Assembly (NCBI GenBank): GCA_016177915.1
Contig: JACOUI010000087.1
Coordinates: 1-56,305 of the forward strand
Origin: Planctomycetia bacterium
GTDB lineage: Bacteria > Planctomycetota > Planctomycetia > Pirellulales > S012-138
DNA length: 56,305 nucleotides
Reading direction: 5' to 3'
Shown here: in pieces, positions 1-56,305 of the stretch
Layout: each line of letters begins with the position of its first letter
Position numbering within the stretch: position 1 is the stretch's first letter
Position numbers and translations under genes: made by a program
The notes under the pieces: generated by a model
Databases searched by the model: none
Seen by the model: the letters and a program-made list of their open reading frames with translations, nothing else
Told to the model about the DNA's origin: nothing

Positions 1-138
1 ACCTGTGCTCCTTCGAAAACCCGGAGCAGTCACGACTTAGGGCGGCCGAGGCCCATCCGATCCCCGCGGTCGAAGAACCGCCCGGGGAATGGCAATATGG
101 AACTGCAAGGCATTTTTTACAACATCGTTTGCTGCTTC
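1..138 (-). mobile_element. Probable left end of a mobile element (promoter and RBS pointing out of the window)
   Basis: AT-rich 109..131 matches the reverse complement of 56192..56215 at 20/24 columns. The minus strand has TTGTAA-N17-CATATT (about 122..94) and AAGGAG just inside the window edge. Confidence 0.45.
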
Positions 139-308
139 GTACTGTAGCCGCGGGTGCCAACCCGCGGGCCGCCGCCCCATCATTTCGGGGTTTGCCTGCC
201 CGAATTGAACGCCCTGAGTGTAAAGTCCGAATCAAGCGAACGTCTCGACAGCGCCATTTGTCAATGGACGAAGCCGAGTCGCTCGGTAAGAATCTGCGTG
301 CGTGCTCC

Positions 309-352
309 GATTTTCCCACGATCCACGATGATTTTCCCACGATCCACGATGA
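309..352. repeat. 21-bp tandem duplication GATTTTCCCACGATCCACGAT x2
   Basis: Exact copies at 309..329 and 330..350. Confidence 0.95.
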
Positions 353-357
353 GTCTC

Positions 358-603
358 ATGAGCTCACGGCAGCATTACGTGTCGCAGTTCCACCTGCGAG
401 CCTTCGCTGAGCCGACGTTTGTGCCGCCGCACCTGCCGTGGCTTTGGGTTGCCGACTTGAGGACGGGAACTGCGCCGTGCCATGCCCGTCCCCTGCCCGT
501 CGCGCGCCGATTCGCACGTCCGTCCCAGGCGGTCAGGGCGCGCCTGGAAAAGGGCGCGGGCTGGGGCCTAAACATCGTTCCACGCGGGCAAGCCGCGTGG
601 TGA
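358..603 (+). pseudogene. Truncated DUF4238-like gene remnant
   Basis: MSSRQHYVSQFHLRAF...LWVAD resembles the HYVPQFYLRxF N-terminal signature of DUF4238 proteins. The ORF degenerates after about 37 codons. Confidence 0.5.
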
Positions 604-620
604 CGAAGCCATCGCCGCGC

Positions 621-2009
621 TCAAAACGCGTTCCGGTGCCGGAAGCCCGCCAAAAACGTCAGAAACAAAATCCGCAGGTCCAGCCACAGCGACCAGTTGC
701 AGATGTAATACAGGTCGCACTCCACCCGCCGCCTAAGCGACGTGTTCCCCCGCCAGCCGTTCACCTGCGCCCAGCCCGTGATCCCCGCCTTCACTTGGTG
801 CCGCTGCGTGTAGCAGGGAATCTGCCGGCGGAATTTTTCGATGAACACGCCCCGCTCCGGCCGCGGCCCGACCAGGCTCATGTCGCCGGCCAGCACGTTG
901 AAAAGCTGCGGCAGCTCATCGAGTCCCCACTTGCGCATGAACCGCCCGAGCTTCGTGCAGCGGTCGTCGCCGCGGTGGGCCCACACGGGACCCGTCTCGC
1001 GCTCCGCGTCGGCGCGCATGCTGCGGAACTTCCACATCCAGAACGATTGCCCGCCCAGGCTCGCCCGCTCCTGACGATAAAACACCGGTCCCCGGCTGGT
1101 CAGCTTGATCGCCACGGCCAGCGCCAACAGCACCGGCGACAAGAGCAAGAGGGCGACCGTGCCCAGCGCCAAGTCCATCGCCCGCTTGGCCACCTTCGGC
1201 ATGCCGCAGATCGGCCGCTCGCGCAGGGCCAAGAACGTGGCCCCGTCGATTTCCTGCGCGCGAGCGCGCATGCCGGACAGGTTCGGGATGTCCGGCACGA
1301 GCTGCACGTCCACGAGCACGTCGGACAGGATGCCGTAAATCTCCGGCAGCTCGCCGTAGCGCTGGATCGGCATGGCCACCAGCACCTGTTCGATCGCGTG
1401 CCGCTCGACGATCTCGGCAAGCTGCGACACCTCGCCCAGGTAGGGCAGCTCGCCGGAGCGGATGGCGTCGGGCCGATCGACGAAGCCGACGAGGTCCAGG
1501 CCCATCCAGCCGTTCCGCGCCATGGTCCTGGTCACGAGGCGCAGCGTGCGTCCGCTGCCGACGAGCAAGGCCTTTCCGCGATAGAATCCCCGCCGCTGCA
1601 GCGCCGACAAGCCCAGCCACATCGCCCGCCGTAGCGCGATTCCGAACGTGGCGTTCAAAACGAAAAACAGTCCCAGCGCCAAGCGCGATTCATACAGGTC
1701 GCGGCGGTAGAACGTGGCCGCGATGATCAGCAAAAACAAAAGTCCGCTGGCCGTGCTCACCCACAGCGCCTCGCGCCAGGGCCGCTGCATGCGATGGAGC
1801 CGGTGCAGCCCGCAGATGCGATAGGCGACGACCGCCAGCACGAGCGCCCACGGCAGGCCGAGCAGCATTGTGTCCGCGCGCGGCACGCCCGCCGGCGCCG
1901 GCCAGAGGCTGAAACGCACAAGGTACGCCGCGACCCAGGCGGCCGCCGTGGCCAGAAGGTCTCCGCCCAGAAACAGCCAGCCCAGAACCTGTTGATGCCG
2001 CCGGAACAT
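621..2009 (-). CDS. wcaJ: Undecaprenyl-phosphate glucose phosphotransferase (WcaJ/GumD family)
   Basis: N-terminal TM helices, a Rossmann-like middle domain, and bacterial sugar transferase motifs KFRSM, LDELPQLFNVLAGDMSLVGPRPE and GITGWAQVNG. Confidence 0.9.
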   Translation of the reverse strand: MFRRHQQVLGWLFLGGDLLATAAAWVAAYLVRFSLWPAPAGVPRADTMLLGLPWALVLAVVAYRICGLHRLHRMQRPWREALWVSTASGLLFLLIIAATFYRRDLYESRLALGLFFVLNATFGIALRRAMWLGLSALQRRGFYRGKALLVGSGRTLRLVTRTMARNGWMGLDLVGFVDRPDAIRSGELPYLGEVSQLAEIVERHAIEQVLVAMPIQRYGELPEIYGILSDVLVDVQLVPDIPNLSGMRARAQEIDGATFLALRERPICGMPKVAKRAMDLALGTVALLLLSPVLLALAVAIKLTSRGPVFYRQERASLGGQSFWMWKFRSMRADAERETGPVWAHRGDDRCTKLGRFMRKWGLDELPQLFNVLAGDMSLVGPRPERGVFIEKFRRQIPCYTQRHQVKAGITGWAQVNGWRGNTSLRRRVECDLYYICNWSLWLDLRILFLTFLAGFRHRNAF

Positions 2010-2056
2010 GTCGCGCTTCCCTGCGCAGGATCGTTCCTTGAAAAGTCGGGCGGGGT

Positions 2057-2085
2057 CTTATACTAGCGCCCCGTCCAGCGGTCAA
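2057..2085 (-). promoter_or_regulatory. Sigma70-like promoter for wcaJ
   Basis: Minus strand TTGACC-N17-TATAAG about 50 nt upstream of the ATG. Confidence 0.55.
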
Positions 2086-2104
2086 CGCAAGCGCCCTCCC
2101 GCTA

Positions 2105-2719
2105 TCAAGCGCGCAGCGCCTGCGCGTACCGGTCCGCCACCGCCTTCCAGTTGATCAGGTTGTACCATGCCCCCACGTAGTCCGCCCGGCGGTTCTGATA
2201 GAGCAGGTAGTACGCGTGCTCCCACACGTCCAGCCCCAGGATCGGCTTGTTGCTGTGCATCAGCGGGTTGTCCTGGTTGGGCGTGCTCTCGATGAGGAGT
2301 TTCTTGTTGGCGTCGAGGCTCAGCCAGGCCCAGCCGCTGCCAAACCGCCCCAGCGCCGCGGCCGTGAACTTCTCCTTGAACCCGGCATAGCCGCCGAAGG
2401 CGTTATTGATGGCGGCCCCCAAGTCGCCGGTCGGGTCGCCGCCGCAGCCGCGGCCCATGATCGTCCAGAACATGGAGTGGTTGGCGTGGCCGCCGCCGTT
2501 GTTCCGCACGGCCGTGCGGATGTTCTCCGGCACGGTGTCGATCTTCGCCACCAGCGTCTCGATCGGCTGGTCGCCCAGGTTGCTGCCCTCCAGCGCCTTG
2601 TTCAGGTTCGTCACGTACGTGGCGTGGTGCTTGCCGTGATGGATTTCCATCGTCTTGGCGTCGATGTGCGGGTAGAGCGCCGAAAACGGGTAAGGCAGTT
2701 CGGGAAGCGTGTAAGCCAT
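2105..2719 (-). CDS. sodA: Superoxide dismutase, Mn-type signature
   Basis: [30 protein letters not shown] and DVWEHAYY motifs. GGG and Q residues are typical of MnSOD. Confidence 0.95.
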
Positions 2720-3061
2720 GGCAGGACCTCAGCAGGGTAAGAGTCGTCCGTCGAACGCAGCGCGACGCGCCTGCGATTTCAATGCCCCCATGCAGAAACA
2801 CCGCAGCGGCCGTGCATGCGTTGCGCGCAGCATACAAAATGGCCCTGGCTGTGACAATTGCCCGCCCGCCAATGTCGCCGTCCGCCCGTCCGCCGGCGTC
2901 TCGCCAATCGCGCTTGACGCGCCTGGCCGATTGTCCCTACCATCCCGCCCCGCGCCGCGCCGGCGCTTCCGGCACGCGCGCGCGCCGTCAGCGTTGCTAG
3001 CAGCCGCCCCAAAAAGGCGCGCGGCGACGGCATCGACCGCGACCCTTTCAGCGGGCCTACC

Positions 3062-6000
3062 GTGCGACTCGGCTGGCGATGGATCGTGTGGGGATTGGCC
3101 TTCCTCGTGCTGGCCGGCCTCGTGGCGGTGCTGTATTTCGAGCGCCAGCTTGACGAAGAGGTCCGCCGGGAAGTTCAGAAGCGGATCGCGGCGCAGTACC
3201 CCCACCTCGTTGTGGCCGTCCGTTCGGCGCGCGTCATCGACGGCGAGGGGATTTCGGTGCGGGGGGTGACGCTGTCGCTGCCGGGCTCGGCCGGACGGGG
3301 CGCCGACCTCGCGTACATCGACGAGGTCATGCTGTGTTGCGACGCCGGCGTGCCGCAGCTTCTATCGGGCGACGTGACGATCCGTTCGTTCGCGATCCAC
3401 CGGCCGAACCTCCACTTCGTGCGCCGCCCGGACGGCTCCACGAACTTCGACCAGCTCGCGCCGTCGGGCGAGATGGATGCGCTCGTTTCGCTCGAGGGCA
3501 CGATCGAGAACGGCACGCTGGAGTGGCTCGACGAGCAGAAGACGCCGCCGCGACTCGTGACCCTTCGCGACGTGAACCTCAAGTTCGCGCGCAGGCCGGC
3601 CAGTCCGCAGCAGCGCGCGAAAACCGACGCGCAAGACGCGGCCGAGAAACTGGAGCCGGCGCCGCGGGCGCTGCTGGAAATCCAGGGCGGCTGTCGCGGC
3701 GACCATCTCGACTCCGGAACGATCGAGGGCGTCTACGACGAATCGTCCGGCGCGTTCACTATCGAGGGCGACGTCTCCGGCTTGGACATCTCGCCGGAGT
3801 TCGTGGAATCGCTGCCGGCCGAGCTGCAAACCGCGGTTGCGGCGCAGTTCGCCGGCCGGCTGCGAGCCGCCGCCCACTACGCCGTCGCCTTCCATCCCGC
3901 CCGCGAAGCCCCCTGGCATTTCGACGTGACGGCCGACATCCAGCGCGGAAGGATCGACGACCCGCGGCTCCCCTTCCCGTGCACCGACCTGCGCGGGAAG
4001 GTGCGCGTGGCCACGGACGAGTTGGAGATTAAGGACCTCGTCGCCCGCAGCGGCCAGACGGAATTGACGCTGTCCGCCGTGCGCGCCGGCTACGCCGAGA
4101 ATTCGCCCTGGACCGTGAACCTCAAAGGGCGCGAATTGCCTATCGACGGCCGCGTCTTCGAGGTGCTGCCCAAAGAATGGCGGTCGGCCTGGGAGTCGTT
4201 TTCGCCCGCAGGGCTCGTCGACGTGGAGGGCGAGATTCGATTCGACGGCCGCACGTGCGTCCCCCACCTCAACGTGACCGTGCGGAACGGCTCGTTTGCC
4301 TATTGGGGCTATCCCTATCGGGTCGAACGGGCCTACGGCACGATCGGCTGGACCGGCGACAAAATCGACCTCAACCTGATCGCCTATGCGCGCACCGACA
4401 AGCTGAGCATCGTCGGCGAGCTGCGCTCGCCGGGCCCGAACGTTTACGGCGACGTCAAGGTCACGGGCAAGAATGTGCGGCTCGATCAGGACCTCGTCGC
4501 CGCGCTGGACGAGCGGCCCCGCGCCGTCGTCACGTCGTTCCGACCCAGCGGGAGCTTCGGCCTGTGGGCGCGCTTTTGGCGCGAGCCGCGCGAGGAGTGG
4601 TTCCACCAGCACCTCGTCCTCAGCGTGGCGGGCGGGTCGATCGCATACGACGGCTTCCCCTACCCGCTGCAAAACCTCCGCGGGGTCCTGGAGGGGCTCG
4701 ACGGCGCGTGGACGTTCAAGGACCTATCGGCCAGCAGCGGCTCGGCGCGCCTGACCGGCGACGGTTATCTCGTCCCGCGGAAGGACGGCGCGGAAGTCGT
4801 GCTCAACGTGACCGCGAAGGACGTGGCGCTGGACCAGGACCTCTTGGGGGCCCTCAACCCGCCGGTGCAGGAGGTGTGGGCGGAGCTTCAGCCGCGCGGG
4901 CGGATCGACCTGAATACGACCATCCAGTACCTGGCGGGCGGCAAGAAGCTCAACTTGGACGTGACGGTGATTCCGCGCGGCGACTCGGCGTCGCTCGAGC
5001 CGCGGTCGTTCCCCTGGCGCATGGAAAAGGTGCAGGGCGAGATCAAGTTCAAGGACGGCCGCACGACGATCGTCAAGCTGTCGGGCGTCCACGGCGACAC
5101 GGTCGTCGCCACGCGCGGCTTCGCCGAAACCGAGGGCGGCGGCCGCTGGCATCTGCACCTGGACGGCCTGGCCATCGACAACCTGGCCGTCGACCGCGAC
5201 CTGCTGCACGCCGCCCCGGAGTCTTTCGGCAGCCAGCTTTCCGCGCTCAACATCGCAGGCCTGCTCAACGTCCGGGGCAAGATCGACATTTATCGCACCG
5301 ACCCGCACAAGCCCTTTGCGATCGTCTGGGACGCGGAGCTTTTCTGCCGTCGCAATGCGATCGACGCGGGCGTGCGGCTGGAGAACATCTACGGCAGCCT
5401 GAAGCTGAAAGGATCGGCCGCCGGGGATCAGGTACGCTCCGAAGGCGCGCTCAAGATCGATTCGCTCTCCTGCCGCGATTGGCAGCTTACCGACGTGCGC
5501 GGCCCGATCTGGATCGAAAACGACCGCGTGCTGCTCGGGGCCCCCGACGCGGAGAAAATCGAGCCCGGCAAAAACCCGCACCTCACGGCGTCGGCCTATG
5601 GCGGATCGATCTACGGCGACTTCTGGATCGTGCGCGGCGAGCCGTCGAAGTTTGCGCTGCGGGCCTACGTGACGAAGGCCGACTTGGCGCGGCTCGCCCT
5701 GGAGCACGCCGCCGGGCGGCAAAGCGTCTCGGGCAAGCTGGACGCGGCCTTGGAGCTGACCGGCACGACCGAGGGCGTGCGGAGCCTGGCCGGGCAGGGG
5801 GCCGCCGAGCTCAGCGACGCCAACATCTACGAGCTGCCCCTGATGGTCTCGCTGCTCAAGGTCGCGCGCTTGCAGCCCGTCGATGGAACGGCCTTCACCA
5901 CGGCCGATTGCCGGTTTCGCATCCAGGCCGACCACGTTTATTTCGACCGCCTGAACTTCAACGGCGACGCGATCAGCCTGCTGGGCAAGGGCGAGGTGGA

Positions 6001-6289
6001 CTTCGACCGCCACGTGGTGCTTTCGTTCCGTTCGCGGGCCGGCCGCGAGGACGCCCGCCGCACCATCCCCTTTGTCAGCGACCTGATCCGCGGCGCCAGC
6101 CAGCAGTTCGTGATGCTCAACGTGACGGGCACGCTGGACGACCCGGAAATCCGCAACGAGCCGCTGCCGGCGGTGACCGAGGCCTTGCAGGAGATCGGGC
6201 AGGGCTTGCAGGAGGCGGCGCCAGGCAGCAAGCCCGCGCCGCGCGGCGCCCCGCGAAACGAGTCTTCGCGGCCGAAGGTGTTTCGGTAG
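3062..6289 (+). CDS. AsmA-like / YhdP-like large envelope protein
   Basis: Single N-terminal TM, about 1000 aa of repetitive beta-rich sequence, and an AsmA-2-like C-terminus (LLGKGEVDF...VTGTLDDP). Confidence 0.7.
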   Translation: MRLGWRWIVWGLAFLVLAGLVAVLYFERQLDEEVRREVQKRIAAQYPHLVVAVRSARVIDGEGISVRGVTLSLPGSAGRGADLAYIDEVMLCCDAGVPQLLSGDVTIRSFAIHRPNLHFVRRPDGSTNFDQLAPSGEMDALVSLEGTIENGTLEWLDEQKTPPRLVTLRDVNLKFARRPASPQQRAKTDAQDAAEKLEPAPRALLEIQGGCRGDHLDSGTIEGVYDESSGAFTIEGDVSGLDISPEFVESLPAELQTAVAAQFAGRLRAAAHYAVAFHPAREAPWHFDVTADIQRGRIDDPRLPFPCTDLRGKVRVATDELEIKDLVARSGQTELTLSAVRAGYAENSPWTVNLKGRELPIDGRVFEVLPKEWRSAWESFSPAGLVDVEGEIRFDGRTCVPHLNVTVRNGSFAYWGYPYRVERAYGTIGWTGDKIDLNLIAYARTDKLSIVGELRSPGPNVYGDVKVTGKNVRLDQDLVAALDERPRAVVTSFRPSGSFGLWARFWREPREEWFHQHLVLSVAGGSIAYDGFPYPLQNLRGVLEGLDGAWTFKDLSASSGSARLTGDGYLVPRKDGAEVVLNVTAKDVALDQDLLGALNPPVQEVWAELQPRGRIDLNTTIQYLAGGKKLNLDVTVIPRGDSASLEPRSFPWRMEKVQGEIKFKDGRTTIVKLSGVHGDTVVATRGFAETEGGGRWHLHLDGLAIDNLAVDRDLLHAAPESFGSQLSALNIAGLLNVRGKIDIYRTDPHKPFAIVWDAELFCRRNAIDAGVRLENIYGSLKLKGSAAGDQVRSEGALKIDSLSCRDWQLTDVRGPIWIENDRVLLGAPDAEKIEPGKNPHLTASAYGGSIYGDFWIVRGEPSKFALRAYVTKADLARLALEHAAGRQSVSGKLDAALELTGTTEGVRSLAGQGAAELSDANIYELPLMVSLLKVARLQPVDGTAFTTADCRFRIQADHVYFDRLNFNGDAISLLGKGEVDFDRHVVLSFRSRAGREDARRTIPFVSDLIRGASQQFVMLNVTGTLDDPEIRNEPLPAVTEALQEIGQGLQEAAPGSKPAPRGAPRNESSRPKVFR

Positions 6290-6293
6290 GCGC

Positions 6294-6449
6294 TGTAGGA
6301 CGGACTTCAGTCCGTCCCGCTGGAAGACGGACCTTAGACCGTCCCTCTGCCCGGAAACTGCACGCCGCGCAAAGAAGCGACTAAAGTGCACGAAGCGACG
6401 AACGGCCTGAGATGCGCCGAGCGATGGACGGACTGAAGTCCGTCCTACA
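6294..6449. repeat. GTAG-type REP inverted pair
   Basis: TGTAGGACGGACTTCAGTCCGTCC at 6294..6317 and its perfect reverse complement at 6426..6449. Each copy is internally palindromic, with a degenerate third copy near 6325..6343. Confidence 0.85.
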
Positions 6450-6465
6450 GGAAAAATCGGACCCC

Positions 6466-7209
6466 ATGCAAATCCTGCTCGACGATGCTGCGCTGCTGGC
6501 GGTGAACAAGCCTCCGGGATTGTTGACCCAGGCGCCGCCGGGCATCGAGAGTCTCGAGTTTGACGTCAAGCGGCTGCTCGCCGCGCGGAAGGAGCAGGCC
6601 GAAGGGCGGCCCGTTGCGCCGGAGACCGTTTACCTGGGCGTGCCGCACCGCTTGGACCGGCCCGTTTCCGGGGCCATCGTCTTCGCCCTCGATCGCAAGT
6701 CGGCGCGGATTCTGGCGCGGCAGTTCGAGCACCGCCACGTGCGAAAGCTGTATTGGGCCTGCGTGGAAGGCACGGTCGATCCGCGGGAGGGCACCTGGGT
6801 CGATCAAATCCGAAAAGTCCCCAACCAGGCCCAGGCCGAGATCGTGCTGGCCGACCACCCCGAGGGCCGCCCCGGCATCCTCCATTACCGCGTGATCGGC
6901 ACGACCCGCTTCGGCGCCTGGCTCCAGATCGAGCTGGAGACGGGGCGGATGCACCAGGTGCGGGTTCAGGCCGCCGCCCGCGGCTGCCCGGTGCTGGGGG
7001 ACGCGCAATACGGTTCGCGCGTCGCCTTTGGACCGCAGCACGAGGACGCTCGGCTTCGGGCGATCGCCCTCCATGCCCGATTCATCTCGTTTCGCCATCC
7101 CCGCACGCGGCAGCAGATGGAGCTGACGGCGGAGCCGCCGCCCGCCTGGCACGACCTCAACCTCCTGCGGACGGACGGGGAAGGGACGGAAGGCGCGCGT
7201 GGCGCGTAA
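6466..7209 (+). CDS. RluA-family pseudouridine synthase
   Basis: VNKPPG, HRLDRPVSG (catalytic Asp), TGRMHQVR, GDAQYG and LHA motifs. Start moved to ATG 6466 because the upstream ORF extension is REP-derived. Confidence 0.9.
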   Translation: MQILLDDAALLAVNKPPGLLTQAPPGIESLEFDVKRLLAARKEQAEGRPVAPETVYLGVPHRLDRPVSGAIVFALDRKSARILARQFEHRHVRKLYWACVEGTVDPREGTWVDQIRKVPNQAQAEIVLADHPEGRPGILHYRVIGTTRFGAWLQIELETGRMHQVRVQAAARGCPVLGDAQYGSRVAFGPQHEDARLRAIALHARFISFRHPRTRQQMELTAEPPPAWHDLNLLRTDGEGTEGARGA

Positions 7210-7223
7210 GCCGGGTCGAGTGC

Positions 7224-7445
7224 TCAGTTACCTTTCGCGCGATTCGCTTTTCCCTTGAAGAACTCCTTGTCGTAGCGGAATTCGACGCCTGGGTGGTCCT
7301 TGCCGACGTGCTCGATTTGTTTCTGTAGAACTTCCGCGGCGGTCTTTTCTCCCTTGGCCTTCTTCCCGAGGCTGTTCATCCGGGCCATCCAATAGAGCAT
7401 TCGCAGCTCGCCCTGTTGAGCTTCATTGGAAAGTCCTCCGTTCAT
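7224..7445 (-). CDS. Small hypothetical protein (73 aa)
   Basis: Natural Lys/Glu-rich composition unlike the shadow ORFs; no recognised motif. Confidence 0.55.
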   Translation of the reverse strand: MNGGLSNEAQQGELRMLYWMARMNSLGKKAKGEKTAAEVLQKQIEHVGKDHPGVEFRYDKEFFKGKANRAKGN

Positions 7446-8025
7446 CTATCTATGCCGTGATAGATATGAGAGTAGGAATCGCGGATCGTGCCGTCAACGA
7501 GGCGCCCTCAGGTCAGAGGCTCGGAGGCCCGAAGAGGGGGCTCGATGGAACGTGCCGCGACCGAAGACGCGCCTGCGATCTGAGCGGTAGAACGGCGGTT
7601 CATGTCGATGTCGAACGCAACACACAGTGGATTCCTATCGGCTTGACCCAGGCCGCCTCACTCGGACTCTCGGCTCGCGGATTTGCGAAGAAATCGCCCG
7701 CAGGGCGATGCCAGCGGTCCGCCGCGCCCTTGCCCAGATTCCCAAAGCCCCTTCCCCACTTTCTCGCTGGAAAAAAATCCGAAGAAAATCGCGCCGCCCC
7801 AAATCTCCGCCGTTTTCCGGCTGCCTACGGATTAAGCAAATGGGGGTCTGCCCGATCAGGGGCAGTCTTGCCTGCAACGCTGGCACTAGCAACGCATGCA
7901 CGTAAGTGCCTGCGAAGCAAAGACATTGGTGCTGCTCTTGACTTCAATCAACATTTTTTGCAGAACTCGCCCCCGTGGCCGCGAAAAAGGATTTTCAAGG
8001 TTGTCCATTTTGGAAGGAGTCACCG

Positions 8026-8496
8026 ATGCCCGAGACCCAGACCCCGTACCGCTCTGACACCTACGCTTCCAACGGCGGCAACTCGTCCGCTGTGGCGACG
8101 ATGGTCGAATGCGACCCGAAGAAGTGCCAGGAGGCCTACCGCGCCGCGTCCGAACTGTTCCGGCAGAACCCCGACTGGGTGAGCTTCTACCGGCAGGTGT
8201 TGGGCGTGGGCGGCGTCGTGCGGCAGCTCTACCCCACGCAGGAAGCCTGCACTGCCTTCGAGCAGACGAAGGAGTACGAGGAGATCCAGCGCATGCTGGC
8301 CAAGCTGCGCGAGCAGTCCAACGGCAAGCAGCCCTCGGCCCAGTTCGAGCCGACCCGCGTGATCACCGTCCGGCTCCCCAAGAGCCTGCACGAGTCGCTG
8401 CGGGCCGAAGCCCACGAGAAGCACACCAGCATGAACAAGCTGTGCATCTCGAAGCTCGTGCAGTTCATCGACAACGAGCTGGTGCCGACGGAGTAG
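8026..8496 (+). CDS. Planctomycete protein with C-terminal HicB-like ribbon-helix-helix domain
   Basis: AAGGAG RBS before ATG 8026. C-terminal RVITVRLPKSLHESLRAEAHEKHTSMNKLC is an RHH pattern. Confidence 0.75.
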   Translation: MPETQTPYRSDTYASNGGNSSAVATMVECDPKKCQEAYRAASELFRQNPDWVSFYRQVLGVGGVVRQLYPTQEACTAFEQTKEYEEIQRMLAKLREQSNGKQPSAQFEPTRVITVRLPKSLHESLRAEAHEKHTSMNKLCISKLVQFIDNELVPTE

Positions 8497-8634
8497 CCGA
8501 CGAGGTGTGGTAGGGTGGGCGGAGCAAGCCAGGCAGGCCCTGCTGCTTCGCTCGCCACCCCCTTCGGTCCCAGTCCGAAAAAGGCGTCGCCGGCGCAACA
8601 GCTTGCGACGCCCACCGTGCGTGGCGGCCAGTGC

Positions 8635-9084
8635 CGAAGTGAGCCTGTAAGCCGGGTTCTGTGCCCCGCCTTGCGGCGGGCGGCGGCCATTTCTCTGGGA
8701 GGCCGATTGCTCGGACCCTCTCGCGCCGCCGCGGAGCTTGCGCCCCGCGGACGGCGGCATGGCGACCTACCCGGAAGTCGATAGTGGACCGGACCAGCCC
8801 ACGCAGGCTGCGGGACTCTTGCGAGGTCCGCAGCCTGCTTGCTTCCTGCTTGGTCTTGCTCCCGGCGGGGTTTGCCCTGCCGGCCCGATCGCTCGGACCG
8901 CGGTGCGCTCTTACCGCACCATTTCACCCTTACCGTCGCCGCGGCTTGCGCCGCGGCGAAGGCGGTATCGTTTCTGTGGCACTTTCCCGGGTCTTTTGAC
9001 CGGTGGGAGTTACCCACCGCCGTGTCCTGTGGAGCCCGGACTTTCCTCTGGCCTTTGGGGCCAGCGGCCGCCCGGCTCACTGCG
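8635..9084 (-). ncRNA. rnpB: RNase P RNA (type A)
   Basis: Minus-strand universal motifs GAGGAAAGUCCGGGC, AAGUGCCACAGAAA, GGGUGAAAUGGUGCGGUAAGAGCGCACC, GGCAAACCCC and ACAGAACCCGGCUUA, with complementary 5'/3' P1 ends. Confidence 0.97.
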
Positions 9085-9319
9085 GCACTAGCCGCCAGAC
9101 GGATGGATCGCCTGGCGGATTTCTCGGTAACGTTTCCTGGCAGCGGACGATTCCGCGGTCATAAGGTGATTATACGAGGATTTGCGGCGGCGTTGCGGGC
9201 GACCGTTGAGAATAAGACGCTTAAGGTGAGGGGAAGTTCACTTTGGATCGCCGGCTCTTGTTGCACGGCGCCCGTTTACAGACGAGAACGGTAAGGGTTC
9301 CTTAACCCCGGGCCAGCGA

Positions 9320-10708
9320 ATGTCAGCCATGAAACGCAGCGCCGAGCAGCTTCGTAGCGACGCCCTGCGAATTTGGCAGGCCGGGGTCCAGGCCGTCCGC
9401 TCCGATCGCCTCGTGCGCGAGGCGGTGCGAGTCGAGGGCGAGCGGCTGTTGATCGGCGACCTCGCTCATATCGACCTGGCCCGTGTTCGCCGGATCGAAG
9501 TCGTCGGCGCCGGCAAGGCCGGGGCGGGAATGGCGGCCGGGCTGGAAGAGGCCCTCGGCGATAAGCTGCTGGCGAGCACGAAAGTCTCCGGCTGGATCAA
9601 TGTGCCCGCCGATTGCCTGCGGCCGCTGAAGCGGATTCATTTGCATCCCGCCCGCCCCGCCGGCGTGAACGAGCCGACGGCGGCGGGCGTCGCCGGCAGC
9701 GAGGAAATCCTGCGGCGCGTATCGGCCCTGGGTCCGGACGACCTCTGCCTGTGCCTGATCTCCGGCGGCGGCAGCGCGCTCCTGCCCGCCCCGATCGCGG
9801 GAATCACTCTGGCCGACAAGCAACAGGTCACGCGGCGCCTCAGCGGCGCCGGGGCGAACATCGAGCAGCTCAACGCCGTTCGCAAGCAGCTCAGCCGCAT
9901 CAAGGGCGGCGGCCTCGCCCGCGCTTGCCGCGCGGGACGCCTCGTCTCGCTCATCATCTCCGACGTGCTGGGCGACCCGTTGGATGTGATCGCCTCCGGG
10001 CCGACCGTGCTCGATCGCTCCACGCCGCAGCAGGCGCTGGCTGTGCTCAAGCAATTTCATGCGGCCGAGGCGGGCATTTCGCCGGCCGTGTTTCGATGCC
10101 TGGAACAAAAAGTGCCGGTCGTTGCCAACGCGGCGGCCGCCTGTGGCGTCGACAATCTCGTGATTGGAAACAACGCCCGGGCCGTAGACGCCGCCGGCGA
10201 AGCGGCCGTCGCCTTGGGATACACGGCCGCGATGGACGCTGCAAAGGCGCTGGAAGGCCAGGCCGAGGACGTCGGACGGCGCCACGCACAAATGGCGCTG
10301 CGAATGCTCAGCCAGCGAGGGCCGGACTGCCTGATCACCGGCGGCGAGCCGGTCGTGCGCCTCATCGACGAATCCCGCCGCGGACAGGGCGGCCGCAACC
10401 AGCAGCTTGTGCTGGCTGCATTGATCGCGCTGGCCGACACGGCCCTGGCCGGCACGATCGTCTTGTCCGGCGGGACGGACGGCGAGGACGGGCCCACCGA
10501 CGCCGCCGGCGCGTTTGCCGACGCCGAAGTGCTGCGGGCCGCGCGGGCGCTGGGTCTTGATCCCGCCGATTATCTGGCGCGGAACGACGCCTACCGCTTC
10601 TTTGAGCCGCCCGGCGCCCTGATCAAAACCGGCCCGACGCACACGAACGTCTGCGACCTGCGGGTGGTGCTGGTGGAACGCGTGGAAAAACTCGGTCGAC
10701 GAAGTTGA
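9320..10708 (+). CDS. Glycerate 2-kinase (DUF4147/MOFRL, TtuD/GckA family)
   Basis: GAGKA, LISGGGSAL, IKGGGL, ISDVLGD, GGE, GGRNQ, GTDGEDGPT and TGPTHTNVCD motifs. Confidence 0.92.
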   Translation: MSAMKRSAEQLRSDALRIWQAGVQAVRSDRLVREAVRVEGERLLIGDLAHIDLARVRRIEVVGAGKAGAGMAAGLEEALGDKLLASTKVSGWINVPADCLRPLKRIHLHPARPAGVNEPTAAGVAGSEEILRRVSALGPDDLCLCLISGGGSALLPAPIAGITLADKQQVTRRLSGAGANIEQLNAVRKQLSRIKGGGLARACRAGRLVSLIISDVLGDPLDVIASGPTVLDRSTPQQALAVLKQFHAAEAGISPAVFRCLEQKVPVVANAAAACGVDNLVIGNNARAVDAAGEAAVALGYTAAMDAAKALEGQAEDVGRRHAQMALRMLSQRGPDCLITGGEPVVRLIDESRRGQGGRNQQLVLAALIALADTALAGTIVLSGGTDGEDGPTDAAGAFADAEVLRAARALGLDPADYLARNDAYRFFEPPGALIKTGPTHTNVCDLRVVLVERVEKLGRRS

Positions 10709-10710
10709 AC

Positions 10711-11160
10711 TTACGCGTCGGCTGGGGGCACGCTGCGGGTGACCAGAGCCACTTTCACGTTGGCGGCGCCGAACGCCTCCGGCAGCAAATCGGCGACGCG
10801 GAGGAGCAGGGTTTTCTCGCCGTCGCACGCGCACAGGACCGAAGCATCGGGCGCCAACTCCAGCAAGACCTGCCGGCAGGCGCCGCAGGGCGTTGCCGGC
10901 CGATCGCCGGAAACGTAGATCGCCACGTGCGTGATCTTCCGCTCCCCGGCGGCAACGGCCTGAAAAACCGCGTTTCGCTCGGCGCAAATGGTCAGGCCGA
11001 AGGATGCGTTTTCGACGTTGCAGCCGCAGTAGATCTCGCCGCCCTCTGCCAGCACGGCGGCGCCCACGGATAGCCCGCTGTAGGGCGCGTAGGCCCGGCG
11101 GCTGGCCTCTTTGGCCGCCTGGACGAGCCCCGGCCACGGGGAGGGGAGCGTTGCTGTCAT
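10711..11160 (-). CDS. cdd: Cytidine deaminase (homotetrameric type)
   Basis: AYAPYS, GCNVENAS, CAERNA and PCGACRQ zinc motifs. Confidence 0.93.
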   Translation of the reverse strand: MTATLPSPWPGLVQAAKEASRRAYAPYSGLSVGAAVLAEGGEIYCGCNVENASFGLTICAERNAVFQAVAAGERKITHVAIYVSGDRPATPCGACRQVLLELAPDASVLCACDGEKTLLLRVADLLPEAFGAANVKVALVTRSVPPADA

Positions 11161-11245
11161 GGAAAACGGACCCGGTTTGGCTGGCTTTGCCTCTGAAAAA
11201 CTGAAAAGCGCGCCCTTCTGACACACTCTCGAATTGCCGAAATAG

Positions 11246-11286
11246 TGTACAGGCGCTCTTGCTTATGTACAACCGTATATTATACT
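11246..11286 (+). promoter_or_regulatory. lexA promoter with candidate operator
   Basis: TTGCTT(11259)-N16-TATACT(11281). TGTAC-aacc-GTATA (11266..11279) lies in the spacer, with a second TGTACA at 11246. Confidence 0.6.
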
Positions 11287-11355
11287 TTTGAGCAGTGTGC
11301 GTTGTTTACGCAGGGACGCGGCCACCGCAGGGATCGAACAACGGAGGTGTCGGCC

Positions 11356-11964
11356 ATGGCCGATTTGGGGAAGCTTACCAAGCGTCAGCGCGAAGTGTAC
11401 GCGTTCATTCGCGACAAGATCCGCAACCGCGGTTACGGGCCGACGGTCCGCGACATCGGCAAGGAGTTCGACATCAGCTCGCCCAACGGCGTGATGTGCC
11501 ACCTCAAGGCGCTGGAGCGCAAGGGCCTGATTCACCGGGAGGAGAAGAAGTCGCGGGCGATCACGCTGACAAAGGAGCCGCTGGACCGCACGCACCGGGC
11601 CCTGCCGCTGGCCGGGCGGATTGCGGCGGGCGTCTTGCACGAGGCGGTCGAGCAGAAGGAGTCGATCGACTTCGGCGATTTGTTCGACGCCGACGACCAC
11701 TTCGTGCTGGAAGTTCACGGCGACTCGATGATCGAGGACCAGATCGCCGACGGCGACTACGTGATCATCCGCAAGCAGGACCGGGCCGCCCAGGGGCAGA
11801 TCGTTGTGGCCCTGACGGACGACCACGAGGCCACGCTCAAGCGGTGGTACAACGAGGGCAGCCGAGTGCGGTTGCAGCCGGCCAACTCGTCGATGGCGCC
11901 GATCTACGTGAAGAACGCGAAGGTGCTGGGCGTGGTGGCGGGGGTCGTGCGGAAGATGCGGTAG
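11356..11964 (+). CDS. lexA: SOS repressor LexA
   Basis: wHTH (LTKRQRE...PTVRDI...HLKALERKG), Ala-Gly cleavage site (IAAG), catalytic GDSM and ATLK; GGAGG RBS before ATG 11356. Confidence 0.96.
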   Translation: MADLGKLTKRQREVYAFIRDKIRNRGYGPTVRDIGKEFDISSPNGVMCHLKALERKGLIHREEKKSRAITLTKEPLDRTHRALPLAGRIAAGVLHEAVEQKESIDFGDLFDADDHFVLEVHGDSMIEDQIADGDYVIIRKQDRAAQGQIVVALTDDHEATLKRWYNEGSRVRLQPANSSMAPIYVKNAKVLGVVAGVVRKMR

Positions 11965-11965
11965 C

Positions 11966-11989
11966 CGTGGGGTAGGCGTCTCGCCTGCC
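11966..11989. repeat. REP-like 24-mer CGTGGGGTAGGCGTCTCGCCTGCC
   Basis: Identical to 52621..52644; sits immediately after the lexA stop codon. Confidence 0.85.
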
Positions 11990-12124
11990 ATTTGCGCACC
12001 GCCCGACGAGGCTCCGCCTCGCCTGCCTCAGCGTGAACCTCCCGCGCGTCGGGCGCGTCTAGTCAATCCCCAGCCATCGCCCTAAAATCAGCCCCAAGTT
12101 CCCGTCACAAGGCAAAGGGGCCGC

Positions 12125-13219
12125 ATGGACACGCCTCGCGTCTTCAACTTCTCACCGGGACCGGCCACGCTGCCGCTGCCCGTCCTCGAGCAGGCGCAAA
12201 GGGAGATGCTCTCGCTGCCGGGCTTGGGCGTCTCGGCGATGGAGATCAGCCACCGCTCGAAGTGGTTCGAGGGCGTGCTCGACGAGACGACTGCCAACTT
12301 CAAGAAGCTGCTGCACCTGCCCGACGAGTTCTCCGTCCTCTACATGCAGGGCGGCTCGCGACTGCAGTTCTCCACCGTGCCCATGAACCTCTTGCGCGGG
12401 ACGGGAAAGCCGGCCGATTACGTGATCACGGGCACGTGGGGCACGACGGCCGCCGTCGAGGCCCGCCGCGAGGGAACGGTCAACGTCGCCTTCGACAACA
12501 AGGCCGAAAACTACCGCCGGCTGCCGCACCGCGACGAGCTGAAGCTGTCGCCCGACGCCGCCTACGTTCACATCACCTCGAACGAAACGATCCAGGGCGT
12601 ACAGTATCAGGTCGATCCCGAATGGGGGGCCGCGCCGGTCGTCTGCGACGCCTCGTCGGATTTCCTCTGCCGCCCGATCCACCTGCGGCCTTACGGAATG
12701 ATCTACGCCTGCGCGCAGAAAAACCTGGGTCCGGCGGGCGTGACGGTCGTCCTGGTCCGAAGCGACCTGCTCGAACGCGTGCCGCAGGGGCTGCACAGCA
12801 TGCTCGATTATCGCCTGTACGCCAAAGAGAAATCGCTCGCCAACACGCCGCCCGTCTTCGCCTGCTACATCGTCCTGCTCGTGACGCGCTGGCTCCTCCA
12901 CGACGTGGGGGGCCTGGCGCACATGCACGAGCGCAACCGGAAAAAAGCGGCGCTGCTCTACGAAGTCGTGGACCGCTTTCCGGATTTGTACCAGGGCCAC
13001 GCCGACCCCGCCTGCCGCTCGCTGATGAACGTCACCTTCCGCCTCCCCAGCGACGAGCACGCGACGCGGTTCGTGCAGGAGGCGGCCAAGCGCAGCCTCT
13101 GCGAGCTGAAGGGGCATCGCTCGGTCGGCGGCATCCGGGCATCGATCTACAACGCCATGCCGATCGAGGGCGTTGAGGCCCTCCGCGAGTTTATGCTCGA
13201 CTTCGCGCGCAGGGCGTAG
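12125..13219 (+). CDS. serC: Phosphoserine aminotransferase
   Basis: FNFSPGPA, EISHRS, NETIQG, AQKNLGPAG (PLP Lys), NTPP and GHRSVGGIRASIYNA motifs. Confidence 0.97.
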   Translation: MDTPRVFNFSPGPATLPLPVLEQAQREMLSLPGLGVSAMEISHRSKWFEGVLDETTANFKKLLHLPDEFSVLYMQGGSRLQFSTVPMNLLRGTGKPADYVITGTWGTTAAVEARREGTVNVAFDNKAENYRRLPHRDELKLSPDAAYVHITSNETIQGVQYQVDPEWGAAPVVCDASSDFLCRPIHLRPYGMIYACAQKNLGPAGVTVVLVRSDLLERVPQGLHSMLDYRLYAKEKSLANTPPVFACYIVLLVTRWLLHDVGGLAHMHERNRKKAALLYEVVDRFPDLYQGHADPACRSLMNVTFRLPSDEHATRFVQEAAKRSLCELKGHRSVGGIRASIYNAMPIEGVEALREFMLDFARRA

Positions 13220-13222
13220 CGC

Positions 13223-13450
13223 GGGTGGCACGCCCTGAGCATGTTGGCCGGTGGAGATTGCTCGTCGGCTCAGTCGACGCTGCTACGGCGGACGCTCTCG
13301 AATGAGGATCGCGAAGGGCGTGCCGGCGCGCGGCTCGTTTTGCGCGGCGGCAGCACGCCCTTCGCACGAGGCGCGGCGCGTGCTCATTTGGCGACGTGCC
13401 TCCCGATACGACGGTGTGCGCGTCGCCGGCATGCTCAGGGCGTGCCACCC
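13223..13450. repeat. Nested inverted-repeat (REP/MITE-like) element between convergent serC and nnrE
   Basis: Perfect 21-bp IR GGGTGGCACGCCCTGAGCATG (13223..13243 / 13430..13450) and an inner IR GCGAAGGGCGTGC / GCACGCCCTTCGC (about 13311..13365). Confidence 0.8.
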
Positions 13451-14112
13451 CGCACCATCGCGTCCACGAGCACGCGCGGCGCGCCAATGTCCAAAATGTG
13501 CAGCCGCCCCACGTAGGGCTGCGCAGCGGGAACAAGCAAGCCCGGCTTCGCGGCCACAAACGTACACGTGTGCTGCGCCCGGATCGTCGGCTCGGCAGCG
13601 TTTCCGCTGTCGCAGTCCAAACCGCTGGGAATGTCCACGGCCACGACGGGAACGCCCGCGGCGTTGATCGCCCGGATCGCGTCGGCCAGAATCCCGCGCG
13701 GCGCGCCGCTGGCGCCGGTGCCCAGGAGCGCATCCACAACGCAGCCTGCGCCGCGCAGCGTCTCGTTGACTTGGGCTGCGTCGAACGACGTAAAGCTGAC
13801 AAGAGGAATCTTGCTGGCGGCGACGATGCGATAGTTCGCAAGTGCGTCTCCCTTGAATTCGGCTGGATCGGCAAAGAGGAGCACCTGCACGGCCGCGCGC
13901 CGCAGGTCGAGGTGCCGCGCGACGACGAGGCCGTCGCCGCCGTTATTCCCCTTGCCGCAGGCTACGACGACCGAGCCATTCAGGCCGACGCTTTGCAGCA
14001 CGTCGGCCACGCCCCGGCCGGCATTCTCCATCAGCACAATGCTGGGGACGCCGAACTCCGCGCTGGCGCGGCGGTCCAGCTCGGCGGCGGCGGCCCGCGT
14101 CAACGTGAACAT
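13435..14112 (-). CDS. nnrE: NAD(P)H-hydrate epimerase (stand-alone YjeF_N)
   Basis: LMENAG, CGKGNNGGDG, VDALLGTG and VDIPSG motifs; start at MFTLTR. Confidence 0.92.
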   Translation of the reverse strand: MFTLTRAAAAELDRRASAEFGVPSIVLMENAGRGVADVLQSVGLNGSVVVACGKGNNGGDGLVVARHLDLRRAAVQVLLFADPAEFKGDALANYRIVAASKIPLVSFTSFDAAQVNETLRGAGCVVDALLGTGASGAPRGILADAIRAINAAGVPVVAVDIPSGLDCDSGNAAEPTIRAQHTCTFVAAKPGLLVPAAQPYVGRLHILDIGAPRVLVDAMVRGGTP

Positions 14113-14191
14113 CGCAAGTGCCCCCTTTTCTTCTGCTTGCCAGGCCAATGTTGTACGATGGCCCGCAAGAGACCCGCAAGGGAGCGGCCCC

Positions 14192-14401
14192 ATGGACCAC
14201 GACCATTCGCCCCAAAAGGAGGAAAAACCACCCGCCGTGCCGACCGGGGGCGAGCGGCCGCCGGCGGAAGAGCCGACGCCGCCGGACATCCGCGCTATCT
14301 GCCCGGTGTGCGGCGCCAAGCTGGTCCAAATCCAAGCCAAGCTCGTGTGCAGCAAGTGCCACACGATCTGCGAGACGTGCTGTGAGGGAGAGAGGGAATG
14401 A
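14192..14401 (+). CDS. Small Cys-rich zinc-ribbon-like protein (69 aa)
   Basis: GGAG RBS and a CPVC-x12-CSKC-x3-CETCC motif at the C-terminus. Confidence 0.65.
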   Translation: MDHDHSPQKEEKPPAVPTGGERPPAEEPTPPDIRAICPVCGAKLVQIQAKLVCSKCHTICETCCEGERE

Positions 14402-14455
14402 CCGTGGGCGAGTTCATCGAGACGCACGATCGGGCGCGGCGAGTGAGACAAGTGT

Positions 14456-14482
14456 CGAGTTCGGAGTTCGGAGTGTGGAGTT
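14456..14482. repeat. Degenerate heptamer tandem repeat (CGGAGTK)
   Basis: cgagtt cggagtt cggagtg tggagtt; reverse-complement family of the repeat at 38535..38568. Confidence 0.6.
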
Positions 14483-14486
14483 GAAA

Positions 14487-16118
14487 ATGCGCTGCTTGCT
14501 TTCAAATGCGCTCGTGCTCTTGGCAATCGCAGCCGCATCGTCGGTTGTCCTCGCCGATACGCGCCTCGAAGGCCGCATCGTCGACGACCACACCGGCCAG
14601 CCGTTGCCGGCCCGGCTCTACATTCAAGGTCAGGACGGCGCCTGGCATTTCGCCAAAAGCGCCGATCCGGCCGGCTCGGCGGTCGAATACAAGAAAACCC
14701 GCGGCAACGACGGCAAGTCCGTCGAGATGCACACGACGCTCTCGGCCCATCCCTTCGTCGCCGACCTGCCGCCGGGCACCTACACGATCACCATCGAGCG
14801 CGGAAAAGAATACCTCCCGCTCGTCAAGAAACTGACCGTCGCCGAAAGGCCGCTCGCGGAATCGTTCAAGCTGCGCAAGTTCATCAACCTGGCCGAAGTC
14901 GGCTGGTACTCCGGCGACACACACGTCCATCGTTCGCTCGAGGAGCTGCCCAACGCGCAGTTGGCCGACGACCTCAACGTCACGTTTCCGCTCGTCTACT
15001 GGGTGACCGAGGCCTACAAGTCGCCGCTGTCGAGCCAGAAGAGCGCGGCCGGCGGCGCGCCGGACAAGCTGATCGAGCTGGATGCCACGCACGTCATCTG
15101 GTCGCGGAACACCGAGTACGAGCTGTTTTCGGTCGATGGCAAGCCGCACACGCTGGGGGCGGTGTTTCTCCTCAACCATCGCACGCCGATCGACCTGGGG
15201 GCGCCGCCCGTTTCGGAGATCGCCCGCCGGGCCCGCGCGGAGGGCGCCATCCTCGAACTCGACAAGCACAACTGGCCCTGGTCGATGGCCATCGCGCCGG
15301 TGATGAAGGTGGACCTCTTCGAGCTGGCCAACAACCATCACTGGCGGACGGAATTCGCCTTTCGCACGTTCGGCGAAGCCCCGCCCGATTGGATGCACGT
15401 CGACCGCGACGCGGCCGGCATGACCGAGCTGGGCTGGACGCAGTTCGGATTCGAGAATTACTACGCCCTGCTCAACTGCGGATTGAAGATGTCGCCCACG
15501 GGGGGCACGGCCTCCGGCGTACACCCCGTGCCGCTCGGCTGGGGCCGCGTGTACGTGCATCTCGATCCCGGCAAGCCGTTTTCGTACGAGGACTGGCTGG
15601 CGGGCCTGAAGGCCGGTCGCAGCTTCGTGACGACCGGGCCGCTGCTTTTGGCGCAGGTCGACGGACAAGAAGCCGGCCACGTGTTTCAGTTGAAGGCCGG
15701 CGCGACGACGAAGTTCCGCGTTCACGGCCGGGTCATTAGCGCGCAACCGCTCGCGACGATCGAGATCGTCGAGGCCGGAAGGGTCGTGCGGCGTCTGGAA
15801 GCAGCCAACCACGAGCGCGCGGGCGGCGGTTACGAGAGCGTCTTCGACGAGAACGTGCCCGTCGCCGGCTCCACTTGGCTCGCCGTGCGGTGCTTTGAAA
15901 AAACGCCCGAGGGCCGGACGCGTTTCGCACACTCCGCGCCGTTCTTCGTCGAGTCGCCCGGCCGTCCGCTTCGCCCGCGGCCGGAGCAGGCGGAGTATTT
16001 GCTCCGTCGCGTCCAGGAACAGATCGAGCGGAGCCAGAAGATCCTGCCGGCTGCGGCGATCGACGAGTACCGGCAGGCGGCGGAATTCTACCGCCGCGCG
16101 GCCGGCCCGGCGCCGTGA
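14487..16118 (+). CDS. Secreted CehA/McbA-family (PHP-like) metallohydrolase
   Basis: Signal peptide, N-terminal beta-sandwich (PPGTYTITIERGKEY), GWYSGDTHVH, GRVYVH and GRSFVTTGP motifs. Confidence 0.75.
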   Translation: MRCLLSNALVLLAIAAASSVVLADTRLEGRIVDDHTGQPLPARLYIQGQDGAWHFAKSADPAGSAVEYKKTRGNDGKSVEMHTTLSAHPFVADLPPGTYTITIERGKEYLPLVKKLTVAERPLAESFKLRKFINLAEVGWYSGDTHVHRSLEELPNAQLADDLNVTFPLVYWVTEAYKSPLSSQKSAAGGAPDKLIELDATHVIWSRNTEYELFSVDGKPHTLGAVFLLNHRTPIDLGAPPVSEIARRARAEGAILELDKHNWPWSMAIAPVMKVDLFELANNHHWRTEFAFRTFGEAPPDWMHVDRDAAGMTELGWTQFGFENYYALLNCGLKMSPTGGTASGVHPVPLGWGRVYVHLDPGKPFSYEDWLAGLKAGRSFVTTGPLLLAQVDGQEAGHVFQLKAGATTKFRVHGRVISAQPLATIEIVEAGRVVRRLEAANHERAGGGYESVFDENVPVAGSTWLAVRCFEKTPEGRTRFAHSAPFFVESPGRPLRPRPEQAEYLLRRVQEQIERSQKILPAAAIDEYRQAAEFYRRAAGPAP

Positions 16119-16229
16119 GTGCCGCCAGAACGATTTCCTCGTTGCCACCACGGGCAGGCCCGGTTAGGTTGAAGATGCTTTATGCGTCGGTCTCATCCAG
16201 GGCCTGCCCCGTGTTGGGGGGCGTGATTC

Positions 16230-18746
16230 ATGCCTAAGAGCGGGCTTTCCTTCTCCTGTTTCGCGCTGGCAATCTTGTTGGCGTGGCCGGTCGTCTCTGG
16301 GGGGCAAGCCGCGGAGCCCGCCGAGCAGTCACGGATCGAGTTCTTCGAGAAGCAGATTCGGCCGGTGCTGGCCGACAACTGTTACAACTGCCACTCCGCC
16401 AATACGAACTCCAAGGGCGGCCTGCGCGTGGACGACCGCAATGGTCTGATCCACGGGGGCGACCGGGGACCGGCGGTCGTGCCCGGCGATCCGGAGAAGA
16501 GCCTGCTGATTCAGGCGGTGCGGCACGCGCACGCGGAGGTCAAAATGCCTCCGATGAAGCACCTCTCCGACGACCAGGTTGCCGACTTGACGCAATGGAT
16601 CAAGGACGGCGCCGCCTGGCCCAAGGTGCACGCGGAACTGCCGACCAGCGATCCAGACCCCGAATACGCCGGGCTCCGCCGTGAACATTGGGCGTGGCAG
16701 CCGCTCCGCAAGCCGAAGACGCCCAACGTCAACGATGCTTCCTGGCCGCGCGACGACATCGACCGGTTCGTACTGGCCGCGCTGGAGGCGAAAGGTCTCG
16801 CGCCGGTTCCCGATGCAGACCCGTTGACCTTCATCCGCCGGGTGACTTTCGACTTCACGGGCCTGCCGCCGAGCACCGACGAAGCGGAAGAGTTCGTCGC
16901 GGCGTGGGAGGCCGCCGATCCCGATGCTCGCCGCCTGCTGCTCGAGAAACTGGTCGATCGGCTGCTCGGGTCGCCCGCCTACGGGGAACGGTGGGGCCGG
17001 CATTGGCTGGACGTCGCTCGGTATGGAGAATCGACGGGCTCGGCGCGCAACATCCCCTATCCGCACGCCTGGCGATATCGCGACTACGTCATCGACGCCC
17101 TCAACAGCGACAAGCCCTACGACCAGTTCCTGCGCGAACAGATCGCCGGCGACCTCCTGCCGGCCGAATCGCAACGGCAGCGGGACGAGCAATTGATCGC
17201 GACGGGCTTTTTGGCGCTGGGGGTCTGCGACGTCAATCAGCGCTTCAAGGTCCGCTTCGTGATGGACAACATCGACGAGCAGATCGACACGGTGACGCGC
17301 GCCGTGCTGGGGCTGACCGTCAGTTGCGCTCGTTGCCACGACCACAAGTTCGATCCGATCCCGCTCACCGACTACTACGCCCTGGCCGGCATTTTCCACA
17401 GCAGCCAGCGTTGCGCCGGAGTGCGGAACAAGATGGGCGGCGGCGGCCTGGACTACTACGACACGGCGATGCTCCTGCCGCTGGGGTCGCAGGAACAGGA
17501 TGACGGCAAAATCGCGGAGCAGGTCGAGCAGGCCAAGGCGGAGCTGGCCCAGGCCCGGGCGCAGGTGCTTACGCTTCAGGAGGGCCCCGACCAGAACGCC
17601 GGCGGACCCGAGCGCGAAAAGGAGCTGGCTGCGGCGCGCAAACAAGTCGCCAAGGTGCAAAGCGCGCTCGTTGCGCTTGCCGACCCGGCGGCAAGGGGGC
17701 CCGTGGCGCTGGGCGTCCGCGACGCCTCGACGGTCGGCGACACCGAGATCCGCGTCCGCGGCGAGGCGGAACAGCTCGGCCCCGTCGTCGCGCGCGGCTT
17801 CCTCACGGTGTTCGATGTCCCCGGCAAGCCGGAGATCAACCCCAACCAAAGCGGCCGGCTCGAGCTGGCCGAGTGGCTCGTCAGCAAGCACAACCCCCTT
17901 ACGCCGCGCGTGATGGCCAACCGCGTCTGGCAGCACCTCTTTGGCCGCGGGCTCGTGAGCACGGTGGACAACTTCGGAGTGACCGGCGACGCGCCGTCGC
18001 ACCCGGAGCTGCTCGATCACCTAGCGATCCGGTTCATCGAGAACGGCTGGTCGGTCAAGAAGCTGGTGCGGGCCGTCGTGCTGAGCCGGGCTTATCAACT
18101 CGGTTCGGAGGCGCCGGCCGTCAACGTGGCCGCCGATCCCGGCAACCGGCTTGTCTGGCGGCATAGTCCGCGACGGCTCGATGCGGAGGAGATTCGCGAT
18201 GCCATGCTCGCGGCGGCGGGCCAGCTCGACCTCCACCGTCCCGAAGGATCGCCCGCGAAGGACTTCAAGGTCGTGGAGCTGCGCAATAACGGACCGGAGG
18301 CGGAGCGCCTCGCAGCGCAATGCCTGGCCAGCAAGTGTCGCAGCGTCTACCTGCCCCTCGTGCGCGGATTGACGCCGCATGCACTTGGGGTTTTCGATTT
18401 CGCCGAGCAGGGCATGGTGACCGGCCGCCGCGACACCACCACCGTGGCCACGCAAGCGCTGTTTTTGCTGAACGACCCGTTCGTGCGGCAGCAGTCGCAG
18501 GCGCTGACCGACCGGCTGATCGGCCAGAGCGACCTGGACGATGCCGATCGGATTGCCTTGGCGTACCGCTTGGCACTCTGTCGCCCTGCGACGGCGGCCG
18601 AGATCGACCGGGCAAAGCGTTACCTCGCCGAATACGAAGCCGCCGCACGCGAGGAAGGGACGCCGTCGGCCGACCCCCGGGCCGCCGCCTGGGCGAGTCT
18701 CTGCCAGGCGATCCTGGCGTCGGCCGAATTCCGATATATCCGCTAG
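16230..18746 (+). CDS. Planctomycete cytochrome c + DUF1549 + DUF1553 (PSCyt1/PSCyt2/PSD1) protein
   Basis: Signal peptide, FFEKQIRPVL..NCYNCH, HWAWQP, YGERWGRHWLDVARY, CARCHDHKFDP, NRVWQHLFGRG and PSHPELLD motifs. Confidence 0.93.
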   Translation: MPKSGLSFSCFALAILLAWPVVSGGQAAEPAEQSRIEFFEKQIRPVLADNCYNCHSANTNSKGGLRVDDRNGLIHGGDRGPAVVPGDPEKSLLIQAVRHAHAEVKMPPMKHLSDDQVADLTQWIKDGAAWPKVHAELPTSDPDPEYAGLRREHWAWQPLRKPKTPNVNDASWPRDDIDRFVLAALEAKGLAPVPDADPLTFIRRVTFDFTGLPPSTDEAEEFVAAWEAADPDARRLLLEKLVDRLLGSPAYGERWGRHWLDVARYGESTGSARNIPYPHAWRYRDYVIDALNSDKPYDQFLREQIAGDLLPAESQRQRDEQLIATGFLALGVCDVNQRFKVRFVMDNIDEQIDTVTRAVLGLTVSCARCHDHKFDPIPLTDYYALAGIFHSSQRCAGVRNKMGGGGLDYYDTAMLLPLGSQEQDDGKIAEQVEQAKAELAQARAQVLTLQEGPDQNAGGPEREKELAAARKQVAKVQSALVALADPAARGPVALGVRDASTVGDTEIRVRGEAEQLGPVVARGFLTVFDVPGKPEINPNQSGRLELAEWLVSKHNPLTPRVMANRVWQHLFGRGLVSTVDNFGVTGDAPSHPELLDHLAIRFIENGWSVKKLVRAVVLSRAYQLGSEAPAVNVAADPGNRLVWRHSPRRLDAEEIRDAMLAAAGQLDLHRPEGSPAKDFKVVELRNNGPEAERLAAQCLASKCRSVYLPLVRGLTPHALGVFDFAEQGMVTGRRDTTTVATQALFLLNDPFVRQQSQALTDRLIGQSDLDDADRIALAYRLALCRPATAAEIDRAKRYLAEYEAAAREEGTPSADPRAAAWASLCQAILASAEFRYIR

Positions 18747-18794
18747 CCAGGTCAGCAAGGACATTGAGTTGGCGACGAGCTTGGGAGCGATGCG

Positions 18795-20186
18795 ATGCCG
18801 TACTCAGGAAAGTTAGCGACGGCGGGCGCCCGCCTGTCCCGCCGGCAAGCCCTCCAGACGGCCGGGTCGGGGTTTGGTTTCCTTGCTCTGTCGGCGATGC
18901 TCTGCGAAACCGCTTCGGCTGCCGGCAAGCGGGGGACGGTCCCCGGATTGCTCGCGCCCAAATCGCCCCACTCTCGGGCCAAGGCCAAGCGGATCATCTT
19001 CGTGTTCATGGAAGGCGCCCTGTCGCAGATGGACACCTTCGAGTACAAGCCGCGATTGCAGGCCGACGACGGCAAGATCGCCCCCGGCGGCGCGACCTTG
19101 ACCGCGTCGAAGTTCCGCTTCGCCAGGCACGGCCAGACGGGAGCGTGGGTCTCGGAACTCTTCCCGAACGTCGCCCGGCACGTGGACAAGCTCTGCTTCA
19201 TCCGCGGTCTGCACACCGACACGCCGGCCCATCCGCAGGCGGTCATCCAGCTTCACACCGGCACGGTGCTGGCGTCGCTGACGCGGCCGTCGATGGGCGC
19301 GTGGCTGCTCTACGGGCTGGGCACGGAGAACCAGGACCTGCCCGGGTACATCACGATCAACCCCTCGCCGAACTTCGGCGGAGCGATCAACTACGGCAGC
19401 GCGTTTCTGCCGGCCCACTTCCAAGGGACGCGCGTCAGCGACGCCGGGTCGATGCAGAACCTGCGTCCGCAGACGGCCCGTGCGCTGCAACGCCGGCAGC
19501 TCGACCTTATCCAATCCATGAACCGCGACCTGGCGGCCGCGCCCGGCGCGCCGGACGAGGTCGAAGGCGTGATCCAATCGCTGGAGCTGGCGTTCCGGAT
19601 GCAGGACAAGGTGCCGGAGCTTTTGGACATCTCGCGGGAGCCGCAGTCGGTCCTGGACGATTACGGCGTGCGCCCCGGTCCGGATGGGAGCTTTGCCCGA
19701 CAGTGCTTGATGGCCCGGCGGCTCAGCGAAGCGGGCGTGCGGTTCGTGGAAATCACGCAATCGGGCTGGGACCACCACAGCAACCTGCACAAGGGGCTGA
19801 TCAAGCAGTCCACGATGGTGGATCAGCCCGCCGCGGCGCTGCTCGCCGACCTGGAGCAGCGCGGGCTGCTGGAAGAAACGCTGGTCCTCTTCGGCAGCGA
19901 GTTTGGACGCATGCCCACCGCGCAGGGTCCCGACGGTCGCGACCACAACATCACGGGCTACCCGATGTGGCTGGCGGGCGCGGGCGTGAAGCAGGGCTTC
20001 TCCTACGGCGGCACCGACGAGTACGGCCTGCACGCCGTGGAAGGCCGCATGCACACGACCGATCTGCACGCCACGCTTTTGGCGCTATTGGGTCTGGACC
20101 ACGAGTCGCTCACCTACCGTTACGCCGGCCGCGACTTCCGCCTGACGGACGTGGCGGGGGAAGTGGCGACGGCGATTCTCGCCTGA
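18795..20186 (+). CDS. DUF1501 domain protein (Tat-like N-terminus)
   Basis: SRRQAL, AKRIIFVFMEG, CLMARRL.EAGVRFV, WDHH, SEFGRMP and GRDH motifs; the usual partner downstream of DUF1553. Confidence 0.93.
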   Translation: MPYSGKLATAGARLSRRQALQTAGSGFGFLALSAMLCETASAAGKRGTVPGLLAPKSPHSRAKAKRIIFVFMEGALSQMDTFEYKPRLQADDGKIAPGGATLTASKFRFARHGQTGAWVSELFPNVARHVDKLCFIRGLHTDTPAHPQAVIQLHTGTVLASLTRPSMGAWLLYGLGTENQDLPGYITINPSPNFGGAINYGSAFLPAHFQGTRVSDAGSMQNLRPQTARALQRRQLDLIQSMNRDLAAAPGAPDEVEGVIQSLELAFRMQDKVPELLDISREPQSVLDDYGVRPGPDGSFARQCLMARRLSEAGVRFVEITQSGWDHHSNLHKGLIKQSTMVDQPAAALLADLEQRGLLEETLVLFGSEFGRMPTAQGPDGRDHNITGYPMWLAGAGVKQGFSYGGTDEYGLHAVEGRMHTTDLHATLLALLGLDHESLTYRYAGRDFRLTDVAGEVATAILA

Positions 20187-20222
20187 GCTGCGCGCGTCTT
20201 CTTTCGTTTCGCCGCGCCCGCC

Positions 20223-20250
20223 TTGCCAGCGCGGCGGTTTGTGGTAGTCT
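20223..20250 (+). promoter_or_regulatory. Sigma70-like promoter of tRNA-Met
   Basis: TTGCCA-N16-TAGTCT with an extended -10 TG. Confidence 0.5.
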
Positions 20251-20302
20251 CAGAAAGTCGCCCGTCCCGCTGCGGTGCGGGCGGCGAAAAATGAAAAAAG
20301 AC

Positions 20303-20376
20303 GGCGGCGTAGCTCAGTTGGTCAGAGCAGCGGAATCATAATCCGCGTGTCGTAGGTTCGAATCCTACCGCCGCTA
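20303..20376 (+). tRNA. tRNA-Met(CAT), elongator type; CCA not encoded
   Basis: Cloverleaf with GGCGGCG/CGCCGCT acceptor stem, D arm AGCTCAGTTGGTCAGAGC, anticodon arm GCGGA-ATCATAA-TCCGC and T loop GTTCGAATC. Confidence 0.93.
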
Positions 20377-20383
20377 CTTGCCG

Positions 20384-20427
20384 AATCCCCGCAGGAATCC
20401 GCCGCCCCTGCGGGGATTTTGTCGTTT
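20384..20427 (+). terminator. Intrinsic terminator-like hairpin after tRNA
   Basis: AATCCCCGCAGG...CCTGCGGGGATT followed by TTGTCGTTT. Confidence 0.7.
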
Positions 20428-20528
20428 GGAGTTGCGTTTCTGCCCGATCACGACTACTCTGCGCCGCTATTTTCTGGGATCGCCGGGCAAAGCGTCACTT
20501 CCCGACTGACCGTTCCACCGAGTTGGCC

Positions 20529-22424
20529 ATGCGCGCGGCAAACCTCAGCGACGGCCGGCGGCCGGGTTGCGCCTGGGCGCTGGGAGCGGGAATTCGCTGC
20601 CTGGGGTCGCCGAGGCTGACGGCGGTCCTCTGGGCGGCACTGCTGGCCGCGCTGGCCTGGGCGGCCGCCGTCGAGGCCAATCAAGGACAGGCCCACGCAT
20701 CGTGGTTCGTGTATGAAAGCCGCTGGTTCGCCGGGCTCCTGCTGCTGGGCGCACACAGTTCTTGCGCCGTGGCGGTCCGGTTTCCCTGGAGGCGGCGCGA
20801 TCTGGGGTTGGTCGCCCTTCACGTCGGCGTCCTGGTTCTGCTCACGGGTGCCGTGTCGACGCATCTCGGCGGAATCAAAGGGCGTGTTTCACTCGTGCAG
20901 GATCAGACGACGAACGAATTGCTCCGGGACGATCAAGACCAGATGACGGTCGCGCGGATTGCGAAACCTGACGGGCGGGCGCACGAGTTCCGGTTCGCTG
21001 CCGGTCCCGTCGACTGGCCCGCCGGCAAAGCGCTCAGCGTGGGCGAGGTCGACGGAGCGCGTGTTCGAATCCTGGGCTATGTTCGGCACGCCCGGGCCGT
21101 CGAAACATGGACGGCCGACAACTCAGGGTCCGGCGGGCCGCTGGTGAAGTTCAAGGTCGCCGGGCAAGACGGGACGACGATCGCCGAGCATTGGCTCTTC
21201 GACCAGAGCCATGGCGACGCCGTCATGGTCGGGCCGATCCGGCTGCAACTTCAGCAAGCGGCGTCGGAGGCGATGCTCGAGGATTTCCTGCAACCGCCCG
21301 CCGAAGTATTCGCGGCGCCCGCCGAGAAGGGAACTCTCGTCATGTATTATCGGGAGGTCGTGCGGCGGGTTTCCGTCGATGAATACGTCGGAGAGACAAT
21401 CGCGCTTTGCGACGCGACCGTCGAGATCGCCGAGTACCTGCCAAACGCGGCGCCCGACCGGCTGGGCAATTTCACGTCGAAAAGCGACCAGCCGAAGAAT
21501 CCGATGTTGGAGTTGCGGGTATGCGTGGCGGGAGAGGAGAAGCCGATCCGGCAAATCGCGTTTGCCAAGGACGCGCTCTTGAACCTGGACGGCGTCTATT
21601 CCCGGCCGTGTCCCGTGAGATTCCGGTACGTTCATCCGGCGATCGAGCCGCCGGCGGCGCTGGAGTTTTTGCAAGCGCAGGACGGCAAGCTGTACGCGCG
21701 CTTGTGTGCCGGGCGGCGCTGCGAATCCTGCGGCGAGGTGAAGCCGCCCGCCCGGATTCGCCTGCCCGGCGACTTCGAAGTGACGATCCTCGAGTATCTG
21801 CCGCGCGCGGCGCACGACGTCACCTTTCAACCCGTCGGTAGATCGCTCGCTGACATGGAGAGTGAGGACTTCGAACCGGCAGCGCTGGTGGAGGTGACGG
21901 CCGGCGGCGCCACGCGCCAGGTCTGGCTGCAGCGCGGCCATCTCGTCTACGGCAGCCGCCAAATCGACACTCCGGCGGGGACGCTGAGTTTGAGCTACGA
22001 GCAGGGACGCGCGCCGCTCGGGTTCACGTTGACGATGGTCGACGTCGGGCGCGAGGAGAATCCCGCCCAACGTGGCAATTCTTCGCTGCCCGTCAAGGTG
22101 CGCGTCGTAGACGAACAAACCTGCGGCGACGAGGTGTACGAGGTCTCCTCGGACAAGCCGCTCACGCTCGGAGGATTCACATTCTATCCCACCGGCGTGA
22201 CGGACGCCGGGCATGGCCGCGCGGTCGCCGCTTTTCGCGTCGTCTCGGATCCGGGTTGGCCGCTGAAGTGCGCGGGCTGGCTGCTCGTCGGTGCGGGGAT
22301 CGTCGTGATTCTGGTCGTGCGATTCCGCACGCACCGTGCAGGGCACGAGCAGGACGCGCCGGCCCTCGACGGCGCACCTCCTGTAGATCCGTCGTCTTCT
22401 TTTGAGAATCGCGCAGCGGCCTGA
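20529..22424 (+). CDS. ResB/CcsB-like cytochrome c biogenesis protein (System II component)
   Basis: Three N-terminal TMs (LGSPRL..., VYESRWF, LHVGVLVLLTG with a conserved His), a large periplasmic domain and a C-terminal DPG-TM. Start codon uncertain. Confidence 0.7.
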   Translation: MRAANLSDGRRPGCAWALGAGIRCLGSPRLTAVLWAALLAALAWAAAVEANQGQAHASWFVYESRWFAGLLLLGAHSSCAVAVRFPWRRRDLGLVALHVGVLVLLTGAVSTHLGGIKGRVSLVQDQTTNELLRDDQDQMTVARIAKPDGRAHEFRFAAGPVDWPAGKALSVGEVDGARVRILGYVRHARAVETWTADNSGSGGPLVKFKVAGQDGTTIAEHWLFDQSHGDAVMVGPIRLQLQQAASEAMLEDFLQPPAEVFAAPAEKGTLVMYYREVVRRVSVDEYVGETIALCDATVEIAEYLPNAAPDRLGNFTSKSDQPKNPMLELRVCVAGEEKPIRQIAFAKDALLNLDGVYSRPCPVRFRYVHPAIEPPAALEFLQAQDGKLYARLCAGRRCESCGEVKPPARIRLPGDFEVTILEYLPRAAHDVTFQPVGRSLADMESEDFEPAALVEVTAGGATRQVWLQRGHLVYGSRQIDTPAGTLSLSYEQGRAPLGFTLTMVDVGREENPAQRGNSSLPVKVRVVDEQTCGDEVYEVSSDKPLTLGGFTFYPTGVTDAGHGRAVAAFRVVSDPGWPLKCAGWLLVGAGIVVILVVRFRTHRAGHEQDAPALDGAPPVDPSSSFENRAAA

Positions 22425-22745
22425 GCGGCGGATCGGGCGCCCGTCGTCACGGCGACAGGGCCGTGCTGGCTGCGATAGCACGCGCGGTCCCGCGCGCGGG
22501 GGTCGTTTGTCACATGCTATCGCGCGCACCAATGGGCCGATGGCGGTCTTCTACGCTTCGGTGCAAGAAAGGGAGAAGTTCCCTGTAAACGCGGGACGAA
22601 TTCTCTCACTGAGTGACCAACGGCCGGCGGCCCCGCGCGCCGATGCGTCGCGCGAACGCGCGGCCATCGCCACTGCCAGCCGCACCGCGCGACGCCGCGC
22701 CGGACGACCTCTGGCTCCTCGTCGCAAGAGAGAATCGTACACACG

Positions 22746-24227
22746 ATGTCTCCCCCGGCCGCTCGCCTCCGCCGTGCCATTCTTCTCAGCGCCGTGCTGG
22801 CCGGCTGCCTGGCCGGTATCGCCGGCTGCAACGGCCGGCCCGAAACGTCCGGCCGCGCCAATCCCGACCTCAAGCCCTATGGCCCGCACCCCGAGCCGCG
22901 CTGGCAAGAATCCGACTATCCAGTCTTGAAAGTCGCTCTTCCGGAAATCCGCGACGCGGAATTCGTGAACGACGACCAGCTCTGCGCGACCTGCCACCAG
23001 GCCTACACCGAGTCGTTCGCGCACAACGTCCATCGCGGCCAGTCCTGCGAAAAGTGCCACGGACCCGCCAGCAGACATCTAATCAGCCGCGGCAAAGAGC
23101 CGGGCTCGAGCCTGAGCTTCAAGAAGCTGTCGCCGCCCGAGCGGGCGGAACTGTGCCTGAAGTGCCACGAGCAGGACGCCTGCACGCCCGGGTCCAAGTG
23201 GCGGACGTCGCCGCACGCGCATCGCGGCGTCTCGTGCACCGACTGCCACACGTCGCACTACAATGTGCCGCCGGGCACGCCCGCGACGACCGTCGCCGCC
23301 GCAAGCCGCCCGCCGCAGCACGCCCTGGCCAGTTACCGGCAGAACCAGCCGCCGATCGACATCGCCGTTTTGCGCGAGGAATCGAAAAACCTGGGCGCCG
23401 TCACGCCGCACATTTGCTACCGCTGCCATGCCAGCCTGGCCCGGCAGCAGGAAATCGCCCATCCGCACCAGATCTGCGGCGCGGTGGGCTTCGACTGCAG
23501 GACCTGCCACGATCCGCACGGCAAGGTCCGCCAGGAAACGCGCTCCGACCTGTGCCTCAAGTGCCACGACCAGAGCTCCCCCACGATGGCCTGGCACTCG
23601 TCGACCCACTCCCGCTACGGCGTGGCCTGCACCGATTGCCACAATCCACACCCGCACACCGGCGTGCAGCAGCTCGTCAACATCAGCCACATGGACGTCC
23701 GTCGCCCCGGCCGAATGCCCATGTCCGTCGACGAACCGACCGCCTGCTACAAGTGCCACGGCGACATCTACGCCCGCAACGCCATGCCTTCGCATCACCC
23801 CATCAAGGAAGGGAAGATGGAGTGCTCCAGTTGCCACGACCCGCACGGCCAGAGCCAGGGCAACCTGAAGGCATCGACGGTCAACCAGGTGTGCTACAAG
23901 TGCCACGCGGAGAAGCAAGGGCCCTTCGCCTACGAGCATCCGCCGGTGACCGAGAACTGCGGCTATTGCCACGACCCGCACGGCACGGTGGCCAACAACC
24001 TCTTGCACCAGCCGACGACGTTCCTTTGCCTGCGATGTCACACCGGTCACCGCACGAGTCCCCTCGGCCCGAACCACAACAGCCCGGCCAACGGCGTGCT
24101 GCTGGGCGACATCGGCACGAACCCGGCCTTGCAGCGTGCGTTTTTCACCGATTGCACGCAGTGCCACAGCCAGATTCACGGCAGCGACGTGCCCTCGCCG
24201 CACGCGCCGCGCGCCTTCATGAGATAG
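22746..24227 (+). CDS. MtrA/DmsE/PioA-like multiheme cytochrome c, 14 CxxCH, predicted lipoprotein
   Basis: Lipobox-like IAGC, 14 CxxCH motifs counted, and MtrA-family signatures CHAEKQGPF.YEHPPV, CHDPHG and CHSQIHGSD. Confidence 0.9.
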   Translation: MSPPAARLRRAILLSAVLAGCLAGIAGCNGRPETSGRANPDLKPYGPHPEPRWQESDYPVLKVALPEIRDAEFVNDDQLCATCHQAYTESFAHNVHRGQSCEKCHGPASRHLISRGKEPGSSLSFKKLSPPERAELCLKCHEQDACTPGSKWRTSPHAHRGVSCTDCHTSHYNVPPGTPATTVAAASRPPQHALASYRQNQPPIDIAVLREESKNLGAVTPHICYRCHASLARQQEIAHPHQICGAVGFDCRTCHDPHGKVRQETRSDLCLKCHDQSSPTMAWHSSTHSRYGVACTDCHNPHPHTGVQQLVNISHMDVRRPGRMPMSVDEPTACYKCHGDIYARNAMPSHHPIKEGKMECSSCHDPHGQSQGNLKASTVNQVCYKCHAEKQGPFAYEHPPVTENCGYCHDPHGTVANNLLHQPTTFLCLRCHTGHRTSPLGPNHNSPANGVLLGDIGTNPALQRAFFTDCTQCHSQIHGSDVPSPHAPRAFMR

Positions 24228-24308
24228 CCGAGAGCAACCAGCGACGCCGTCAACCGGAGGGGCCAAGAACCCGCCGGCCCCCGCTTGTCGGCAGATCAGG
24301 ACCCAGAC

Positions 24309-26744
24309 GTGACTCGCCACCTGTTCATCCTGTCCGTGCTGTGCGTGGCGGCAACGCCCTTGGCCGCGGACGACGCGCCGCTGCGGCTGGCCGCCGAGAA
24401 GGACGGCGAGCCGAAATCACTCTCCCTCCCCCCTTTGCGGGGGAGGGTCGGGGTGGGGGGGACGGCATTGTTGGCAGAAGGCCAAAAGCACGACGGCGCG
24501 GAATTGCCAGACGTTCGCCTCGCCGGCGGCGAGTGGCTCTCGGAGGAAGACGCGCCGTTTCAACTCGCCGACGATCCCACAAAAGGCGATTGCCCTGCCG
24601 ATTTTCATCCGGTCTGCGACTGCGACTGCCGCATCCCGTGCCTCGACTGCTGGTGCGACGGCTGCCCGCCTTGCTGCACGACGGAATGCTACGGCGACCA
24701 CGGCTGCGAATGTGCGCTGGGAAACTGCTACCAGACCGGCGAGTGCGGCCAGTGGGTCGCCAACGACGCGTGGTGCGATGTCTGGGGCGAGCCGATCTAC
24801 GTCTCGGAGTCGGCGGTGCGTTTCGGCTGGTGGGGCGTCTCCACCCAAGGGCCGCCGACGCGGATCGGCGAGTTCCAGGACCTAAAGTCGTCGCCCTTCT
24901 TCGACGTCGACGCCATCTCCAGCGACGGCGTGCGGACCTGGGACATCAGCCTCACCGGACTCGACAACGAAGCCAACGACGCGCGCGTCTTCTATTACGG
25001 CCCGGGCCTGACGGCCAAGGTGAACTACGAGCGCTTCCTCCGCCGCTGGGACCACGATCCGCTCGTGGGCTTCGACCTCAACGGGCCGGTCGCGCCGACC
25101 CTGGCCGACAACGTCGTCACGCGCGACACGAACGTGGGCGAGGACTACGCCATCCGCGTGCAGCAACTCGACGCCCGCTTCCAGGGCCAGCTCACCGACC
25201 GCGTCAAGTGGCGCCTCAACGTGTGGGGCCTGAAGAAGTCGGGCGAGCGGCAAGCCAACGCCACGGCCCACTGCTTCAACATCGGCGCGGTGGCCCCGCC
25301 CGCGGCGCAGAACAACGCCTGCCACGTCCTCAGTCAGCGGCAGCGCATCGACTGGGAGACGCTGGAAATCCAGCCCGTCGTCGAGGCCCGCTACGAAGCC
25401 GCCACCGTCGAATACTCCCGCACCTGGCGGGCGTTCGGGCAGAGCGACGAGTTCGTGGACCGGAACTACACGCGGTTCGGCTTCTCGCCCGCCAGCGGCG
25501 CGCCGGGCCCGGACTTCGACTACGCCATCGTGCCTGAGAGCCTGACGCAAATCGACCGCCTGAAAGTCGGCGCGGCGCTCAACGAGTTCAACCAGTTTTA
25601 CGCCAACGTCTACCACGGCGACACGAAGAACGAGTTCCGCGGCACCCACCGCGAGTTCAGCGGGTTCGACCTCCGCGTCACGAATTCCGCCATGGACACC
25701 GTCAAGCTCACCGGCTACGTGAGCATGGACGACGAGAACAACGAGTTGCCGACGGTTTTCTTCAACGCCCCGCCGCTCTCGCCGGCCAACAACTACGACC
25801 GGAACTCGCTGCGGCATCCCGTCGATTACACGCGGACGCGCGCCGGCGTCAAGGGGCGCTGGCAGCCCCTCGGCGATTGCGGCGCCGCCAGCGGTTTCTC
25901 GCTGGCCGGCGGCTACGAATACTACATGCTCACCCGCGACTTCGCCGAGTACGACACCGCGCTGGGCACCTTCGTCCAGCCCGACACCATCAGCCACGAG
26001 ATCGAGTTCGGGCCGGCCATGCAGTGGTCGCGCGAGCTGGAAACGTACGTCCGCTACCGGCCCAGGTTCATCGAGGACCCGCTGATCGGCGTGCGCGAGG
26101 CCAACGGGCGATTCAACTCCAACCAGCCGGAGCAGGTCCACAGCGTCGACATCGGCGGCTCGTGGAACCCGACCTGGAACTTCATGGCGACGGCCCAGTT
26201 CAGCGTCGTCAACAGTTGGCACCACTCGGAGTTCGCCTACTTCAACGAGGACGACTACCCGATCATCGTGACCGCCTGGTATGCGCCCACGGAGCGGCTG
26301 TCGGTGACGGGCGGGTACGGCTATTACTCGAATTGGGTCGACCAGGACATCACGCTCGGTTTCACCACGCCGGGCGTGCCCGTGCCGCCCCTCCGCACGG
26401 AGACCACGCGCTGGCAATACGGCGGCGTGAACCACCTGGCCAGCGTCAACCTGGCCTACGCCTGGACGGAGACCGTCCACCTCATCGCGGGCTACGAGTA
26501 CAACCGGGGCCGGAACGTCTTCAACGTCCCGCCCTCGCCCGCGGGCGCGAACTGGTCGCTGCTGCCGTTTTTGGCCGACGTGATCGCCCAAACGCAGCGC
26601 TTCACGGCCGGCGCCGATTGGCAGCCCTATGGCAACCTCAACCTCTACGCCCGCTATGTCTACTTCGACTGGGACGACGTCTCGTCCGGGCTCTACACCG
26701 GCCGCAGCCACATGGTGCTGGGCGGCGGGAGCGTCGACTGGTAG
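24309..26744 (+). CDS. MtrB/PioB-like outer-membrane beta-barrel
   Basis: Directly downstream of the MtrA-like gene; signal peptide from GTG 24309, about 810 aa of alternating amphipathic strands rich in Y/W/G/D, and a terminal aromatic residue (SVDW). Confidence 0.75.
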   Translation: MTRHLFILSVLCVAATPLAADDAPLRLAAEKDGEPKSLSLPPLRGRVGVGGTALLAEGQKHDGAELPDVRLAGGEWLSEEDAPFQLADDPTKGDCPADFHPVCDCDCRIPCLDCWCDGCPPCCTTECYGDHGCECALGNCYQTGECGQWVANDAWCDVWGEPIYVSESAVRFGWWGVSTQGPPTRIGEFQDLKSSPFFDVDAISSDGVRTWDISLTGLDNEANDARVFYYGPGLTAKVNYERFLRRWDHDPLVGFDLNGPVAPTLADNVVTRDTNVGEDYAIRVQQLDARFQGQLTDRVKWRLNVWGLKKSGERQANATAHCFNIGAVAPPAAQNNACHVLSQRQRIDWETLEIQPVVEARYEAATVEYSRTWRAFGQSDEFVDRNYTRFGFSPASGAPGPDFDYAIVPESLTQIDRLKVGAALNEFNQFYANVYHGDTKNEFRGTHREFSGFDLRVTNSAMDTVKLTGYVSMDDENNELPTVFFNAPPLSPANNYDRNSLRHPVDYTRTRAGVKGRWQPLGDCGAASGFSLAGGYEYYMLTRDFAEYDTALGTFVQPDTISHEIEFGPAMQWSRELETYVRYRPRFIEDPLIGVREANGRFNSNQPEQVHSVDIGGSWNPTWNFMATAQFSVVNSWHHSEFAYFNEDDYPIIVTAWYAPTERLSVTGGYGYYSNWVDQDITLGFTTPGVPVPPLRTETTRWQYGGVNHLASVNLAYAWTETVHLIAGYEYNRGRNVFNVPPSPAGANWSLLPFLADVIAQTQRFTAGADWQPYGNLNLYARYVYFDWDDVSSGLYTGRSHMVLGGGSVDW
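24420..24461. repeat. In-frame palindromic element CCCTCCCCCCTTTGCGGGGGAGGGTCGGGGTGGGGGGG
   Basis: Hairpin CCCTCCCCC/GGGGGAGGG with a G-rich tail; encodes LSLPPLRGRVGVGG inside the barrel N-terminal region. Confidence 0.7.
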
Positions 26745-26756
26745 GCCCGTGCACTT

Positions 26757-28502
26757 TCAATTCCCCGACAGCGCCGCCATCGCCTGCTGGCTGCGGTTCG
26801 TGACCGCGTCCAAAAGCTCGATCGCATACGTCACGTTGTGCAGGCCATTGCCCCGCTTGACGAGTTCCAGGTCGGCCTGCGCCTCGTCCAGCAGCTTCGT
26901 CGCCTTGGCGCGGGCCTCGGCCGGTGCGTCGGTCTTCTCATCGAGCATCTTGCGGGCGTTGTCGTAGGCGGCTTGGGCGTCGGTCATCACCAGCTCCAGG
27001 CCGAGCTTCCACTTGTTGAACGTGTCCTTGTGGCGGTCGCCGTGACAGGCGATGCACGCGCCTTGCGTAGCCTTAATGCTGTCGCCGTGCTGATCGCGGC
27101 TCAGCTCCGTGTGGCAGCCGGTGCAATTCGTCCGGGCGCCGAACATCAGGTTGGGGGTGCTCTTGGGCACGGCCAGCCCGCCGCGGCCCAAAAGCAGGTC
27201 CACCTGCGCCAGGTGGTGGTTGGGGTGGCATTGCGTGCAGCGGGTGAGGATCGAGGACAGGAACTCGCCGTCGTGGCCGTCGCCGTTAGGGATGAGCTTG
27301 TGTTGGATTTCGGAGTGGCAATCGAGGCACCCCGCGCGCTGCTGGGCGACGTGCACCTGGTGGTAGCGCATGACCTGGTCGACGGTGAAAGGCTCCTTCC
27401 AGTCGGCGAAGAACCGCGGCTGGTCGTGGCAGCGCTCGCAATCGCGCCTGGTGACCGTCGAATCCTGATGGGCCGTGTCGGCGTGGCAGGACCGGCAATC
27501 GACCTTACGGGCCAGAATTTCGGTGTGGTTCATCTTCACCAGCTTTTCGACGAGCTTCTCGCCGGCGGGCGTCGTCGTCTCGGCGTGGACGGTGATTTCC
27601 TGCTGCGGCGGCGTGTGGCACATCAGGCACTTGTTCGTGCCGGTGTTGTAGCCTTCGTTGTTGAAGTGGCAGGTGAAGCAGGTCGTCGTGCTGACGTGGA
27701 AGTGATGCGCGGAGCTGTTCTGTTCGGCCCCGACCTCCTTCGAGCCGTAGGAATGGCAGTTCGTACACTGCAAATCGCGCAACTGGGCGATGCGCACCTG
27801 GCGGTGGCGAAGTTGCGTAAACTCCACGAGCACGTCGCGCTCGGCCGTCACGTTCCATTGCTGGCACAGGGAAACAAGTTTCTTGTGGCGGTCGTCGGCC
27901 GGCCCGGATTCTAGCGCCGCCGACGCGAGTTCCGCAAAGTGTTCCTCGCCCACCAGGTTCTTGAGCGTGCCCTCCAGCGCCGCCAGGCGCTCTTCGTGCG
28001 GTTTCTCCAGCTCGTCGCCGTGCTGGAGGTGGCGGGAATGAAGGAACCGGACGGTGCCGATCGTGATCGGCTTGTCCATGAACTTGTTGTCGCCGTGACA
28101 CTTGGCCGTCATGCAGCCCAGGTTGCTCACGTGCGCCCGCGGGCGCGTGGCGCCGTACCGCCCGCTGAAGTAGCTGGTCACCTGGCTCAGGCCGCGGAAC
28201 TTGGCCTTGAGCGTCGTCTGCTCGCCGGGCGCGTAGTGGCATTCGACGCAGGCCACCTGGAGTTTCTCGCCGTGCACGTCGTTGTGCCAGGAGTCGTAAT
28301 ACGGCTCCATGATGTGGCAGGAAGCGCAGAACTGCGCCTGGCTGGTCCGGTATTCCGCGTACTGCAAGCCCCCGGTGCCCAAAAGCAACAGCGCCGAGAG
28401 CACGATCGCCAGCACCAGCAGCCGCCGGCCAAATCGCCCGCGCCTGCGCGGCGGGGCAGCCGGGCGTTCCGTCCCGGACGCTTCCTTTTTTTCTTCCGTC
28501 AT
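26757..28502 (-). CDS. Membrane-anchored NapC/NirT-type multiheme cytochrome (11 CxxCH + 1 CX4CH)
   Basis: Arg-rich N-terminus plus one TM; TSQAQFCASCHIMEPYY.SW and H...V.CVECH are NapC/NirT signatures; CMTAKCH; C-terminal helical GNGLHNVTY. Confidence 0.85.
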   Translation of the reverse strand: MTEEKKEASGTERPAAPPRRRGRFGRRLLVLAIVLSALLLLGTGGLQYAEYRTSQAQFCASCHIMEPYYDSWHNDVHGEKLQVACVECHYAPGEQTTLKAKFRGLSQVTSYFSGRYGATRPRAHVSNLGCMTAKCHGDNKFMDKPITIGTVRFLHSRHLQHGDELEKPHEERLAALEGTLKNLVGEEHFAELASAALESGPADDRHKKLVSLCQQWNVTAERDVLVEFTQLRHRQVRIAQLRDLQCTNCHSYGSKEVGAEQNSSAHHFHVSTTTCFTCHFNNEGYNTGTNKCLMCHTPPQQEITVHAETTTPAGEKLVEKLVKMNHTEILARKVDCRSCHADTAHQDSTVTRRDCERCHDQPRFFADWKEPFTVDQVMRYHQVHVAQQRAGCLDCHSEIQHKLIPNGDGHDGEFLSSILTRCTQCHPNHHLAQVDLLLGRGGLAVPKSTPNLMFGARTNCTGCHTELSRDQHGDSIKATQGACIACHGDRHKDTFNKWKLGLELVMTDAQAAYDNARKMLDEKTDAPAEARAKATKLLDEAQADLELVKRGNGLHNVTYAIELLDAVTNRSQQAMAALSGN

Positions 28503-28538
28503 GAAAAAACTCGGGAATGTGGACGGCCTGCGCCGGAG

Positions 28539-29072
28539 CTACTTCTTCTTCCTCATTTCCGGCGGCGTTTCGGAGTCGTGGTGCCCCTGCAACCGGTGGC
28601 AATCCACGCACACGTTCTTGGGCAGCATCTTCCAGATCGAGCCGCGGACCTCCTTCTCCTGCTCCGGCGTGAGCTTCTTGTTGGTGAAGGGCTTGGCGAT
28701 CTCCTCGTGCTTGCTGCCCGGTCCGTGGCAGGTTTCGCACGTGACGCCGACCAGCCCCGGCGTGGAGGCGGGGTCCTTGAATCCCGTCGGCTCGCCGTGG
28801 CCCGTGGTGTGGCACTTCAGACACTCGGCGTCGGACTGGTGCTTGGCGGTGAGGACCTCGAAGGTCTTGGCGTGCGGCGTGGCGCGCCACTTCAGGAACT
28901 GGTCGAAATGGCAGGCGGAGCAGCGCTTCAAGCCGGTGTACGTTTGGTCGGCGGGAGGCTCGGCCGCGGCCGGACGCGGCGACGCCGCCCCCAACAGCGC
29001 CGACAAGCCGGCGCACACCGCCAGCGAGATTCCCACTACGATCCCAACGCCCGTCCGTTTGGCCGCGGACAT
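28539..29072 (-). CDS. Tetraheme cytochrome c554-like protein
   Basis: Signal peptide, YTGLKRCSACH, W..TPHA, CLKCHTTG, GVTCETCHGPGSKH and CVDCH; GAGGAG RBS. Confidence 0.85.
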   Translation of the reverse strand: MSAAKRTGVGIVVGISLAVCAGLSALLGAASPRPAAAEPPADQTYTGLKRCSACHFDQFLKWRATPHAKTFEVLTAKHQSDAECLKCHTTGHGEPTGFKDPASTPGLVGVTCETCHGPGSKHEEIAKPFTNKKLTPEQEKEVRGSIWKMLPKNVCVDCHRLQGHHDSETPPEMRKKK

Positions 29073-29392
29073 TCGTCCGTCTCCTCTTCTGTGGTGCAAG
29101 TGACGCGGCGAAATCCCATCCCTGATCGAGGCTCAATGCCGCGCGTCCCCGTAGTGAAGTGGCGCCTCGAATGGCCGGATTCTAGCCCGATCCGCGCAGC
29201 CGCACAATCTGACGGGCTGCCGTTGGCCCGTGGACGCCTACCAACGATAGGTCAGAGATGACAGATCGCGCGCATCGGGAATTCCCCGGAACGCCGGCGC
29301 GCGGACGGCTCGTCCCGAGCGTGCCGAAATGTGCGCGGCCGCGCGCTGCGGACGACAGGTGCCGCCGGACCGCAAAATCGCTCTATGCCGCT

Positions 29393-30430
29393 TTACCGGG
29401 CCGCCTGGCCGGCCTTGCGCGAAGCCGATCGTCGAGTACCTCGTGCATCCTGCGCCTTCGCATTCTCGGCCGGCGCACTTGGCTTTCGCCCGAACCGCAT
29501 GGCAATGGCCGCCCCAAGCACGAGTACCGACAACAGAACCACGGCGGACCACCGCGCATACGTGGTCCATGCGATAGGCAGCGCACCCAGGCGCACGGTC
29601 ACGATCTGGCCGCGGGAGAGCGCATCGCCCTCCGAGGCAAAGACTTTTTCGCCCGGATCGTCGCCGGCGGCGGCAGGGAGGCTGCCCTGGACCTCGTCCA
29701 GCTTCTCGTGCCGCACCTGCACCCGCAGCGACTCGCACGGCGCGTCGACCGTTCGCTGCCAGACGCGCTGGCCGTCGTCGTTGCGAAGCGTATAAGTGAA
29801 TCGCAGCCAGCGCTCGCCAGGCAGCCACGGCAGGCTCGTGACCAGACGGCCGTCGATCAGCGTGAATTGCCGCCCGAACGACTCCTTTTCGAACGTCACG
29901 CGCTCAAAGTCGGCCGGGATGCCCAGTTGCAGCGTCAGCGGCTGGCCGTCCGCATGCGCCGCGCGGCCGACAAAGGTGCGCGGGCTGGGGTTGTCGATCA
30001 ACATCGCCTCCTCCACGTGAATCGCCCCCGGCGCCGTGCGAATCGCGATCTCGTGCCGGCGGATAATGAGCGGGCTCGGCTCGGCGACTGCATCGTGAAC
30101 GGCCAGCGGAACGTCCAAGGTAGGTTTGGCGGCCGTCAACTCCACGCGCCGACCGGGATAGTGGATCCCGTCGTGGTTGGCTCCTGGCAAATAGACGCAC
30201 TCCGACCCGACCGGCAGGCCCGAGAATTCATAAAAGCCCCGCTCGTCCGAAAGCGTTTCCGCGACGGGCACAAGTTGCCCGTCCACGACCGCCCGCAGGA
30301 CGACTTCAGCGCGAGCACAGGGCCGGTGGTTTTGCGACGCGTTGACGACTCGGCCGCGGATCACGCCGTCATCCGAAAGCATCGCTCCGGGAACGACGCA
30401 TCCTGCGGCCACCAGCAGCGCGACAAACAT
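29393..30430 (-). CDS. ccm-associated exported protein (carboxypeptidase-regulatory-like N-domain, C-terminal TM)
   Basis: Hydrophobic N-terminus ending VAAGC, IRGRVVN...SDERGFYEFSGL beta-sandwich pattern and a C-terminal TM with a basic tail; last gene of the ccm run. Confidence 0.6.
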   Translation of the reverse strand: MFVALLVAAGCVVPGAMLSDDGVIRGRVVNASQNHRPCARAEVVLRAVVDGQLVPVAETLSDERGFYEFSGLPVGSECVYLPGANHDGIHYPGRRVELTAAKPTLDVPLAVHDAVAEPSPLIIRRHEIAIRTAPGAIHVEEAMLIDNPSPRTFVGRAAHADGQPLTLQLGIPADFERVTFEKESFGRQFTLIDGRLVTSLPWLPGERWLRFTYTLRNDDGQRVWQRTVDAPCESLRVQVRHEKLDEVQGSLPAAAGDDPGEKVFASEGDALSRGQIVTVRLGALPIAWTTYARWSAVVLLSVLVLGAAIAMRFGRKPSAPAENAKAQDARGTRRSASRKAGQAAR

Positions 30431-30453
30431 AAGCGAGGTCCTTCCCTGGCCAG

Positions 30454-30621
30454 TCAAGCGGCCTGACGGCGGTCTGGCACGCGATCTTCCCCGCGGCCGT
30501 CCACGTCCTTCCGCAGCGATTCGAGCTGCCATCGCAGCCGCAGTTGGTTCTGCGCGAGGAATGCCAGGTACCAAAGGAGAGCCGAACCGACCGCCACGCA
30601 TCCGGCGACAAATGTGCCCAT
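30454..30621 (-). CDS. ccmD: CcmD-like small membrane protein (55 aa)
   Basis: AAGGAG RBS, single TM followed by a charged coil (QLRLRWQLESL), directly after ccmC. Confidence 0.65.
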   Translation of the reverse strand: MGTFVAGCVAVGSALLWYLAFLAQNQLRLRWQLESLRKDVDGRGEDRVPDRRQAA

Positions 30622-30647
30622 CGCGAACTCCTTCCATCGCGGGCTGA

Positions 30648-31328
30648 CTACATTCCGACGAGAGCAGACGATCGCCGCGCCAGCTCCGCGACGTGCTGCC
30701 CCAACCGCAGTTGATTTCGGCGGCACTCGCCCAGCCACGCAAATAGCGCCGCCAGTCCCAAGAAGCTGATCCACAGCGCCGCCCGCATCGAGGGATCCAG
30801 CTCCGGAGCGACGGGGTGCATGCCACGGAACCAACGCGTGGCCAGCACCACGAGCGGCACGTCGAGCGCGCCCAGGATCGCCAGGACGGCGGCGACCCGG
30901 GCTTTCCGGTGCGGGTCGTCGATCGTCGACCGGACGAGCAGAATTCCCGACGAGATCACCCACAGGACCAAGGCCGACGTGAGCCGGGGCTCCCATTCCC
31001 ACCAGGCGCCCCAGGCCTCGTGGGCCCAGAGGGAACCGGTGACGAGCGTCAGCGTGCAGCCGAGCCAGCCCACCTCGCCCGCCGCCTGCGCGGCGTGGTC
31101 GAAGCGCAGATCGCGCCGCGCCAGGTAACATGCGCCGCCCGCCGCCATCGCCAGGAATCCCAAGAGCGCCAGCCACGCCACGGGAACGTGCAGGTACACG
31201 ATTCGCTGCGCGTCGCCCATCGTCGCCTCGCGCGGCGCGAGCAGCGCAGCCGCCACGACCACCGCGGCCAGCAGCACCGCGACGGACGATTCGGCGGCGA
31301 CGCGAGAGATCGATCGTCGTGCGCTCAT
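30648..31328 (-). CDS. ccmC: Heme exporter protein C
   Basis: RIVYLHVP, TGSLWA..AWGAWWEWEPRLT (WWD domain) and RGMHP motifs. Confidence 0.9.
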   Translation of the reverse strand: MSARRSISRVAAESSVAVLLAAVVVAAALLAPREATMGDAQRIVYLHVPVAWLALLGFLAMAAGGACYLARRDLRFDHAAQAAGEVGWLGCTLTLVTGSLWAHEAWGAWWEWEPRLTSALVLWVISSGILLVRSTIDDPHRKARVAAVLAILGALDVPLVVLATRWFRGMHPVAPELDPSMRAALWISFLGLAALFAWLGECRRNQLRLGQHVAELARRSSALVGM

Positions 31329-31332
31329 GGCG

Positions 31333-32004
31333 CTATTCCTCAATCGCGTAGTCGAACAACAGCGTACCCGCCGTCACAAAGACGATCGCAAACGCCCACA
31401 GCAATTGCATCCAGCGCCACCAGGCGTCGTCGAAGCGGTCCTCGGCGGCGAGGCGCGTGCACTCGGCCGCCGCCAGAATCACCGGAAACACAAGCGGCAT
31501 CGCCACCAGCAAAAGCAGGCTGCCGCTTCGTCCGTTTCCCGCAGAAAGCGCAGCGGCCAGCGTGCCGACGGCGGCCAGGCCCAGGCAGGCGGGCAGTGCG
31601 ACCGACGCCAGCGCACGCACGTGCGAAAGCAGCGGCAAATCCGACAGCAGAAAATACAGCGGCAGCAGCAGGCAGCCGAGCGCCAGCAAGGCCAGAAAGT
31701 TGACGGCCAGCTTCGCCACGTACAAGGCCCCCGGCGCGATCGGCATCATCCGCAGGCCGTCCCAGCAGCCGTCGTCCCGTTCGCCGGCGACCGAGCGCTC
31801 GATGACCGCCGCACCGGCCAGAAAGACCGACACCCACAAGAGGCCGCCGACGAGCCGCGGCTTTTCGTGCGGCAAAAGGTCCATTTGCAGGCTGAAGACG
31901 AGCGCCGCGACGACCCCCACCAGCAGCATCGCCGGCCAGGCGCGCCGCGAGCGGAACTCGCTCACCAGGTCCTTGTGAATGATCCGGCAGCAGTCGGCAA
32001 ACAC
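31333..32004 (-). CDS. ccmB: Heme exporter protein B
   Basis: KDLVSEFRSR, ERDDGCWDGL and PLVFPVIL motifs, six TMs, located between ccmA and ccmC. Confidence 0.85.
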   Translation of the reverse strand: MFADCCRIIHKDLVSEFRSRRAWPAMLLVGVVAALVFSLQMDLLPHEKPRLVGGLLWVSVFLAGAAVIERSVAGERDDGCWDGLRMMPIAPGALYVAKLAVNFLALLALGCLLLPLYFLLSDLPLLSHVRALASVALPACLGLAAVGTLAAALSAGNGRSGSLLLLVAMPLVFPVILAAAECTRLAAEDRFDDAWWRWMQLLWAFAIVFVTAGTLLFDYAIEE

Positions 32005-32019
32005 GGCCTGCGACCTCCG

Positions 32020-32736
32020 TTACACTGCCTTTCGTGCGGGAAAAACCGACACGTGCACGTCGCCGCGACGCGACGCAACGTCAGTCTCCATCTCGTTTAG
32101 TCTTGCGGACCGAAGCTCGCAAACACGGTCAGCAATCTGGCAGGCGGCAGGTTGCTCATGCGTCGTAAGGCAAACAGCGCATCCGCCGGCCCGCATCGCA
32201 GTGAGCGTTTGCCAGAGCCAACGGGCGCCCTCTTCATCCAACCCTGCAAACGGCTCGTCGAGCAGCAAAACGCGCGGATGATGAATGACCGCGCGTGCCA
32301 AGGTGACGCGCTGTCCCATGCCGCGCGAAACTTGTGAAGGATGGCGCCCGCTATGCGCCGCGAGGCCGACTTCCGCCAGCAGCGCATCGACCCGCTGAGC
32401 TGGCTGGGGGACGCGATACATCCGTGCGGCAAAGAGCAGGTTCTCGCGCAGCGTGAGCTGCGGATAGAGCCGGCTTTCGTGGGCGGACATCCCCAAAAAA
32501 CGCCGCACCGCCGGATCGCCGTCGATTCTCCGCCCGAACCATTCAACCTCGCCCGAGGTGGGCCGAGTGAGTCCGGCCAGGCACCGCAAGAGAGTCGTCT
32601 TGCCGGACCCGTTGTCGCCGCGCCAGGCGACACACTCGCCGGCCGACAGGTCGAAGTCGATCCTGTCCAAGACCGCTTGCCCGCCAAAATGTTTCGTCAG
32701 CCCGATCGCTCGCAGGGGCAGGTCGTGCTCTTTCAT
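32020..32736 (-). CDS. ccmA: Heme ABC exporter ATPase
   Basis: Walker A GDNGSGKTT, signature SRGMGQR, Walker B LLLDEPF; operon context. Confidence 0.85.
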   Translation of the reverse strand: MKEHDLPLRAIGLTKHFGGQAVLDRIDFDLSAGECVAWRGDNGSGKTTLLRCLAGLTRPTSGEVEWFGRRIDGDPAVRRFLGMSAHESRLYPQLTLRENLLFAARMYRVPQPAQRVDALLAEVGLAAHSGRHPSQVSRGMGQRVTLARAVIHHPRVLLLDEPFAGLDEEGARWLWQTLTAMRAGGCAVCLTTHEQPAACQIADRVCELRSARLNEMETDVASRRGDVHVSVFPARKAV

Positions 32737-34787
32737 GGGTCACCTGCCGAATGCAGCGAGCGGATCTTGCGCCAGTGCGGGCGCGTGACAACGCTCCGCG
32801 CGGTTTCTTCCGCTAGCTCATCTTCTCCGTCGGCGGCCGCCAGCGCCGCGTTGCCGTCGTGAAGCCTCTGCGGCCAGAGCCGGATCAAGGCCCCCGCGAC
32901 GATGATGCCGCCCCCCAGCCACAGCCAGCGCATCATCGGATTCTCGACGAACGTCAACGAGACCTGGCCATCGGCCGTGCCGCTGTGCAGGATCGTGTAA
33001 AAGTCGCCGCCCCACGTGGACTGGATCGCCACCTCCGTCGTCCATTCCTGCTGCAGCCGGTGAAAATGCTGCGCCGGGACGAGCGTCGCCTCGACGCGGC
33101 CTCCGCGGGCAATCTCCAGCTCAGCCTCGGCCACGATCCTGTCGGCCAGGTCGCGCTGGTTGCGACGCATGAGGCGGACGTCCCGCCCCGCCCAGGCAAC
33201 CGTCTGCCCCTGGGTCATCACGAACTCCTGCTCCCGATGCCCCAGCGACGAACCCACGATCCCGAGGGCCACCGAAACGAGCCCCAGATGAATCAGAAAT
33301 CCGGCGTATTGCCCGCGACCGCACCGAAGTGCCGTGACTACGCCCCACACGGGCCGCGCCGGATGGCGCTGCTGACCGTCGAGAATCAAAGCGCCCGCGA
33401 GCGCGACGACCGCGCCCACTGCGATCCCGGCCGCCGCCAGCGCGAGCGGGTGATAGCTCACCATCACCGCCGTCAATATCGCCGTCACGCCGCCAGCACA
33501 GGCCGACCCCATCAGCCAGCGATTCTGCCCCTGGCTTGGCCCGACTTTCCAGCGCAGAAGCGGCGCCATCGCCGTGGTCAAAAGCAGCGTCAGCCCGGTG
33601 GGAATGAGCACGTTGTTGTAGAACGCCGGCCCGACCACGATGGGCTTGTCCGAAAACAAGGTCGACAGGGCGGTGCTGCACGTGCCGGTCACGACCACGG
33701 CCGTCAGGAGCAACAGCGAGACGATGGAGACCAGCACGAGCGACTCGCGGCAGAGGATGCTGCGCGCAGCCCCCCCTTGTGCAGCCAGCAACCACCGCCG
33801 TACGAGCAGAATGACCGCCCCGCCGATCAACAGGACCGCCATCAGCGCCAGAAAGAGCCAGCCGATCGGCGACTTGCTGAAGGCGTGCACGCTGCTGAAC
33901 ACCCCGCTGCGCGTGAGAAACGTGGCGAAGTTGCACAGGCCAAACGTGACGAGCGCCAGCGAAAACGCCGTCTTCTTCAGCACGCCCGCGAACTGCCAGG
34001 CCATCATGCCGTGGATCAACGCCGTGCCGGTCAGCCACGGCAGCAGCGACCCGTTTTCGACGGGGTCCCAGCTCCAGTAGCCGCCCCAGCCGAGCTCTTC
34101 ATACGCCCAGTCCGCCCCCAGCAGGATGCCCACGCCCAGCACTGTCCACGCCACCAGTGCCCAGGGCCGCGCCTCGCGAATCCAGCCCGCGTCCGCTCGC
34201 CCGCTGACCAGCGCGACGCAGGCCATCGCAAACGGCACCGTCCACAGCGCGTATCCCAAAAACACGATCGGCGGATGAATCAGCATCGCAGGATGCTGCA
34301 AGAGCGGGCTTAAGCCCGCGCCGTCGTGCGGCGCGGCGAGGCTGGCGTCCATCGGATCGGCAGCGAAAACGATCACCACGATCAGGAACGCCAAGTAGCC
34401 CATCAGCACGCCGAACGTCGGATCGCGCATCGCCGAAGTCTCGCGGCGCGGCTTGAACCGGCAAACAAGCGCGATCACTCCGAGCACAAAGGCCCATAAC
34501 AGGAGCGACCCGGCCTGACCGACCCACAGCGCCGACAGCGAATAGTGCGACGGCAGCAGCTTGCTCGAGTACTGGGCGACGTAAGCAAACGAGAAGTCTT
34601 TTGTGTACAAGGCCCAGGCCAGGGCGCCGACCACGATCGACAGCGCCGCAACGCTGATAACCCCCGCCATCAAACCCGCCGTGCGCACGAGGCGATGGCC
34701 GCGCCAGGTTCCCACCACGCAGCCGAACGCCGAGAACCCGGCGCCGACAAACGCGGCCAAAAGGCAGAATTCGCCCAGGGTTCTCAT
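32733..34787 (-). CDS. ccmF: Cytochrome c heme lyase CcmF/NrfE
   Basis: GQAGSLLLW, GLSPLLQHP.MLIHPP, WAYEELGWGGYWSWDPVEN and TFLTRSGV.SSVHAF motifs. Confidence 0.95.
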   Translation of the reverse strand: MRTLGEFCLLAAFVGAGFSAFGCVVGTWRGHRLVRTAGLMAGVISVAALSIVVGALAWALYTKDFSFAYVAQYSSKLLPSHYSLSALWVGQAGSLLLWAFVLGVIALVCRFKPRRETSAMRDPTFGVLMGYLAFLIVVIVFAADPMDASLAAPHDGAGLSPLLQHPAMLIHPPIVFLGYALWTVPFAMACVALVSGRADAGWIREARPWALVAWTVLGVGILLGADWAYEELGWGGYWSWDPVENGSLLPWLTGTALIHGMMAWQFAGVLKKTAFSLALVTFGLCNFATFLTRSGVFSSVHAFSKSPIGWLFLALMAVLLIGGAVILLVRRWLLAAQGGAARSILCRESLVLVSIVSLLLLTAVVVTGTCSTALSTLFSDKPIVVGPAFYNNVLIPTGLTLLLTTAMAPLLRWKVGPSQGQNRWLMGSACAGGVTAILTAVMVSYHPLALAAAGIAVGAVVALAGALILDGQQRHPARPVWGVVTALRCGRGQYAGFLIHLGLVSVALGIVGSSLGHREQEFVMTQGQTVAWAGRDVRLMRRNQRDLADRIVAEAELEIARGGRVEATLVPAQHFHRLQQEWTTEVAIQSTWGGDFYTILHSGTADGQVSLTFVENPMMRWLWLGGGIIVAGALIRLWPQRLHDGNAALAAADGEDELAEETARSVVTRPHWRKIRSLHSAGDP

Positions 34788-35215
34788 GGGCTTTTTTTCC
34801 CGGTGGAGCTGGCAGAGCTGGAATCGGCCGCGGCGGATTCATACTTGCTGGCGCAGCGCGTCAGCACCTTGTCGCCGCGCAAGAGTCCCCCAGGCGCGAG
34901 CCGCCCTTCGACGACAACGTCCATGTTTTCCTTGAGATTGTCGGGCACGGCACCGTCACAGACGACGTTCAACCTGGCCGAGCGCCCTTGCAGACAGAAG
35001 GTCGCCCGCGAGCGGTCGGCGGCAATCTGCAGCGAGCCGGCGGCGACGCCGCCGCTGACGCGCACCCGATTTCCCTCCAGCTTCGCCGGCTCCGCCAGGC
35101 ATTCGTCGACCGTCACGTAGTACTGCCAGCTCGACGAGGCGCCCACGTACGCCATGTACGTGGTTACTCCAACCACGACGACCAGGCCCCCGGCCAGCTT
35201 GACACCCGGCGACAT
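34784..35215 (-). CDS. ccmE: Heme chaperone CcmE, CxxxY variant
   Basis: N-terminal TM, YYVTVDE, RVRVSG, PDNL....VVVEG and VLTRCASKYE motifs. Confidence 0.9.
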   Translation of the reverse strand: MSPGVKLAGGLVVVVGVTTYMAYVGASSSWQYYVTVDECLAEPAKLEGNRVRVSGGVAAGSLQIAADRSRATFCLQGRSARLNVVCDGAVPDNLKENMDVVVEGRLAPGGLLRGDKVLTRCASKYESAAADSSSASSTGKKSP

Positions 35216-35271
35216 CCTTGTCCTCCCGCCCGCGCTGCTAGCGCCCGCACTCCTCGACGATTGGGCCGCGG

Positions 35272-35300
35272 ACGGTAGCAAATCTTGGGAACGCTGTCAA
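35272..35300 (-). promoter_or_regulatory. Sigma70-like promoter of the ccm operon
   Basis: Minus strand TTGACA-N17-TACCGT with an extended -10 TG. Confidence 0.6.
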
Positions 35301-35410
35301 AGTGAGTCGCGGCGACGGGACGCCCGGCGTCCTGATCTGCAAACCAAAGCCGTCTAATGGCTTGTGGCGCTGCGTCTCTGGCGACATTCCGACGGCAGGC
35401 CGGGCGGCGA

Positions 35411-35511
35411 CGGCGGGATCGAATCCGCACGTCGTACGTTCGATCCAATCGGCTGTGCAGACGAAAAATCCCCGCGGAAGACCATCGCCTCCCGCGGGGA
35501 TTTCGTCGTTT
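35411..35511 (+). repeat. Decayed copy of tRNA-Met 3' part and terminator (attR-like)
   Basis: AATCCGCacGTCGTAcGTTCGA-TCC versus tRNA AATCCGCgtGTCGTAgGTTCGAaTCC. The hairpin AATCCCCGC...GCGGGGATTT.GTCGTTT is shared with 20384..20427. Confidence 0.7.
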
Positions 35512-35531
35512 TTCAAGCCGCGCTTGCGGCG

Positions 35532-35813
35532 CTAGATTCCGGTGCGCTGCAGGACTTCCTTCAGTTCCCCGTCCTCCAGGACCGGCACCGTCTCCAATTG
35601 CATCACGTCGCTCCACTGCAGGGCGAACTCGGTGAGCGCCTTGGCGTCGTCGCTCTCCAAGAGGTCAAAACCCCCGCTGAAATCGGCCGCCGTCCAGCGG
35701 CCCAAGAGCTTCGTGCCCGCGGGCGGCTTGCCGCCGGTCTTCTTGAAGCGGGCGATGGCCTCGTCGCGGCCCTTGATTTCCGGCTTGAAGTTGAAGGTGA
35801 GCATGAATTTCAT
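35532..35813 (-). CDS. DUF3303-like small protein
   Basis: 93 aa with PPAGTKLLGRW...GF.LLESDD...W.D....ETVPVLED pattern. Confidence 0.75.
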   Translation of the reverse strand: MKFMLTFNFKPEIKGRDEAIARFKKTGGKPPAGTKLLGRWTAADFSGGFDLLESDDAKALTEFALQWSDVMQLETVPVLEDGELKEVLQRTGI

Positions 35814-36121
35814 GGAGGGGTCCTTTCGGGAAGCTAGGTGGGAACGGCCTTGCGAACGGGAGACAGCACAAAAGCTCGCGTCACTTTGGAGTTGAGCAAG
35901 CCTAGGCCACGGGCGGCATCGCCGCCGCCGCACGTGACCGTGTCCGTCGGCCTTTTCGGTGCGAGCGTCACCGCCGGCACAGATGGAACCATCGCGTCGC
36001 CGGGGAGCGTTTCGGGCTCGCCCTGGCTGTCGCGTCGGGTCGGCGCGCTGGCTGGCGAATCGCTGGTGCGCCCTCGCTGGCGCATCGGGGCCTGAGACGT
36101 CGCGGGCCGCGATCGACCGGC

Positions 36122-38392
36122 TCAGTCGGGATACACGAACTCATTCAAATTGAAGAGCACGCGGCAGAACTGCACCCGCGCCGCCTCGCGCGACTCGGCC
36201 TCGCTGATTCCGCGGCCGGACTCCTTGGCGGCCCGCGCAATCTCGGCAGCCTGCTCGTCGAGAAATCGTCCGATGGCGGCCACCTGATCCACCGATGCCT
36301 CGCGGCAGAGGGCCAGCCGGTAGGCCAGGCGAACTTGCGCCGCCCGGTCGTCGCCTGCCTCGCGCACCAGCCGCTCGGAGAGCCGCTGCGCTTGCCGGTT
36401 GACGAAGTCGCCGTTGAAGAGCGTCAGGGCCTGCGGCGCGACGTGCGTCACGTTCCGCCCGGCCGCGCTGCGCGTGCAGTCGCAAAGGTCCAGCACTTCC
36501 AGCATCGGCACCACCAGCGACCGCTTGATGTACGCGTACACCGCCCGCCGCGAGCCTTGCGCCTCGTTGAACGGCTGCCAGATTTTGTCCGGGTCGCTGT
36601 GCCCCTCCAGGGCCTCCTTCGGCACGTGCATGAACACGCTGGGTCCGAACATCTGCCGGTTGATCCGTCCGCTGGCGGCGAGCATCGAGTCGTGGATCGC
36701 CTCGACGGACAGCCGCCGATAGGGGAACCGCCAAAGGAGCATGTTGTCCGGGTCCTGGCCGCCATACTCTTCGTTCCAGGCCGAGCTCATGCCATAAGCA
36801 CTGCTCGTCAGGATCAACCGGTGCAGTTCCTTGAGCGACCAATGGGCGTTGTGGACGAACCAGTGGGCCAGCCAATCGAGGAGCTGGTCGTGCGTCGGCG
36901 ACGCGCCCATCACGCCGAAGTCGCTGGGGGTCCGCACCAGCCCCTCGCCAAAGTGAAACTGCCAGACGCGGTTGACGATGACGCGGGCCATCAGCGGATT
37001 GTCCGGGCTTGTCACCCAGCGGGCGAATGAGAGTCGGCGGCGCGTCGTGTGCTCGTCCGGCGCCAGAAACTCCGGCTGCCTGGCGGCCAGGACCGTCGGC
37101 ACGCCCGGCTGCACTTCCGGCCCGGGGCTGGCCGCCTGCCCGCGCAGCAAAAGGTGCGTCTTGGGCGGCTGGGGCGACGGCTCGCGCAGGTAGTAGGCCC
37201 GCGGCGGATCGGGCAGCTCGCGCTTGAGCGCCGCGATCTGTGCTTCGGCGTCGGCGATCTTCTGCCGCGTTTCATCGGGCAAGTTCGCCGTCAGTTCGGA
37301 TTCGAGCGCCGCCTGGTGCTTTTGCACTAGCTCCCGCTGCGGCGGCGTGCGCTTGGCGTCTTCCGTCGTGAAGGCCGCGACGACCTCTTCGCCGAGCTTG
37401 CTTTGACCCGACGCAAGATGCGCCGCGCGGAACTTGTCGCGGAGGGCGAGGATTCCCACGTTCCGCTCGGCGATTTTCCGATCACGGGTCTCCAGCGCCG
37501 CAAGCTTCGCGGGCGGGGCAGCCGGAAGATCCAGCTCCTGCCGCCCGTTCTGCGGCCGCTTCAGCGGGTCCAGGATCGCCACCATCCGGTAGTAATCGAG
37601 CGCCGTGAGCGGCTCGAACTTGTGGTTGTGGCAGCGGGCGCAGGCGAGCGTCAGGCCCAGAAAGGCCTGGCTCGTGGTGTCGATGATGTCGTCGAGCTGA
37701 TCGAAGCGGTCCTGGGCGAAATCGGCCGGCTCGTCGTCCCAGGGTCCGAGGCGATAGTAGCCCGTCGCGGTGACGCTGCCCTCGTCGGCGTCTTCCAGTT
37801 CGTCGCCGGCAAGCTGCTCCGTCACGAACCGGTCGTAGGGCAGGTCGGCGTTGAGGGCCGAGATCACCCAGTCGCGATATCGCCAGGCCGAAGGTTTTTT
37901 GGCGTCGCGCTCGTAGCCGTTCGTCTCGGCGTACCGAACAAGGTCCAGCCAGTGCCGCGCCCAGCGCTCGCCGTAGCCGGGGCTTGCCAGCAATTGATCG
38001 ACGACGCGCTCCCGCTTGTCGGGCGACCGGTCGGCAAGGAACTCCGCCTGCTGCTCCGGCGTGGGCGGGAGGCCCAGCACGTCGAGATAAACGCGCCGCA
38101 GCCACTTCTCATCGGTGGCCCGCTCGGCCGGACGCCAGCCTTTGGCCTCCAGCTTGGCCAGCACGAAGTTGTCGATGGGATTGCGGGGCCAGGCGACGTC
38201 GCGCACCGCGGGAATCGCGTGCCGCTCGATTCTCTGAAACGCCCAGTGCTGCCGGTCGGCATCGGTGATGATGGCGTCGTATTTGGCGAGGTCGAACGCC
38301 GGGTCGTCGGCCACGGCAGCCATGGAGCCAGCCAGCCACCCCGCGGCAAAAACCGCCACCCAAAGGAAATCCCTCTTGAGAACGACCGCCAT
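36122..38392 (-). CDS. DUF1549/DUF1553 (PSCyt2/PSD1) protein
   Basis: HWAFQ, NPIDNF, YGERWARHWLDLVRYAET, CARCHNHKFEP, NRVWQFHFGEG and NEFVYPD motifs; lacks the N-terminal cytochrome domain. Confidence 0.92.
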   Translation of the reverse strand: MAVVLKRDFLWVAVFAAGWLAGSMAAVADDPAFDLAKYDAIITDADRQHWAFQRIERHAIPAVRDVAWPRNPIDNFVLAKLEAKGWRPAERATDEKWLRRVYLDVLGLPPTPEQQAEFLADRSPDKRERVVDQLLASPGYGERWARHWLDLVRYAETNGYERDAKKPSAWRYRDWVISALNADLPYDRFVTEQLAGDELEDADEGSVTATGYYRLGPWDDEPADFAQDRFDQLDDIIDTTSQAFLGLTLACARCHNHKFEPLTALDYYRMVAILDPLKRPQNGRQELDLPAAPPAKLAALETRDRKIAERNVGILALRDKFRAAHLASGQSKLGEEVVAAFTTEDAKRTPPQRELVQKHQAALESELTANLPDETRQKIADAEAQIAALKRELPDPPRAYYLREPSPQPPKTHLLLRGQAASPGPEVQPGVPTVLAARQPEFLAPDEHTTRRRLSFARWVTSPDNPLMARVIVNRVWQFHFGEGLVRTPSDFGVMGASPTHDQLLDWLAHWFVHNAHWSLKELHRLILTSSAYGMSSAWNEEYGGQDPDNMLLWRFPYRRLSVEAIHDSMLAASGRINRQMFGPSVFMHVPKEALEGHSDPDKIWQPFNEAQGSRRAVYAYIKRSLVVPMLEVLDLCDCTRSAAGRNVTHVAPQALTLFNGDFVNRQAQRLSERLVREAGDDRAAQVRLAYRLALCREASVDQVAAIGRFLDEQAAEIARAAKESGRGISEAESREAARVQFCRVLFNLNEFVYPD

Positions 38393-38534
38393 ACGCTCGG
38401 ATTCCAAATGATTCGAGTATGTGCCAAAGGCAAGTCCCATTTAACCCGCTCTTGAAGTGAAACGCAAAGCGCGTCGCCCTGGCCACGTCGACCGCTAAAA
38501 TCGTATGCTTCCATGAACCGCTGATCGTTTTCCC

Positions 38535-38568
38535 AATTCCGCACTCCGAATTCCGCACTCCGAATTCG
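38535..38568. repeat. Heptamer tandem repeat (AATTCCG/CACTCCG)
   Basis: aattccg cactccg aattccg cactccg aattcg immediately before ATG 38569. Confidence 0.8.
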
Positions 38569-40764
38569 ATGCACGCCGTTCGCCTCAAATATGACCGCCG
38601 CGGCGTTCGCGTCGCCCGCGACGATTTCGGCGTGCCCCACATCCAGGCCGACGCCTGGCCCGCCGCCCTCTACGGCCTGGGTTACATGCACGCGGTCGAC
38701 CGGCTCACGCAGATGCTCTTTTCCCGCGTCGTCGCCCAGGGCCGGTCGGCCGAGCAGATCGCGGGCACGCGCGAGATGTTCGAGGCCGACTGCCTCTTCC
38801 GACAGGTCGGCCTGTATCTTCGACTCGACGAAGAGCTCTTCGCTCTAGAACCGGCCGAGCGCGAGGACCTCGCCGCCTACTGCGAAGGCGTCAACGACGG
38901 CCTGCACCAGGCGGGCCGGTCGCTCCCCATGTGGGCCACGCGCTTCCAGCCCGACCCCTGGGACGAGCGCTCCGTCCTGCTGGCGGCCAACCTGCTGAAC
39001 TTCGCCGGCCTCGTCATCGCGCAACAGCAGCAGGAGCGGCTGATCATCGAGCTGGTTCAGGCGGGCGTCGGCGACCGCCACATGCGGGAGCTGTTCTCTC
39101 CGGCCCTGGACGGGGCGGACTTCGACCTCCTGCGCCGCGTCCTCATCTCCAGCCGGCTTTCGGACGACGCCCTCCAGCTCATCGCCGACTTGCCGCATTT
39201 TTCGGGAAGCAACGCCTGGGCGATCTCGCCCGCGCGGAGCGAAACCGGATCGGCCCTCTTGGCCTCCGATCCGCACCTGGAGATCAACCGGTTGCCGGCC
39301 ATCTGGTACGAGGCCGTTCTCACGTGGCCGGAAAACTATCTGCTTGGTGCGACGCTTCCCGGCACGCCGATTTGCGCCGTGGGCCGCTCGCGCGACCTGG
39401 CCTGGGGCGTGACCTACCTCAAAGGCGACACCAGCGACTTTTTCGTCGAAGACTGTCGCCGGCACAACGGCGCCTGGCAATATCGCCGCCGCGACGGCTG
39501 GCATGATTTTTCCGTCCGCGAAGAGACCATCCATCGCCGCGGCAAGTCGCCGGTCGTCCACCGCGTTTACTCAAATTCACTGGGCGCACTGGACGGCGAC
39601 CCCGCCGCCCGTGGCGAGGGCCTGCACCTGCTCCCGGCCTGGACCGGTCAGGACGAAGGCGCCGGCCGCTCCGTCGCTGCCTGGCTGAAGCTCGTTCACG
39701 TGCGCAAAGTGGCCGCGGCCATGGACCTGGTGCGCGATAGCCCGCAGCCTTCGCTCTGCTGGATCTTCGCCGATCGCGCCGGCCACATCGGCCGGCAGGC
39801 CAGCGGGACGTTTCCGCTTCGAGCGCCCCCTTGCGGCGGACTCTATCCCATCCCCGCCTGGGACGAGATGAACCACTGGCAGGGCCGCATTTCCCCGCAG
39901 CTTCTGCCGCGCCTCTACGATCCCCCCGAAGGATTCGTCGCCTCGGCCAACGAGCCGATCGAGATACCAAGCGGCCCGACGATCGTCACCATGCCGCTGC
40001 CGGACTACCGCAAGCGGCGAATCGTCGAGCGGCTGACGGCGCTCCCCAAGATCTCACTGGCGAACGTGCAGGCGCTGCAATACGACGTGGTGAGCCTCCA
40101 GGCCCGCGAGCTGATGGCGATTCTCGCTCCGCACCTGCCCGAAGGCGAGCTGAAATGGCGGCTGGCCGCTTGGGACCATAGCTACCCGCCCGACAGCCGC
40201 GAGGCCACGCTCTTCACCAACCTCTATCGCCGCGTGCTGGTCGAGATCTTCGGCCAGGAGCCGCAGCACGGCGGCATCGGCTGGCGGCGGACGCTCTACC
40301 TGTGTACCCGCGCCGGCTTTTCGATCATGATCATCGCCAGCGTCGACAAGCTGCTGCACCAGGAAAAGTCCGTGTGGTGGGAAGGCCGCGACAAGGGCGA
40401 GCTGATCCGCAAGGCCGCCGAAAACCTCTCGACCGACGCGCCTCCCTGGTCCAAGGTCAACGCCTTCCGCTTCACCAACCGCTTCTTCGAGCGAAAGCTC
40501 GTCGCGCGGGCCCTGGGCTTTCACACCCGGCTCGTGCCCATGCCCGGCTGCTTCGCCACGCCCTTCCAGGGCAACCTGCTGCGGGCGGCGACGCGCGAGA
40601 CGTCGTTCGCCCCGTCCTATCACTTCGTCACCGACCTGGCCACGGATGAGGCCCACACCAACTTGCCCGGCGGGCCGAGCGAAAGCCGCTTCTCGCGGTG
40701 GTACAAGAGCGACATCCCACGCTGGTTCCGGGGGCAGTACAAGCCGCTGCGACCGTCGACGTAG
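38569..40764 (+). CDS. Penicillin/acyl-homoserine-lactone acylase family Ntn hydrolase
   Basis: RDDFGVPHI, GLGYMHAVDRL.QM, G|SNAWAI (nucleophile Ser), DPHL, P.IWYE and PGGPSE motifs; no obvious signal peptide. Confidence 0.88.
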   Translation: MHAVRLKYDRRGVRVARDDFGVPHIQADAWPAALYGLGYMHAVDRLTQMLFSRVVAQGRSAEQIAGTREMFEADCLFRQVGLYLRLDEELFALEPAEREDLAAYCEGVNDGLHQAGRSLPMWATRFQPDPWDERSVLLAANLLNFAGLVIAQQQQERLIIELVQAGVGDRHMRELFSPALDGADFDLLRRVLISSRLSDDALQLIADLPHFSGSNAWAISPARSETGSALLASDPHLEINRLPAIWYEAVLTWPENYLLGATLPGTPICAVGRSRDLAWGVTYLKGDTSDFFVEDCRRHNGAWQYRRRDGWHDFSVREETIHRRGKSPVVHRVYSNSLGALDGDPAARGEGLHLLPAWTGQDEGAGRSVAAWLKLVHVRKVAAAMDLVRDSPQPSLCWIFADRAGHIGRQASGTFPLRAPPCGGLYPIPAWDEMNHWQGRISPQLLPRLYDPPEGFVASANEPIEIPSGPTIVTMPLPDYRKRRIVERLTALPKISLANVQALQYDVVSLQARELMAILAPHLPEGELKWRLAAWDHSYPPDSREATLFTNLYRRVLVEIFGQEPQHGGIGWRRTLYLCTRAGFSIMIIASVDKLLHQEKSVWWEGRDKGELIRKAAENLSTDAPPWSKVNAFRFTNRFFERKLVARALGFHTRLVPMPGCFATPFQGNLLRAATRETSFAPSYHFVTDLATDEAHTNLPGGPSESRFSRWYKSDIPRWFRGQYKPLRPST

Positions 40765-40806
40765 CGCCCCCCAAGCCCACCGGCTGCGTCCGGTGGGACC
40801 GGCTAC
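40761..40806. repeat. GTAG...CTAC-bounded palindrome between convergent genes
   Basis: GTAGCGCCCCCAAG CCCACCGG ctgcgt CCGGTGGG ACCGGCTAC; both stop codons lie in its terminal tetranucleotides. Confidence 0.6.
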
Positions 40807-41771
40807 GGAAGGTTTGCTTCGAGGACCGTCGCCGCGCCGTGCGCTGTCACCTTGATAGGACCAATCGCCGCCGGCACGAGCGCCGTGTCTCCGGCGCGCA
40901 GCGGCTGACCTGTTGGATCGCCATCGAGCGAAACGCTCCCGGCAATCACCGACAGGATGTGAAACCGATCGTCGCCGCCGACCGCGGCTGCCGTTTTTTC
41001 AGACAGCTCCCATCGCCGCAGGACGAACTTGTCGCAGGACACAAGCTGCCACGCCCAGGGGCTATCCGTCGGCTGAGGCGCCTGCACCTTGCCCGAACCG
41101 AGCGAAAAGTCGATCACGTCGAGGGCCTCTCGAACGTGCAGCGGCCGGGGCTTCCCCTGCGCATCGAGGCGGTTCCAATCGAATAATCGATACGTCGTGT
41201 CGCTCGATTGCTGAATCTCGTAGAGCAACAGCCCTTCGCCGATGGCGTGGACCGTGCCCGCCGGCAAGAGCACGCAATCGCCGACCGCCGGCTCGATCTT
41301 GTGGAGGCACAACTCGCACGTGCCGCGCGCCACCTCCCGCTGGAGCGCCGGCCGGTCCAGGCCGCGCTTGAGGCCCACGTAGAGCACGCTTCCCGGCTCC
41401 TTGTCGAGCACGACCCAGGCTTCGGTCTTTCCCAGGTCCGGCGGGTTCAAACGGGCCGCCCGCGTATCGTCGGGGTGGACTTGCACCGAGAGGCGCTCTC
41501 TGGCGTCGAGGAATTTCACGAGCAGCGGAAAACGGGGCTGCGGAAAGTGGCGGCCATAAAGCTCGCGTCCAAACTGGGCGGCAATCTGCGAGAGCGACTG
41601 CCCCTTGAGCGGACCGGCCAGGACGATGGACTGGTCTTGTCCGTGATCGGCGATCTCCCAGCTTTCGGCGCAGGTCGCGTCCGGCGCGACGGGCTTTCCC
41701 CATTGGGCCAGCTTGCGGCCGCCCCAGAGGTAGGACTTGAGGATCGGCGCGAATCGCAGAGGATAACGCAT
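40803..41771 (-). CDS. manA: Mannose-6-phosphate isomerase, class I
   Basis: WGG, ESWEI, FPLLVKFLDA..RLSVQVHPDD, GKTEAW, GTVHAIG and EIQQSSD.TYR motifs. Confidence 0.92.
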   Translation of the reverse strand: MRYPLRFAPILKSYLWGGRKLAQWGKPVAPDATCAESWEIADHGQDQSIVLAGPLKGQSLSQIAAQFGRELYGRHFPQPRFPLLVKFLDARERLSVQVHPDDTRAARLNPPDLGKTEAWVVLDKEPGSVLYVGLKRGLDRPALQREVARGTCELCLHKIEPAVGDCVLLPAGTVHAIGEGLLLYEIQQSSDTTYRLFDWNRLDAQGKPRPLHVREALDVIDFSLGSGKVQAPQPTDSPWAWQLVSCDKFVLRRWELSEKTAAAVGGDDRFHILSVIAGSVSLDGDPTGQPLRAGDTALVPAAIGPIKVTAHGAATVLEANLP

Positions 41772-41817
41772 CGAATGAACCGTGCGGAGTCTCCGTACGC
41801 GGCCCCCTGTGCTCGAG

Positions 41818-44800
41818 TCACTTCCCGCCGGCGGTCAGGGTTTTCAGGTAGGCAAACAAATCGGCCACGTCGGCGTCGGTCGCGTCGTTCAAAAGGCCCG
41901 TCGGCATCAGCGACACCGTCCCCGGCTCCTGCGCCTCGAATTCCTCGCCCGAAATGCGGACCGTGACGTCGGGCGTCGTTTGCAGGAGCGTCGCATCCGG
42001 CGATTCATAGACCAACAGGCCCGTGTAGACGCGGCCGGAGCGAGTGCGAACGGCGACCGTGCGGTACGTCGGCGAGATTTCCTTGTTGGGGTCGACGATC
42101 GTCGCCAGCAGGTCCTCGCGCGACAGCCGGCCCGTGATGCCCGCAAGGTCCGGCCCCAGCCGGTTGTTTCCGACGTGGCAGCGATGGCAGGCTTTCTTCT
42201 CAAAGAGGGCCTTTCCGCGGGCGGCGTCGCCGTTTTCCCAGGGGATCTCGACGATGCGCTCTTTCCACTGGGCCGCGTCGCCGCCGGAGAGGCCGGCCAG
42301 CGCGGCGGCCTCGTTGGGATAGGTCTTCTGGAACCACTCGTGCCAGGCGTTCCATACCGCGAGCGAATCGTCGTGGTTTGCAACATGGATGTCCTGGGCG
42401 GACCAGTAGCGTAGAAGGTCGACGAGCGCCGTACGCTGCTCCTCTTGGCCTTTGACCAAAGCGGCCTGCTTCAAGGCGCGGAGCGCCGCGGCCACGTTGC
42501 GCGGATCTTCCTTCTCCGTGGATCGCGGGAGCTTCCGAAGGGCCTGAGCAGAAGCCAGTACGACGTCGGGTTGCGTGGACGAGGTCGATTCGACGAGCTG
42601 CTTGTGATATTCGGGGCGCGGGTTCCGCGCCAGGACCAGCGCAATCGCATCACGCAGAGCGACATTGTCCCACTTTTTTTGCAAAAGGAAGGGAATAATT
42701 TGGTCGTCCGGCAGACAGGAGACGACCGCGACCAACTCGGAGGTCCAGACGTCCGGTTCGCGAAGCGAAGCGATCTCGCGAGATGTCAAGAGTCGCCGGG
42801 CGGCCGCTTGACGTTCGCGCGCCGGCATCAGCAACGCGAAGATCGCGTGCTCGGGAAGGCGCAACTCTTTGTGGTTCGCCAGCATGCCCGCCAGCGCTTC
42901 GTCGCGCAGACACAGTTCCGTAAACGCCTCTCCCACCCGCAACGGCCAGTTGCGGCTGGGATACCGCTGCTGCGATTTCATTTTGCCGTGCAGTTCGCAA
43001 AGCGACCGTGCGATCTTCTCCGTGACCGCCGGCGGTCGCTTGCCGGGAAGCCGCGACAGCACGATCAGGTAATGGATGTCGTCGTCCGGGTCGCTCTTCT
43101 CCGTGAGCTGCCCCGTAACGAACTCAACCAGCCCTTGCTCATCGGCCGAGAGCATGGCAAACATCCGGGCCATTTTCCGGTTAAGCTCTTCGTTTTGCGT
43201 CGGAAAGGCCTTCGCCAAAGCGGCGGCAACTTTCGCTCGCACCTCCGGACGGACTTCCTCCACCGCGTTGCCCGAATAGCCGCTGTACACCTCCGGCTGC
43301 CCCGGCTGAACGCGGAGGTCGCCCAGGCCAAGCTGCACAAGCCTCACCGCTTCGAGGCGGCTTTGTACGCTGTGCGTCGGGTTGCGGAACAACTCCAGTG
43401 CCGCGTCGAAGAATGCCTCGTCGCGCCTCGTTTCAGGATGCACCCACAGCCGGGCCACTTCCGGCAGCCGCTCCGTGCGCTCCGCGGAGATCGCACAGTG
43501 GATCGCGGCCGCTCTGACGCGCCGGTCCGGACTCGCCGTGGCGGCCTGCCAGTTCACTTCGAGCGAATCGGGAAGCTCGTGATAGGCCGCCACGACGGCG
43601 AGCGACTCAAAGGCCGCGCGCTGGACGCGCGCATGCGACGAAAACGTCAACCTGGCAACAACGGGCAGCGCCTCCGGCGACGGATTTTGCGACAATGCCC
43701 ACGCGACGCGACCCCAAACGCCCGCCGGCGTTTCTGGATCGTCCACAACTTGTGACGCGACGGTCGTCCGCAACCTACCGAACACTTCGACCAAGATCTC
43801 GACGGCCCGCACGCGCTGGGGCGCGTATTGCTTGGAATCCAAAAGCGCCGCCTCGAACCGCTCTCGCCCCAGGTCGCGCGCCGAGGGCAGCCACTGCGCC
43901 CGCGACCAGCTTGAAAGCGGCTGGTCGGCCCGCAGCACGCGCTGCAGCGGATCGGCCGGCGGTGTGGGCGCGGGCGGCGCCGAGCCCTCCGGCCGGTAAG
44001 AAATCCGGAACACGCCGCCGCGCGTCCCTCGCCCGCCAATGGCGACGAACAGATCGCCTTCGGGTCCAACCGCCAAGTCAACGGGCGCAAAGCCCGCGTC
44101 GCCCGCCGTCTGCGCAAAGACCTCCGGCTTCGCCTTGACGGTCGCGCCCTGGTCGGAGAGCGGCAAGGCATAAACACGCCCCATCGACCAGCAGGCGGAG
44201 AAAACGGCCCCTTGATACCGTGCGGGAAACTGCCGGTGCCGGTAGACGATCGCGCCCGTCGGCGACCCCCGCCCCAACTCGGCCGCCCGGTCCACGTTGT
44301 CGAAAAACGACTCGGGCCGGTTCCAGCTTCGCTGCCAGCCGGCCAGCAGCCAGCCGTGTTCCATTCCCTGCGCAACGTCGAAGAGCCGTGTGGGTGCGTA
44401 CCACGGCAGGTGATGGTCGCGCTCGCCGTCGGAGTCGACGGTGAACAGTTCGCCGCGAGCGGAAAAATCCAGGTCGTAGGGATTGCGAAAGCCGTGGGCG
44501 ACGATCTCCATTTGCTTGCCGTCGGGCGAAATTCGCAACACCGCCCCGCAGCGCGCGGTTTTGACCGGCGAGCCAGGCGTCGTCACGTTCTGCGCGCCGA
44601 CACCCGCGTCGTTGCCGCAAACAACATAAAGCCAGCCGTCGGGACCGTGGACGATGCCGTTGGCGCCGTGTTCGGGGTTCTTCAGCGAGGCCCAGCGCTG
44701 CGGCGGGCCGTCGGCGCGGCCGTCGCCGTGTTCGTCGCGCAGCACCCCCAGCACGTTGTCGCCGGTGAACACGAGGTCGTTGCCGACGAAACACAGGCCG

Positions 44801-45087
44801 TGGGCGCCGCTGGCGGGAAGCGACGAGAAAAGCGCCGCGCGGTCCGCCCGCCCGTCGCCGTCGTCGTCGTGCAGCGTTTTGACGTAATCGGGACCGGAGA
44901 CGACGACCCGGCCGCGAGGGTCGATGGTCATCGAGTAGATGTTGTGGGCCAGGGCGTCGTCGGCGAATTGGCCGACGGTGAAGCCCTCCGGCAGGCGGAG
45001 TGGAACATCCTCCGCTGGCAGGCGTGTCGACGCGAGCAGACACGCGACGAGTGAAGACAGACAGAGAATAACTTGAGGCGGGCGCAT
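41818..45087 (-). CDS. PVC-type membrane-bound dehydrogenase-like protein (beta-propeller + HEAT repeats + C-terminal cytochrome c)
   Basis: Signal peptide, LPEGF, DDDGDGRAD, GPDGWLY, GFRNPYD, and C-terminal GKALF...CHRCH...GPDL...SLMP. Confidence 0.85.
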   Translation of the reverse strand: MRPPQVILCLSSLVACLLASTRLPAEDVPLRLPEGFTVGQFADDALAHNIYSMTIDPRGRVVVSGPDYVKTLHDDDGDGRADRAALFSSLPASGAHGLCFVGNDLVFTGDNVLGVLRDEHGDGRADGPPQRWASLKNPEHGANGIVHGPDGWLYVVCGNDAGVGAQNVTTPGSPVKTARCGAVLRISPDGKQMEIVAHGFRNPYDLDFSARGELFTVDSDGERDHHLPWYAPTRLFDVAQGMEHGWLLAGWQRSWNRPESFFDNVDRAAELGRGSPTGAIVYRHRQFPARYQGAVFSACWSMGRVYALPLSDQGATVKAKPEVFAQTAGDAGFAPVDLAVGPEGDLFVAIGGRGTRGGVFRISYRPEGSAPPAPTPPADPLQRVLRADQPLSSWSRAQWLPSARDLGRERFEAALLDSKQYAPQRVRAVEILVEVFGRLRTTVASQVVDDPETPAGVWGRVAWALSQNPSPEALPVVARLTFSSHARVQRAAFESLAVVAAYHELPDSLEVNWQAATASPDRRVRAAAIHCAISAERTERLPEVARLWVHPETRRDEAFFDAALELFRNPTHSVQSRLEAVRLVQLGLGDLRVQPGQPEVYSGYSGNAVEEVRPEVRAKVAAALAKAFPTQNEELNRKMARMFAMLSADEQGLVEFVTGQLTEKSDPDDDIHYLIVLSRLPGKRPPAVTEKIARSLCELHGKMKSQQRYPSRNWPLRVGEAFTELCLRDEALAGMLANHKELRLPEHAIFALLMPARERQAAARRLLTSREIASLREPDVWTSELVAVVSCLPDDQIIPFLLQKKWDNVALRDAIALVLARNPRPEYHKQLVESTSSTQPDVVLASAQALRKLPRSTEKEDPRNVAAALRALKQAALVKGQEEQRTALVDLLRYWSAQDIHVANHDDSLAVWNAWHEWFQKTYPNEAAALAGLSGGDAAQWKERIVEIPWENGDAARGKALFEKKACHRCHVGNNRLGPDLAGITGRLSREDLLATIVDPNKEISPTYRTVAVRTRSGRVYTGLLVYESPDATLLQTTPDVTVRISGEEFEAQEPGTVSLMPTGLLNDATDADVADLFAYLKTLTAGGK

Positions 45088-45169
45088 GGCGCGAGTGCAA
45101 GGTGCCCAGGCCGAGTACGGAGCGCAGGCCGACAGCCAATAATAACCGAAGCCGACGGCTGCTGCTCCC

Positions 45170-46051
45170 TTACGTGCCGCGGCCCCAGGCCGGGAACTGG
45201 AAGTTCGGGTTCGCCGGGTCGAAGTCCGCGTCGGTCAGGCCGGCCCTCAGGCGCACCTTGAGATACTCGTAATACTCGACCAGCACCGGCTTGCCCACGT
45301 CGCTGCCCTTCGGAAACTCCCAGGCTTCGTATTTGACGGGCACGTTCCACTTCCTGTCGAGGTAAATGCGCGCCAGGGCCAGCCGGGAAGTTTTTCCCGG
45401 CCGAGAGCTGCGGATTTCGAGGCACTCGCAAGCGCGGCCGTCGACTTGCTCGCCCTCAACAAAGCGCAAGTCGCACGTCGCCAGGTACTCCTTCTGCGTC
45501 GCGGCCAGCTCCTTGAGCTTGAGGAGCAGGTTTTTCATGCCGGCGCTGGTGATGGGATGGCGGTTGCCTTGCATCGCCCACCAGCCGTCGGTGGGAAGAG
45601 TGACCGTCCTGATACCGACGGCGAGGTGCGCGACCATGCAGTTGTCGTTTTTGTCGGCGACGTAGATCGCCTCCTGGCCCTTCAACCGGTCCGGCGCTAC
45701 ATGCCGGGCGTAAACGCTGAAGGGCGAGTGGCGAATCTTCATCTCGATCGTTTCTTGCTCCTGCAGCTGCCCTTTGACGCGCTCCTGCTTCACCATAGTG
45801 AACGAATAGTCAGGCATCGATTCCAGGGTTTTGAGCGAGGAATCGGCCATTTTCAGCCCGCGGCGCAGCACGTCGGCGGAAGGTTCGGGCGTGGCGGCGT
45901 CCTGGCCCGCAACCCTTTCGGGGGGCGGGGCCGGGCCGGGGGCGTCGGGGTACGTGATACCCCAGCCGCGCAGCCAGGCCAGTAGCATGAAGCAGCCGAT
46001 CACGAAAACGGCGGCAGCCACCTGGCGGCGAACACGGCGAGCACGCAACAC
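45170..46051 (-). CDS. DUF1571 domain protein
   Basis: N-terminal TM, DYS....KQERV, K.RH.PFSVY, GQEAIYV, NRHPIT.AG and L.DADFDP.N motifs. Confidence 0.8.
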   Translation of the reverse strand: MLRARRVRRQVAAAVFVIGCFMLLAWLRGWGITYPDAPGPAPPPERVAGQDAATPEPSADVLRRGLKMADSSLKTLESMPDYSFTMVKQERVKGQLQEQETIEMKIRHSPFSVYARHVAPDRLKGQEAIYVADKNDNCMVAHLAVGIRTVTLPTDGWWAMQGNRHPITSAGMKNLLLKLKELAATQKEYLATCDLRFVEGEQVDGRACECLEIRSSRPGKTSRLALARIYLDRKWNVPVKYEAWEFPKGSDVGKPVLVEYYEYLKVRLRAGLTDADFDPANPNFQFPAWGRGT

Positions 46052-46421
46052 GAGGGCCTCCTCCCTGGGGTTCGTCGATCATAGCAGAGTCTCCGCGACC
46101 GGCACAGGTTGCGCCGCCGCCGCCGGCAGGGTCAAAAAAACAGCGACAAACTGCCCTGAGAATGATTGATTCCCTCAGGAGGTGCGGCTATGGTAGCGAT
46201 GTTTGTGGGGCCGCGCTTGGCGTCGCCGGCGGCGCGGCACGACGGTGACGGGCCGGCGAAGCACTTCGGAGATTCGCGTCGGCCGGGTCGGCCTTTTGCG
46301 GCAAAGTTCGGTTCCGATCGGAGTTGCACAGCGCATCGTGAAGCAGCGGTCGGACGCGGCCGGGGAACATCGACGAGGCAAACTCGTTTCCGGGACCTGT
46401 TTTCTTCGCGGAGGAATGTAG

Positions 46422-46538
46422 ATGGACTTCATCAAGAATTTCTTTACGGCGCTTGACTGGTGGTGGTACGCGCTCTTCGCCGTGATGCTCGTGCTGATCG
46501 GCGTGCTGATCTACTTGCGCAAGAGGGAGCAAGAGTAA
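46422..46538 (+). CDS. Small single-pass membrane protein (38 aa), absent from the ORF track
   Basis: GGAGG RBS; MDFIKNFFTALDWWWYALFAVMLVLIGVLIYLRKREQE; high GC3. Confidence 0.7.
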   Translation: MDFIKNFFTALDWWWYALFAVMLVLIGVLIYLRKREQE

Positions 46539-46841
46539 GTCCATCTCCGCAGGAAGCGATTCGCCGCCGCCGCGCGCGGGCAGACTCGAGCGGACGATCG
46601 GGCAATCTCGAGCGGGCAAGGTTGCACCCGGATGAGACCGGGAGCGGCGCACGAACGTTGAGCAGCGGGCCGGACGGGACTTGCAACGGAAGTTTGCGGG
46701 CTGACAAGACAGGAGCAGAACAGGGCGTTGGCGCGAAACGACGCGGTCGGGTCCTGGGGGGCCGTTCGCCGACGGCGGCGGAGGGCGAACCTGACCCGCG
46801 CGGCGGTCGCGCGAGCGCCCTGGTCCTTTTTTGGGGGAGCC

Positions 46842-47672
46842 ATGGGCCGCAATCCGACGGCGATCGTGCTTCTAGGTGGATTCGTATTGGCGGCGGCGCT
46901 GGGCATTTGGACCTCCGTTGACCAAGCGCCGCGGGATCAGCCTCTCGGCGATGCCGGTCGCCGCTCTGCGTTCGCCGATGCGAGCGTGGATGACAAGACC
47001 GCGACACGTCCCTGGGAAGGCGAGACGCCCATCGTCGCCACCTTCTCCATCGTGGCCTGCGACCTGGAGCAGAAGGAATGGGGCGTGGCGGTGCAGTCGC
47101 GCGTGCTGGCCGTCGGTTCCATTGTGCCCTTCGCATCGGCCGACGTCGGCGCCATCGCCACGCAGTCGCTGGCCAACACGAAGTACGGCCCGGAGGGGCT
47201 GAGGATGCTGGCCGACGGCAAATCGGCCGAGGAGGTGGTCAAGGCGCTGACGGAGTCCGACGAGGGCCGCGAGCGCCGGCAACTGGGCGTCGTCGACCGC
47301 GAGGGACGCGCGGCGAGTTTCACCGGCGCCAAGTGCCTGGAGTGGGCCGGCGCGGTCTCCGGCAAGAACTACACCTGCCAGGGCAACATCCTGGCCGGAA
47401 AGAACGTCGTCGAGGACATGGCCAAGGCGTTCGAGGAGAAAGAAGGCAAGCTGGCCGACAAGATGGTTGCCGCGCTCGAAGCCGGGCAAAAAGCCGGCGG
47501 AGACAAGCGCGGACAGCAGTCGGCCGCGATCTTGGTCGTGCGCCAGGGGGCCGGCTACGCGGGATTCGACGACAAGCTGATCGACCTGCGCGTGGACGAC
47601 CACGCCACGCCGATCGACGAGCTGAAGCGGCTTTTGGATCTGCGGCTGCGGCGGACGCACAAGCCGGAGTAG
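46842..47672 (+). CDS. DUF1028 domain protein (Ntn-hydrolase-like), exported
   Basis: ATFSIVA, GVAVQS, GAIATQ, RQLGVVD, QGNIL, GGDKRGQQSAA and DLRVDDH motifs. Confidence 0.9.
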   Translation: MGRNPTAIVLLGGFVLAAALGIWTSVDQAPRDQPLGDAGRRSAFADASVDDKTATRPWEGETPIVATFSIVACDLEQKEWGVAVQSRVLAVGSIVPFASADVGAIATQSLANTKYGPEGLRMLADGKSAEEVVKALTESDEGRERRQLGVVDREGRAASFTGAKCLEWAGAVSGKNYTCQGNILAGKNVVEDMAKAFEEKEGKLADKMVAALEAGQKAGGDKRGQQSAAILVVRQGAGYAGFDDKLIDLRVDDHATPIDELKRLLDLRLRRTHKPE

Positions 47673-47810
47673 GAATCGGCTCGGCGACGGCGTTGCTGTC
47701 GCCCCCGGCGCGGCAAACTTCGCCCATTCGGCTTCAAGCCGACCAGCCGTCCCAGCCGACATAACCGGCAAGGTAGTCTCTGGTCGCTGCATTTCTGCAT
47801 GGAGGCTGGC

Positions 47811-48245
47811 ATGGCACGTCCGCTTGCGTACGTCGCGGTACTCGGGTTTCTGGCGGCGTCGACCGCACTGGGGCAGGGTCCTGGAGCGGAGACGGGGCGG
47901 TACGCGCCCCCGCCGGACGCCGGCGGCCAGAGCATCTATCGCGCCCCCATCCAGCCGATGCATCAGCCGATGGGCCCGGATCAGGCTCGTCCCATGAACC
48001 CGCCGGCGCAGGACGCGACCGACGATTCCTGGCTTGGACTCCCGCGCCAGATCATGGCCAAGGCGGAGCGCTGGCAGCCCGGCGAGCGGATCGACTCGCG
48101 CTACGCGCCGAGCTTTTACCGCCGCAACACGCCCAGCCCCTACCCGCCGGCCGTGCTGCGAGGCAATCCCGACTACGTGCCCGAGGTCCGCGCGCGCCGC
48201 ACCTGGCGCGACGAGATGAGCCGGTTCTTCCTGCCGTTCTTTTAG
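47811..48245 (+). CDS. Secreted Pro-rich hypothetical protein
   Basis: GGAGG RBS, signal peptide and a low-complexity mature part. Confidence 0.55.
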   Translation: MARPLAYVAVLGFLAASTALGQGPGAETGRYAPPPDAGGQSIYRAPIQPMHQPMGPDQARPMNPPAQDATDDSWLGLPRQIMAKAERWQPGERIDSRYAPSFYRRNTPSPYPPAVLRGNPDYVPEVRARRTWRDEMSRFFLPFF

Positions 48246-48293
48246 TCGAGCGTGGCGCGGCGGGCGGAGACGGCCGCCGCGCAGAAACGACTC

Positions 48294-49220
48294 TCATGGC
48301 GCGCCGCCGGACGACCCCGCACCCGCGGCCTTCTTTCCCGCCGCCGCCAGCGGCGGCAGCCGGCTAAAAAACGCCTTCAGCGCCGTTTCGTAACCCGGCG
48401 TCATCGGGTCGTCGTTGTGGAATTGGCCCTTCAGCGGCAGGAACAACTTGGTCTCGCTGCCCGCCAGGTCGTACAGGCGGCGCCCGAACTCCATCGGGAT
48501 GACCTCGTCGTACTCGGCGTGGACCATGAGCAGCGGGCCGGTGTAGCGGGGAATCTTCGACGCCGAGTCCAGCCGCGTGCGCATCAGCCAGCGCACGGGA
48601 AGCCAAGGATAGTGGTAGGCGCCCACGTCCGGCAGGGACGTGAAGGTGTTCTCCAGGATCAGGGCGCGGGCCCCGTCGTTGACCGCCAGGTCCACCATCA
48701 CGCCGCCGCCCAGCGACTCGCCCATCAGCACGATCTCCTTCTCGGCCCGCCCCGTCCGCTGGGCCAGCCAGGCGCGGGCGGCCCGGGCGTCGGCCAGGAT
48801 GCCTTCTTCGTCGGGGACGCCCTCGCTTTTGCCGTAGCCCCGATAGTCGAAGATCATGATGGAGACCTGGTGATCGCGGCGGATGCGGTCGACCGTCGAC
48901 GCGCGATGGCTGAGGTTGCCGGCGTTCCCGTGCGCAAACAGGATCATCTCGCGCGGATTGGGGTGCGGCAGGAACCAGCCGTGCAGCTTCGTGCCGTCGG
49001 CGGCCTGAAAATTCACGTCCTCGAACTGCAGCCAGGAGGGGTTCCAGTCGCCGTCGCTGCTCGGAAAGAAAATCATCGACCGCTCGAGCAACATCATGGC
49101 CACCATCACGGCGAGGTAGAAGCCGATCGCAAACAGCAGCACGCGCAGCGGCGCTCTCTGCCACGGGCGGCGCCGGCGCGGCGGAGCGGCGGTTTTGGCG
49201 TCGGACGCGGGTTGCGACAT
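48294..49220 (-). CDS. Alpha/beta hydrolase (YfhR/ABHD13-like)
   Basis: N-terminal TM, HGNAGN, DYRGYGKSEG, GESLGG nucleophile elbow, H..YDEVIP and HND motifs. Confidence 0.9.
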   Translation of the reverse strand: MSQPASDAKTAAPPRRRRPWQRAPLRVLLFAIGFYLAVMVAMMLLERSMIFFPSSDGDWNPSWLQFEDVNFQAADGTKLHGWFLPHPNPREMILFAHGNAGNLSHRASTVDRIRRDHQVSIMIFDYRGYGKSEGVPDEEGILADARAARAWLAQRTGRAEKEIVLMGESLGGGVMVDLAVNDGARALILENTFTSLPDVGAYHYPWLPVRWLMRTRLDSASKIPRYTGPLLMVHAEYDEVIPMEFGRRLYDLAGSETKLFLPLKGQFHNDDPMTPGYETALKAFFSRLPPLAAAGKKAAGAGSSGGAP

Positions 49221-49333
49221 GGCTCGGGCCGGGGCTGGGCGACGGGCGACGGCCGCGGACGTGGGAGCGGCACGCGCGCTCACGTATACTACCACCCGGC
49301 GGCCGAAATGTTCAGTAGGCGACGCGAAACGCC

Positions 49334-50728
49334 CTACTTTCCGGCGATTCGCAAACAAGCCAGCCGCCCGTCCCGGTCCTTGCAGAACAGCTTCCCGTCG
49401 GCCAGGACGACGTGCGGCCAGACGTCGTTTTCGGCCAGCCCGCGCCGCCGCCAAAGCTCTTCATACTTCTCCGGCGACCGCTGGGCCGTTTCCGCCAGGA
49501 ACAGATCGCCCCGGTCGGCCCAGACGATGAGGCGGTCGTCGGCTGTGACGATGCACGATCCGGCGTCGCCCACGCGCGGCCCCTCCCAGACCGTCTTGCC
49601 GCTCTCAAAGTCGAGGCATTGCAGCCGCCCAAAGGCCCAGTAGACGCGGCCCTTGTGGATCACCGGGCTGCACGTCTTCGACGACGCCCTTTCCCGCTCC
49701 CAAACCTTCCGCGCTCCGCGCAGCGTGATCTCCAGCTTGCAAACGCTGTCGTGATTGTAGCCCGACGTCACGACGACGAACTGCTCGTGAACCGCCGGCG
49801 TGGCGATGCTGTTGGCAAACTCGGTGATCCAGGGATACTCGGCCACGGTGCGGCCCTCGCTTCCCGCGTCGAGCCTCGCGACGAGCAGGTGCGAAAACGT
49901 GAGCACCGCCGCGCAGGGCACGCCTTCGACCGTCATCGGCACGAGCCCGCCGGTGTGGCCCGCCAGGTCGCGCGACTGCGACGTCCAGACGCGCTCGCCG
50001 GTGCGCTTGTCGAAGGCCATCAGGTTTCCCTCGGGCGAGCCGACTTCCACGATCAGCCAAGACCCGTGAACGAGCGGCGAGGCCGTGTAGCCGTAGTCGC
50101 GCTGCCCGCTGCGCCCGACGCGCGGCCGCGGCGGCATGCGATAGCGGTCGTAGAGGTTGATGCCCCAGGCCTTGCGTCCTTGGTCGCGAGTGTCCCAGGC
50201 CGCCAGGTCCCCGTCGCAGCTCAGGGTGTAGAGCAGGCCCGACTCGTCGTCGTACTCCGATGTCGACGTGGGCCCGGAATAAAGGCCCTCGTCGCCGTTG
50301 GCGTTGCGTCCGTAGCGGCGGCAGCGATAGCTCGTTTTCCAGATTTGCTTGCCCGTCGCGGCGTCCAGGCAAAACAGGTTGTCGGACTGGCCGTCGTTTC
50401 CCAGCACGTACACGCGGCTTTCCACGACGATCGGCGAGGTCGATCCGGCGCCGACGTGGGCCGTCCAGAGCGGGTTTCCCTCGAGCCACTCTTTGCCCTT
50501 CCAGCCGGATTGTTCGTCGACGAGGTCATTCCGATTTGGCCCGCGCCAGTGCGGCCAATCCGTAGGGTGGGCACCGCCGGCACCGCCCACCTTTTCTTGC
50601 GTGCGGGCGCGGTTGTTTTCCGCCAGCACCAACAGGGCGCCGGCGATCACCAGGCTGGTCGGCACGGCCCATTTCACATTGAACACCGCAACTCGTGCCA
50701 TCACATGGGTCCAATGTGGAACAATCAT
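49334..50728 (-). CDS. PQQ-binding-like beta-propeller repeat protein
   Basis: DWPHWRGPNR, repeated LDAATGKQIW / FDKRTGERVW / LDFESGKTVW blades and a LACL terminus. Start may instead be 50701. Confidence 0.85.
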   Translation of the reverse strand: MIVPHWTHVMARVAVFNVKWAVPTSLVIAGALLVLAENNRARTQEKVGGAGGAHPTDWPHWRGPNRNDLVDEQSGWKGKEWLEGNPLWTAHVGAGSTSPIVVESRVYVLGNDGQSDNLFCLDAATGKQIWKTSYRCRRYGRNANGDEGLYSGPTSTSEYDDESGLLYTLSCDGDLAAWDTRDQGRKAWGINLYDRYRMPPRPRVGRSGQRDYGYTASPLVHGSWLIVEVGSPEGNLMAFDKRTGERVWTSQSRDLAGHTGGLVPMTVEGVPCAAVLTFSHLLVARLDAGSEGRTVAEYPWITEFANSIATPAVHEQFVVVTSGYNHDSVCKLEITLRGARKVWERERASSKTCSPVIHKGRVYWAFGRLQCLDFESGKTVWEGPRVGDAGSCIVTADDRLIVWADRGDLFLAETAQRSPEKYEELWRRRGLAENDVWPHVVLADGKLFCKDRDGRLACLRIAGK

Positions 50729-50810
50729 TGGCCGACGCTCTGTTGTACACTCCTGACCGCCGCGTGCCAGGGTTACGGCGAATCTCGGCGTCCGGTCCGG
50801 CCAGGCCGTC

Positions 50811-52559
50811 CTACAAGTCGAAATGGAAGGCCAGCCACTGGGGCATTTCGCGGCCGGCCACTGCGAACACAACGTAGTTCCCCGATCGGTGGACGATCCG
50901 CGACGCCCACGGATAGGCCGCGGGAGGAACTCTCTCCGGCCCGCCGTCCAGGAATGCGCGCATCCGTTCCATCCCGAACCGCGACAGGTCGCAGACGACG
51001 AACCGCTGAGGGCTGGCGGCGAGCGCCGCGTGGATTTTCGGCCGGTGCCTGGCGTAGATGACCAGGTGGTCTTGCAGGAAGACGTAGCGCGTCGAGGGAC
51101 TCAAGTCGAGGTCCAGGTAGATCGGCACGGTGGGCAAGCTGAAGCAGGTCACCTCGCCGGGCGCGACTTCTTGTCGGCGGAGGAACTTCTCCATCTCTTC
51201 CAGGTCCGTCCAATCCACGCGCGAAAGTAGCGTGAGCCGGTCGCGCAGTTCCGGCGTGCTCCCTTCTCGGAGGCATTCCATCCAGGCGCCCGCGCGCTCG
51301 ACGGTCAGCGACGGCAAGCTCAGCGCTAGGCAGATGCCAAGGGAAGCCATCGCGGCGGATTTCGCCGCCGGTCGCGCCGCCGAAAGCCCGCGGCTGGCGA
51401 CGAGCGCAATCGCCAAAACGAGCGCCGGCACGTGGACGTAGTCGAACAAGTGCTGCAGGAAAACCGCCTGCGACAGCCAGGCGAGATAAAACGCCGCCGG
51501 TAGTTTCATCGCGTCCCCGCCCGTGCGGCCGCGCGCGAAGAACAACTGCCGGATTGCCAGCGGCAAGGCGAAGAGATGCACGAGCACCCAGGGAAAGAAC
51601 CGAGCACAAAGGCCCAGCACCGGCAGCCAGCCCTGGCCGGCGTACATGTCGTGCGCGAAATACTCGCGGTTCCAGACGAACATGACTTCGACGAACCCCG
51701 GCCAGGCGCCCGTGACGATGAGCCAGGCGACGCCCGCCGCTCCCACGGCCGCGCCGCCGGCCAGGAACGCGAATCCGTCGAGCGCCAGACGGCCGGCCGT
51801 CGTCCGCGCCGCACGCCGCGCCTGCCAGGCAGCGACCAGCCAGCAGGCGATTGCCGGGACTGCGACAAAGGGCTTGATCCAGAAGGCCGCCGCCCAGACG
51901 GCGCCTTCGGCCAGCGCCCAGCCTGCGATCGCGCGGCGCGACGACTCCGGTAGCGACAAACGCCGCAATTGCCCGCGACGCAGTTCCAAACCTACGAGCG
52001 CCGGCAGCAACATCCACGTGTCGCGCTGGCAATGGCACCATTCCGTCGTCGTGAAGTAAAAGGCCAGCACCACTGCAACCAGTCCCAACCGTGCCCCCGT
52101 CCCCACACTAACCCGACGCGCCAGCGAGCGAGATTCACTAACCCGACGCGCCAGCGAGGGAGCAACTCCTTGCACGTCAGCTCGCGATCCCTCGCTGCCA
52201 GTCAGCCATCGCCCTAGCAGCCAGGCGATGCCCGCCACAAATAACAGGTCCACCGCGCGGAGCGCCGCGGACTCCCAGCCCAAGACCGACCGGATCGCCA
52301 CGTGCAGCCACACGATGCCCGGCAGGTTCGGCTCCAGCGCGTCGCGGTAGAGCACCTGGCCCTGCAACACGCCGCGGGCCAAGAGGTCGTAGTTCGTGAT
52401 GTCGCTGTCGAGTCCCAGGCAGAGGAACGCGGGCCCGTGCACAACGACGAGCACCAGAAGCAGCCCGCCGGCCAGGAGCGCGCTGGCATACCCCGGCCGC
52501 GCGACGGGAGCGGCGCTCGTTGCAGGCGGCAAGTTTGCGGTCGGGTGAAGGGTCGTCAT
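50811..52559 (-). CDS. Polytopic membrane protein, possibly a GT-C fold glycosyltransferase
   Basis: About 10 TMs, DSD...YD in the first loop, LYRDALEPNLPG, QRDTW and WIKP motifs. Confidence 0.6.
   Translation of the reverse strand: MTTLHPTANLPPATSAAPVARPGYASALLAGGLLLVLVVVHGPAFLCLGLDSDITNYDLLARGVLQGQVLYRDALEPNLPGIVWLHVAIRSVLGWESAALRAVDLLFVAGIAWLLGRWLTGSEGSRADVQGVAPSLARRVSESRSLARRVSVGTGARLGLVAVVLAFYFTTTEWCHCQRDTWMLLPALVGLELRRGQLRRLSLPESSRRAIAGWALAEGAVWAAAFWIKPFVAVPAIACWLVAAWQARRAARTTAGRLALDGFAFLAGGAAVGAAGVAWLIVTGAWPGFVEVMFVWNREYFAHDMYAGQGWLPVLGLCARFFPWVLVHLFALPLAIRQLFFARGRTGGDAMKLPAAFYLAWLSQAVFLQHLFDYVHVPALVLAIALVASRGLSAARPAAKSAAMASLGICLALSLPSLTVERAGAWMECLREGSTPELRDRLTLLSRVDWTDLEEMEKFLRRQEVAPGEVTCFSLPTVPIYLDLDLSPSTRYVFLQDHLVIYARHRPKIHAALAASPQRFVVCDLSRFGMERMRAFLDGGPERVPPAAYPWASRIVHRSGNYVVFAVAGREMPQWLAFHFDL
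52106..52197. repeat. In-frame REP-like insertion in the membrane-protein gene
   Basis: CACTAACCCGACGCGCCAGCGAG at 52106 and 52136 (30-bp period) plus an inverted TCCCTCGCTG at 52188; translates as SLARRVS twice. Confidence 0.8.
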
Positions 52560-52620
52560 GCAAGACCGTGCTCGGCCGTCTCGTCGGAAACCGCCGAAAA
52601 CATAGCTTTTTCGCGTGTTT

Positions 52621-52727
52621 CGTGGGGTAGGCGTCTCGCCTGCCGTTTTCATGCACCCACCGCGCCGCCGACAGGCAGGCGGGACGCCTACCCCACGGGG
52701 AAAGGCAGGCGAGACGCCTACCCCACG
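52621..52727. repeat. Cluster of three REP-like 24-mers
   Basis: 52621..52644 forward; 52674..52697 (1 mismatch) and 52704..52727 inverted; same family as 11966. Confidence 0.9.
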
Positions 52728-52789
52728 AGGTCGGCCAGGCGCCAATGCTATCCTTCAAAGTAGTGCCGCAATTTGCTGCGAGAAATCAC

Positions 52790-54679
52790 ATGCCGCCAAT
52801 CTGGCCGATCCTGGTCGTGTTGGCCGCTATGGACGCGCCGCAGGCCGGTCCGCGCGCCAACGACGCGGGCACGGCCTATGACTTCGCGCTCCCCGATTCG
52901 CGCGGGGTCGTGCATCGCTTGAGCGACCTTCACGGCAAGAAGCTGGTCGTGGCGGCATTCCTGGGGGTCGAGTGTCCGCTGGCGCGGCGCTACGGACAGC
53001 GGCTGGGCAACATCGCGCGAGACTACGAGCCGCGCGGCGTGGCCTTTGTCGGCGTGATGTCCAACTCGCAAGACTCGGCGACCGACATTGCCGCTTATGC
53101 GAAAGAGCACGGGATCGACTTCCCGCTGCTCAAGGACGATCGCCACGTTGCCGCCGACCGCTTCGGCGCAGAGCGCACGCCCGAGGTGTTCGTGCTCGAC
53201 GAGGAGCGAAGGATTCGTTATCGCGGACGGATTGACGACCAGTACGCCGTCGGCATCGGCCGGGCGCAGCCGCAGCGCTACGATTTGATCGCCGCGCTCG
53301 ATGAACTGCTGGCGGGCAAGGCCGTCACGCAGCCGCGCACCCAAGCGCCCGGCTGCCTGATCGGACGCGGCCCCGCCAAAGCCGCGCAAGGCAAGGTCAC
53401 GTACACCCGCGACGTCGCGCTCATCCTGCAGAATCGCTGCCAGACGTGTCACCGGCCGGGGCAGATCGGGCCGTTTTCGCTCACGTCGTACGACGACGCC
53501 GCCGGCTGGGCCGGGACGATCCGCGAGGTGATCGAGCAAGGCCGCATGCCCCCCTGGCACGCCGACCCGCGCTACGGCCGCTTCGCCAACGACCCCTCGC
53601 TCACGGACGACGAAAAGAAACGGATCTTCCAGTGGATCGACGGCGGACTGGTGGAAGGCGATCCGGCCGATCTTCCGCCGCCTGCCAAATTCAACGAGGG
53701 CTGGAACATCCCCGGCCCGGACGTCGTGCTGACTATTCCGCGGACGTTCACGGTGCCCGCCCAGGGAGTGCTCGAGTATCAATACTTCGAGGTCGATCCG
53801 GGCTTCACGAAAGACACCTGGGTGCGGGCAGCGGAAATCCGCCCCAGCAACCGGGCGGTCGTACACCATGCGACGGTCTTCATCCGCCCGCCGGGCTACG
53901 ATCACCTCGTCGCGCACGGCACGCTGGAGGCGTACTGCTTCGCCGCGACAACTTTCGGCACGGCGCCGTTCATTCTGCCGGAGGGGATGGCCAAGGTCGT
54001 GCCGGCCGGCTGGCGGTTTGTGTTCGTGATCCACTACCAGGCCGTCGGCTCGGTGCAAAGCGACCAAACGAGCATCGGGCTGGACCTTGTGGACGCAGCG
54101 ACGGTGAAACAGGAAGTGGCCACGAAGCTGCTGGAGGACCAGGAACTGGTCATCCCGCCGCACGCGGGCAATCACCGCGTCGAGAAATCATGGAAGGCTG
54201 AGCACGACGTGCTGCTCTTGGCGATGTTCCCACACATGCACCTGCGGGGAAAATCGTTCCGCTACGAGGCGTTCTATCCCGACGGCAGGCGCGAGATTCT
54301 GCTGGACGTGCCGCGGTACGATTTCAACTGGCAGCACCGCTACGTGCTGGCCGAGCCAAAGCGGCTGCGGGCCGGCACGACGCTGACGTGTACGGCCCAC
54401 TACGACAACTCGGCGGCCAACCCGGCCAATCCCGACCCGAGCGCGACGGTGCGCTTTGGCCTGCAAAGCTGGGAAGAGATGTTCAACGGCTATTTCGACG
54501 TGGCGCTGGCGGAGCAGGACCTGACGGAGCGGGGCGTCTCGTGGACGCCGGCGATTGTTGCGCTGGCGGTCGTGCTGGGGCTTGGGTTCTTGTGGCGACG
54601 GAGGATGTTCCGTACCAGGCACGGGCACCGCCGGCGGCAAGCCGGTGGTCCGTGTGCCGTCGGCCCGCGCCGCTCGTAG
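52790..54679 (+). CDS. Redoxin + cytochrome c + copper type II monooxygenase-like fusion protein
   Basis: Redoxin domain (ECP, TPEVFVLD, YRGRIDD, GCLI), CQTCH...MPPW, copper ligands VVHH, PHMH and EEM, and a C-terminal TM. Confidence 0.8.
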   Translation: MPPIWPILVVLAAMDAPQAGPRANDAGTAYDFALPDSRGVVHRLSDLHGKKLVVAAFLGVECPLARRYGQRLGNIARDYEPRGVAFVGVMSNSQDSATDIAAYAKEHGIDFPLLKDDRHVAADRFGAERTPEVFVLDEERRIRYRGRIDDQYAVGIGRAQPQRYDLIAALDELLAGKAVTQPRTQAPGCLIGRGPAKAAQGKVTYTRDVALILQNRCQTCHRPGQIGPFSLTSYDDAAGWAGTIREVIEQGRMPPWHADPRYGRFANDPSLTDDEKKRIFQWIDGGLVEGDPADLPPPAKFNEGWNIPGPDVVLTIPRTFTVPAQGVLEYQYFEVDPGFTKDTWVRAAEIRPSNRAVVHHATVFIRPPGYDHLVAHGTLEAYCFAATTFGTAPFILPEGMAKVVPAGWRFVFVIHYQAVGSVQSDQTSIGLDLVDAATVKQEVATKLLEDQELVIPPHAGNHRVEKSWKAEHDVLLLAMFPHMHLRGKSFRYEAFYPDGRREILLDVPRYDFNWQHRYVLAEPKRLRAGTTLTCTAHYDNSAANPANPDPSATVRFGLQSWEEMFNGYFDVALAEQDLTERGVSWTPAIVALAVVLGLGFLWRRRMFRTRHGHRRRQAGGPCAVGPRRS

Positions 54680-54794
54680 GACGCATTGGAATTGCGTCGC
54701 GTGGTCCGACCATCCACGGGGCGCTCCAGGGAGCGCGGGCACGGCCACGGAGCGCCCCCTCGTTCGCGCGACGCATTTCCCAATGCGTCCTACG
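54675..54794. repeat. GTAG-type REP inverted pair
   Basis: CGTAGGACGCATTGG (54675..54689) and CCAATGCGTCCTACG (54780..54794); the left copy contains the upstream gene's TAG. Confidence 0.8.
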
Positions 54795-54820
54795 CAGGAG
54801 CCGACAGACGCGTGTGCCCG

Positions 54821-56305
<1,485 letters not shown>

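What the first reader, a model, noticed from the sequence alone, without database searches (positions are those of the whole stretch)
20328..35511. Cytochrome cluster is bracketed by tRNA-Met and a decayed copy of it (fossil att sites)
Seen: 35411..35511 repeats, in direct orientation, the tRNA anticodon arm to T arm (CGGCGGGATCG-AATCCGCacGTCGTAcGTTCGA-TCC versus CAGCGGAATCATAATCCGCgtGTCGTAgGTTCGAaTCC) and the downstream hairpin (AATCCCCGC...GCGGGGATTT.GTCGTTT). The repeats enclose the resB-to-ccmE block and no other genes. Known: integrative elements duplicate tRNA 3' ends. Inference: the respiratory module was acquired horizontally long ago, since the repeat has decayed and no integrase remains.
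Basis: partly seen in the sequence, partly recalled or inferred. Interest (0 to 1): 0.75.

Follow-up and report, generated by a model that had tools for sequence, protein, structure and literature searches.

The report
Fossil tRNA island carrying cytochrome genes
A 15-kb block of cytochrome and haem-attachment genes in a planctomycete genome lies between a tRNA gene and a worn copy of that tRNA's second half, which is the usual scar of an old integrated mobile island whose integrase gene has since been lost.

Summary
Positions 20330-20427 (anticodon stem to 3' end of tRNA-CAU, plus its terminator hairpin) recur in direct orientation at 35413-35511 (78 matches, 13 mismatches, 15 gap positions). 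It is the best non-self match in the whole 6-Mb genome (score 60; next best 38, all true tRNAs). The hairpin occurs nowhere else.

The 11 genes between the copies are an MtrA/DmsE-like multihaem cytochrome, an MtrB/PioB-like outer-membrane protein, a ResB-like protein, a NapC/NirT-type multihaem protein, a tetrahaem cytochrome and a variant System I (ccmEFABC, Cys-type CcmE, no CcmH).

The fossil-att reading is supported. In related genomes the orthologous tRNA has tyrosine integrases directly 3' of it, with fresh direct repeats that start at the same tRNA position. In two of those genomes the repeat also includes the terminator hairpin. No integrase or integrase remnant is left in the window.

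The cluster was not found in any of the 12 other species of the family, and in only 13 of 400 sampled genomes of the order. None of 53 other cluster-bearing loci has this tRNA nearby.

Not shown:
- No empty site was found.
- Base composition is unremarkable.
- The gene trees do not prove transfer.

This is a new member of a known kind. Interest is moderate and lies mostly in the cargo.

The parts
16230..18746 (+). Left flank: PSCyt1/PSCyt2/PSD1 planctomycete cytochrome-domain protein (host gene outside the block)
   Evidence: Pfam PF07587, PF07583 and PF07635. Orthologues at 45-73% identity lie beside DUF1501 orthologues in metagenome loci.
18795..20186 (+). Left flank: DUF1501 protein (host gene)
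   Evidence: Pfam PF07394, 449 bits. There are 80 metagenome orthologues at 69-85% identity, and none is followed by this tRNA.
20303..20377 (+). Intact tRNA with CAU anticodon. It is elongator-type: Met, or possibly Ile2, not resolved. It is the regenerated target gene (attL side).
   Evidence: ARAGORN. Rfam tRNA model 70.1 bits. Orthologue found in 41 of 41 genomes searched.
20330..20427 (+). Proximal copy of the direct repeat: anticodon stem to 3' end of the tRNA, spacer, and terminator hairpin with T-run
   Evidence: Local alignment coordinates. Whole-genome scan.
20380..20427 (+). Proximal hairpin followed by a T-run; likely terminator of the tRNA
   Evidence: Fold -25.1 kcal/mol, z -2.78. 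Part of it is flagged terminator-like at 20398-20414.
20523..22424 (+). ResB-like membrane protein (633 aa; weak, sub-threshold ResB match)
   Evidence: Pfam PF05140 at E 4e-4, below cut-off. Homologues at 32-47% identity lie near ccm genes in 12 of 53 loci.
22746..24227 (+). Periplasmic multihaem cytochrome c, DmsE/MtrA-like, with 14 CXXCH motifs
   Evidence: TIGR03508 at 244 bits, above the 192.2 cut-off; NF041028 at 310 bits, below its 325 cut-off. Paired_CXXCH_1. Motif count.
24285..26744 (+). Putative outer-membrane beta-barrel partner (MtrB/PioB-like, GSU2204-like) with a Cys-rich N-terminal stretch
   Evidence: No Pfam hit. NF041027 at 147 bits, below its 350 cut-off. Atlas feature neighbours include MtrB/PioB clusters at score 0.97. 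Sequence.
26757..28502 (-). Membrane-anchored NapC/NirT-type multihaem cytochrome with c7/c3 modules (11 CXXCH plus 1 variant motif). Candidate quinol dehydrogenase.
   Evidence: Pfam PF03264, PF14522, PF14537. Motif count.
28539..29099 (-). Tetrahaem c554-like cytochrome
   Evidence: Pfam PF13435. 4 CXXCH motifs.
29393..30430 (-). Membrane protein with a CarboxypepD_reg-like domain (start uncertain). It always follows ccmC in related loci.
   Evidence: Pfam PF13620, sub-threshold. Present after ccmC in 45 of 53 loci; the other 8 end before that position. Atlas neighbours are unnamed planctomycete clusters.
30648..31343 (-). ccmC
   Evidence: PF01578 at 115 bits. TIGR01191 at 124 bits, below cut-off.
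31333..32004 (-). ccmB
   Evidence: PF03379 at 72.7 bits.
32020..32736 (-). ccmA (ABC ATPase)
   Evidence: TIGR01189 at 136.9 bits, above the 131.6 cut-off. PF00005.
32733..34787 (-). ccmF (haem lyase)
   Evidence: PF16327 and PF01578. TIGR00353 at 350 bits, below cut-off.
34784..35281 (-). ccmE, the variant with Cys in place of the haem-binding His (motif CASKY). Start codon uncertain.
   Evidence: PF03100 at 79.7 bits. Motif.
35413..35511 (+). Distal copy of the direct repeat: a non-functional 3' fragment of the tRNA (anticodon loop shortened, T stem broken) plus hairpin. It is the displaced fragment (attR side).
   Evidence: No tRNA is called here. No fold beyond chance for the tRNA-like part.
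35460..35507 (.). Distal hairpin, with an A-run before it and a T-run after it. On the - strand it is a strong stem followed by five T, 20 nt after the DUF3303 stop, so it is the likely terminator of DUF3303.
   Evidence: Fold -38.5 kcal/mol, z -7.06 on the - strand; -29.7 kcal/mol on the + strand. Sequence.
35532..35813 (-). Right flank: DUF3303 protein (host side of the scar)
   Evidence: PF11746 at 94 bits. Homologues in 8 of 400 other genomes of the order, none beside this tRNA.
36122..38440 (-). Right flank: PSCyt2/PSD1 protein
   Evidence: Pfam PF07583, PF07587.

Best explanation
The block 20378-35412 is what remains of a genomic island that a tyrosine integrase inserted into the 3' half of the tRNA(CAU) gene.

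How the insertion worked. The crossover lay in or near the anticodon arm. The element carried its own copy of the tRNA from the anticodon stem to the 3' end, plus a terminator hairpin. That copy now completes the working tRNA gene (20303-20377, hairpin to 20427). The host's original 3' half and its terminator were pushed 15 kb away to 35413-35511. There the hairpin still ends the convergent DUF3303 gene, while the tRNA-like part is useless and has degenerated.

What happened afterwards. The integrase, which in relatives sits convergent with and directly 3' of the tRNA, was later deleted together with any other mobility genes. With the repeats now about 74% alike and no integrase, the island can no longer excise and is fixed.

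The cargo. Two convergent operons make up a self-contained respiratory module:
- an MtrA/DmsE-like multihaem cytochrome with an MtrB/PioB-like outer-membrane partner and a ResB-like protein;
- a NapC/NirT-type membrane multihaem protein and a tetrahaem cytochrome;
- a dedicated variant System I haem-attachment machinery (ccmEFABC with Cys-type CcmE, no CcmH).
This System I is additional to the genome's housekeeping System II.

Shown:
- the repeat and its uniqueness in the genome;
- its boundary at the anticodon stem;
- the identity of the genes;
- the absence of an integrase in the window;
- use of the orthologous tRNA by integrases in relatives, with the same repeat architecture;
- the sporadic distribution of the cargo.

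Inferred:
- that an integrase made this particular repeat;
- that the cytochrome genes were the island's cargo;
- which of the two copies came from the host;
- the function of the cargo as an electron conduit.
For: 1. The repeat is real, direct and unique. It is the best non-self match in the genome, 60 against 38 for the next. The hairpin occurs nowhere else.

2. Similarity begins at the anticodon stem, with no trace of the tRNA 5' half at the distal site. This is how displaced tRNA fragments of islands look. [quoted passage not shown]

3. The same tRNA is a live integration site in relatives. Integrases lie directly 3' of it in G020, G023, G025 and G031. They are mutually 34-52% identical and match PF00589. 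Homologues lie within 1.5 kb in 8 of 29 tRNA loci.

4. The fresh repeats in those genomes start at tRNA positions 24-29:
- G020: 49 bp, exact.
- G025: 47 bp, two copies.
- G031: 131 bp, about 94% identical.
- G023: about 135 bp.
In G031 and G023 the repeat includes the terminator hairpin, as it does here.

5. The T-stem variant and the hairpin sequence shared by the two G000 copies differ from those of the relatives. The two copies therefore descend from one lineage-specific sequence.

6. The cargo is sporadic:
- CcmF was not found in 0 of 12 other family members, and a true homologue occurs in 1 of 28 other family representatives.
- The outer-membrane protein was found in 0 of 12.
- CcmF occurs in 13 of 400 other genomes of the order, spread over 6 of 29 other families.

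7. In 53 other planctomycete loci with the same ccm clade, 0 have this tRNA within 10 kb.

8. The System I here is accessory. A System II CcsBA-like 1531-aa ORF lies on C147.

9. The block holds the cargo and nothing else. Its two operons start at the two scars and converge at 26744/26757.
Against: - No integrase, remnant or other mobility gene lies in the block.
- No compositional signal: GC 0.667 against 0.659 +/- 0.012 for the genome; tetranucleotide distance at the 86th percentile of 204 windows; GC3 like the flanks.
- No empty site was found. None of 80 metagenome loci with the DUF1501 orthologue has the tRNA downstream. None of 8 DUF3303 loci has it. No contig in 4 runs joins the tRNA to DUF3303.
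- The CcmF tree places G000 (SH-aLRT 92, not starred) with 'Pirellulaceae'-labelled genomes, and the labels cluster. Vertical descent with many losses is therefore not excluded.
- The RpoB tree leaves G000's place in its family unresolved. If G000 is the deepest branch, one loss would explain 0 of 12.
- The tRNA-like part alone is only marginally better than other tRNAs.
- The P-arm regions show no similarity to the relatives' islands, although the relatives' arms do not resemble each other either.
Confidence: 0.65

Rival explanations
1. The block was inserted at the tRNA, but not by a site-specific integrase. One route is single-crossover homologous recombination of a circular DNA that carried about 100 bp of the tRNA 3' half plus terminator, taken from a close relative. 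Another is a local segmental duplication followed by insertion between the copies.
For: The repeat runs about 50 nt beyond the tRNA and shares lineage-specific features: the T-stem variant and the hairpin sequence. No integrase is present. Composition is native-like.
Against: The left boundary of the repeat coincides with the boundaries of the integrase-made repeats in relatives, positions 24-29 against 28. Repeats that include the hairpin occur beside live integrases in G031 and G023, so the long repeat needs no other mechanism.
Confidence: 0.15
2. The repeat is the scar of an old island, but the cytochrome/ccm genes were not its cargo. They moved into the scarred interval later by rearrangement or accretion at a hotspot, or they replaced the original content.
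For: The tRNA is a hotspot with tandem or multiple fragments in relatives: two fragments 6.3 kb apart on G025:C88, and an inverted copy in G023. The cluster sits in many different contexts in other genomes. Its CcmF groups with genomes of the same broad taxon.
Against: The interval holds nothing except the cluster. Its two operons abut the two scars with about 100 nt to spare on each side. A second event would have had to remove all earlier content cleanly.
Confidence: 0.12
3. There was no insertion. The distal element is chance similarity, or two similar terminators that converged, and the cluster is ancestral at this place.
For: The tRNA-like part alone scores 33, against 28-29 for controls. 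There is no compositional anomaly.
Against: The joint alignment scores 60, against a maximum of 27 in 2000 shuffles and 38 for the best other locus in the whole genome. The copies have the same order, spacing and orientation on the same contig. The cluster was not found in 12 of 12 family members.
Confidence: 0.04

Closest known systems
Genomic islands integrated in tRNA/tmRNA genes by tyrosine integrases, as catalogued in Islander (PMC4383910, abstract start seen in the listing). Classic examples such as P4-like islands and the Mesorhizobium symbiosis island are recalled from memory, not from a call.
   Same: An intact tRNA sits at one end and a direct repeat of its 3' part at the other. The fragment starts in the anticodon arm. 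The cargo is sporadic among relatives. The same tRNA is occupied by integrase-bearing islands in relatives.
   Different: No integrase or other mobility gene is left. The repeats are only about 74% alike, so the island is immobile. There is no compositional deviation. The repeat extends through the terminator hairpin, which is also seen in G031 and G023.
MtrAB/PioAB-type porin-cytochrome conduits with a CymA/NapC-type quinol dehydrogenase, as in Shewanella and Rhodopseudomonas (system recalled from memory). PCC complexes have been annotated in Planctomycetota genomes (PMC10732223, passages read).
   Same: A DmsE/MtrA-family multihaem cytochrome scores above the NCBIfam cut-off. It is adjacent to a large outer-membrane-like protein whose nearest Atlas clusters are MtrB/PioB. 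A NapC/NirT-type membrane multihaem protein is also present.
   Different: There are 14 haem motifs rather than 10. The barrel protein has no Pfam MtrB_PioB match and has a Cys-rich N-terminal stretch. No MtrC-like surface cytochrome was identified. The module is coupled to its own ccm operon. Function is untested.
[quoted passage not shown] 2006, FEBS Lett). Only its title was seen, in the reference list of PMC4429474. The details given here are recalled.
   Same: ccmA, B, C, E and F are present. CcmE has Cys where the haem-binding His would be: the Cys is kept in 50 of 50 homologues covering the motif, and the Tyr four residues later in 48 of 50. No CcmH was found in the 93%-complete genome.
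   Different: It occurs in Planctomycetota alongside a System II. It is always followed by a CarboxypepD_reg-like membrane protein, in 45 of 45 loci that reach that position. It is linked to a multihaem/outer-membrane module.

Membership tests
tRNA-integrated genomic island (tyrosine integrase, attL/attR) | Intact target tRNA gene at one end | tested here: met
   ARAGORN. Rfam 70.1 bits against a gathering score of 29.
tRNA-integrated genomic island (tyrosine integrase, attL/attR) | Direct repeat of the 3' part of that tRNA at the other end, beyond chance | tested here: met
   Score 60, against a shuffle maximum of 27 and a best other genome locus of 38.
tRNA-integrated genomic island (tyrosine integrase, attL/attR) | Integrase gene inside the island, usually next to the tRNA | tested here: not met
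   The 6 PF00589 matches in G000 are all on other contigs. tblastn with 5 relatives' integrases finds only the trivial overlap with the tRNA itself.
tRNA-integrated genomic island (tyrosine integrase, attL/attR) | The same tRNA is used as an integration site by integrases in related genomes, with the same sublocation | tested here: met
   Four genomes were examined in detail. Integrase homologues occur at 8 of 29 tRNA loci. The repeats start at tRNA positions 24-29.
tRNA-integrated genomic island (tyrosine integrase, attL/attR) | Sporadic presence among relatives | tested here: met
   0 of 12 family members. 13 of 400 genomes of the order.
tRNA-integrated genomic island (tyrosine integrase, attL/attR) | Empty site (tRNA joined to the distal flank) in a relative | tested here: inconclusive
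   None was found in 80 metagenome loci, 8 DUF3303 loci or the contigs of 4 runs. No same-genus genome is available, and flank synteny is not conserved at family level.
tRNA-integrated genomic island (tyrosine integrase, attL/attR) | Deviant base composition | tested here: not met
   (86th percentile of 204 windows). This feature is not required for old islands or islands from related donors.
Variant System I (Cys-type CcmE, no CcmH) | ccmA, B, C, E and F present | tested here: met
Variant System I (Cys-type CcmE, no CcmH) | CcmE with Cys in place of the haem-binding His, followed by Tyr four residues later | tested here: met
   CASKY in G000. Cys in 50 of 50 and Tyr in 48 of 50 homologues covering the motif. 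The alignment to canonical HxxxY is from recall, not from a call.
Variant System I (Cys-type CcmE, no CcmH) | No CcmH | tested here: met
   PF03918 has no match in G000, which is 93% complete. None in the block.
MtrAB/PioAB-type porin-cytochrome pair | Periplasmic DmsE/MtrA-family multihaem cytochrome | tested here: met
   TIGR03508 at 244 bits, cut-off 192.2.
MtrAB/PioAB-type porin-cytochrome pair | Adjacent MtrB/PioB-family beta-barrel | tested here: inconclusive
   No Pfam PF11854 match. NF041027 at 147 bits, below its 350 cut-off. Atlas feature neighbours are MtrB/PioB clusters at 0.97. No structure was predicted.
MtrAB/PioAB-type porin-cytochrome pair | [quoted passage not shown] | not testable with these tools
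   This needs an experiment.

The most novel reading that the evidence does not exclude
The whole package is a portable 'plug-in respiration' cassette that moves among Planctomycetota on tRNA-targeting integrative islands. The package is an MtrAB-like conduit, a NapC-type quinol dehydrogenase, a periplasmic tetrahaem carrier and its own Cys-CcmE System I, which includes a conserved and undescribed CarboxypepD_reg-like membrane component. On this reading, G000 is a domesticated end state of such an island. The dedicated System I exists because the resident System II cannot mature these multihaem proteins.
Probability: 0.25. Interest if true: 0.6.

Novelty: new member of a known kind. Interest (0 to 1): 0.4.

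Why it matters
The finding shows how a planctomycete lineage probably gained a complete multihaem electron-transfer module together with the haem-attachment machinery it needs. The module arrived as one insertion at a tRNA hotspot and then became fixed when the integrase was lost.

For genome annotation, it is an example of an island that integrase-based finders would miss, because only the decayed tRNA fragment marks it.

The cargo is the more interesting part. A variant System I sits next to a resident System II and is strictly linked to an MtrAB-like module. It occurs in at least 53 planctomycete species-level genomes but in only about 3% of a 400-genome sample of the order. This points to an accessory, possibly mobile, capacity for extracellular or outer-membrane electron transfer in a phylum where respiratory chains are poorly known.

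Tried and rejected
Empty site
- Left flank: the DUF1501 protein was scanned against metagenome contigs. 80 loci were kept at 69-85% identity. None has this tRNA or cluster genes downstream; 4 have other tRNAs. Synteny is simply not conserved.
- Right flank: DUF3303 was searched in 400 genomes of the order and matched in 8. None of the 8 loci has the tRNA within 1.5 kb; one has a tRNA-Pro.
- Read sets: Logan contigs of 4 runs (2 studies) were laid on 18500-37500. No joint links the tRNA to DUF3303. The listed joints have sides of 20-27 letters, or 69 for a 139-base skip, and are not at the scars. Contigs cannot show rare variants. X1 bridges 26632-35636, and X4 (another study, a few differences) bridges 35329-35764.

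Integrase and arm remnants
- tblastn of five relatives' integrases against the window found nothing except the translated tRNA itself.
- Comparison of the 220 nt upstream of the displaced fragments (putative P arms) showed no similarity. The arms of the relatives do not match each other either, so this is uninformative.

Repeat finder
- The ungapped repeat finder did not report the repeat because of its indels.

Trees
- RpoB, 19 rows: G000 sits in an unresolved polytomy, so losses cannot be counted. G008 and G009 had no match. G006 was left out (46% identity, in-frame TGA), as was G016 (split across contigs).
- CcmF, 46 rows: 8 of 53 loci were dropped because their best HSP was under 550 aa. 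The tree does not show transfer.

Second partial tRNA near the cluster
- In L067 only one tRNA-Arg fragment exists, and no second copy was found.

Earlier notes of this scan
- Nothing was found.

Literature
- Searches listed no paper describing this island or a ccm-linked module in Planctomycetota. Only the listings and the passages of PMC4429474 and PMC10732223 were read. Supplements were not opened.

Full report
**The observation**

The window is a whole contig (C87) of a 6.03-Mb, 387-contig planctomycete assembly. Its flanking genes carry the PSCyt, PSD1 and DUF1501 domains typical of the phylum.

ARAGORN finds a single tRNA, anticodon CAT, at 20303-20377 on the + strand. Rfam's tRNA model scores it 70.1 bits. 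It is elongator-type. The assembly's other CAT tRNA (C324) is not initiator-like either, so Met or Ile2 cannot be decided here.

A local alignment places 20330-20427 against 35413-35511, both on the + strand. It has 78 matches, 13 mismatches and 15 gap positions. The repeat starts at the 5' side of the anticodon stem. It runs to the tRNA 3' end, crosses a short spacer and covers a GC-rich hairpin with its T-run. Upstream of 35413 nothing resembles the acceptor 5' strand or the D arm.

**Is it more than chance?**

The alignment scores 60. Two thousand shuffles reach at most 27, and 3000 random genome segments reach at most 35. I then scanned the whole assembly on both strands (79,958 alignments). 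The distal site is the best non-self hit. The next best, at 38, are genuine tRNA genes.

The hairpin is not a dispersed repeat.

One caveat applies. The tRNA-like part alone scores 33, against 28-29 for other tRNAs and a reverse-complement control. The case rests on the tRNA part and the hairpin occurring together, in the same order, spacing and orientation.

Both hairpins fold well. The distal one folds best on the - strand (-38.5 kcal/mol, z -7.1). There it is followed by five T and lies 20 nt after the stop of the convergent DUF3303 gene. The proximal one is followed by a T-run on the + strand. The distal tRNA-like stretch has lost a loop base and its T stem, and folds no better than shuffles.

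**What lies between the copies**

GC3 frame analysis and family searches give 11 genes and nothing else.

On the + strand:
- a ResB-like membrane protein;
- a multihaem cytochrome with 14 CXXCH motifs that passes the DmsE-family cut-off;
- an 819-aa protein with no Pfam match, a sub-threshold GSU2204-family match, and MtrB/PioB clusters as its nearest Atlas neighbours.

On the - strand, converging on the first operon at 26744/26757:
- ccmE, ccmF, ccmA, ccmB and ccmC;
- a CarboxypepD_reg-like membrane protein;
- a tetrahaem c554-like cytochrome;
- a NapC/NirT-type membrane multihaem cytochrome.

CcmE has Cys where the haem-binding His is expected (CASKY). No CcmH is found in the genome. This is the variant System I. 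The genome also has a System II CcsBA-like fusion on C147, so the System I in the block is an accessory second system.

**Is the tRNA an integration site?**

The orthologous tRNA is found in 41 of 41 genomes searched. That search also lists partial copies that begin at tRNA positions 24-33 and run to the 3' end. There are 11 rows in 10 relatives; I verified 5 of these rows, in 4 genomes, by alignment.

| Genome | Repeat | Arrangement |
|---|---|---|
| G020 | exact 49-bp direct repeat | 80 kb apart |
| G025 | two 47-bp fragments | on another contig |
| G031 | 131 bp, about 94% identical, includes the terminator hairpin | 30 kb apart |
| G023 | about 135 bp, includes the hairpin | 72 kb away, inverted orientation |

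In all four genomes a PF00589 tyrosine integrase lies directly 3' of the tRNA and convergent with it. The integrases are 34-52% identical to one another. Homologues lie within 1.5 kb of the tRNA in 8 of 29 relatives' loci.

This tRNA is therefore a hotspot for one integrase clade. That clade's repeats begin where the G000 repeat begins, and some of its elements carry the terminator as well.

G000 itself has no integrase on C87. Its only homologue of this clade lies beside tRNA-Arg(TCT) on C58.

**Is the cargo foreign?**

Distribution among relatives:
- CcmF and the 819-aa protein were not found in any of the 12 other species of the family. These genomes are 66-99% complete.
- A true CcmF homologue occurs in 1 of 28 representatives of other families.
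- It occurs in 13 of 400 other sampled genomes of the order, scattered over 6 of 29 other families.

A scan of species-representative genomes found 53 loci with this CcmF clade, all labelled Planctomycetota, at 43-65% identity. In these loci:
- ccmEFABC plus the CarboxypepD_reg-like gene form an invariant core, present in 45 of the 45 loci that reach that position.
- The cytochrome, barrel, ResB-like and NapC-type genes lie nearby in varying order.
- None of the 53 has this tRNA within 10 kb.
- None has an integrase of this clade.

Evidence that does not favour transfer:
- The block's composition is ordinary.
- G000's CcmF groups (SH-aLRT 92) with 'Pirellulaceae'-labelled genomes in a tree whose labels cluster.
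- The RpoB tree cannot place G000 within its family.

A donor within the same order, or vertical descent with many losses, both fit the trees. The insertion scar is what tips the balance towards acquisition.

**What could not be shown**

No empty site was found. Flank synteny is lost even in the closest available sequences. Contigs of four public runs show only the occupied form.

Age cannot be read from the 26% difference. The element's copy and the host's copy need not have been identical at integration; the fresh G031 pair is 94% identical. Both G000 copies share a T-stem variant and a hairpin sequence that the relatives lack. The donor of the proximal copy was therefore close kin, or the element had long resided in this lineage.

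**Verdict**

The remaining probability goes to three rivals:
- insertion at the tRNA by another recombination route;
- a scar whose present content arrived later;
- chance, which is nearly excluded.

The kind of element, a degenerate tRNA-associated genomic island, is well known (PMC4383910, abstract start seen in the listing). Porin-cytochrome genes have been annotated in Planctomycetota genomes before (PMC10732223, passages read; that text has no mention of ccm).

What may be new is the strict coupling of a Cys-CcmE System I, with a conserved extra membrane protein, to an MtrAB-like module across the phylum, together with this one case where the module sits inside an island scar. My two literature searches listed no description of that. 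I read only listings and a few passages, and no supplements.

Noticed in passing
L067:13644-13688 (- strand), hairpin to about 13610: One of the closest cluster-bearing contigs has an uncalled 3' fragment of a tRNA-Arg(TCT) (positions 31-75, 80% identical to G000's gene) followed by a hairpin. It lies about 650 nt beyond the CarboxypepD_reg-like gene and 500 nt from the contig end. By its orientation the ccm cluster lies on the host-flank side of the fragment, not inside an island. No second fragment occurs on the contig. G000's integrase of the same clade also sits beside tRNA-Arg(TCT).
   Followed up: partly
window 29393-30430 (-) and L056-L108: A membrane protein with a weak CarboxypepD_reg-like domain follows ccmC in 45 of 45 related loci that reach that position. 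It has no named family, and its Atlas neighbours are unnamed planctomycete clusters. It may be an undescribed component of this variant System I.
   Followed up: partly
window about 24400-24760 (within 24285-26744 +): The putative barrel protein has a very Cys-rich N-terminal stretch. Public contigs break at 24421-24461 with many loose ends, and summed depth spikes there. This suggests a sequence shared with other organisms or a repeat.
   Followed up: no
G000:C317:15484-19138: rpoB of this assembly is read in two frames: 1132 aa matched, then the last roughly 87 profile positions in another frame starting at 18878. This is a frameshift or an assembly error.
   Followed up: no
G006:C3:154265-157699: The only RpoB match in this 'same family' genome (66% complete, 8.5 Mb, 6 contigs) is 41-46% identical and has several in-frame TGA codons. 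It may be a contaminant, a pseudogene or another genetic code.
   Followed up: no
window 17067-17378 and 37589-37888: The PSCyt/PSD1 genes on the two sides of the block are inverted paralogues with 71-79% complementary stretches of about 100 nt. This probably reflects conserved domains rather than a structural repeat.
   Followed up: no
G025:C88:489-538 and 6789-6838; G023:C1:5726571-5726657: Relatives show tandem displaced fragments 6.3 kb apart (G025) and an inverted fragment 72 kb from the tRNA (G023). These are signs of island accretion and inversion at this hotspot.
   Followed up: partly
G000:C267:19624-19720 and C273:17401-17491: The genome has a tRNA-SeC. ARAGORN also calls an odd tRNA with a four-base anticodon. 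Two cargo proteins hit NCBIfam '(seleno)protein' families below cut-off, but no in-frame TGA is needed to read them here.
   Followed up: no

Follow-up and report, generated by a model that had tools for sequence, protein, structure and literature searches.

A family of 14-heme MtrA-type cytochromes from Planctomycetota with a duplicated four-heme module and a predicted lipid anchor

The gene at positions 22746 to 24227 (forward strand) of a 56,305-nucleotide stretch of DNA from a groundwater bacterium of the Planctomycetia, referred to here as the window (GCA_016177915.1, contig JACOUI010000087.1), encodes P0001, a cytochrome of 493 residues with 14 CXXCH motifs. Its sequence supports a place in the MtrA/DmsE family, and also the view that its four extra hemes arose when the module of hemes 3-6 was duplicated within the protein. 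The protein is probably the heme wire of a porin-cytochrome conduit of the MtrAB/PioAB type, descended from a decaheme whose 3-6 block was duplicated.

To which cytochromes is P0001 related? The profile of the DmsE/MtrA decahemes, TIGR03508, matches it in three stretches with 244 bits, above the cut-off of 192.2; when the whole genome is searched, this locus alone exceeds the cut-off, with 198.3 bits (neighbours included in the frame). The best-scoring curated family is NF041028, the GSU2203/OmcK family, whose score of 310.4 bits lies below the cut-off of 325. In the PDB, MtrA (6r2q_A) is the sole significant match by sequence and by structure; the sequence search (E 7.2e-34) aligns residues 330-484 with MtrA 179-327. 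The decahemes of TIGR03508 carry ten CXXCH motifs, and P0001 has 14, at residues 80, 101, 137, 164, 224, 251, 270, 295, 334, 360, 383, 405, 428, and 470; a motif scan of the 493 residues found no CX3-4CH. Proteins of this type are currently annotated as 'DmsE family decaheme', which amounts to a widespread annotation error.

Where did the four additional hemes come from? A sequence-only reading of this DNA had proposed that hemes 3-6 are repeated as hemes 7-10 between 23151 and 23849, and this is borne out. The span runs from heme 3 (CLKCH, 23154-23168) through heme 10 (CSSCH, 23823-23837) and the adjoining DPHG, the motifs are as quoted in that reading, and ten motifs remain in P0001 when one copy is taken out. 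A blastp comparison of residues 1-262 with residues 263-493 pairs 133-260 with 266-369 at 30% identity over 128 columns (E 1.2e-14). In 500 shuffles that kept every C..CH in position, Smith-Waterman scores averaged 54.5 (sd 10.4) and did not exceed 100; hemes 3-6 against hemes 7-10 score 171, the highest of all non-overlapping four-heme window pairs in the protein, the rest of which score 138 or less. Positions 65-110 of the DmsE profile are also matched twice in P0001. At the DNA level, similarity is confined to short patches of 52 nt (71%) and 46 nt (76%) with an offset of 393-399 nt, and the duplication is therefore old.

The same reading had described P0001 as a 14-heme variant of MtrA. 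The duplication and the kinship with MtrA stand, but P0001 is no isolated case: it belongs to a large family, and thus the duplication is ancestral. Relatives are encoded in 246 species genomes. A heme-count survey of homologs found 14 motifs in 114 of the 119 best matches, and the same number occurs in 60 of the 77 complete genomic frames. All 14 CXXCH are kept in each of the 90 family rows of alignment A2, and in a set of 47 rows they are invariant together with 16 more histidines. Some relatives have added further four-heme modules and carry 18 or 22 hemes, so that the family ranges from 14 to 22. The forms with 14, 18, 19, 20, and 22 hemes make up one clade (29 rows, 99% support) that lies among decahemes.

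Which of the two copies is missing from the decahemes? In alignment A2, all 56 decahemes have hemes 1-2 on hemes 1-2 of P0001 (22983-23060), hemes 3-10 on hemes 7-14, and an exact gap over hemes 3-6. The gap covers module A, the diverged copy (residues 133-260, 23142-23525). Module B (residues 266-369, 23541-23852), which holds hemes 7-10, is the conserved copy and corresponds to decaheme hemes 3-6, while hemes 11-14 (23892-24167) correspond to decaheme hemes 7-10, as the MtrA alignment also indicates; all these segments are on the forward strand. The mapping of heme pairs onto 58 decahemes gives a similar picture at the C-terminal end, where P0001 pair 7-8 falls on decaheme 3-4 in 54 cases and pairs 9-10 to 13-14 fall on 5-6 to 9-10 in 58/58 each. 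The best decaheme window is 3-6 for module B in 51/51 comparisons and for module A in 47/51, with mean scores of 199.7 and 111.4, respectively.

A rather different origin would be a fusion in which a separate NrfH- or STC-like tetraheme (hemes 1-4) was joined N-terminally to a whole decaheme (hemes 5-14). A second MAFFT run did set 58/58 decahemes on hemes 5-14 of P0001, which makes the decaheme register ambiguous to aligners. The fusion would also accord with a VIA comparison in which residues 217-489 of the structure model superpose on MtrA 62-330 (Z 13.0, rmsd 4.3 Å, 221 residues), and with a weak match to NrfH at residues 132-256. This origin is nonetheless highly improbable, because P0001 pairs 1-2, 2-3, and 3-4 map to decaheme pairs 1-2, 2-3, and 3-4 in 55, 57, and 56 of the 58 decahemes, whereas pair 5-6 maps to decaheme 7-8 (38) or 5-6 (17) and to 1-2 in only two. 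Moreover, HMMER places residues 97-176 on MtrA hemes 2-4, and in a module tree a split with 99% support leaves modules A and B together on one side and the decaheme modules on the other. Duplication of the 3-6 block is the preferred origin.

Does the duplication lengthen the wire? A first AlphaFold run with 47 close relatives had a mean pLDDT of 50.7 and was unusable beyond residue 170; a second, with 146 rows, reached 80.7. Foldseek returns MtrA as the sole significant structural match of the resulting model (E 2.8e-12). Of the lengthened wire that the sequence-only reading had envisaged, hemes 5-14 superpose on the entire linear chain of MtrA in this model; hemes 1-4 would then continue the line. 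The MtrA chain has been reported to span 80 Å, with heme A1 lying some 20 Å inside the periplasm; in the same study STC, a tetraheme protein, superposes on MtrA hemes A2-A5 and A6-A9 (Edwards et al. 2020, PMC7198977). Since MtrA has this periodicity, a four-heme insert would keep the packing register.

Module A might instead branch off sideways or offer a docking platform on the periplasmic side of the barrel mouth, for instance as a junction that serves several donors, in which case the through-path would be MtrA-like and no longer than that of MtrA. The A-type modules form a clade with 99% support on a long stem (1.29), as expected if module A evolved fast, and module A bears a 60-residue loop of low confidence between hemes 4 and 5 (pLDDT below 50 at residues 191-198). 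In the same VIA comparison, the N-terminal half of the model (residues ~63-318) resembles OcwA and compact, branched octaheme enzymes (Z 4.5-6.9). By contrast, the four CXXCH of module A and its candidate distal histidines are all invariant, the model places a full linear MtrA chain on hemes 5-14, and the STC-type repeat reported for MtrA suits extension by four hemes. A series of 14, 18, and 22 hemes, in steps of four, is more easily explained by a change in length. A side branch is thus unlikely, and a lengthened wire is favored.

P0001 also appears to be tethered. A signal peptide (22746-22829, forward strand) ends in the lipobox-like sequence IAG-C that the sequence-only reading had pointed out, and its cysteine, Cys28, is invariant in 47/47 rows. 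By motif, this is a lipobox with an invariant cysteine, as in lipoproteins processed by signal peptidase II, and we infer that Cys28 is lipidated. Among the N-complete family rows, 87 of 90 have a hydrophobic, signal-peptide-like stretch that ends in cysteine, and 73 match the lipobox pattern. A linker of about 51 residues (22830-22982, forward strand; pLDDT below 50 at residues 31-37) joins Cys28 to heme 1. The corresponding distance in the family has a median of 53 residues and a range of 48-63. MtrA is soluble and has no lipid anchor, and the conserved lipoprotein signal and linker of roughly 50 residues therefore set P0001 apart from it. Judged by the same kind of motif, lipid-anchored decahemes exist too (10 of 47 N-complete decaheme rows).

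The partner of P0001 is probably encoded immediately downstream, at 24285-26744 on the forward strand. P0002 (819 residues) is a predicted outer-membrane beta-barrel with its core from about residue 176, and a homologue lies directly 3' of the cytochrome gene in 79/80 related loci. Its sole curated family match is to NF041027, the GSU2204 family, over profile positions 23-457 of 580 with 147.1 bits, below the cut-off of 350. No CXXCH occurs in P0002, unlike in the description of that family. The barrel is probably too diverged to match PF11854 (MtrB_PioB), which finds nothing in the whole genome even at E 10. No solved barrel for P0002 was found in the PDB, where the best values were E 0.56 with phmmer and E 0.94 with a profile of 60 homologues. 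A further difference from MtrB is an N-terminal stretch before the barrel core with 16 cysteines in 62 residues (24591-24776, forward strand). Such stretches, with 9-21 cysteines, are limited to 10 near relatives; other loci have either no cysteines here or four to six, for the most part arranged in two CxxC pairs.

How would the two proteins fit together? The complex predicted for P0001 residues 262-493 and the barrel core scores 0.92, while the best of three controls scores 0.00. The mark used for such scores is attained by 58 of 80 solved complexes and by 2 of 110 mismatched pairs, counts that are only approximate here because our own alignments served as input. The runs share at least 84% of their contacts, with a partner pLDDT of at least 79. 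The prediction sets hemes 8-14 within the barrel, and from cytochrome residue 276 onwards the predicted contacts involve alternate residues over the whole barrel chain (residues 1-643 of the 644-residue core). Because the MtrAB complex is already solved (6R2Q), the high score may stem from resemblance to it and not from true binding. The barrel core does not grow with heme number, having a median of 656 residues in 49 14-heme loci and 645 residues in five loci with 18-20 hemes.

A conduit across the outer membrane is not the only arrangement to consider. P0001 could be a membrane-tethered electron hub of the periplasm next to a barrel with another role, such as substrate uptake. P0002 itself has no Pfam match, and no gene for an MtrC-like surface cytochrome was found near the locus, as such a hub would lead one to expect. 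The almost constant pairing of the two genes argues against it, as do the margin of the complex prediction over its controls and the spread of alternate-residue contacts along the barrel. The 60 barrel homologues match OMP_b-brl (19), Porin_4 (16), and MtrB_PioB (4, best E 1.3e-7), and the nearest Atlas clusters of P0002 are those of MtrB/PioB (score 0.97). A hub is very unlikely on these grounds, and the conduit is retained as the preferred reading.

Neighbouring genes suggest how electrons might pass between the quinone pool and the conduit. P0003 (26757-28502, reverse strand) is a membrane cytochrome of 581 residues with 11 CXXCH and one CX4CH, whose N-terminus is of the NapC/NirT type (PF03264, E 4.5e-18, residues 29-115). 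A homologue adjoins the barrel gene in 27/80 loci, and P0003 is likely to be the link to quinol or quinone. Beyond it lies a c554-like tetraheme cytochrome of 186 residues and four CXXCH (28539-29099, reverse strand; PF13435, E 1.1e-14), which is found in 23/80 loci. Upstream of P0001, a membrane protein of 633 residues (20523-22424, forward strand) is weakly ResB-like (PF05140, E 4.1e-4, below cut-off) and has a homologue in 30/80 loci; ccmB, ccmC, and ccmF genes are close to the locus as well.

These observations can be combined into a probable history and mechanism. The ancestor would have been a decaheme of the MtrA/DmsE/OmcK kind, in which tandem duplication converted the order 1-2-[3-6]-7-10 into 1-2-[3-6][3'-6']-7'-10'. 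The upstream copy, module A, would then have diverged fast and acquired its loop. The 14-heme form would have been fixed in a planctomycete lineage, some of whose descendants added four-heme modules to reach 18 and 22 hemes. In the model, hemes 8-14 would sit in the downstream-encoded barrel, putatively of the 26-strand class, and hemes 1 to 6 or 7 would protrude from its periplasmic mouth, compared with about two or three in MtrA. Given a step of about 9 Å per heme in MtrA, the chain would grow from about 80 to about 115 Å. A lipid-anchored wire with six or seven hemes extending into the periplasm is the most likely form of P0001, with the N-terminal cysteine, lipidated according to its motif, tied to heme 1 through the linker. 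[quoted passage not shown] Electrons might flow in either direction, for outward reduction or inward oxidation.

In Shewanella, electrons cross the periplasm with the help of soluble shuttles. It is tempting to speculate that lipid-anchored MtrA-type wires whose length comes in four-heme quanta (14, 18, and 22 hemes, with about 35 Å gained per step) could reach deep into or across the periplasm to a NapC-type cytochrome and replace such shuttles, with heme number tracking the geometry of the envelope in different planctomycete lineages. This is possible, though rather unlikely. The literature consulted treats trans-membrane heme wires as ten-heme devices of about 80 Å. Here a natural series is available in which the same scaffold grows in four-heme steps while barrel size stays constant, and this yields a testable lengthening rule that should help to explain how a wide periplasm is crossed by electrons and to design longer synthetic conduits.

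How does this locus compare with known systems? As in MtrA-MtrB of Shewanella (6R2Q), a gene for a large barrel comes after that for the cytochrome, and the cytochrome is predicted to lie in the barrel; the duplicated block gives it 14 hemes rather than ten. The layout resembles that of MtoAB and PioAB, since here too an MtrC-like gene is missing. OmcK (GSU2203) and GSU2204 of Geobacter sulfurreducens are likewise an adjacent pair, and their families give the best curated scores for P0001 and P0002. However, both scores are under their cut-offs, GSU2203 is a decaheme, and the GSU2204 family is described as having CXXCH. Table 2 of PMC4070692 records up-regulation of the two Geobacter genes with hematite and magnetite.

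Variation in heme number has been described in two preprints. One reports that heme motifs vary in number in the MtrA family and that gains are step changes marked by alignment gaps ('grafting and pruning'), although the available main text has no mention of duplication, tandem repeats, or planctomycetes (10.1101/2025.05.29.656830). The other reports 8-13 hemes in multiheme cytochromes, MtrA-like ones among them, from Acidobacteriota and Verrucomicrobiota; its accessible text has one unrelated mention of a planctomycete and none of 'thermogutt', 14 hemes, or lipoproteins (10.64898/2026.05.27.727921). In contrast to the proteins of both studies, the gain here is an internal duplication that recurs (14, 18, and 22 hemes) and is accompanied by a putative lipid anchor.

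To our knowledge, Planctomycetota are not known for extracellular electron exchange, and the family points to such exchange in uncultured members from groundwater, soil, and peat. Planctomycete names are attached to 79 of the 80 best loci. The sequence-only reading had suggested that such a wire might suit the enlarged planctomycete periplasm, a link that would be speculative. Distribution is patchy: with five first-look candidates scored per genome, the family occurs in 2 of 300 genomes in a sample of the class and in none of 300 other genomes in a sample of the phylum. A literature search found no published description of a 14-heme MtrA-like family, members of which might be listed in supplementary tables. 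The relevant passages of four sources are silent on it. In PMC10386581, those on Mtr and multiheme proteins assign mtrA to other phyla; PMC5566968 describes a planctomycete PCC4 cluster with 4-, 5-, and 10-heme proteins; 10.1101/2022.03.26.485925 has planctomycetes with unnamed 'novel clusters'; and PMC10654088 includes planctomycetes in an unrelated comparison of cytochrome bc1. Among the sister decahemes, one Holophagales fragment is the only named cluster obtained. None of the public runs listed as carrying the sequence is an RNA run, and three groundwater-metagenome runs from one study, of which one may be the source, contain at least 60% of its sequence words.

The cytochrome gene, at 22746–24227 on the forward strand of the window (G+C about 66%), is an open reading frame for 493 amino acids (P0001) with 14 CXXCH motifs; a motif scan of the whole protein found no CX3-4CH motifs. 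The span 23151–23849, which the sequence-only reading had singled out, covers hemes 3 to 10, and the motifs quoted there are indeed present in P0001. To which family does this protein belong? Its Pfam segments are of the paired-CXXCH, c7/c3 and NrfB-like types. Among NCBIfam models, that of the DmsE family decahemes gives 244 bits (cut-off 192.2) and that of the GSU2203 (OmcK) family decahemes 310.4 bits, below the cut-off of 325. OmcK (GSU2203) and GSU2204 of Geobacter are the nearest curated relatives of P0001 and of the barrel protein encoded beside it, but P0001 is set apart from the decaheme families by having more than ten hemes, as well as by its score for GSU2203. Table 2 of one study lists both GSU2203 and GSU2204 as up-regulated with iron oxides (PMC4070692); GSU2203 is listed as omcK in another (PMC13194489). 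The sole significant solved relative in a PDB sequence search was MtrA of the Mtr complex (6r2q_A, E 7.2e-34). The PDB sequence table names this chain 'Cystathionine beta-synthase', apparently a labelling slip; the Foldseek table gives the title of the 6r2q entry as 'Structure of the Mtr complex'.

Successive CXXCH motifs of P0001 are spaced by 21, 36, 27, 60, 27, 19, 25, 39, 26, 23, 22, 23 and 42 residues, compared with about 31, 36, 24, 23, 26, 24, 22, 23 and 30 in canonical decaheme relatives. All 14 motifs and 16 further histidines are invariant among 47 close relatives; since these histidines are enough in number, bis-His ligation is possible for every heme. The genome, which is 93% complete, has a single copy each of the cytochrome and barrel genes.

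Have the additional hemes arisen by internal duplication or by fusion with another cytochrome? Tandem duplication of hemes 3–6 had been proposed from the sequence, and these do align with hemes 7–10: residues 133–260 (module A) and 266–369 (module B) share 30% identity (E 1.2e-14), the top score among non-overlapping four-heme windows of the protein. The local score of 171 compares with 54.5 ± 10.4 (maximum 100) in 500 shuffles in which each C..CH was held fixed. At the DNA level, similarity has shrunk to two short patches, of 52 nt (71%) and 46 nt (76%), offset by 393–399 nt, and the duplication is therefore old.

In a joint alignment of 90 14-heme and 56 decaheme rows, decaheme hemes 1–2 fall on P0001 hemes 1–2 and decaheme hemes 3–10 on P0001 hemes 7–14, leaving a gap over hemes 3–6, in all 56 decahemes. 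The DmsE profile matches the P0001 gene twice, at profile positions 3–110 and 65–257, with the heme 3–4 region as the overlap. When longer relatives were added in a second MAFFT run, 58/58 decahemes fell on hemes 5–14 instead; because of this difference, heme pairs were mapped individually against the 58 decahemes. Pairs 1-2, 2-3 and 3-4 of P0001 best match the decaheme pairs of the same number (55, 57 and 56 of 58, respectively), pair 5-6 matches decaheme pair 7-8 in 38 and 5-6 in 17, pair 7-8 returns to decaheme pair 3-4 in 54, and pairs 9-10 to 13-14 match decaheme pairs 5-6 to 9-10 in all 58 each. This mapping fits the layout 1-2-[3-6][3'-6']-7'-10' and does not fit the fusion of a foreign tetraheme to the N-terminus.

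When four-heme modules are compared in a tree (quick search on 76 rows and 109 columns), 28 decaheme modules part from all A and B modules with 99% support, and a long stem (1.29) leads to a clade of the A copies, also supported at 99%. P0126, the lone 'decaheme' row to group with the B copies, is a truncated protein of the 14-heme type. The mean score against the decaheme module is 199.7 for module B and 111.4 for module A, alongside the 171 between A and B. Together, scores and tree place the common origin of A and B within this lineage, followed by faster divergence of A.

Further four-heme modules, repeating at about 24/38/27/19 residues, are found in the 18-heme P0118 and the 22-heme P0101; module matches start at windows 3, 7 and 11 in both, and also at 15 in P0101. 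In the module tree, the extra modules of the longer relatives belong to the A-type clade and their last module is B-type, while two modules of P0101 pair at 91% support with unequal end branches (0.35 and 0.04). Relatives with 18, 19, 20 or 22 CXXCH motifs comprise P0101, P0118, P0121 and P0124 and loci L075, L077, L078, L079, L084 and L085; the 19- and 20-heme forms have one or two extra motifs on top of the four-heme pattern. When a tree is drawn from the eight C-terminal hemes common to all (87 rows, 238 columns), proteins with 14, 18, 19, 20 and 22 hemes come together, with 99% support, in a single 29-row clade that lies within the decahemes. The tree is rooted at the midpoint only, and the decaheme state is taken as ancestral because that form is far more widespread. 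Elsewhere among the decahemes, outside this clade, are P0262, also with 14 hemes, and P0206, with 12; these therefore represent independent expansions: heme number has grown more than once in the superfamily. The motif spacing of P0262 suggests a duplicated block of hemes 1–4. The best 150 cluster representatives also include giant relatives (P0136–P0146 and others), whose 26 to 52 CXXCH motifs recur regularly every 23–25 residues or so; their matches to the query comprise up to 15 stretches.

How widespread is the 14-heme form? Of 8000 candidates scored in a word-indexed search with P0001, 1905 proteins reached E 0.001 or better. Apart from the query, the 119 best matches have 14 CXXCH motifs in 114 cases, 13 in two, and 18, 19 and 22 in one each; many of these matches carry the JGI label 'DmsE family decaheme c-type cytochrome'. 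An exhaustive search of cluster representatives gave 4134 matches at the same threshold, with decahemes accounting for 64 of the best 150. Relatives are encoded in 246 stretches of species-representative genomes. Among the best 80 of these loci, 79 have planctomycete names (Pirellulales, Thermoguttaceae, Gemmataceae, Isosphaeraceae and others; all MAGs); the last lies on a 1.9-kb contig from an Acidobacteria bin. The 77 complete reading frames in these 80 loci have 14 motifs in 60 cases, 18, 19 and 20 in two each, and 8–12 in 11, which look like frameshifted assemblies. With five first-look candidates scored per genome, the family was not found in a phylum sample of 300 other genomes (E 1e-60 or better) and turned up in 2/300 genomes sampled from the class (E 1e-40 or better). 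Its distribution is patchy. Variable heme number in MtrA-like proteins is already in print, in two preprints (10.64898/2026.05.27.727921; 10.1101/2025.05.29.656830). Literature searches over main texts turned up neither a 14-heme lipoprotein form nor an internal duplication of four hemes, nor this planctomycete family.

Does the insert lengthen the heme chain, as had been suggested? A first model of P0001 was poor (pLDDT 50.7); one built on 146 rows reached a mean pLDDT of 80.7 and pTM of 0.71. Foldseek matched the latter to MtrA only (E 2.8e-12), and VIA-align placed model residues 217–489 on MtrA 62–330 (Z 13.0, rmsd 4.3 Å, 221 residues). Ten consecutive hemes (5–14) are thus predicted to be shaped like the whole linear MtrA chain, with hemes 5–6 of module A continuing the line, which partly answers the question. 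The next VIA-align rows, OcwA and octaheme reductases (Z 4.5–6.9), extend over the N-terminal half and do not settle the matter.

The next gene (24285–26744, forward strand) encodes the 819-residue P0002, with a signal peptide, a cysteine-rich stretch and a barrel core of about 645 residues. A homologue directly follows the cytochrome gene in 79 of the best 80 loci, the exception being a contig that ends there. P0002 itself matches no Pfam family; 60 homologues include matches to OMP_b-brl (19), Porin_4 (16) and MtrB_PioB (4, best E 1.3e-7). NCBIfam gives a partial GSU2204-family match, and the nearest ESM-Atlas clusters are MtrB/PioB (0.97), a lead rather than a test. The cysteine-rich stretch (residues 103–164; 24591–24776, forward strand) has 16 Cys in 62 residues directly ahead of the core; it might form a plug or a periplasmic domain rich in metal or disulfides. 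Ten near relatives have 9–21 Cys here; many other loci have four to six, mostly as two CxxC pairs, zinc-ribbon-like and ending C(D/H)V.G, and others none.

Complex prediction for cytochrome residues 262–493 and the barrel core, with a separate alignment for each, scored 0.92, against 0.00 for the best of three controls; the mark for this score is reached by 58/80 solved complexes and 2/110 mismatched pairs, counts that apply here only roughly, as own alignments were supplied for the prediction. Runs share at least 84% of contacts, and partner pLDDT is at least 79. Since MtrAB is already solved, this pass may reflect prior exposure of the predictor to that structure; it indicates likeness rather than binding. 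The predicted barrel contacts involve alternate residues along the whole chain (1–643 of the 644-residue core), and those of the cytochrome start at residue 276. Taken at face value, the model would have hemes 8–14 sheathed by the barrel and hemes 1 to 6 or 7 free. The core has a median of 656 residues in 49 14-heme loci versus 645 in five loci with 18–20 hemes; as it is no longer where hemes are more numerous, added modules must sit outside the barrel.

The lipobox-like motif noted earlier, a putative lipid anchor, is conserved across the family. The signal-peptide-like N-terminus of P0001 ends in IAG-C28, and C28 is invariant in 47/47 rows. A hydrophobic stretch ending in Cys is present in 87/90 N-complete family rows, and 73 rows fit a lipobox pattern; this Cys and heme 1 are separated by a linker of 48–63 residues (median 53). 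Such an N-terminal Cys is found in 10/47 decahemes.

The putative P0001–P0002 conduit most likely works like MtrAB, MtoAB or PioAB. Edwards et al. 2020 (PMC7198977) give the MtrA chain a length of 80 Å, its heme pairs alternating between parallel and perpendicular, and put heme A1 about 20 Å into the periplasm. They also report that tetraheme STC superposes on hemes A2–A5 and A6–A9. A four-heme insert would therefore keep the packing register. At about 9 Å per step, the 14 hemes of P0001 would span about 115 Å, with heme 1 about 55 Å into the periplasm; 18- or 22-heme relatives would reach further. Electrons might pass in either direction between the quinone pool and heme 1 via a NapC-type cytochrome. 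The candidate is the 581-residue P0003 (26757–28502, reverse strand, convergent with the barrel gene), whose N-terminal membrane part is of NapC/NirT type and which has 11 CXXCH motifs and one CX4CH; no curated family scores above its cut-off for it. A P0003 homologue adjoins the barrel gene in 27 of the best 80 loci. P0003 is far bigger than CymA-type tetrahemes. The next gene, for a 186-residue tetraheme c554-like protein that recurs in 23 of the best 80 loci, perhaps encodes a relay between the NapC-type cytochrome and heme 1. No MtrC-like cytochrome is encoded within the window.

Cytochrome c maturation genes (CcmC-like, ccmB and ccmF; 30648–34787, reverse strand) lie a few kilobases from the multiheme cluster. 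Although these are System I genes, a 633-residue membrane protein (20523–22424, forward strand) with a weak ResB-like match only (E 4e-4) is found again close to the cytochrome gene in 30 of the best 80 loci, and may act specifically in maturation or assembly. The region 16230–20186 (forward strand) encodes a PSCyt1/PSCyt2/PSD1 protein (838 residues) followed by a DUF1501 protein (463 residues), a typical planctomycete pair.
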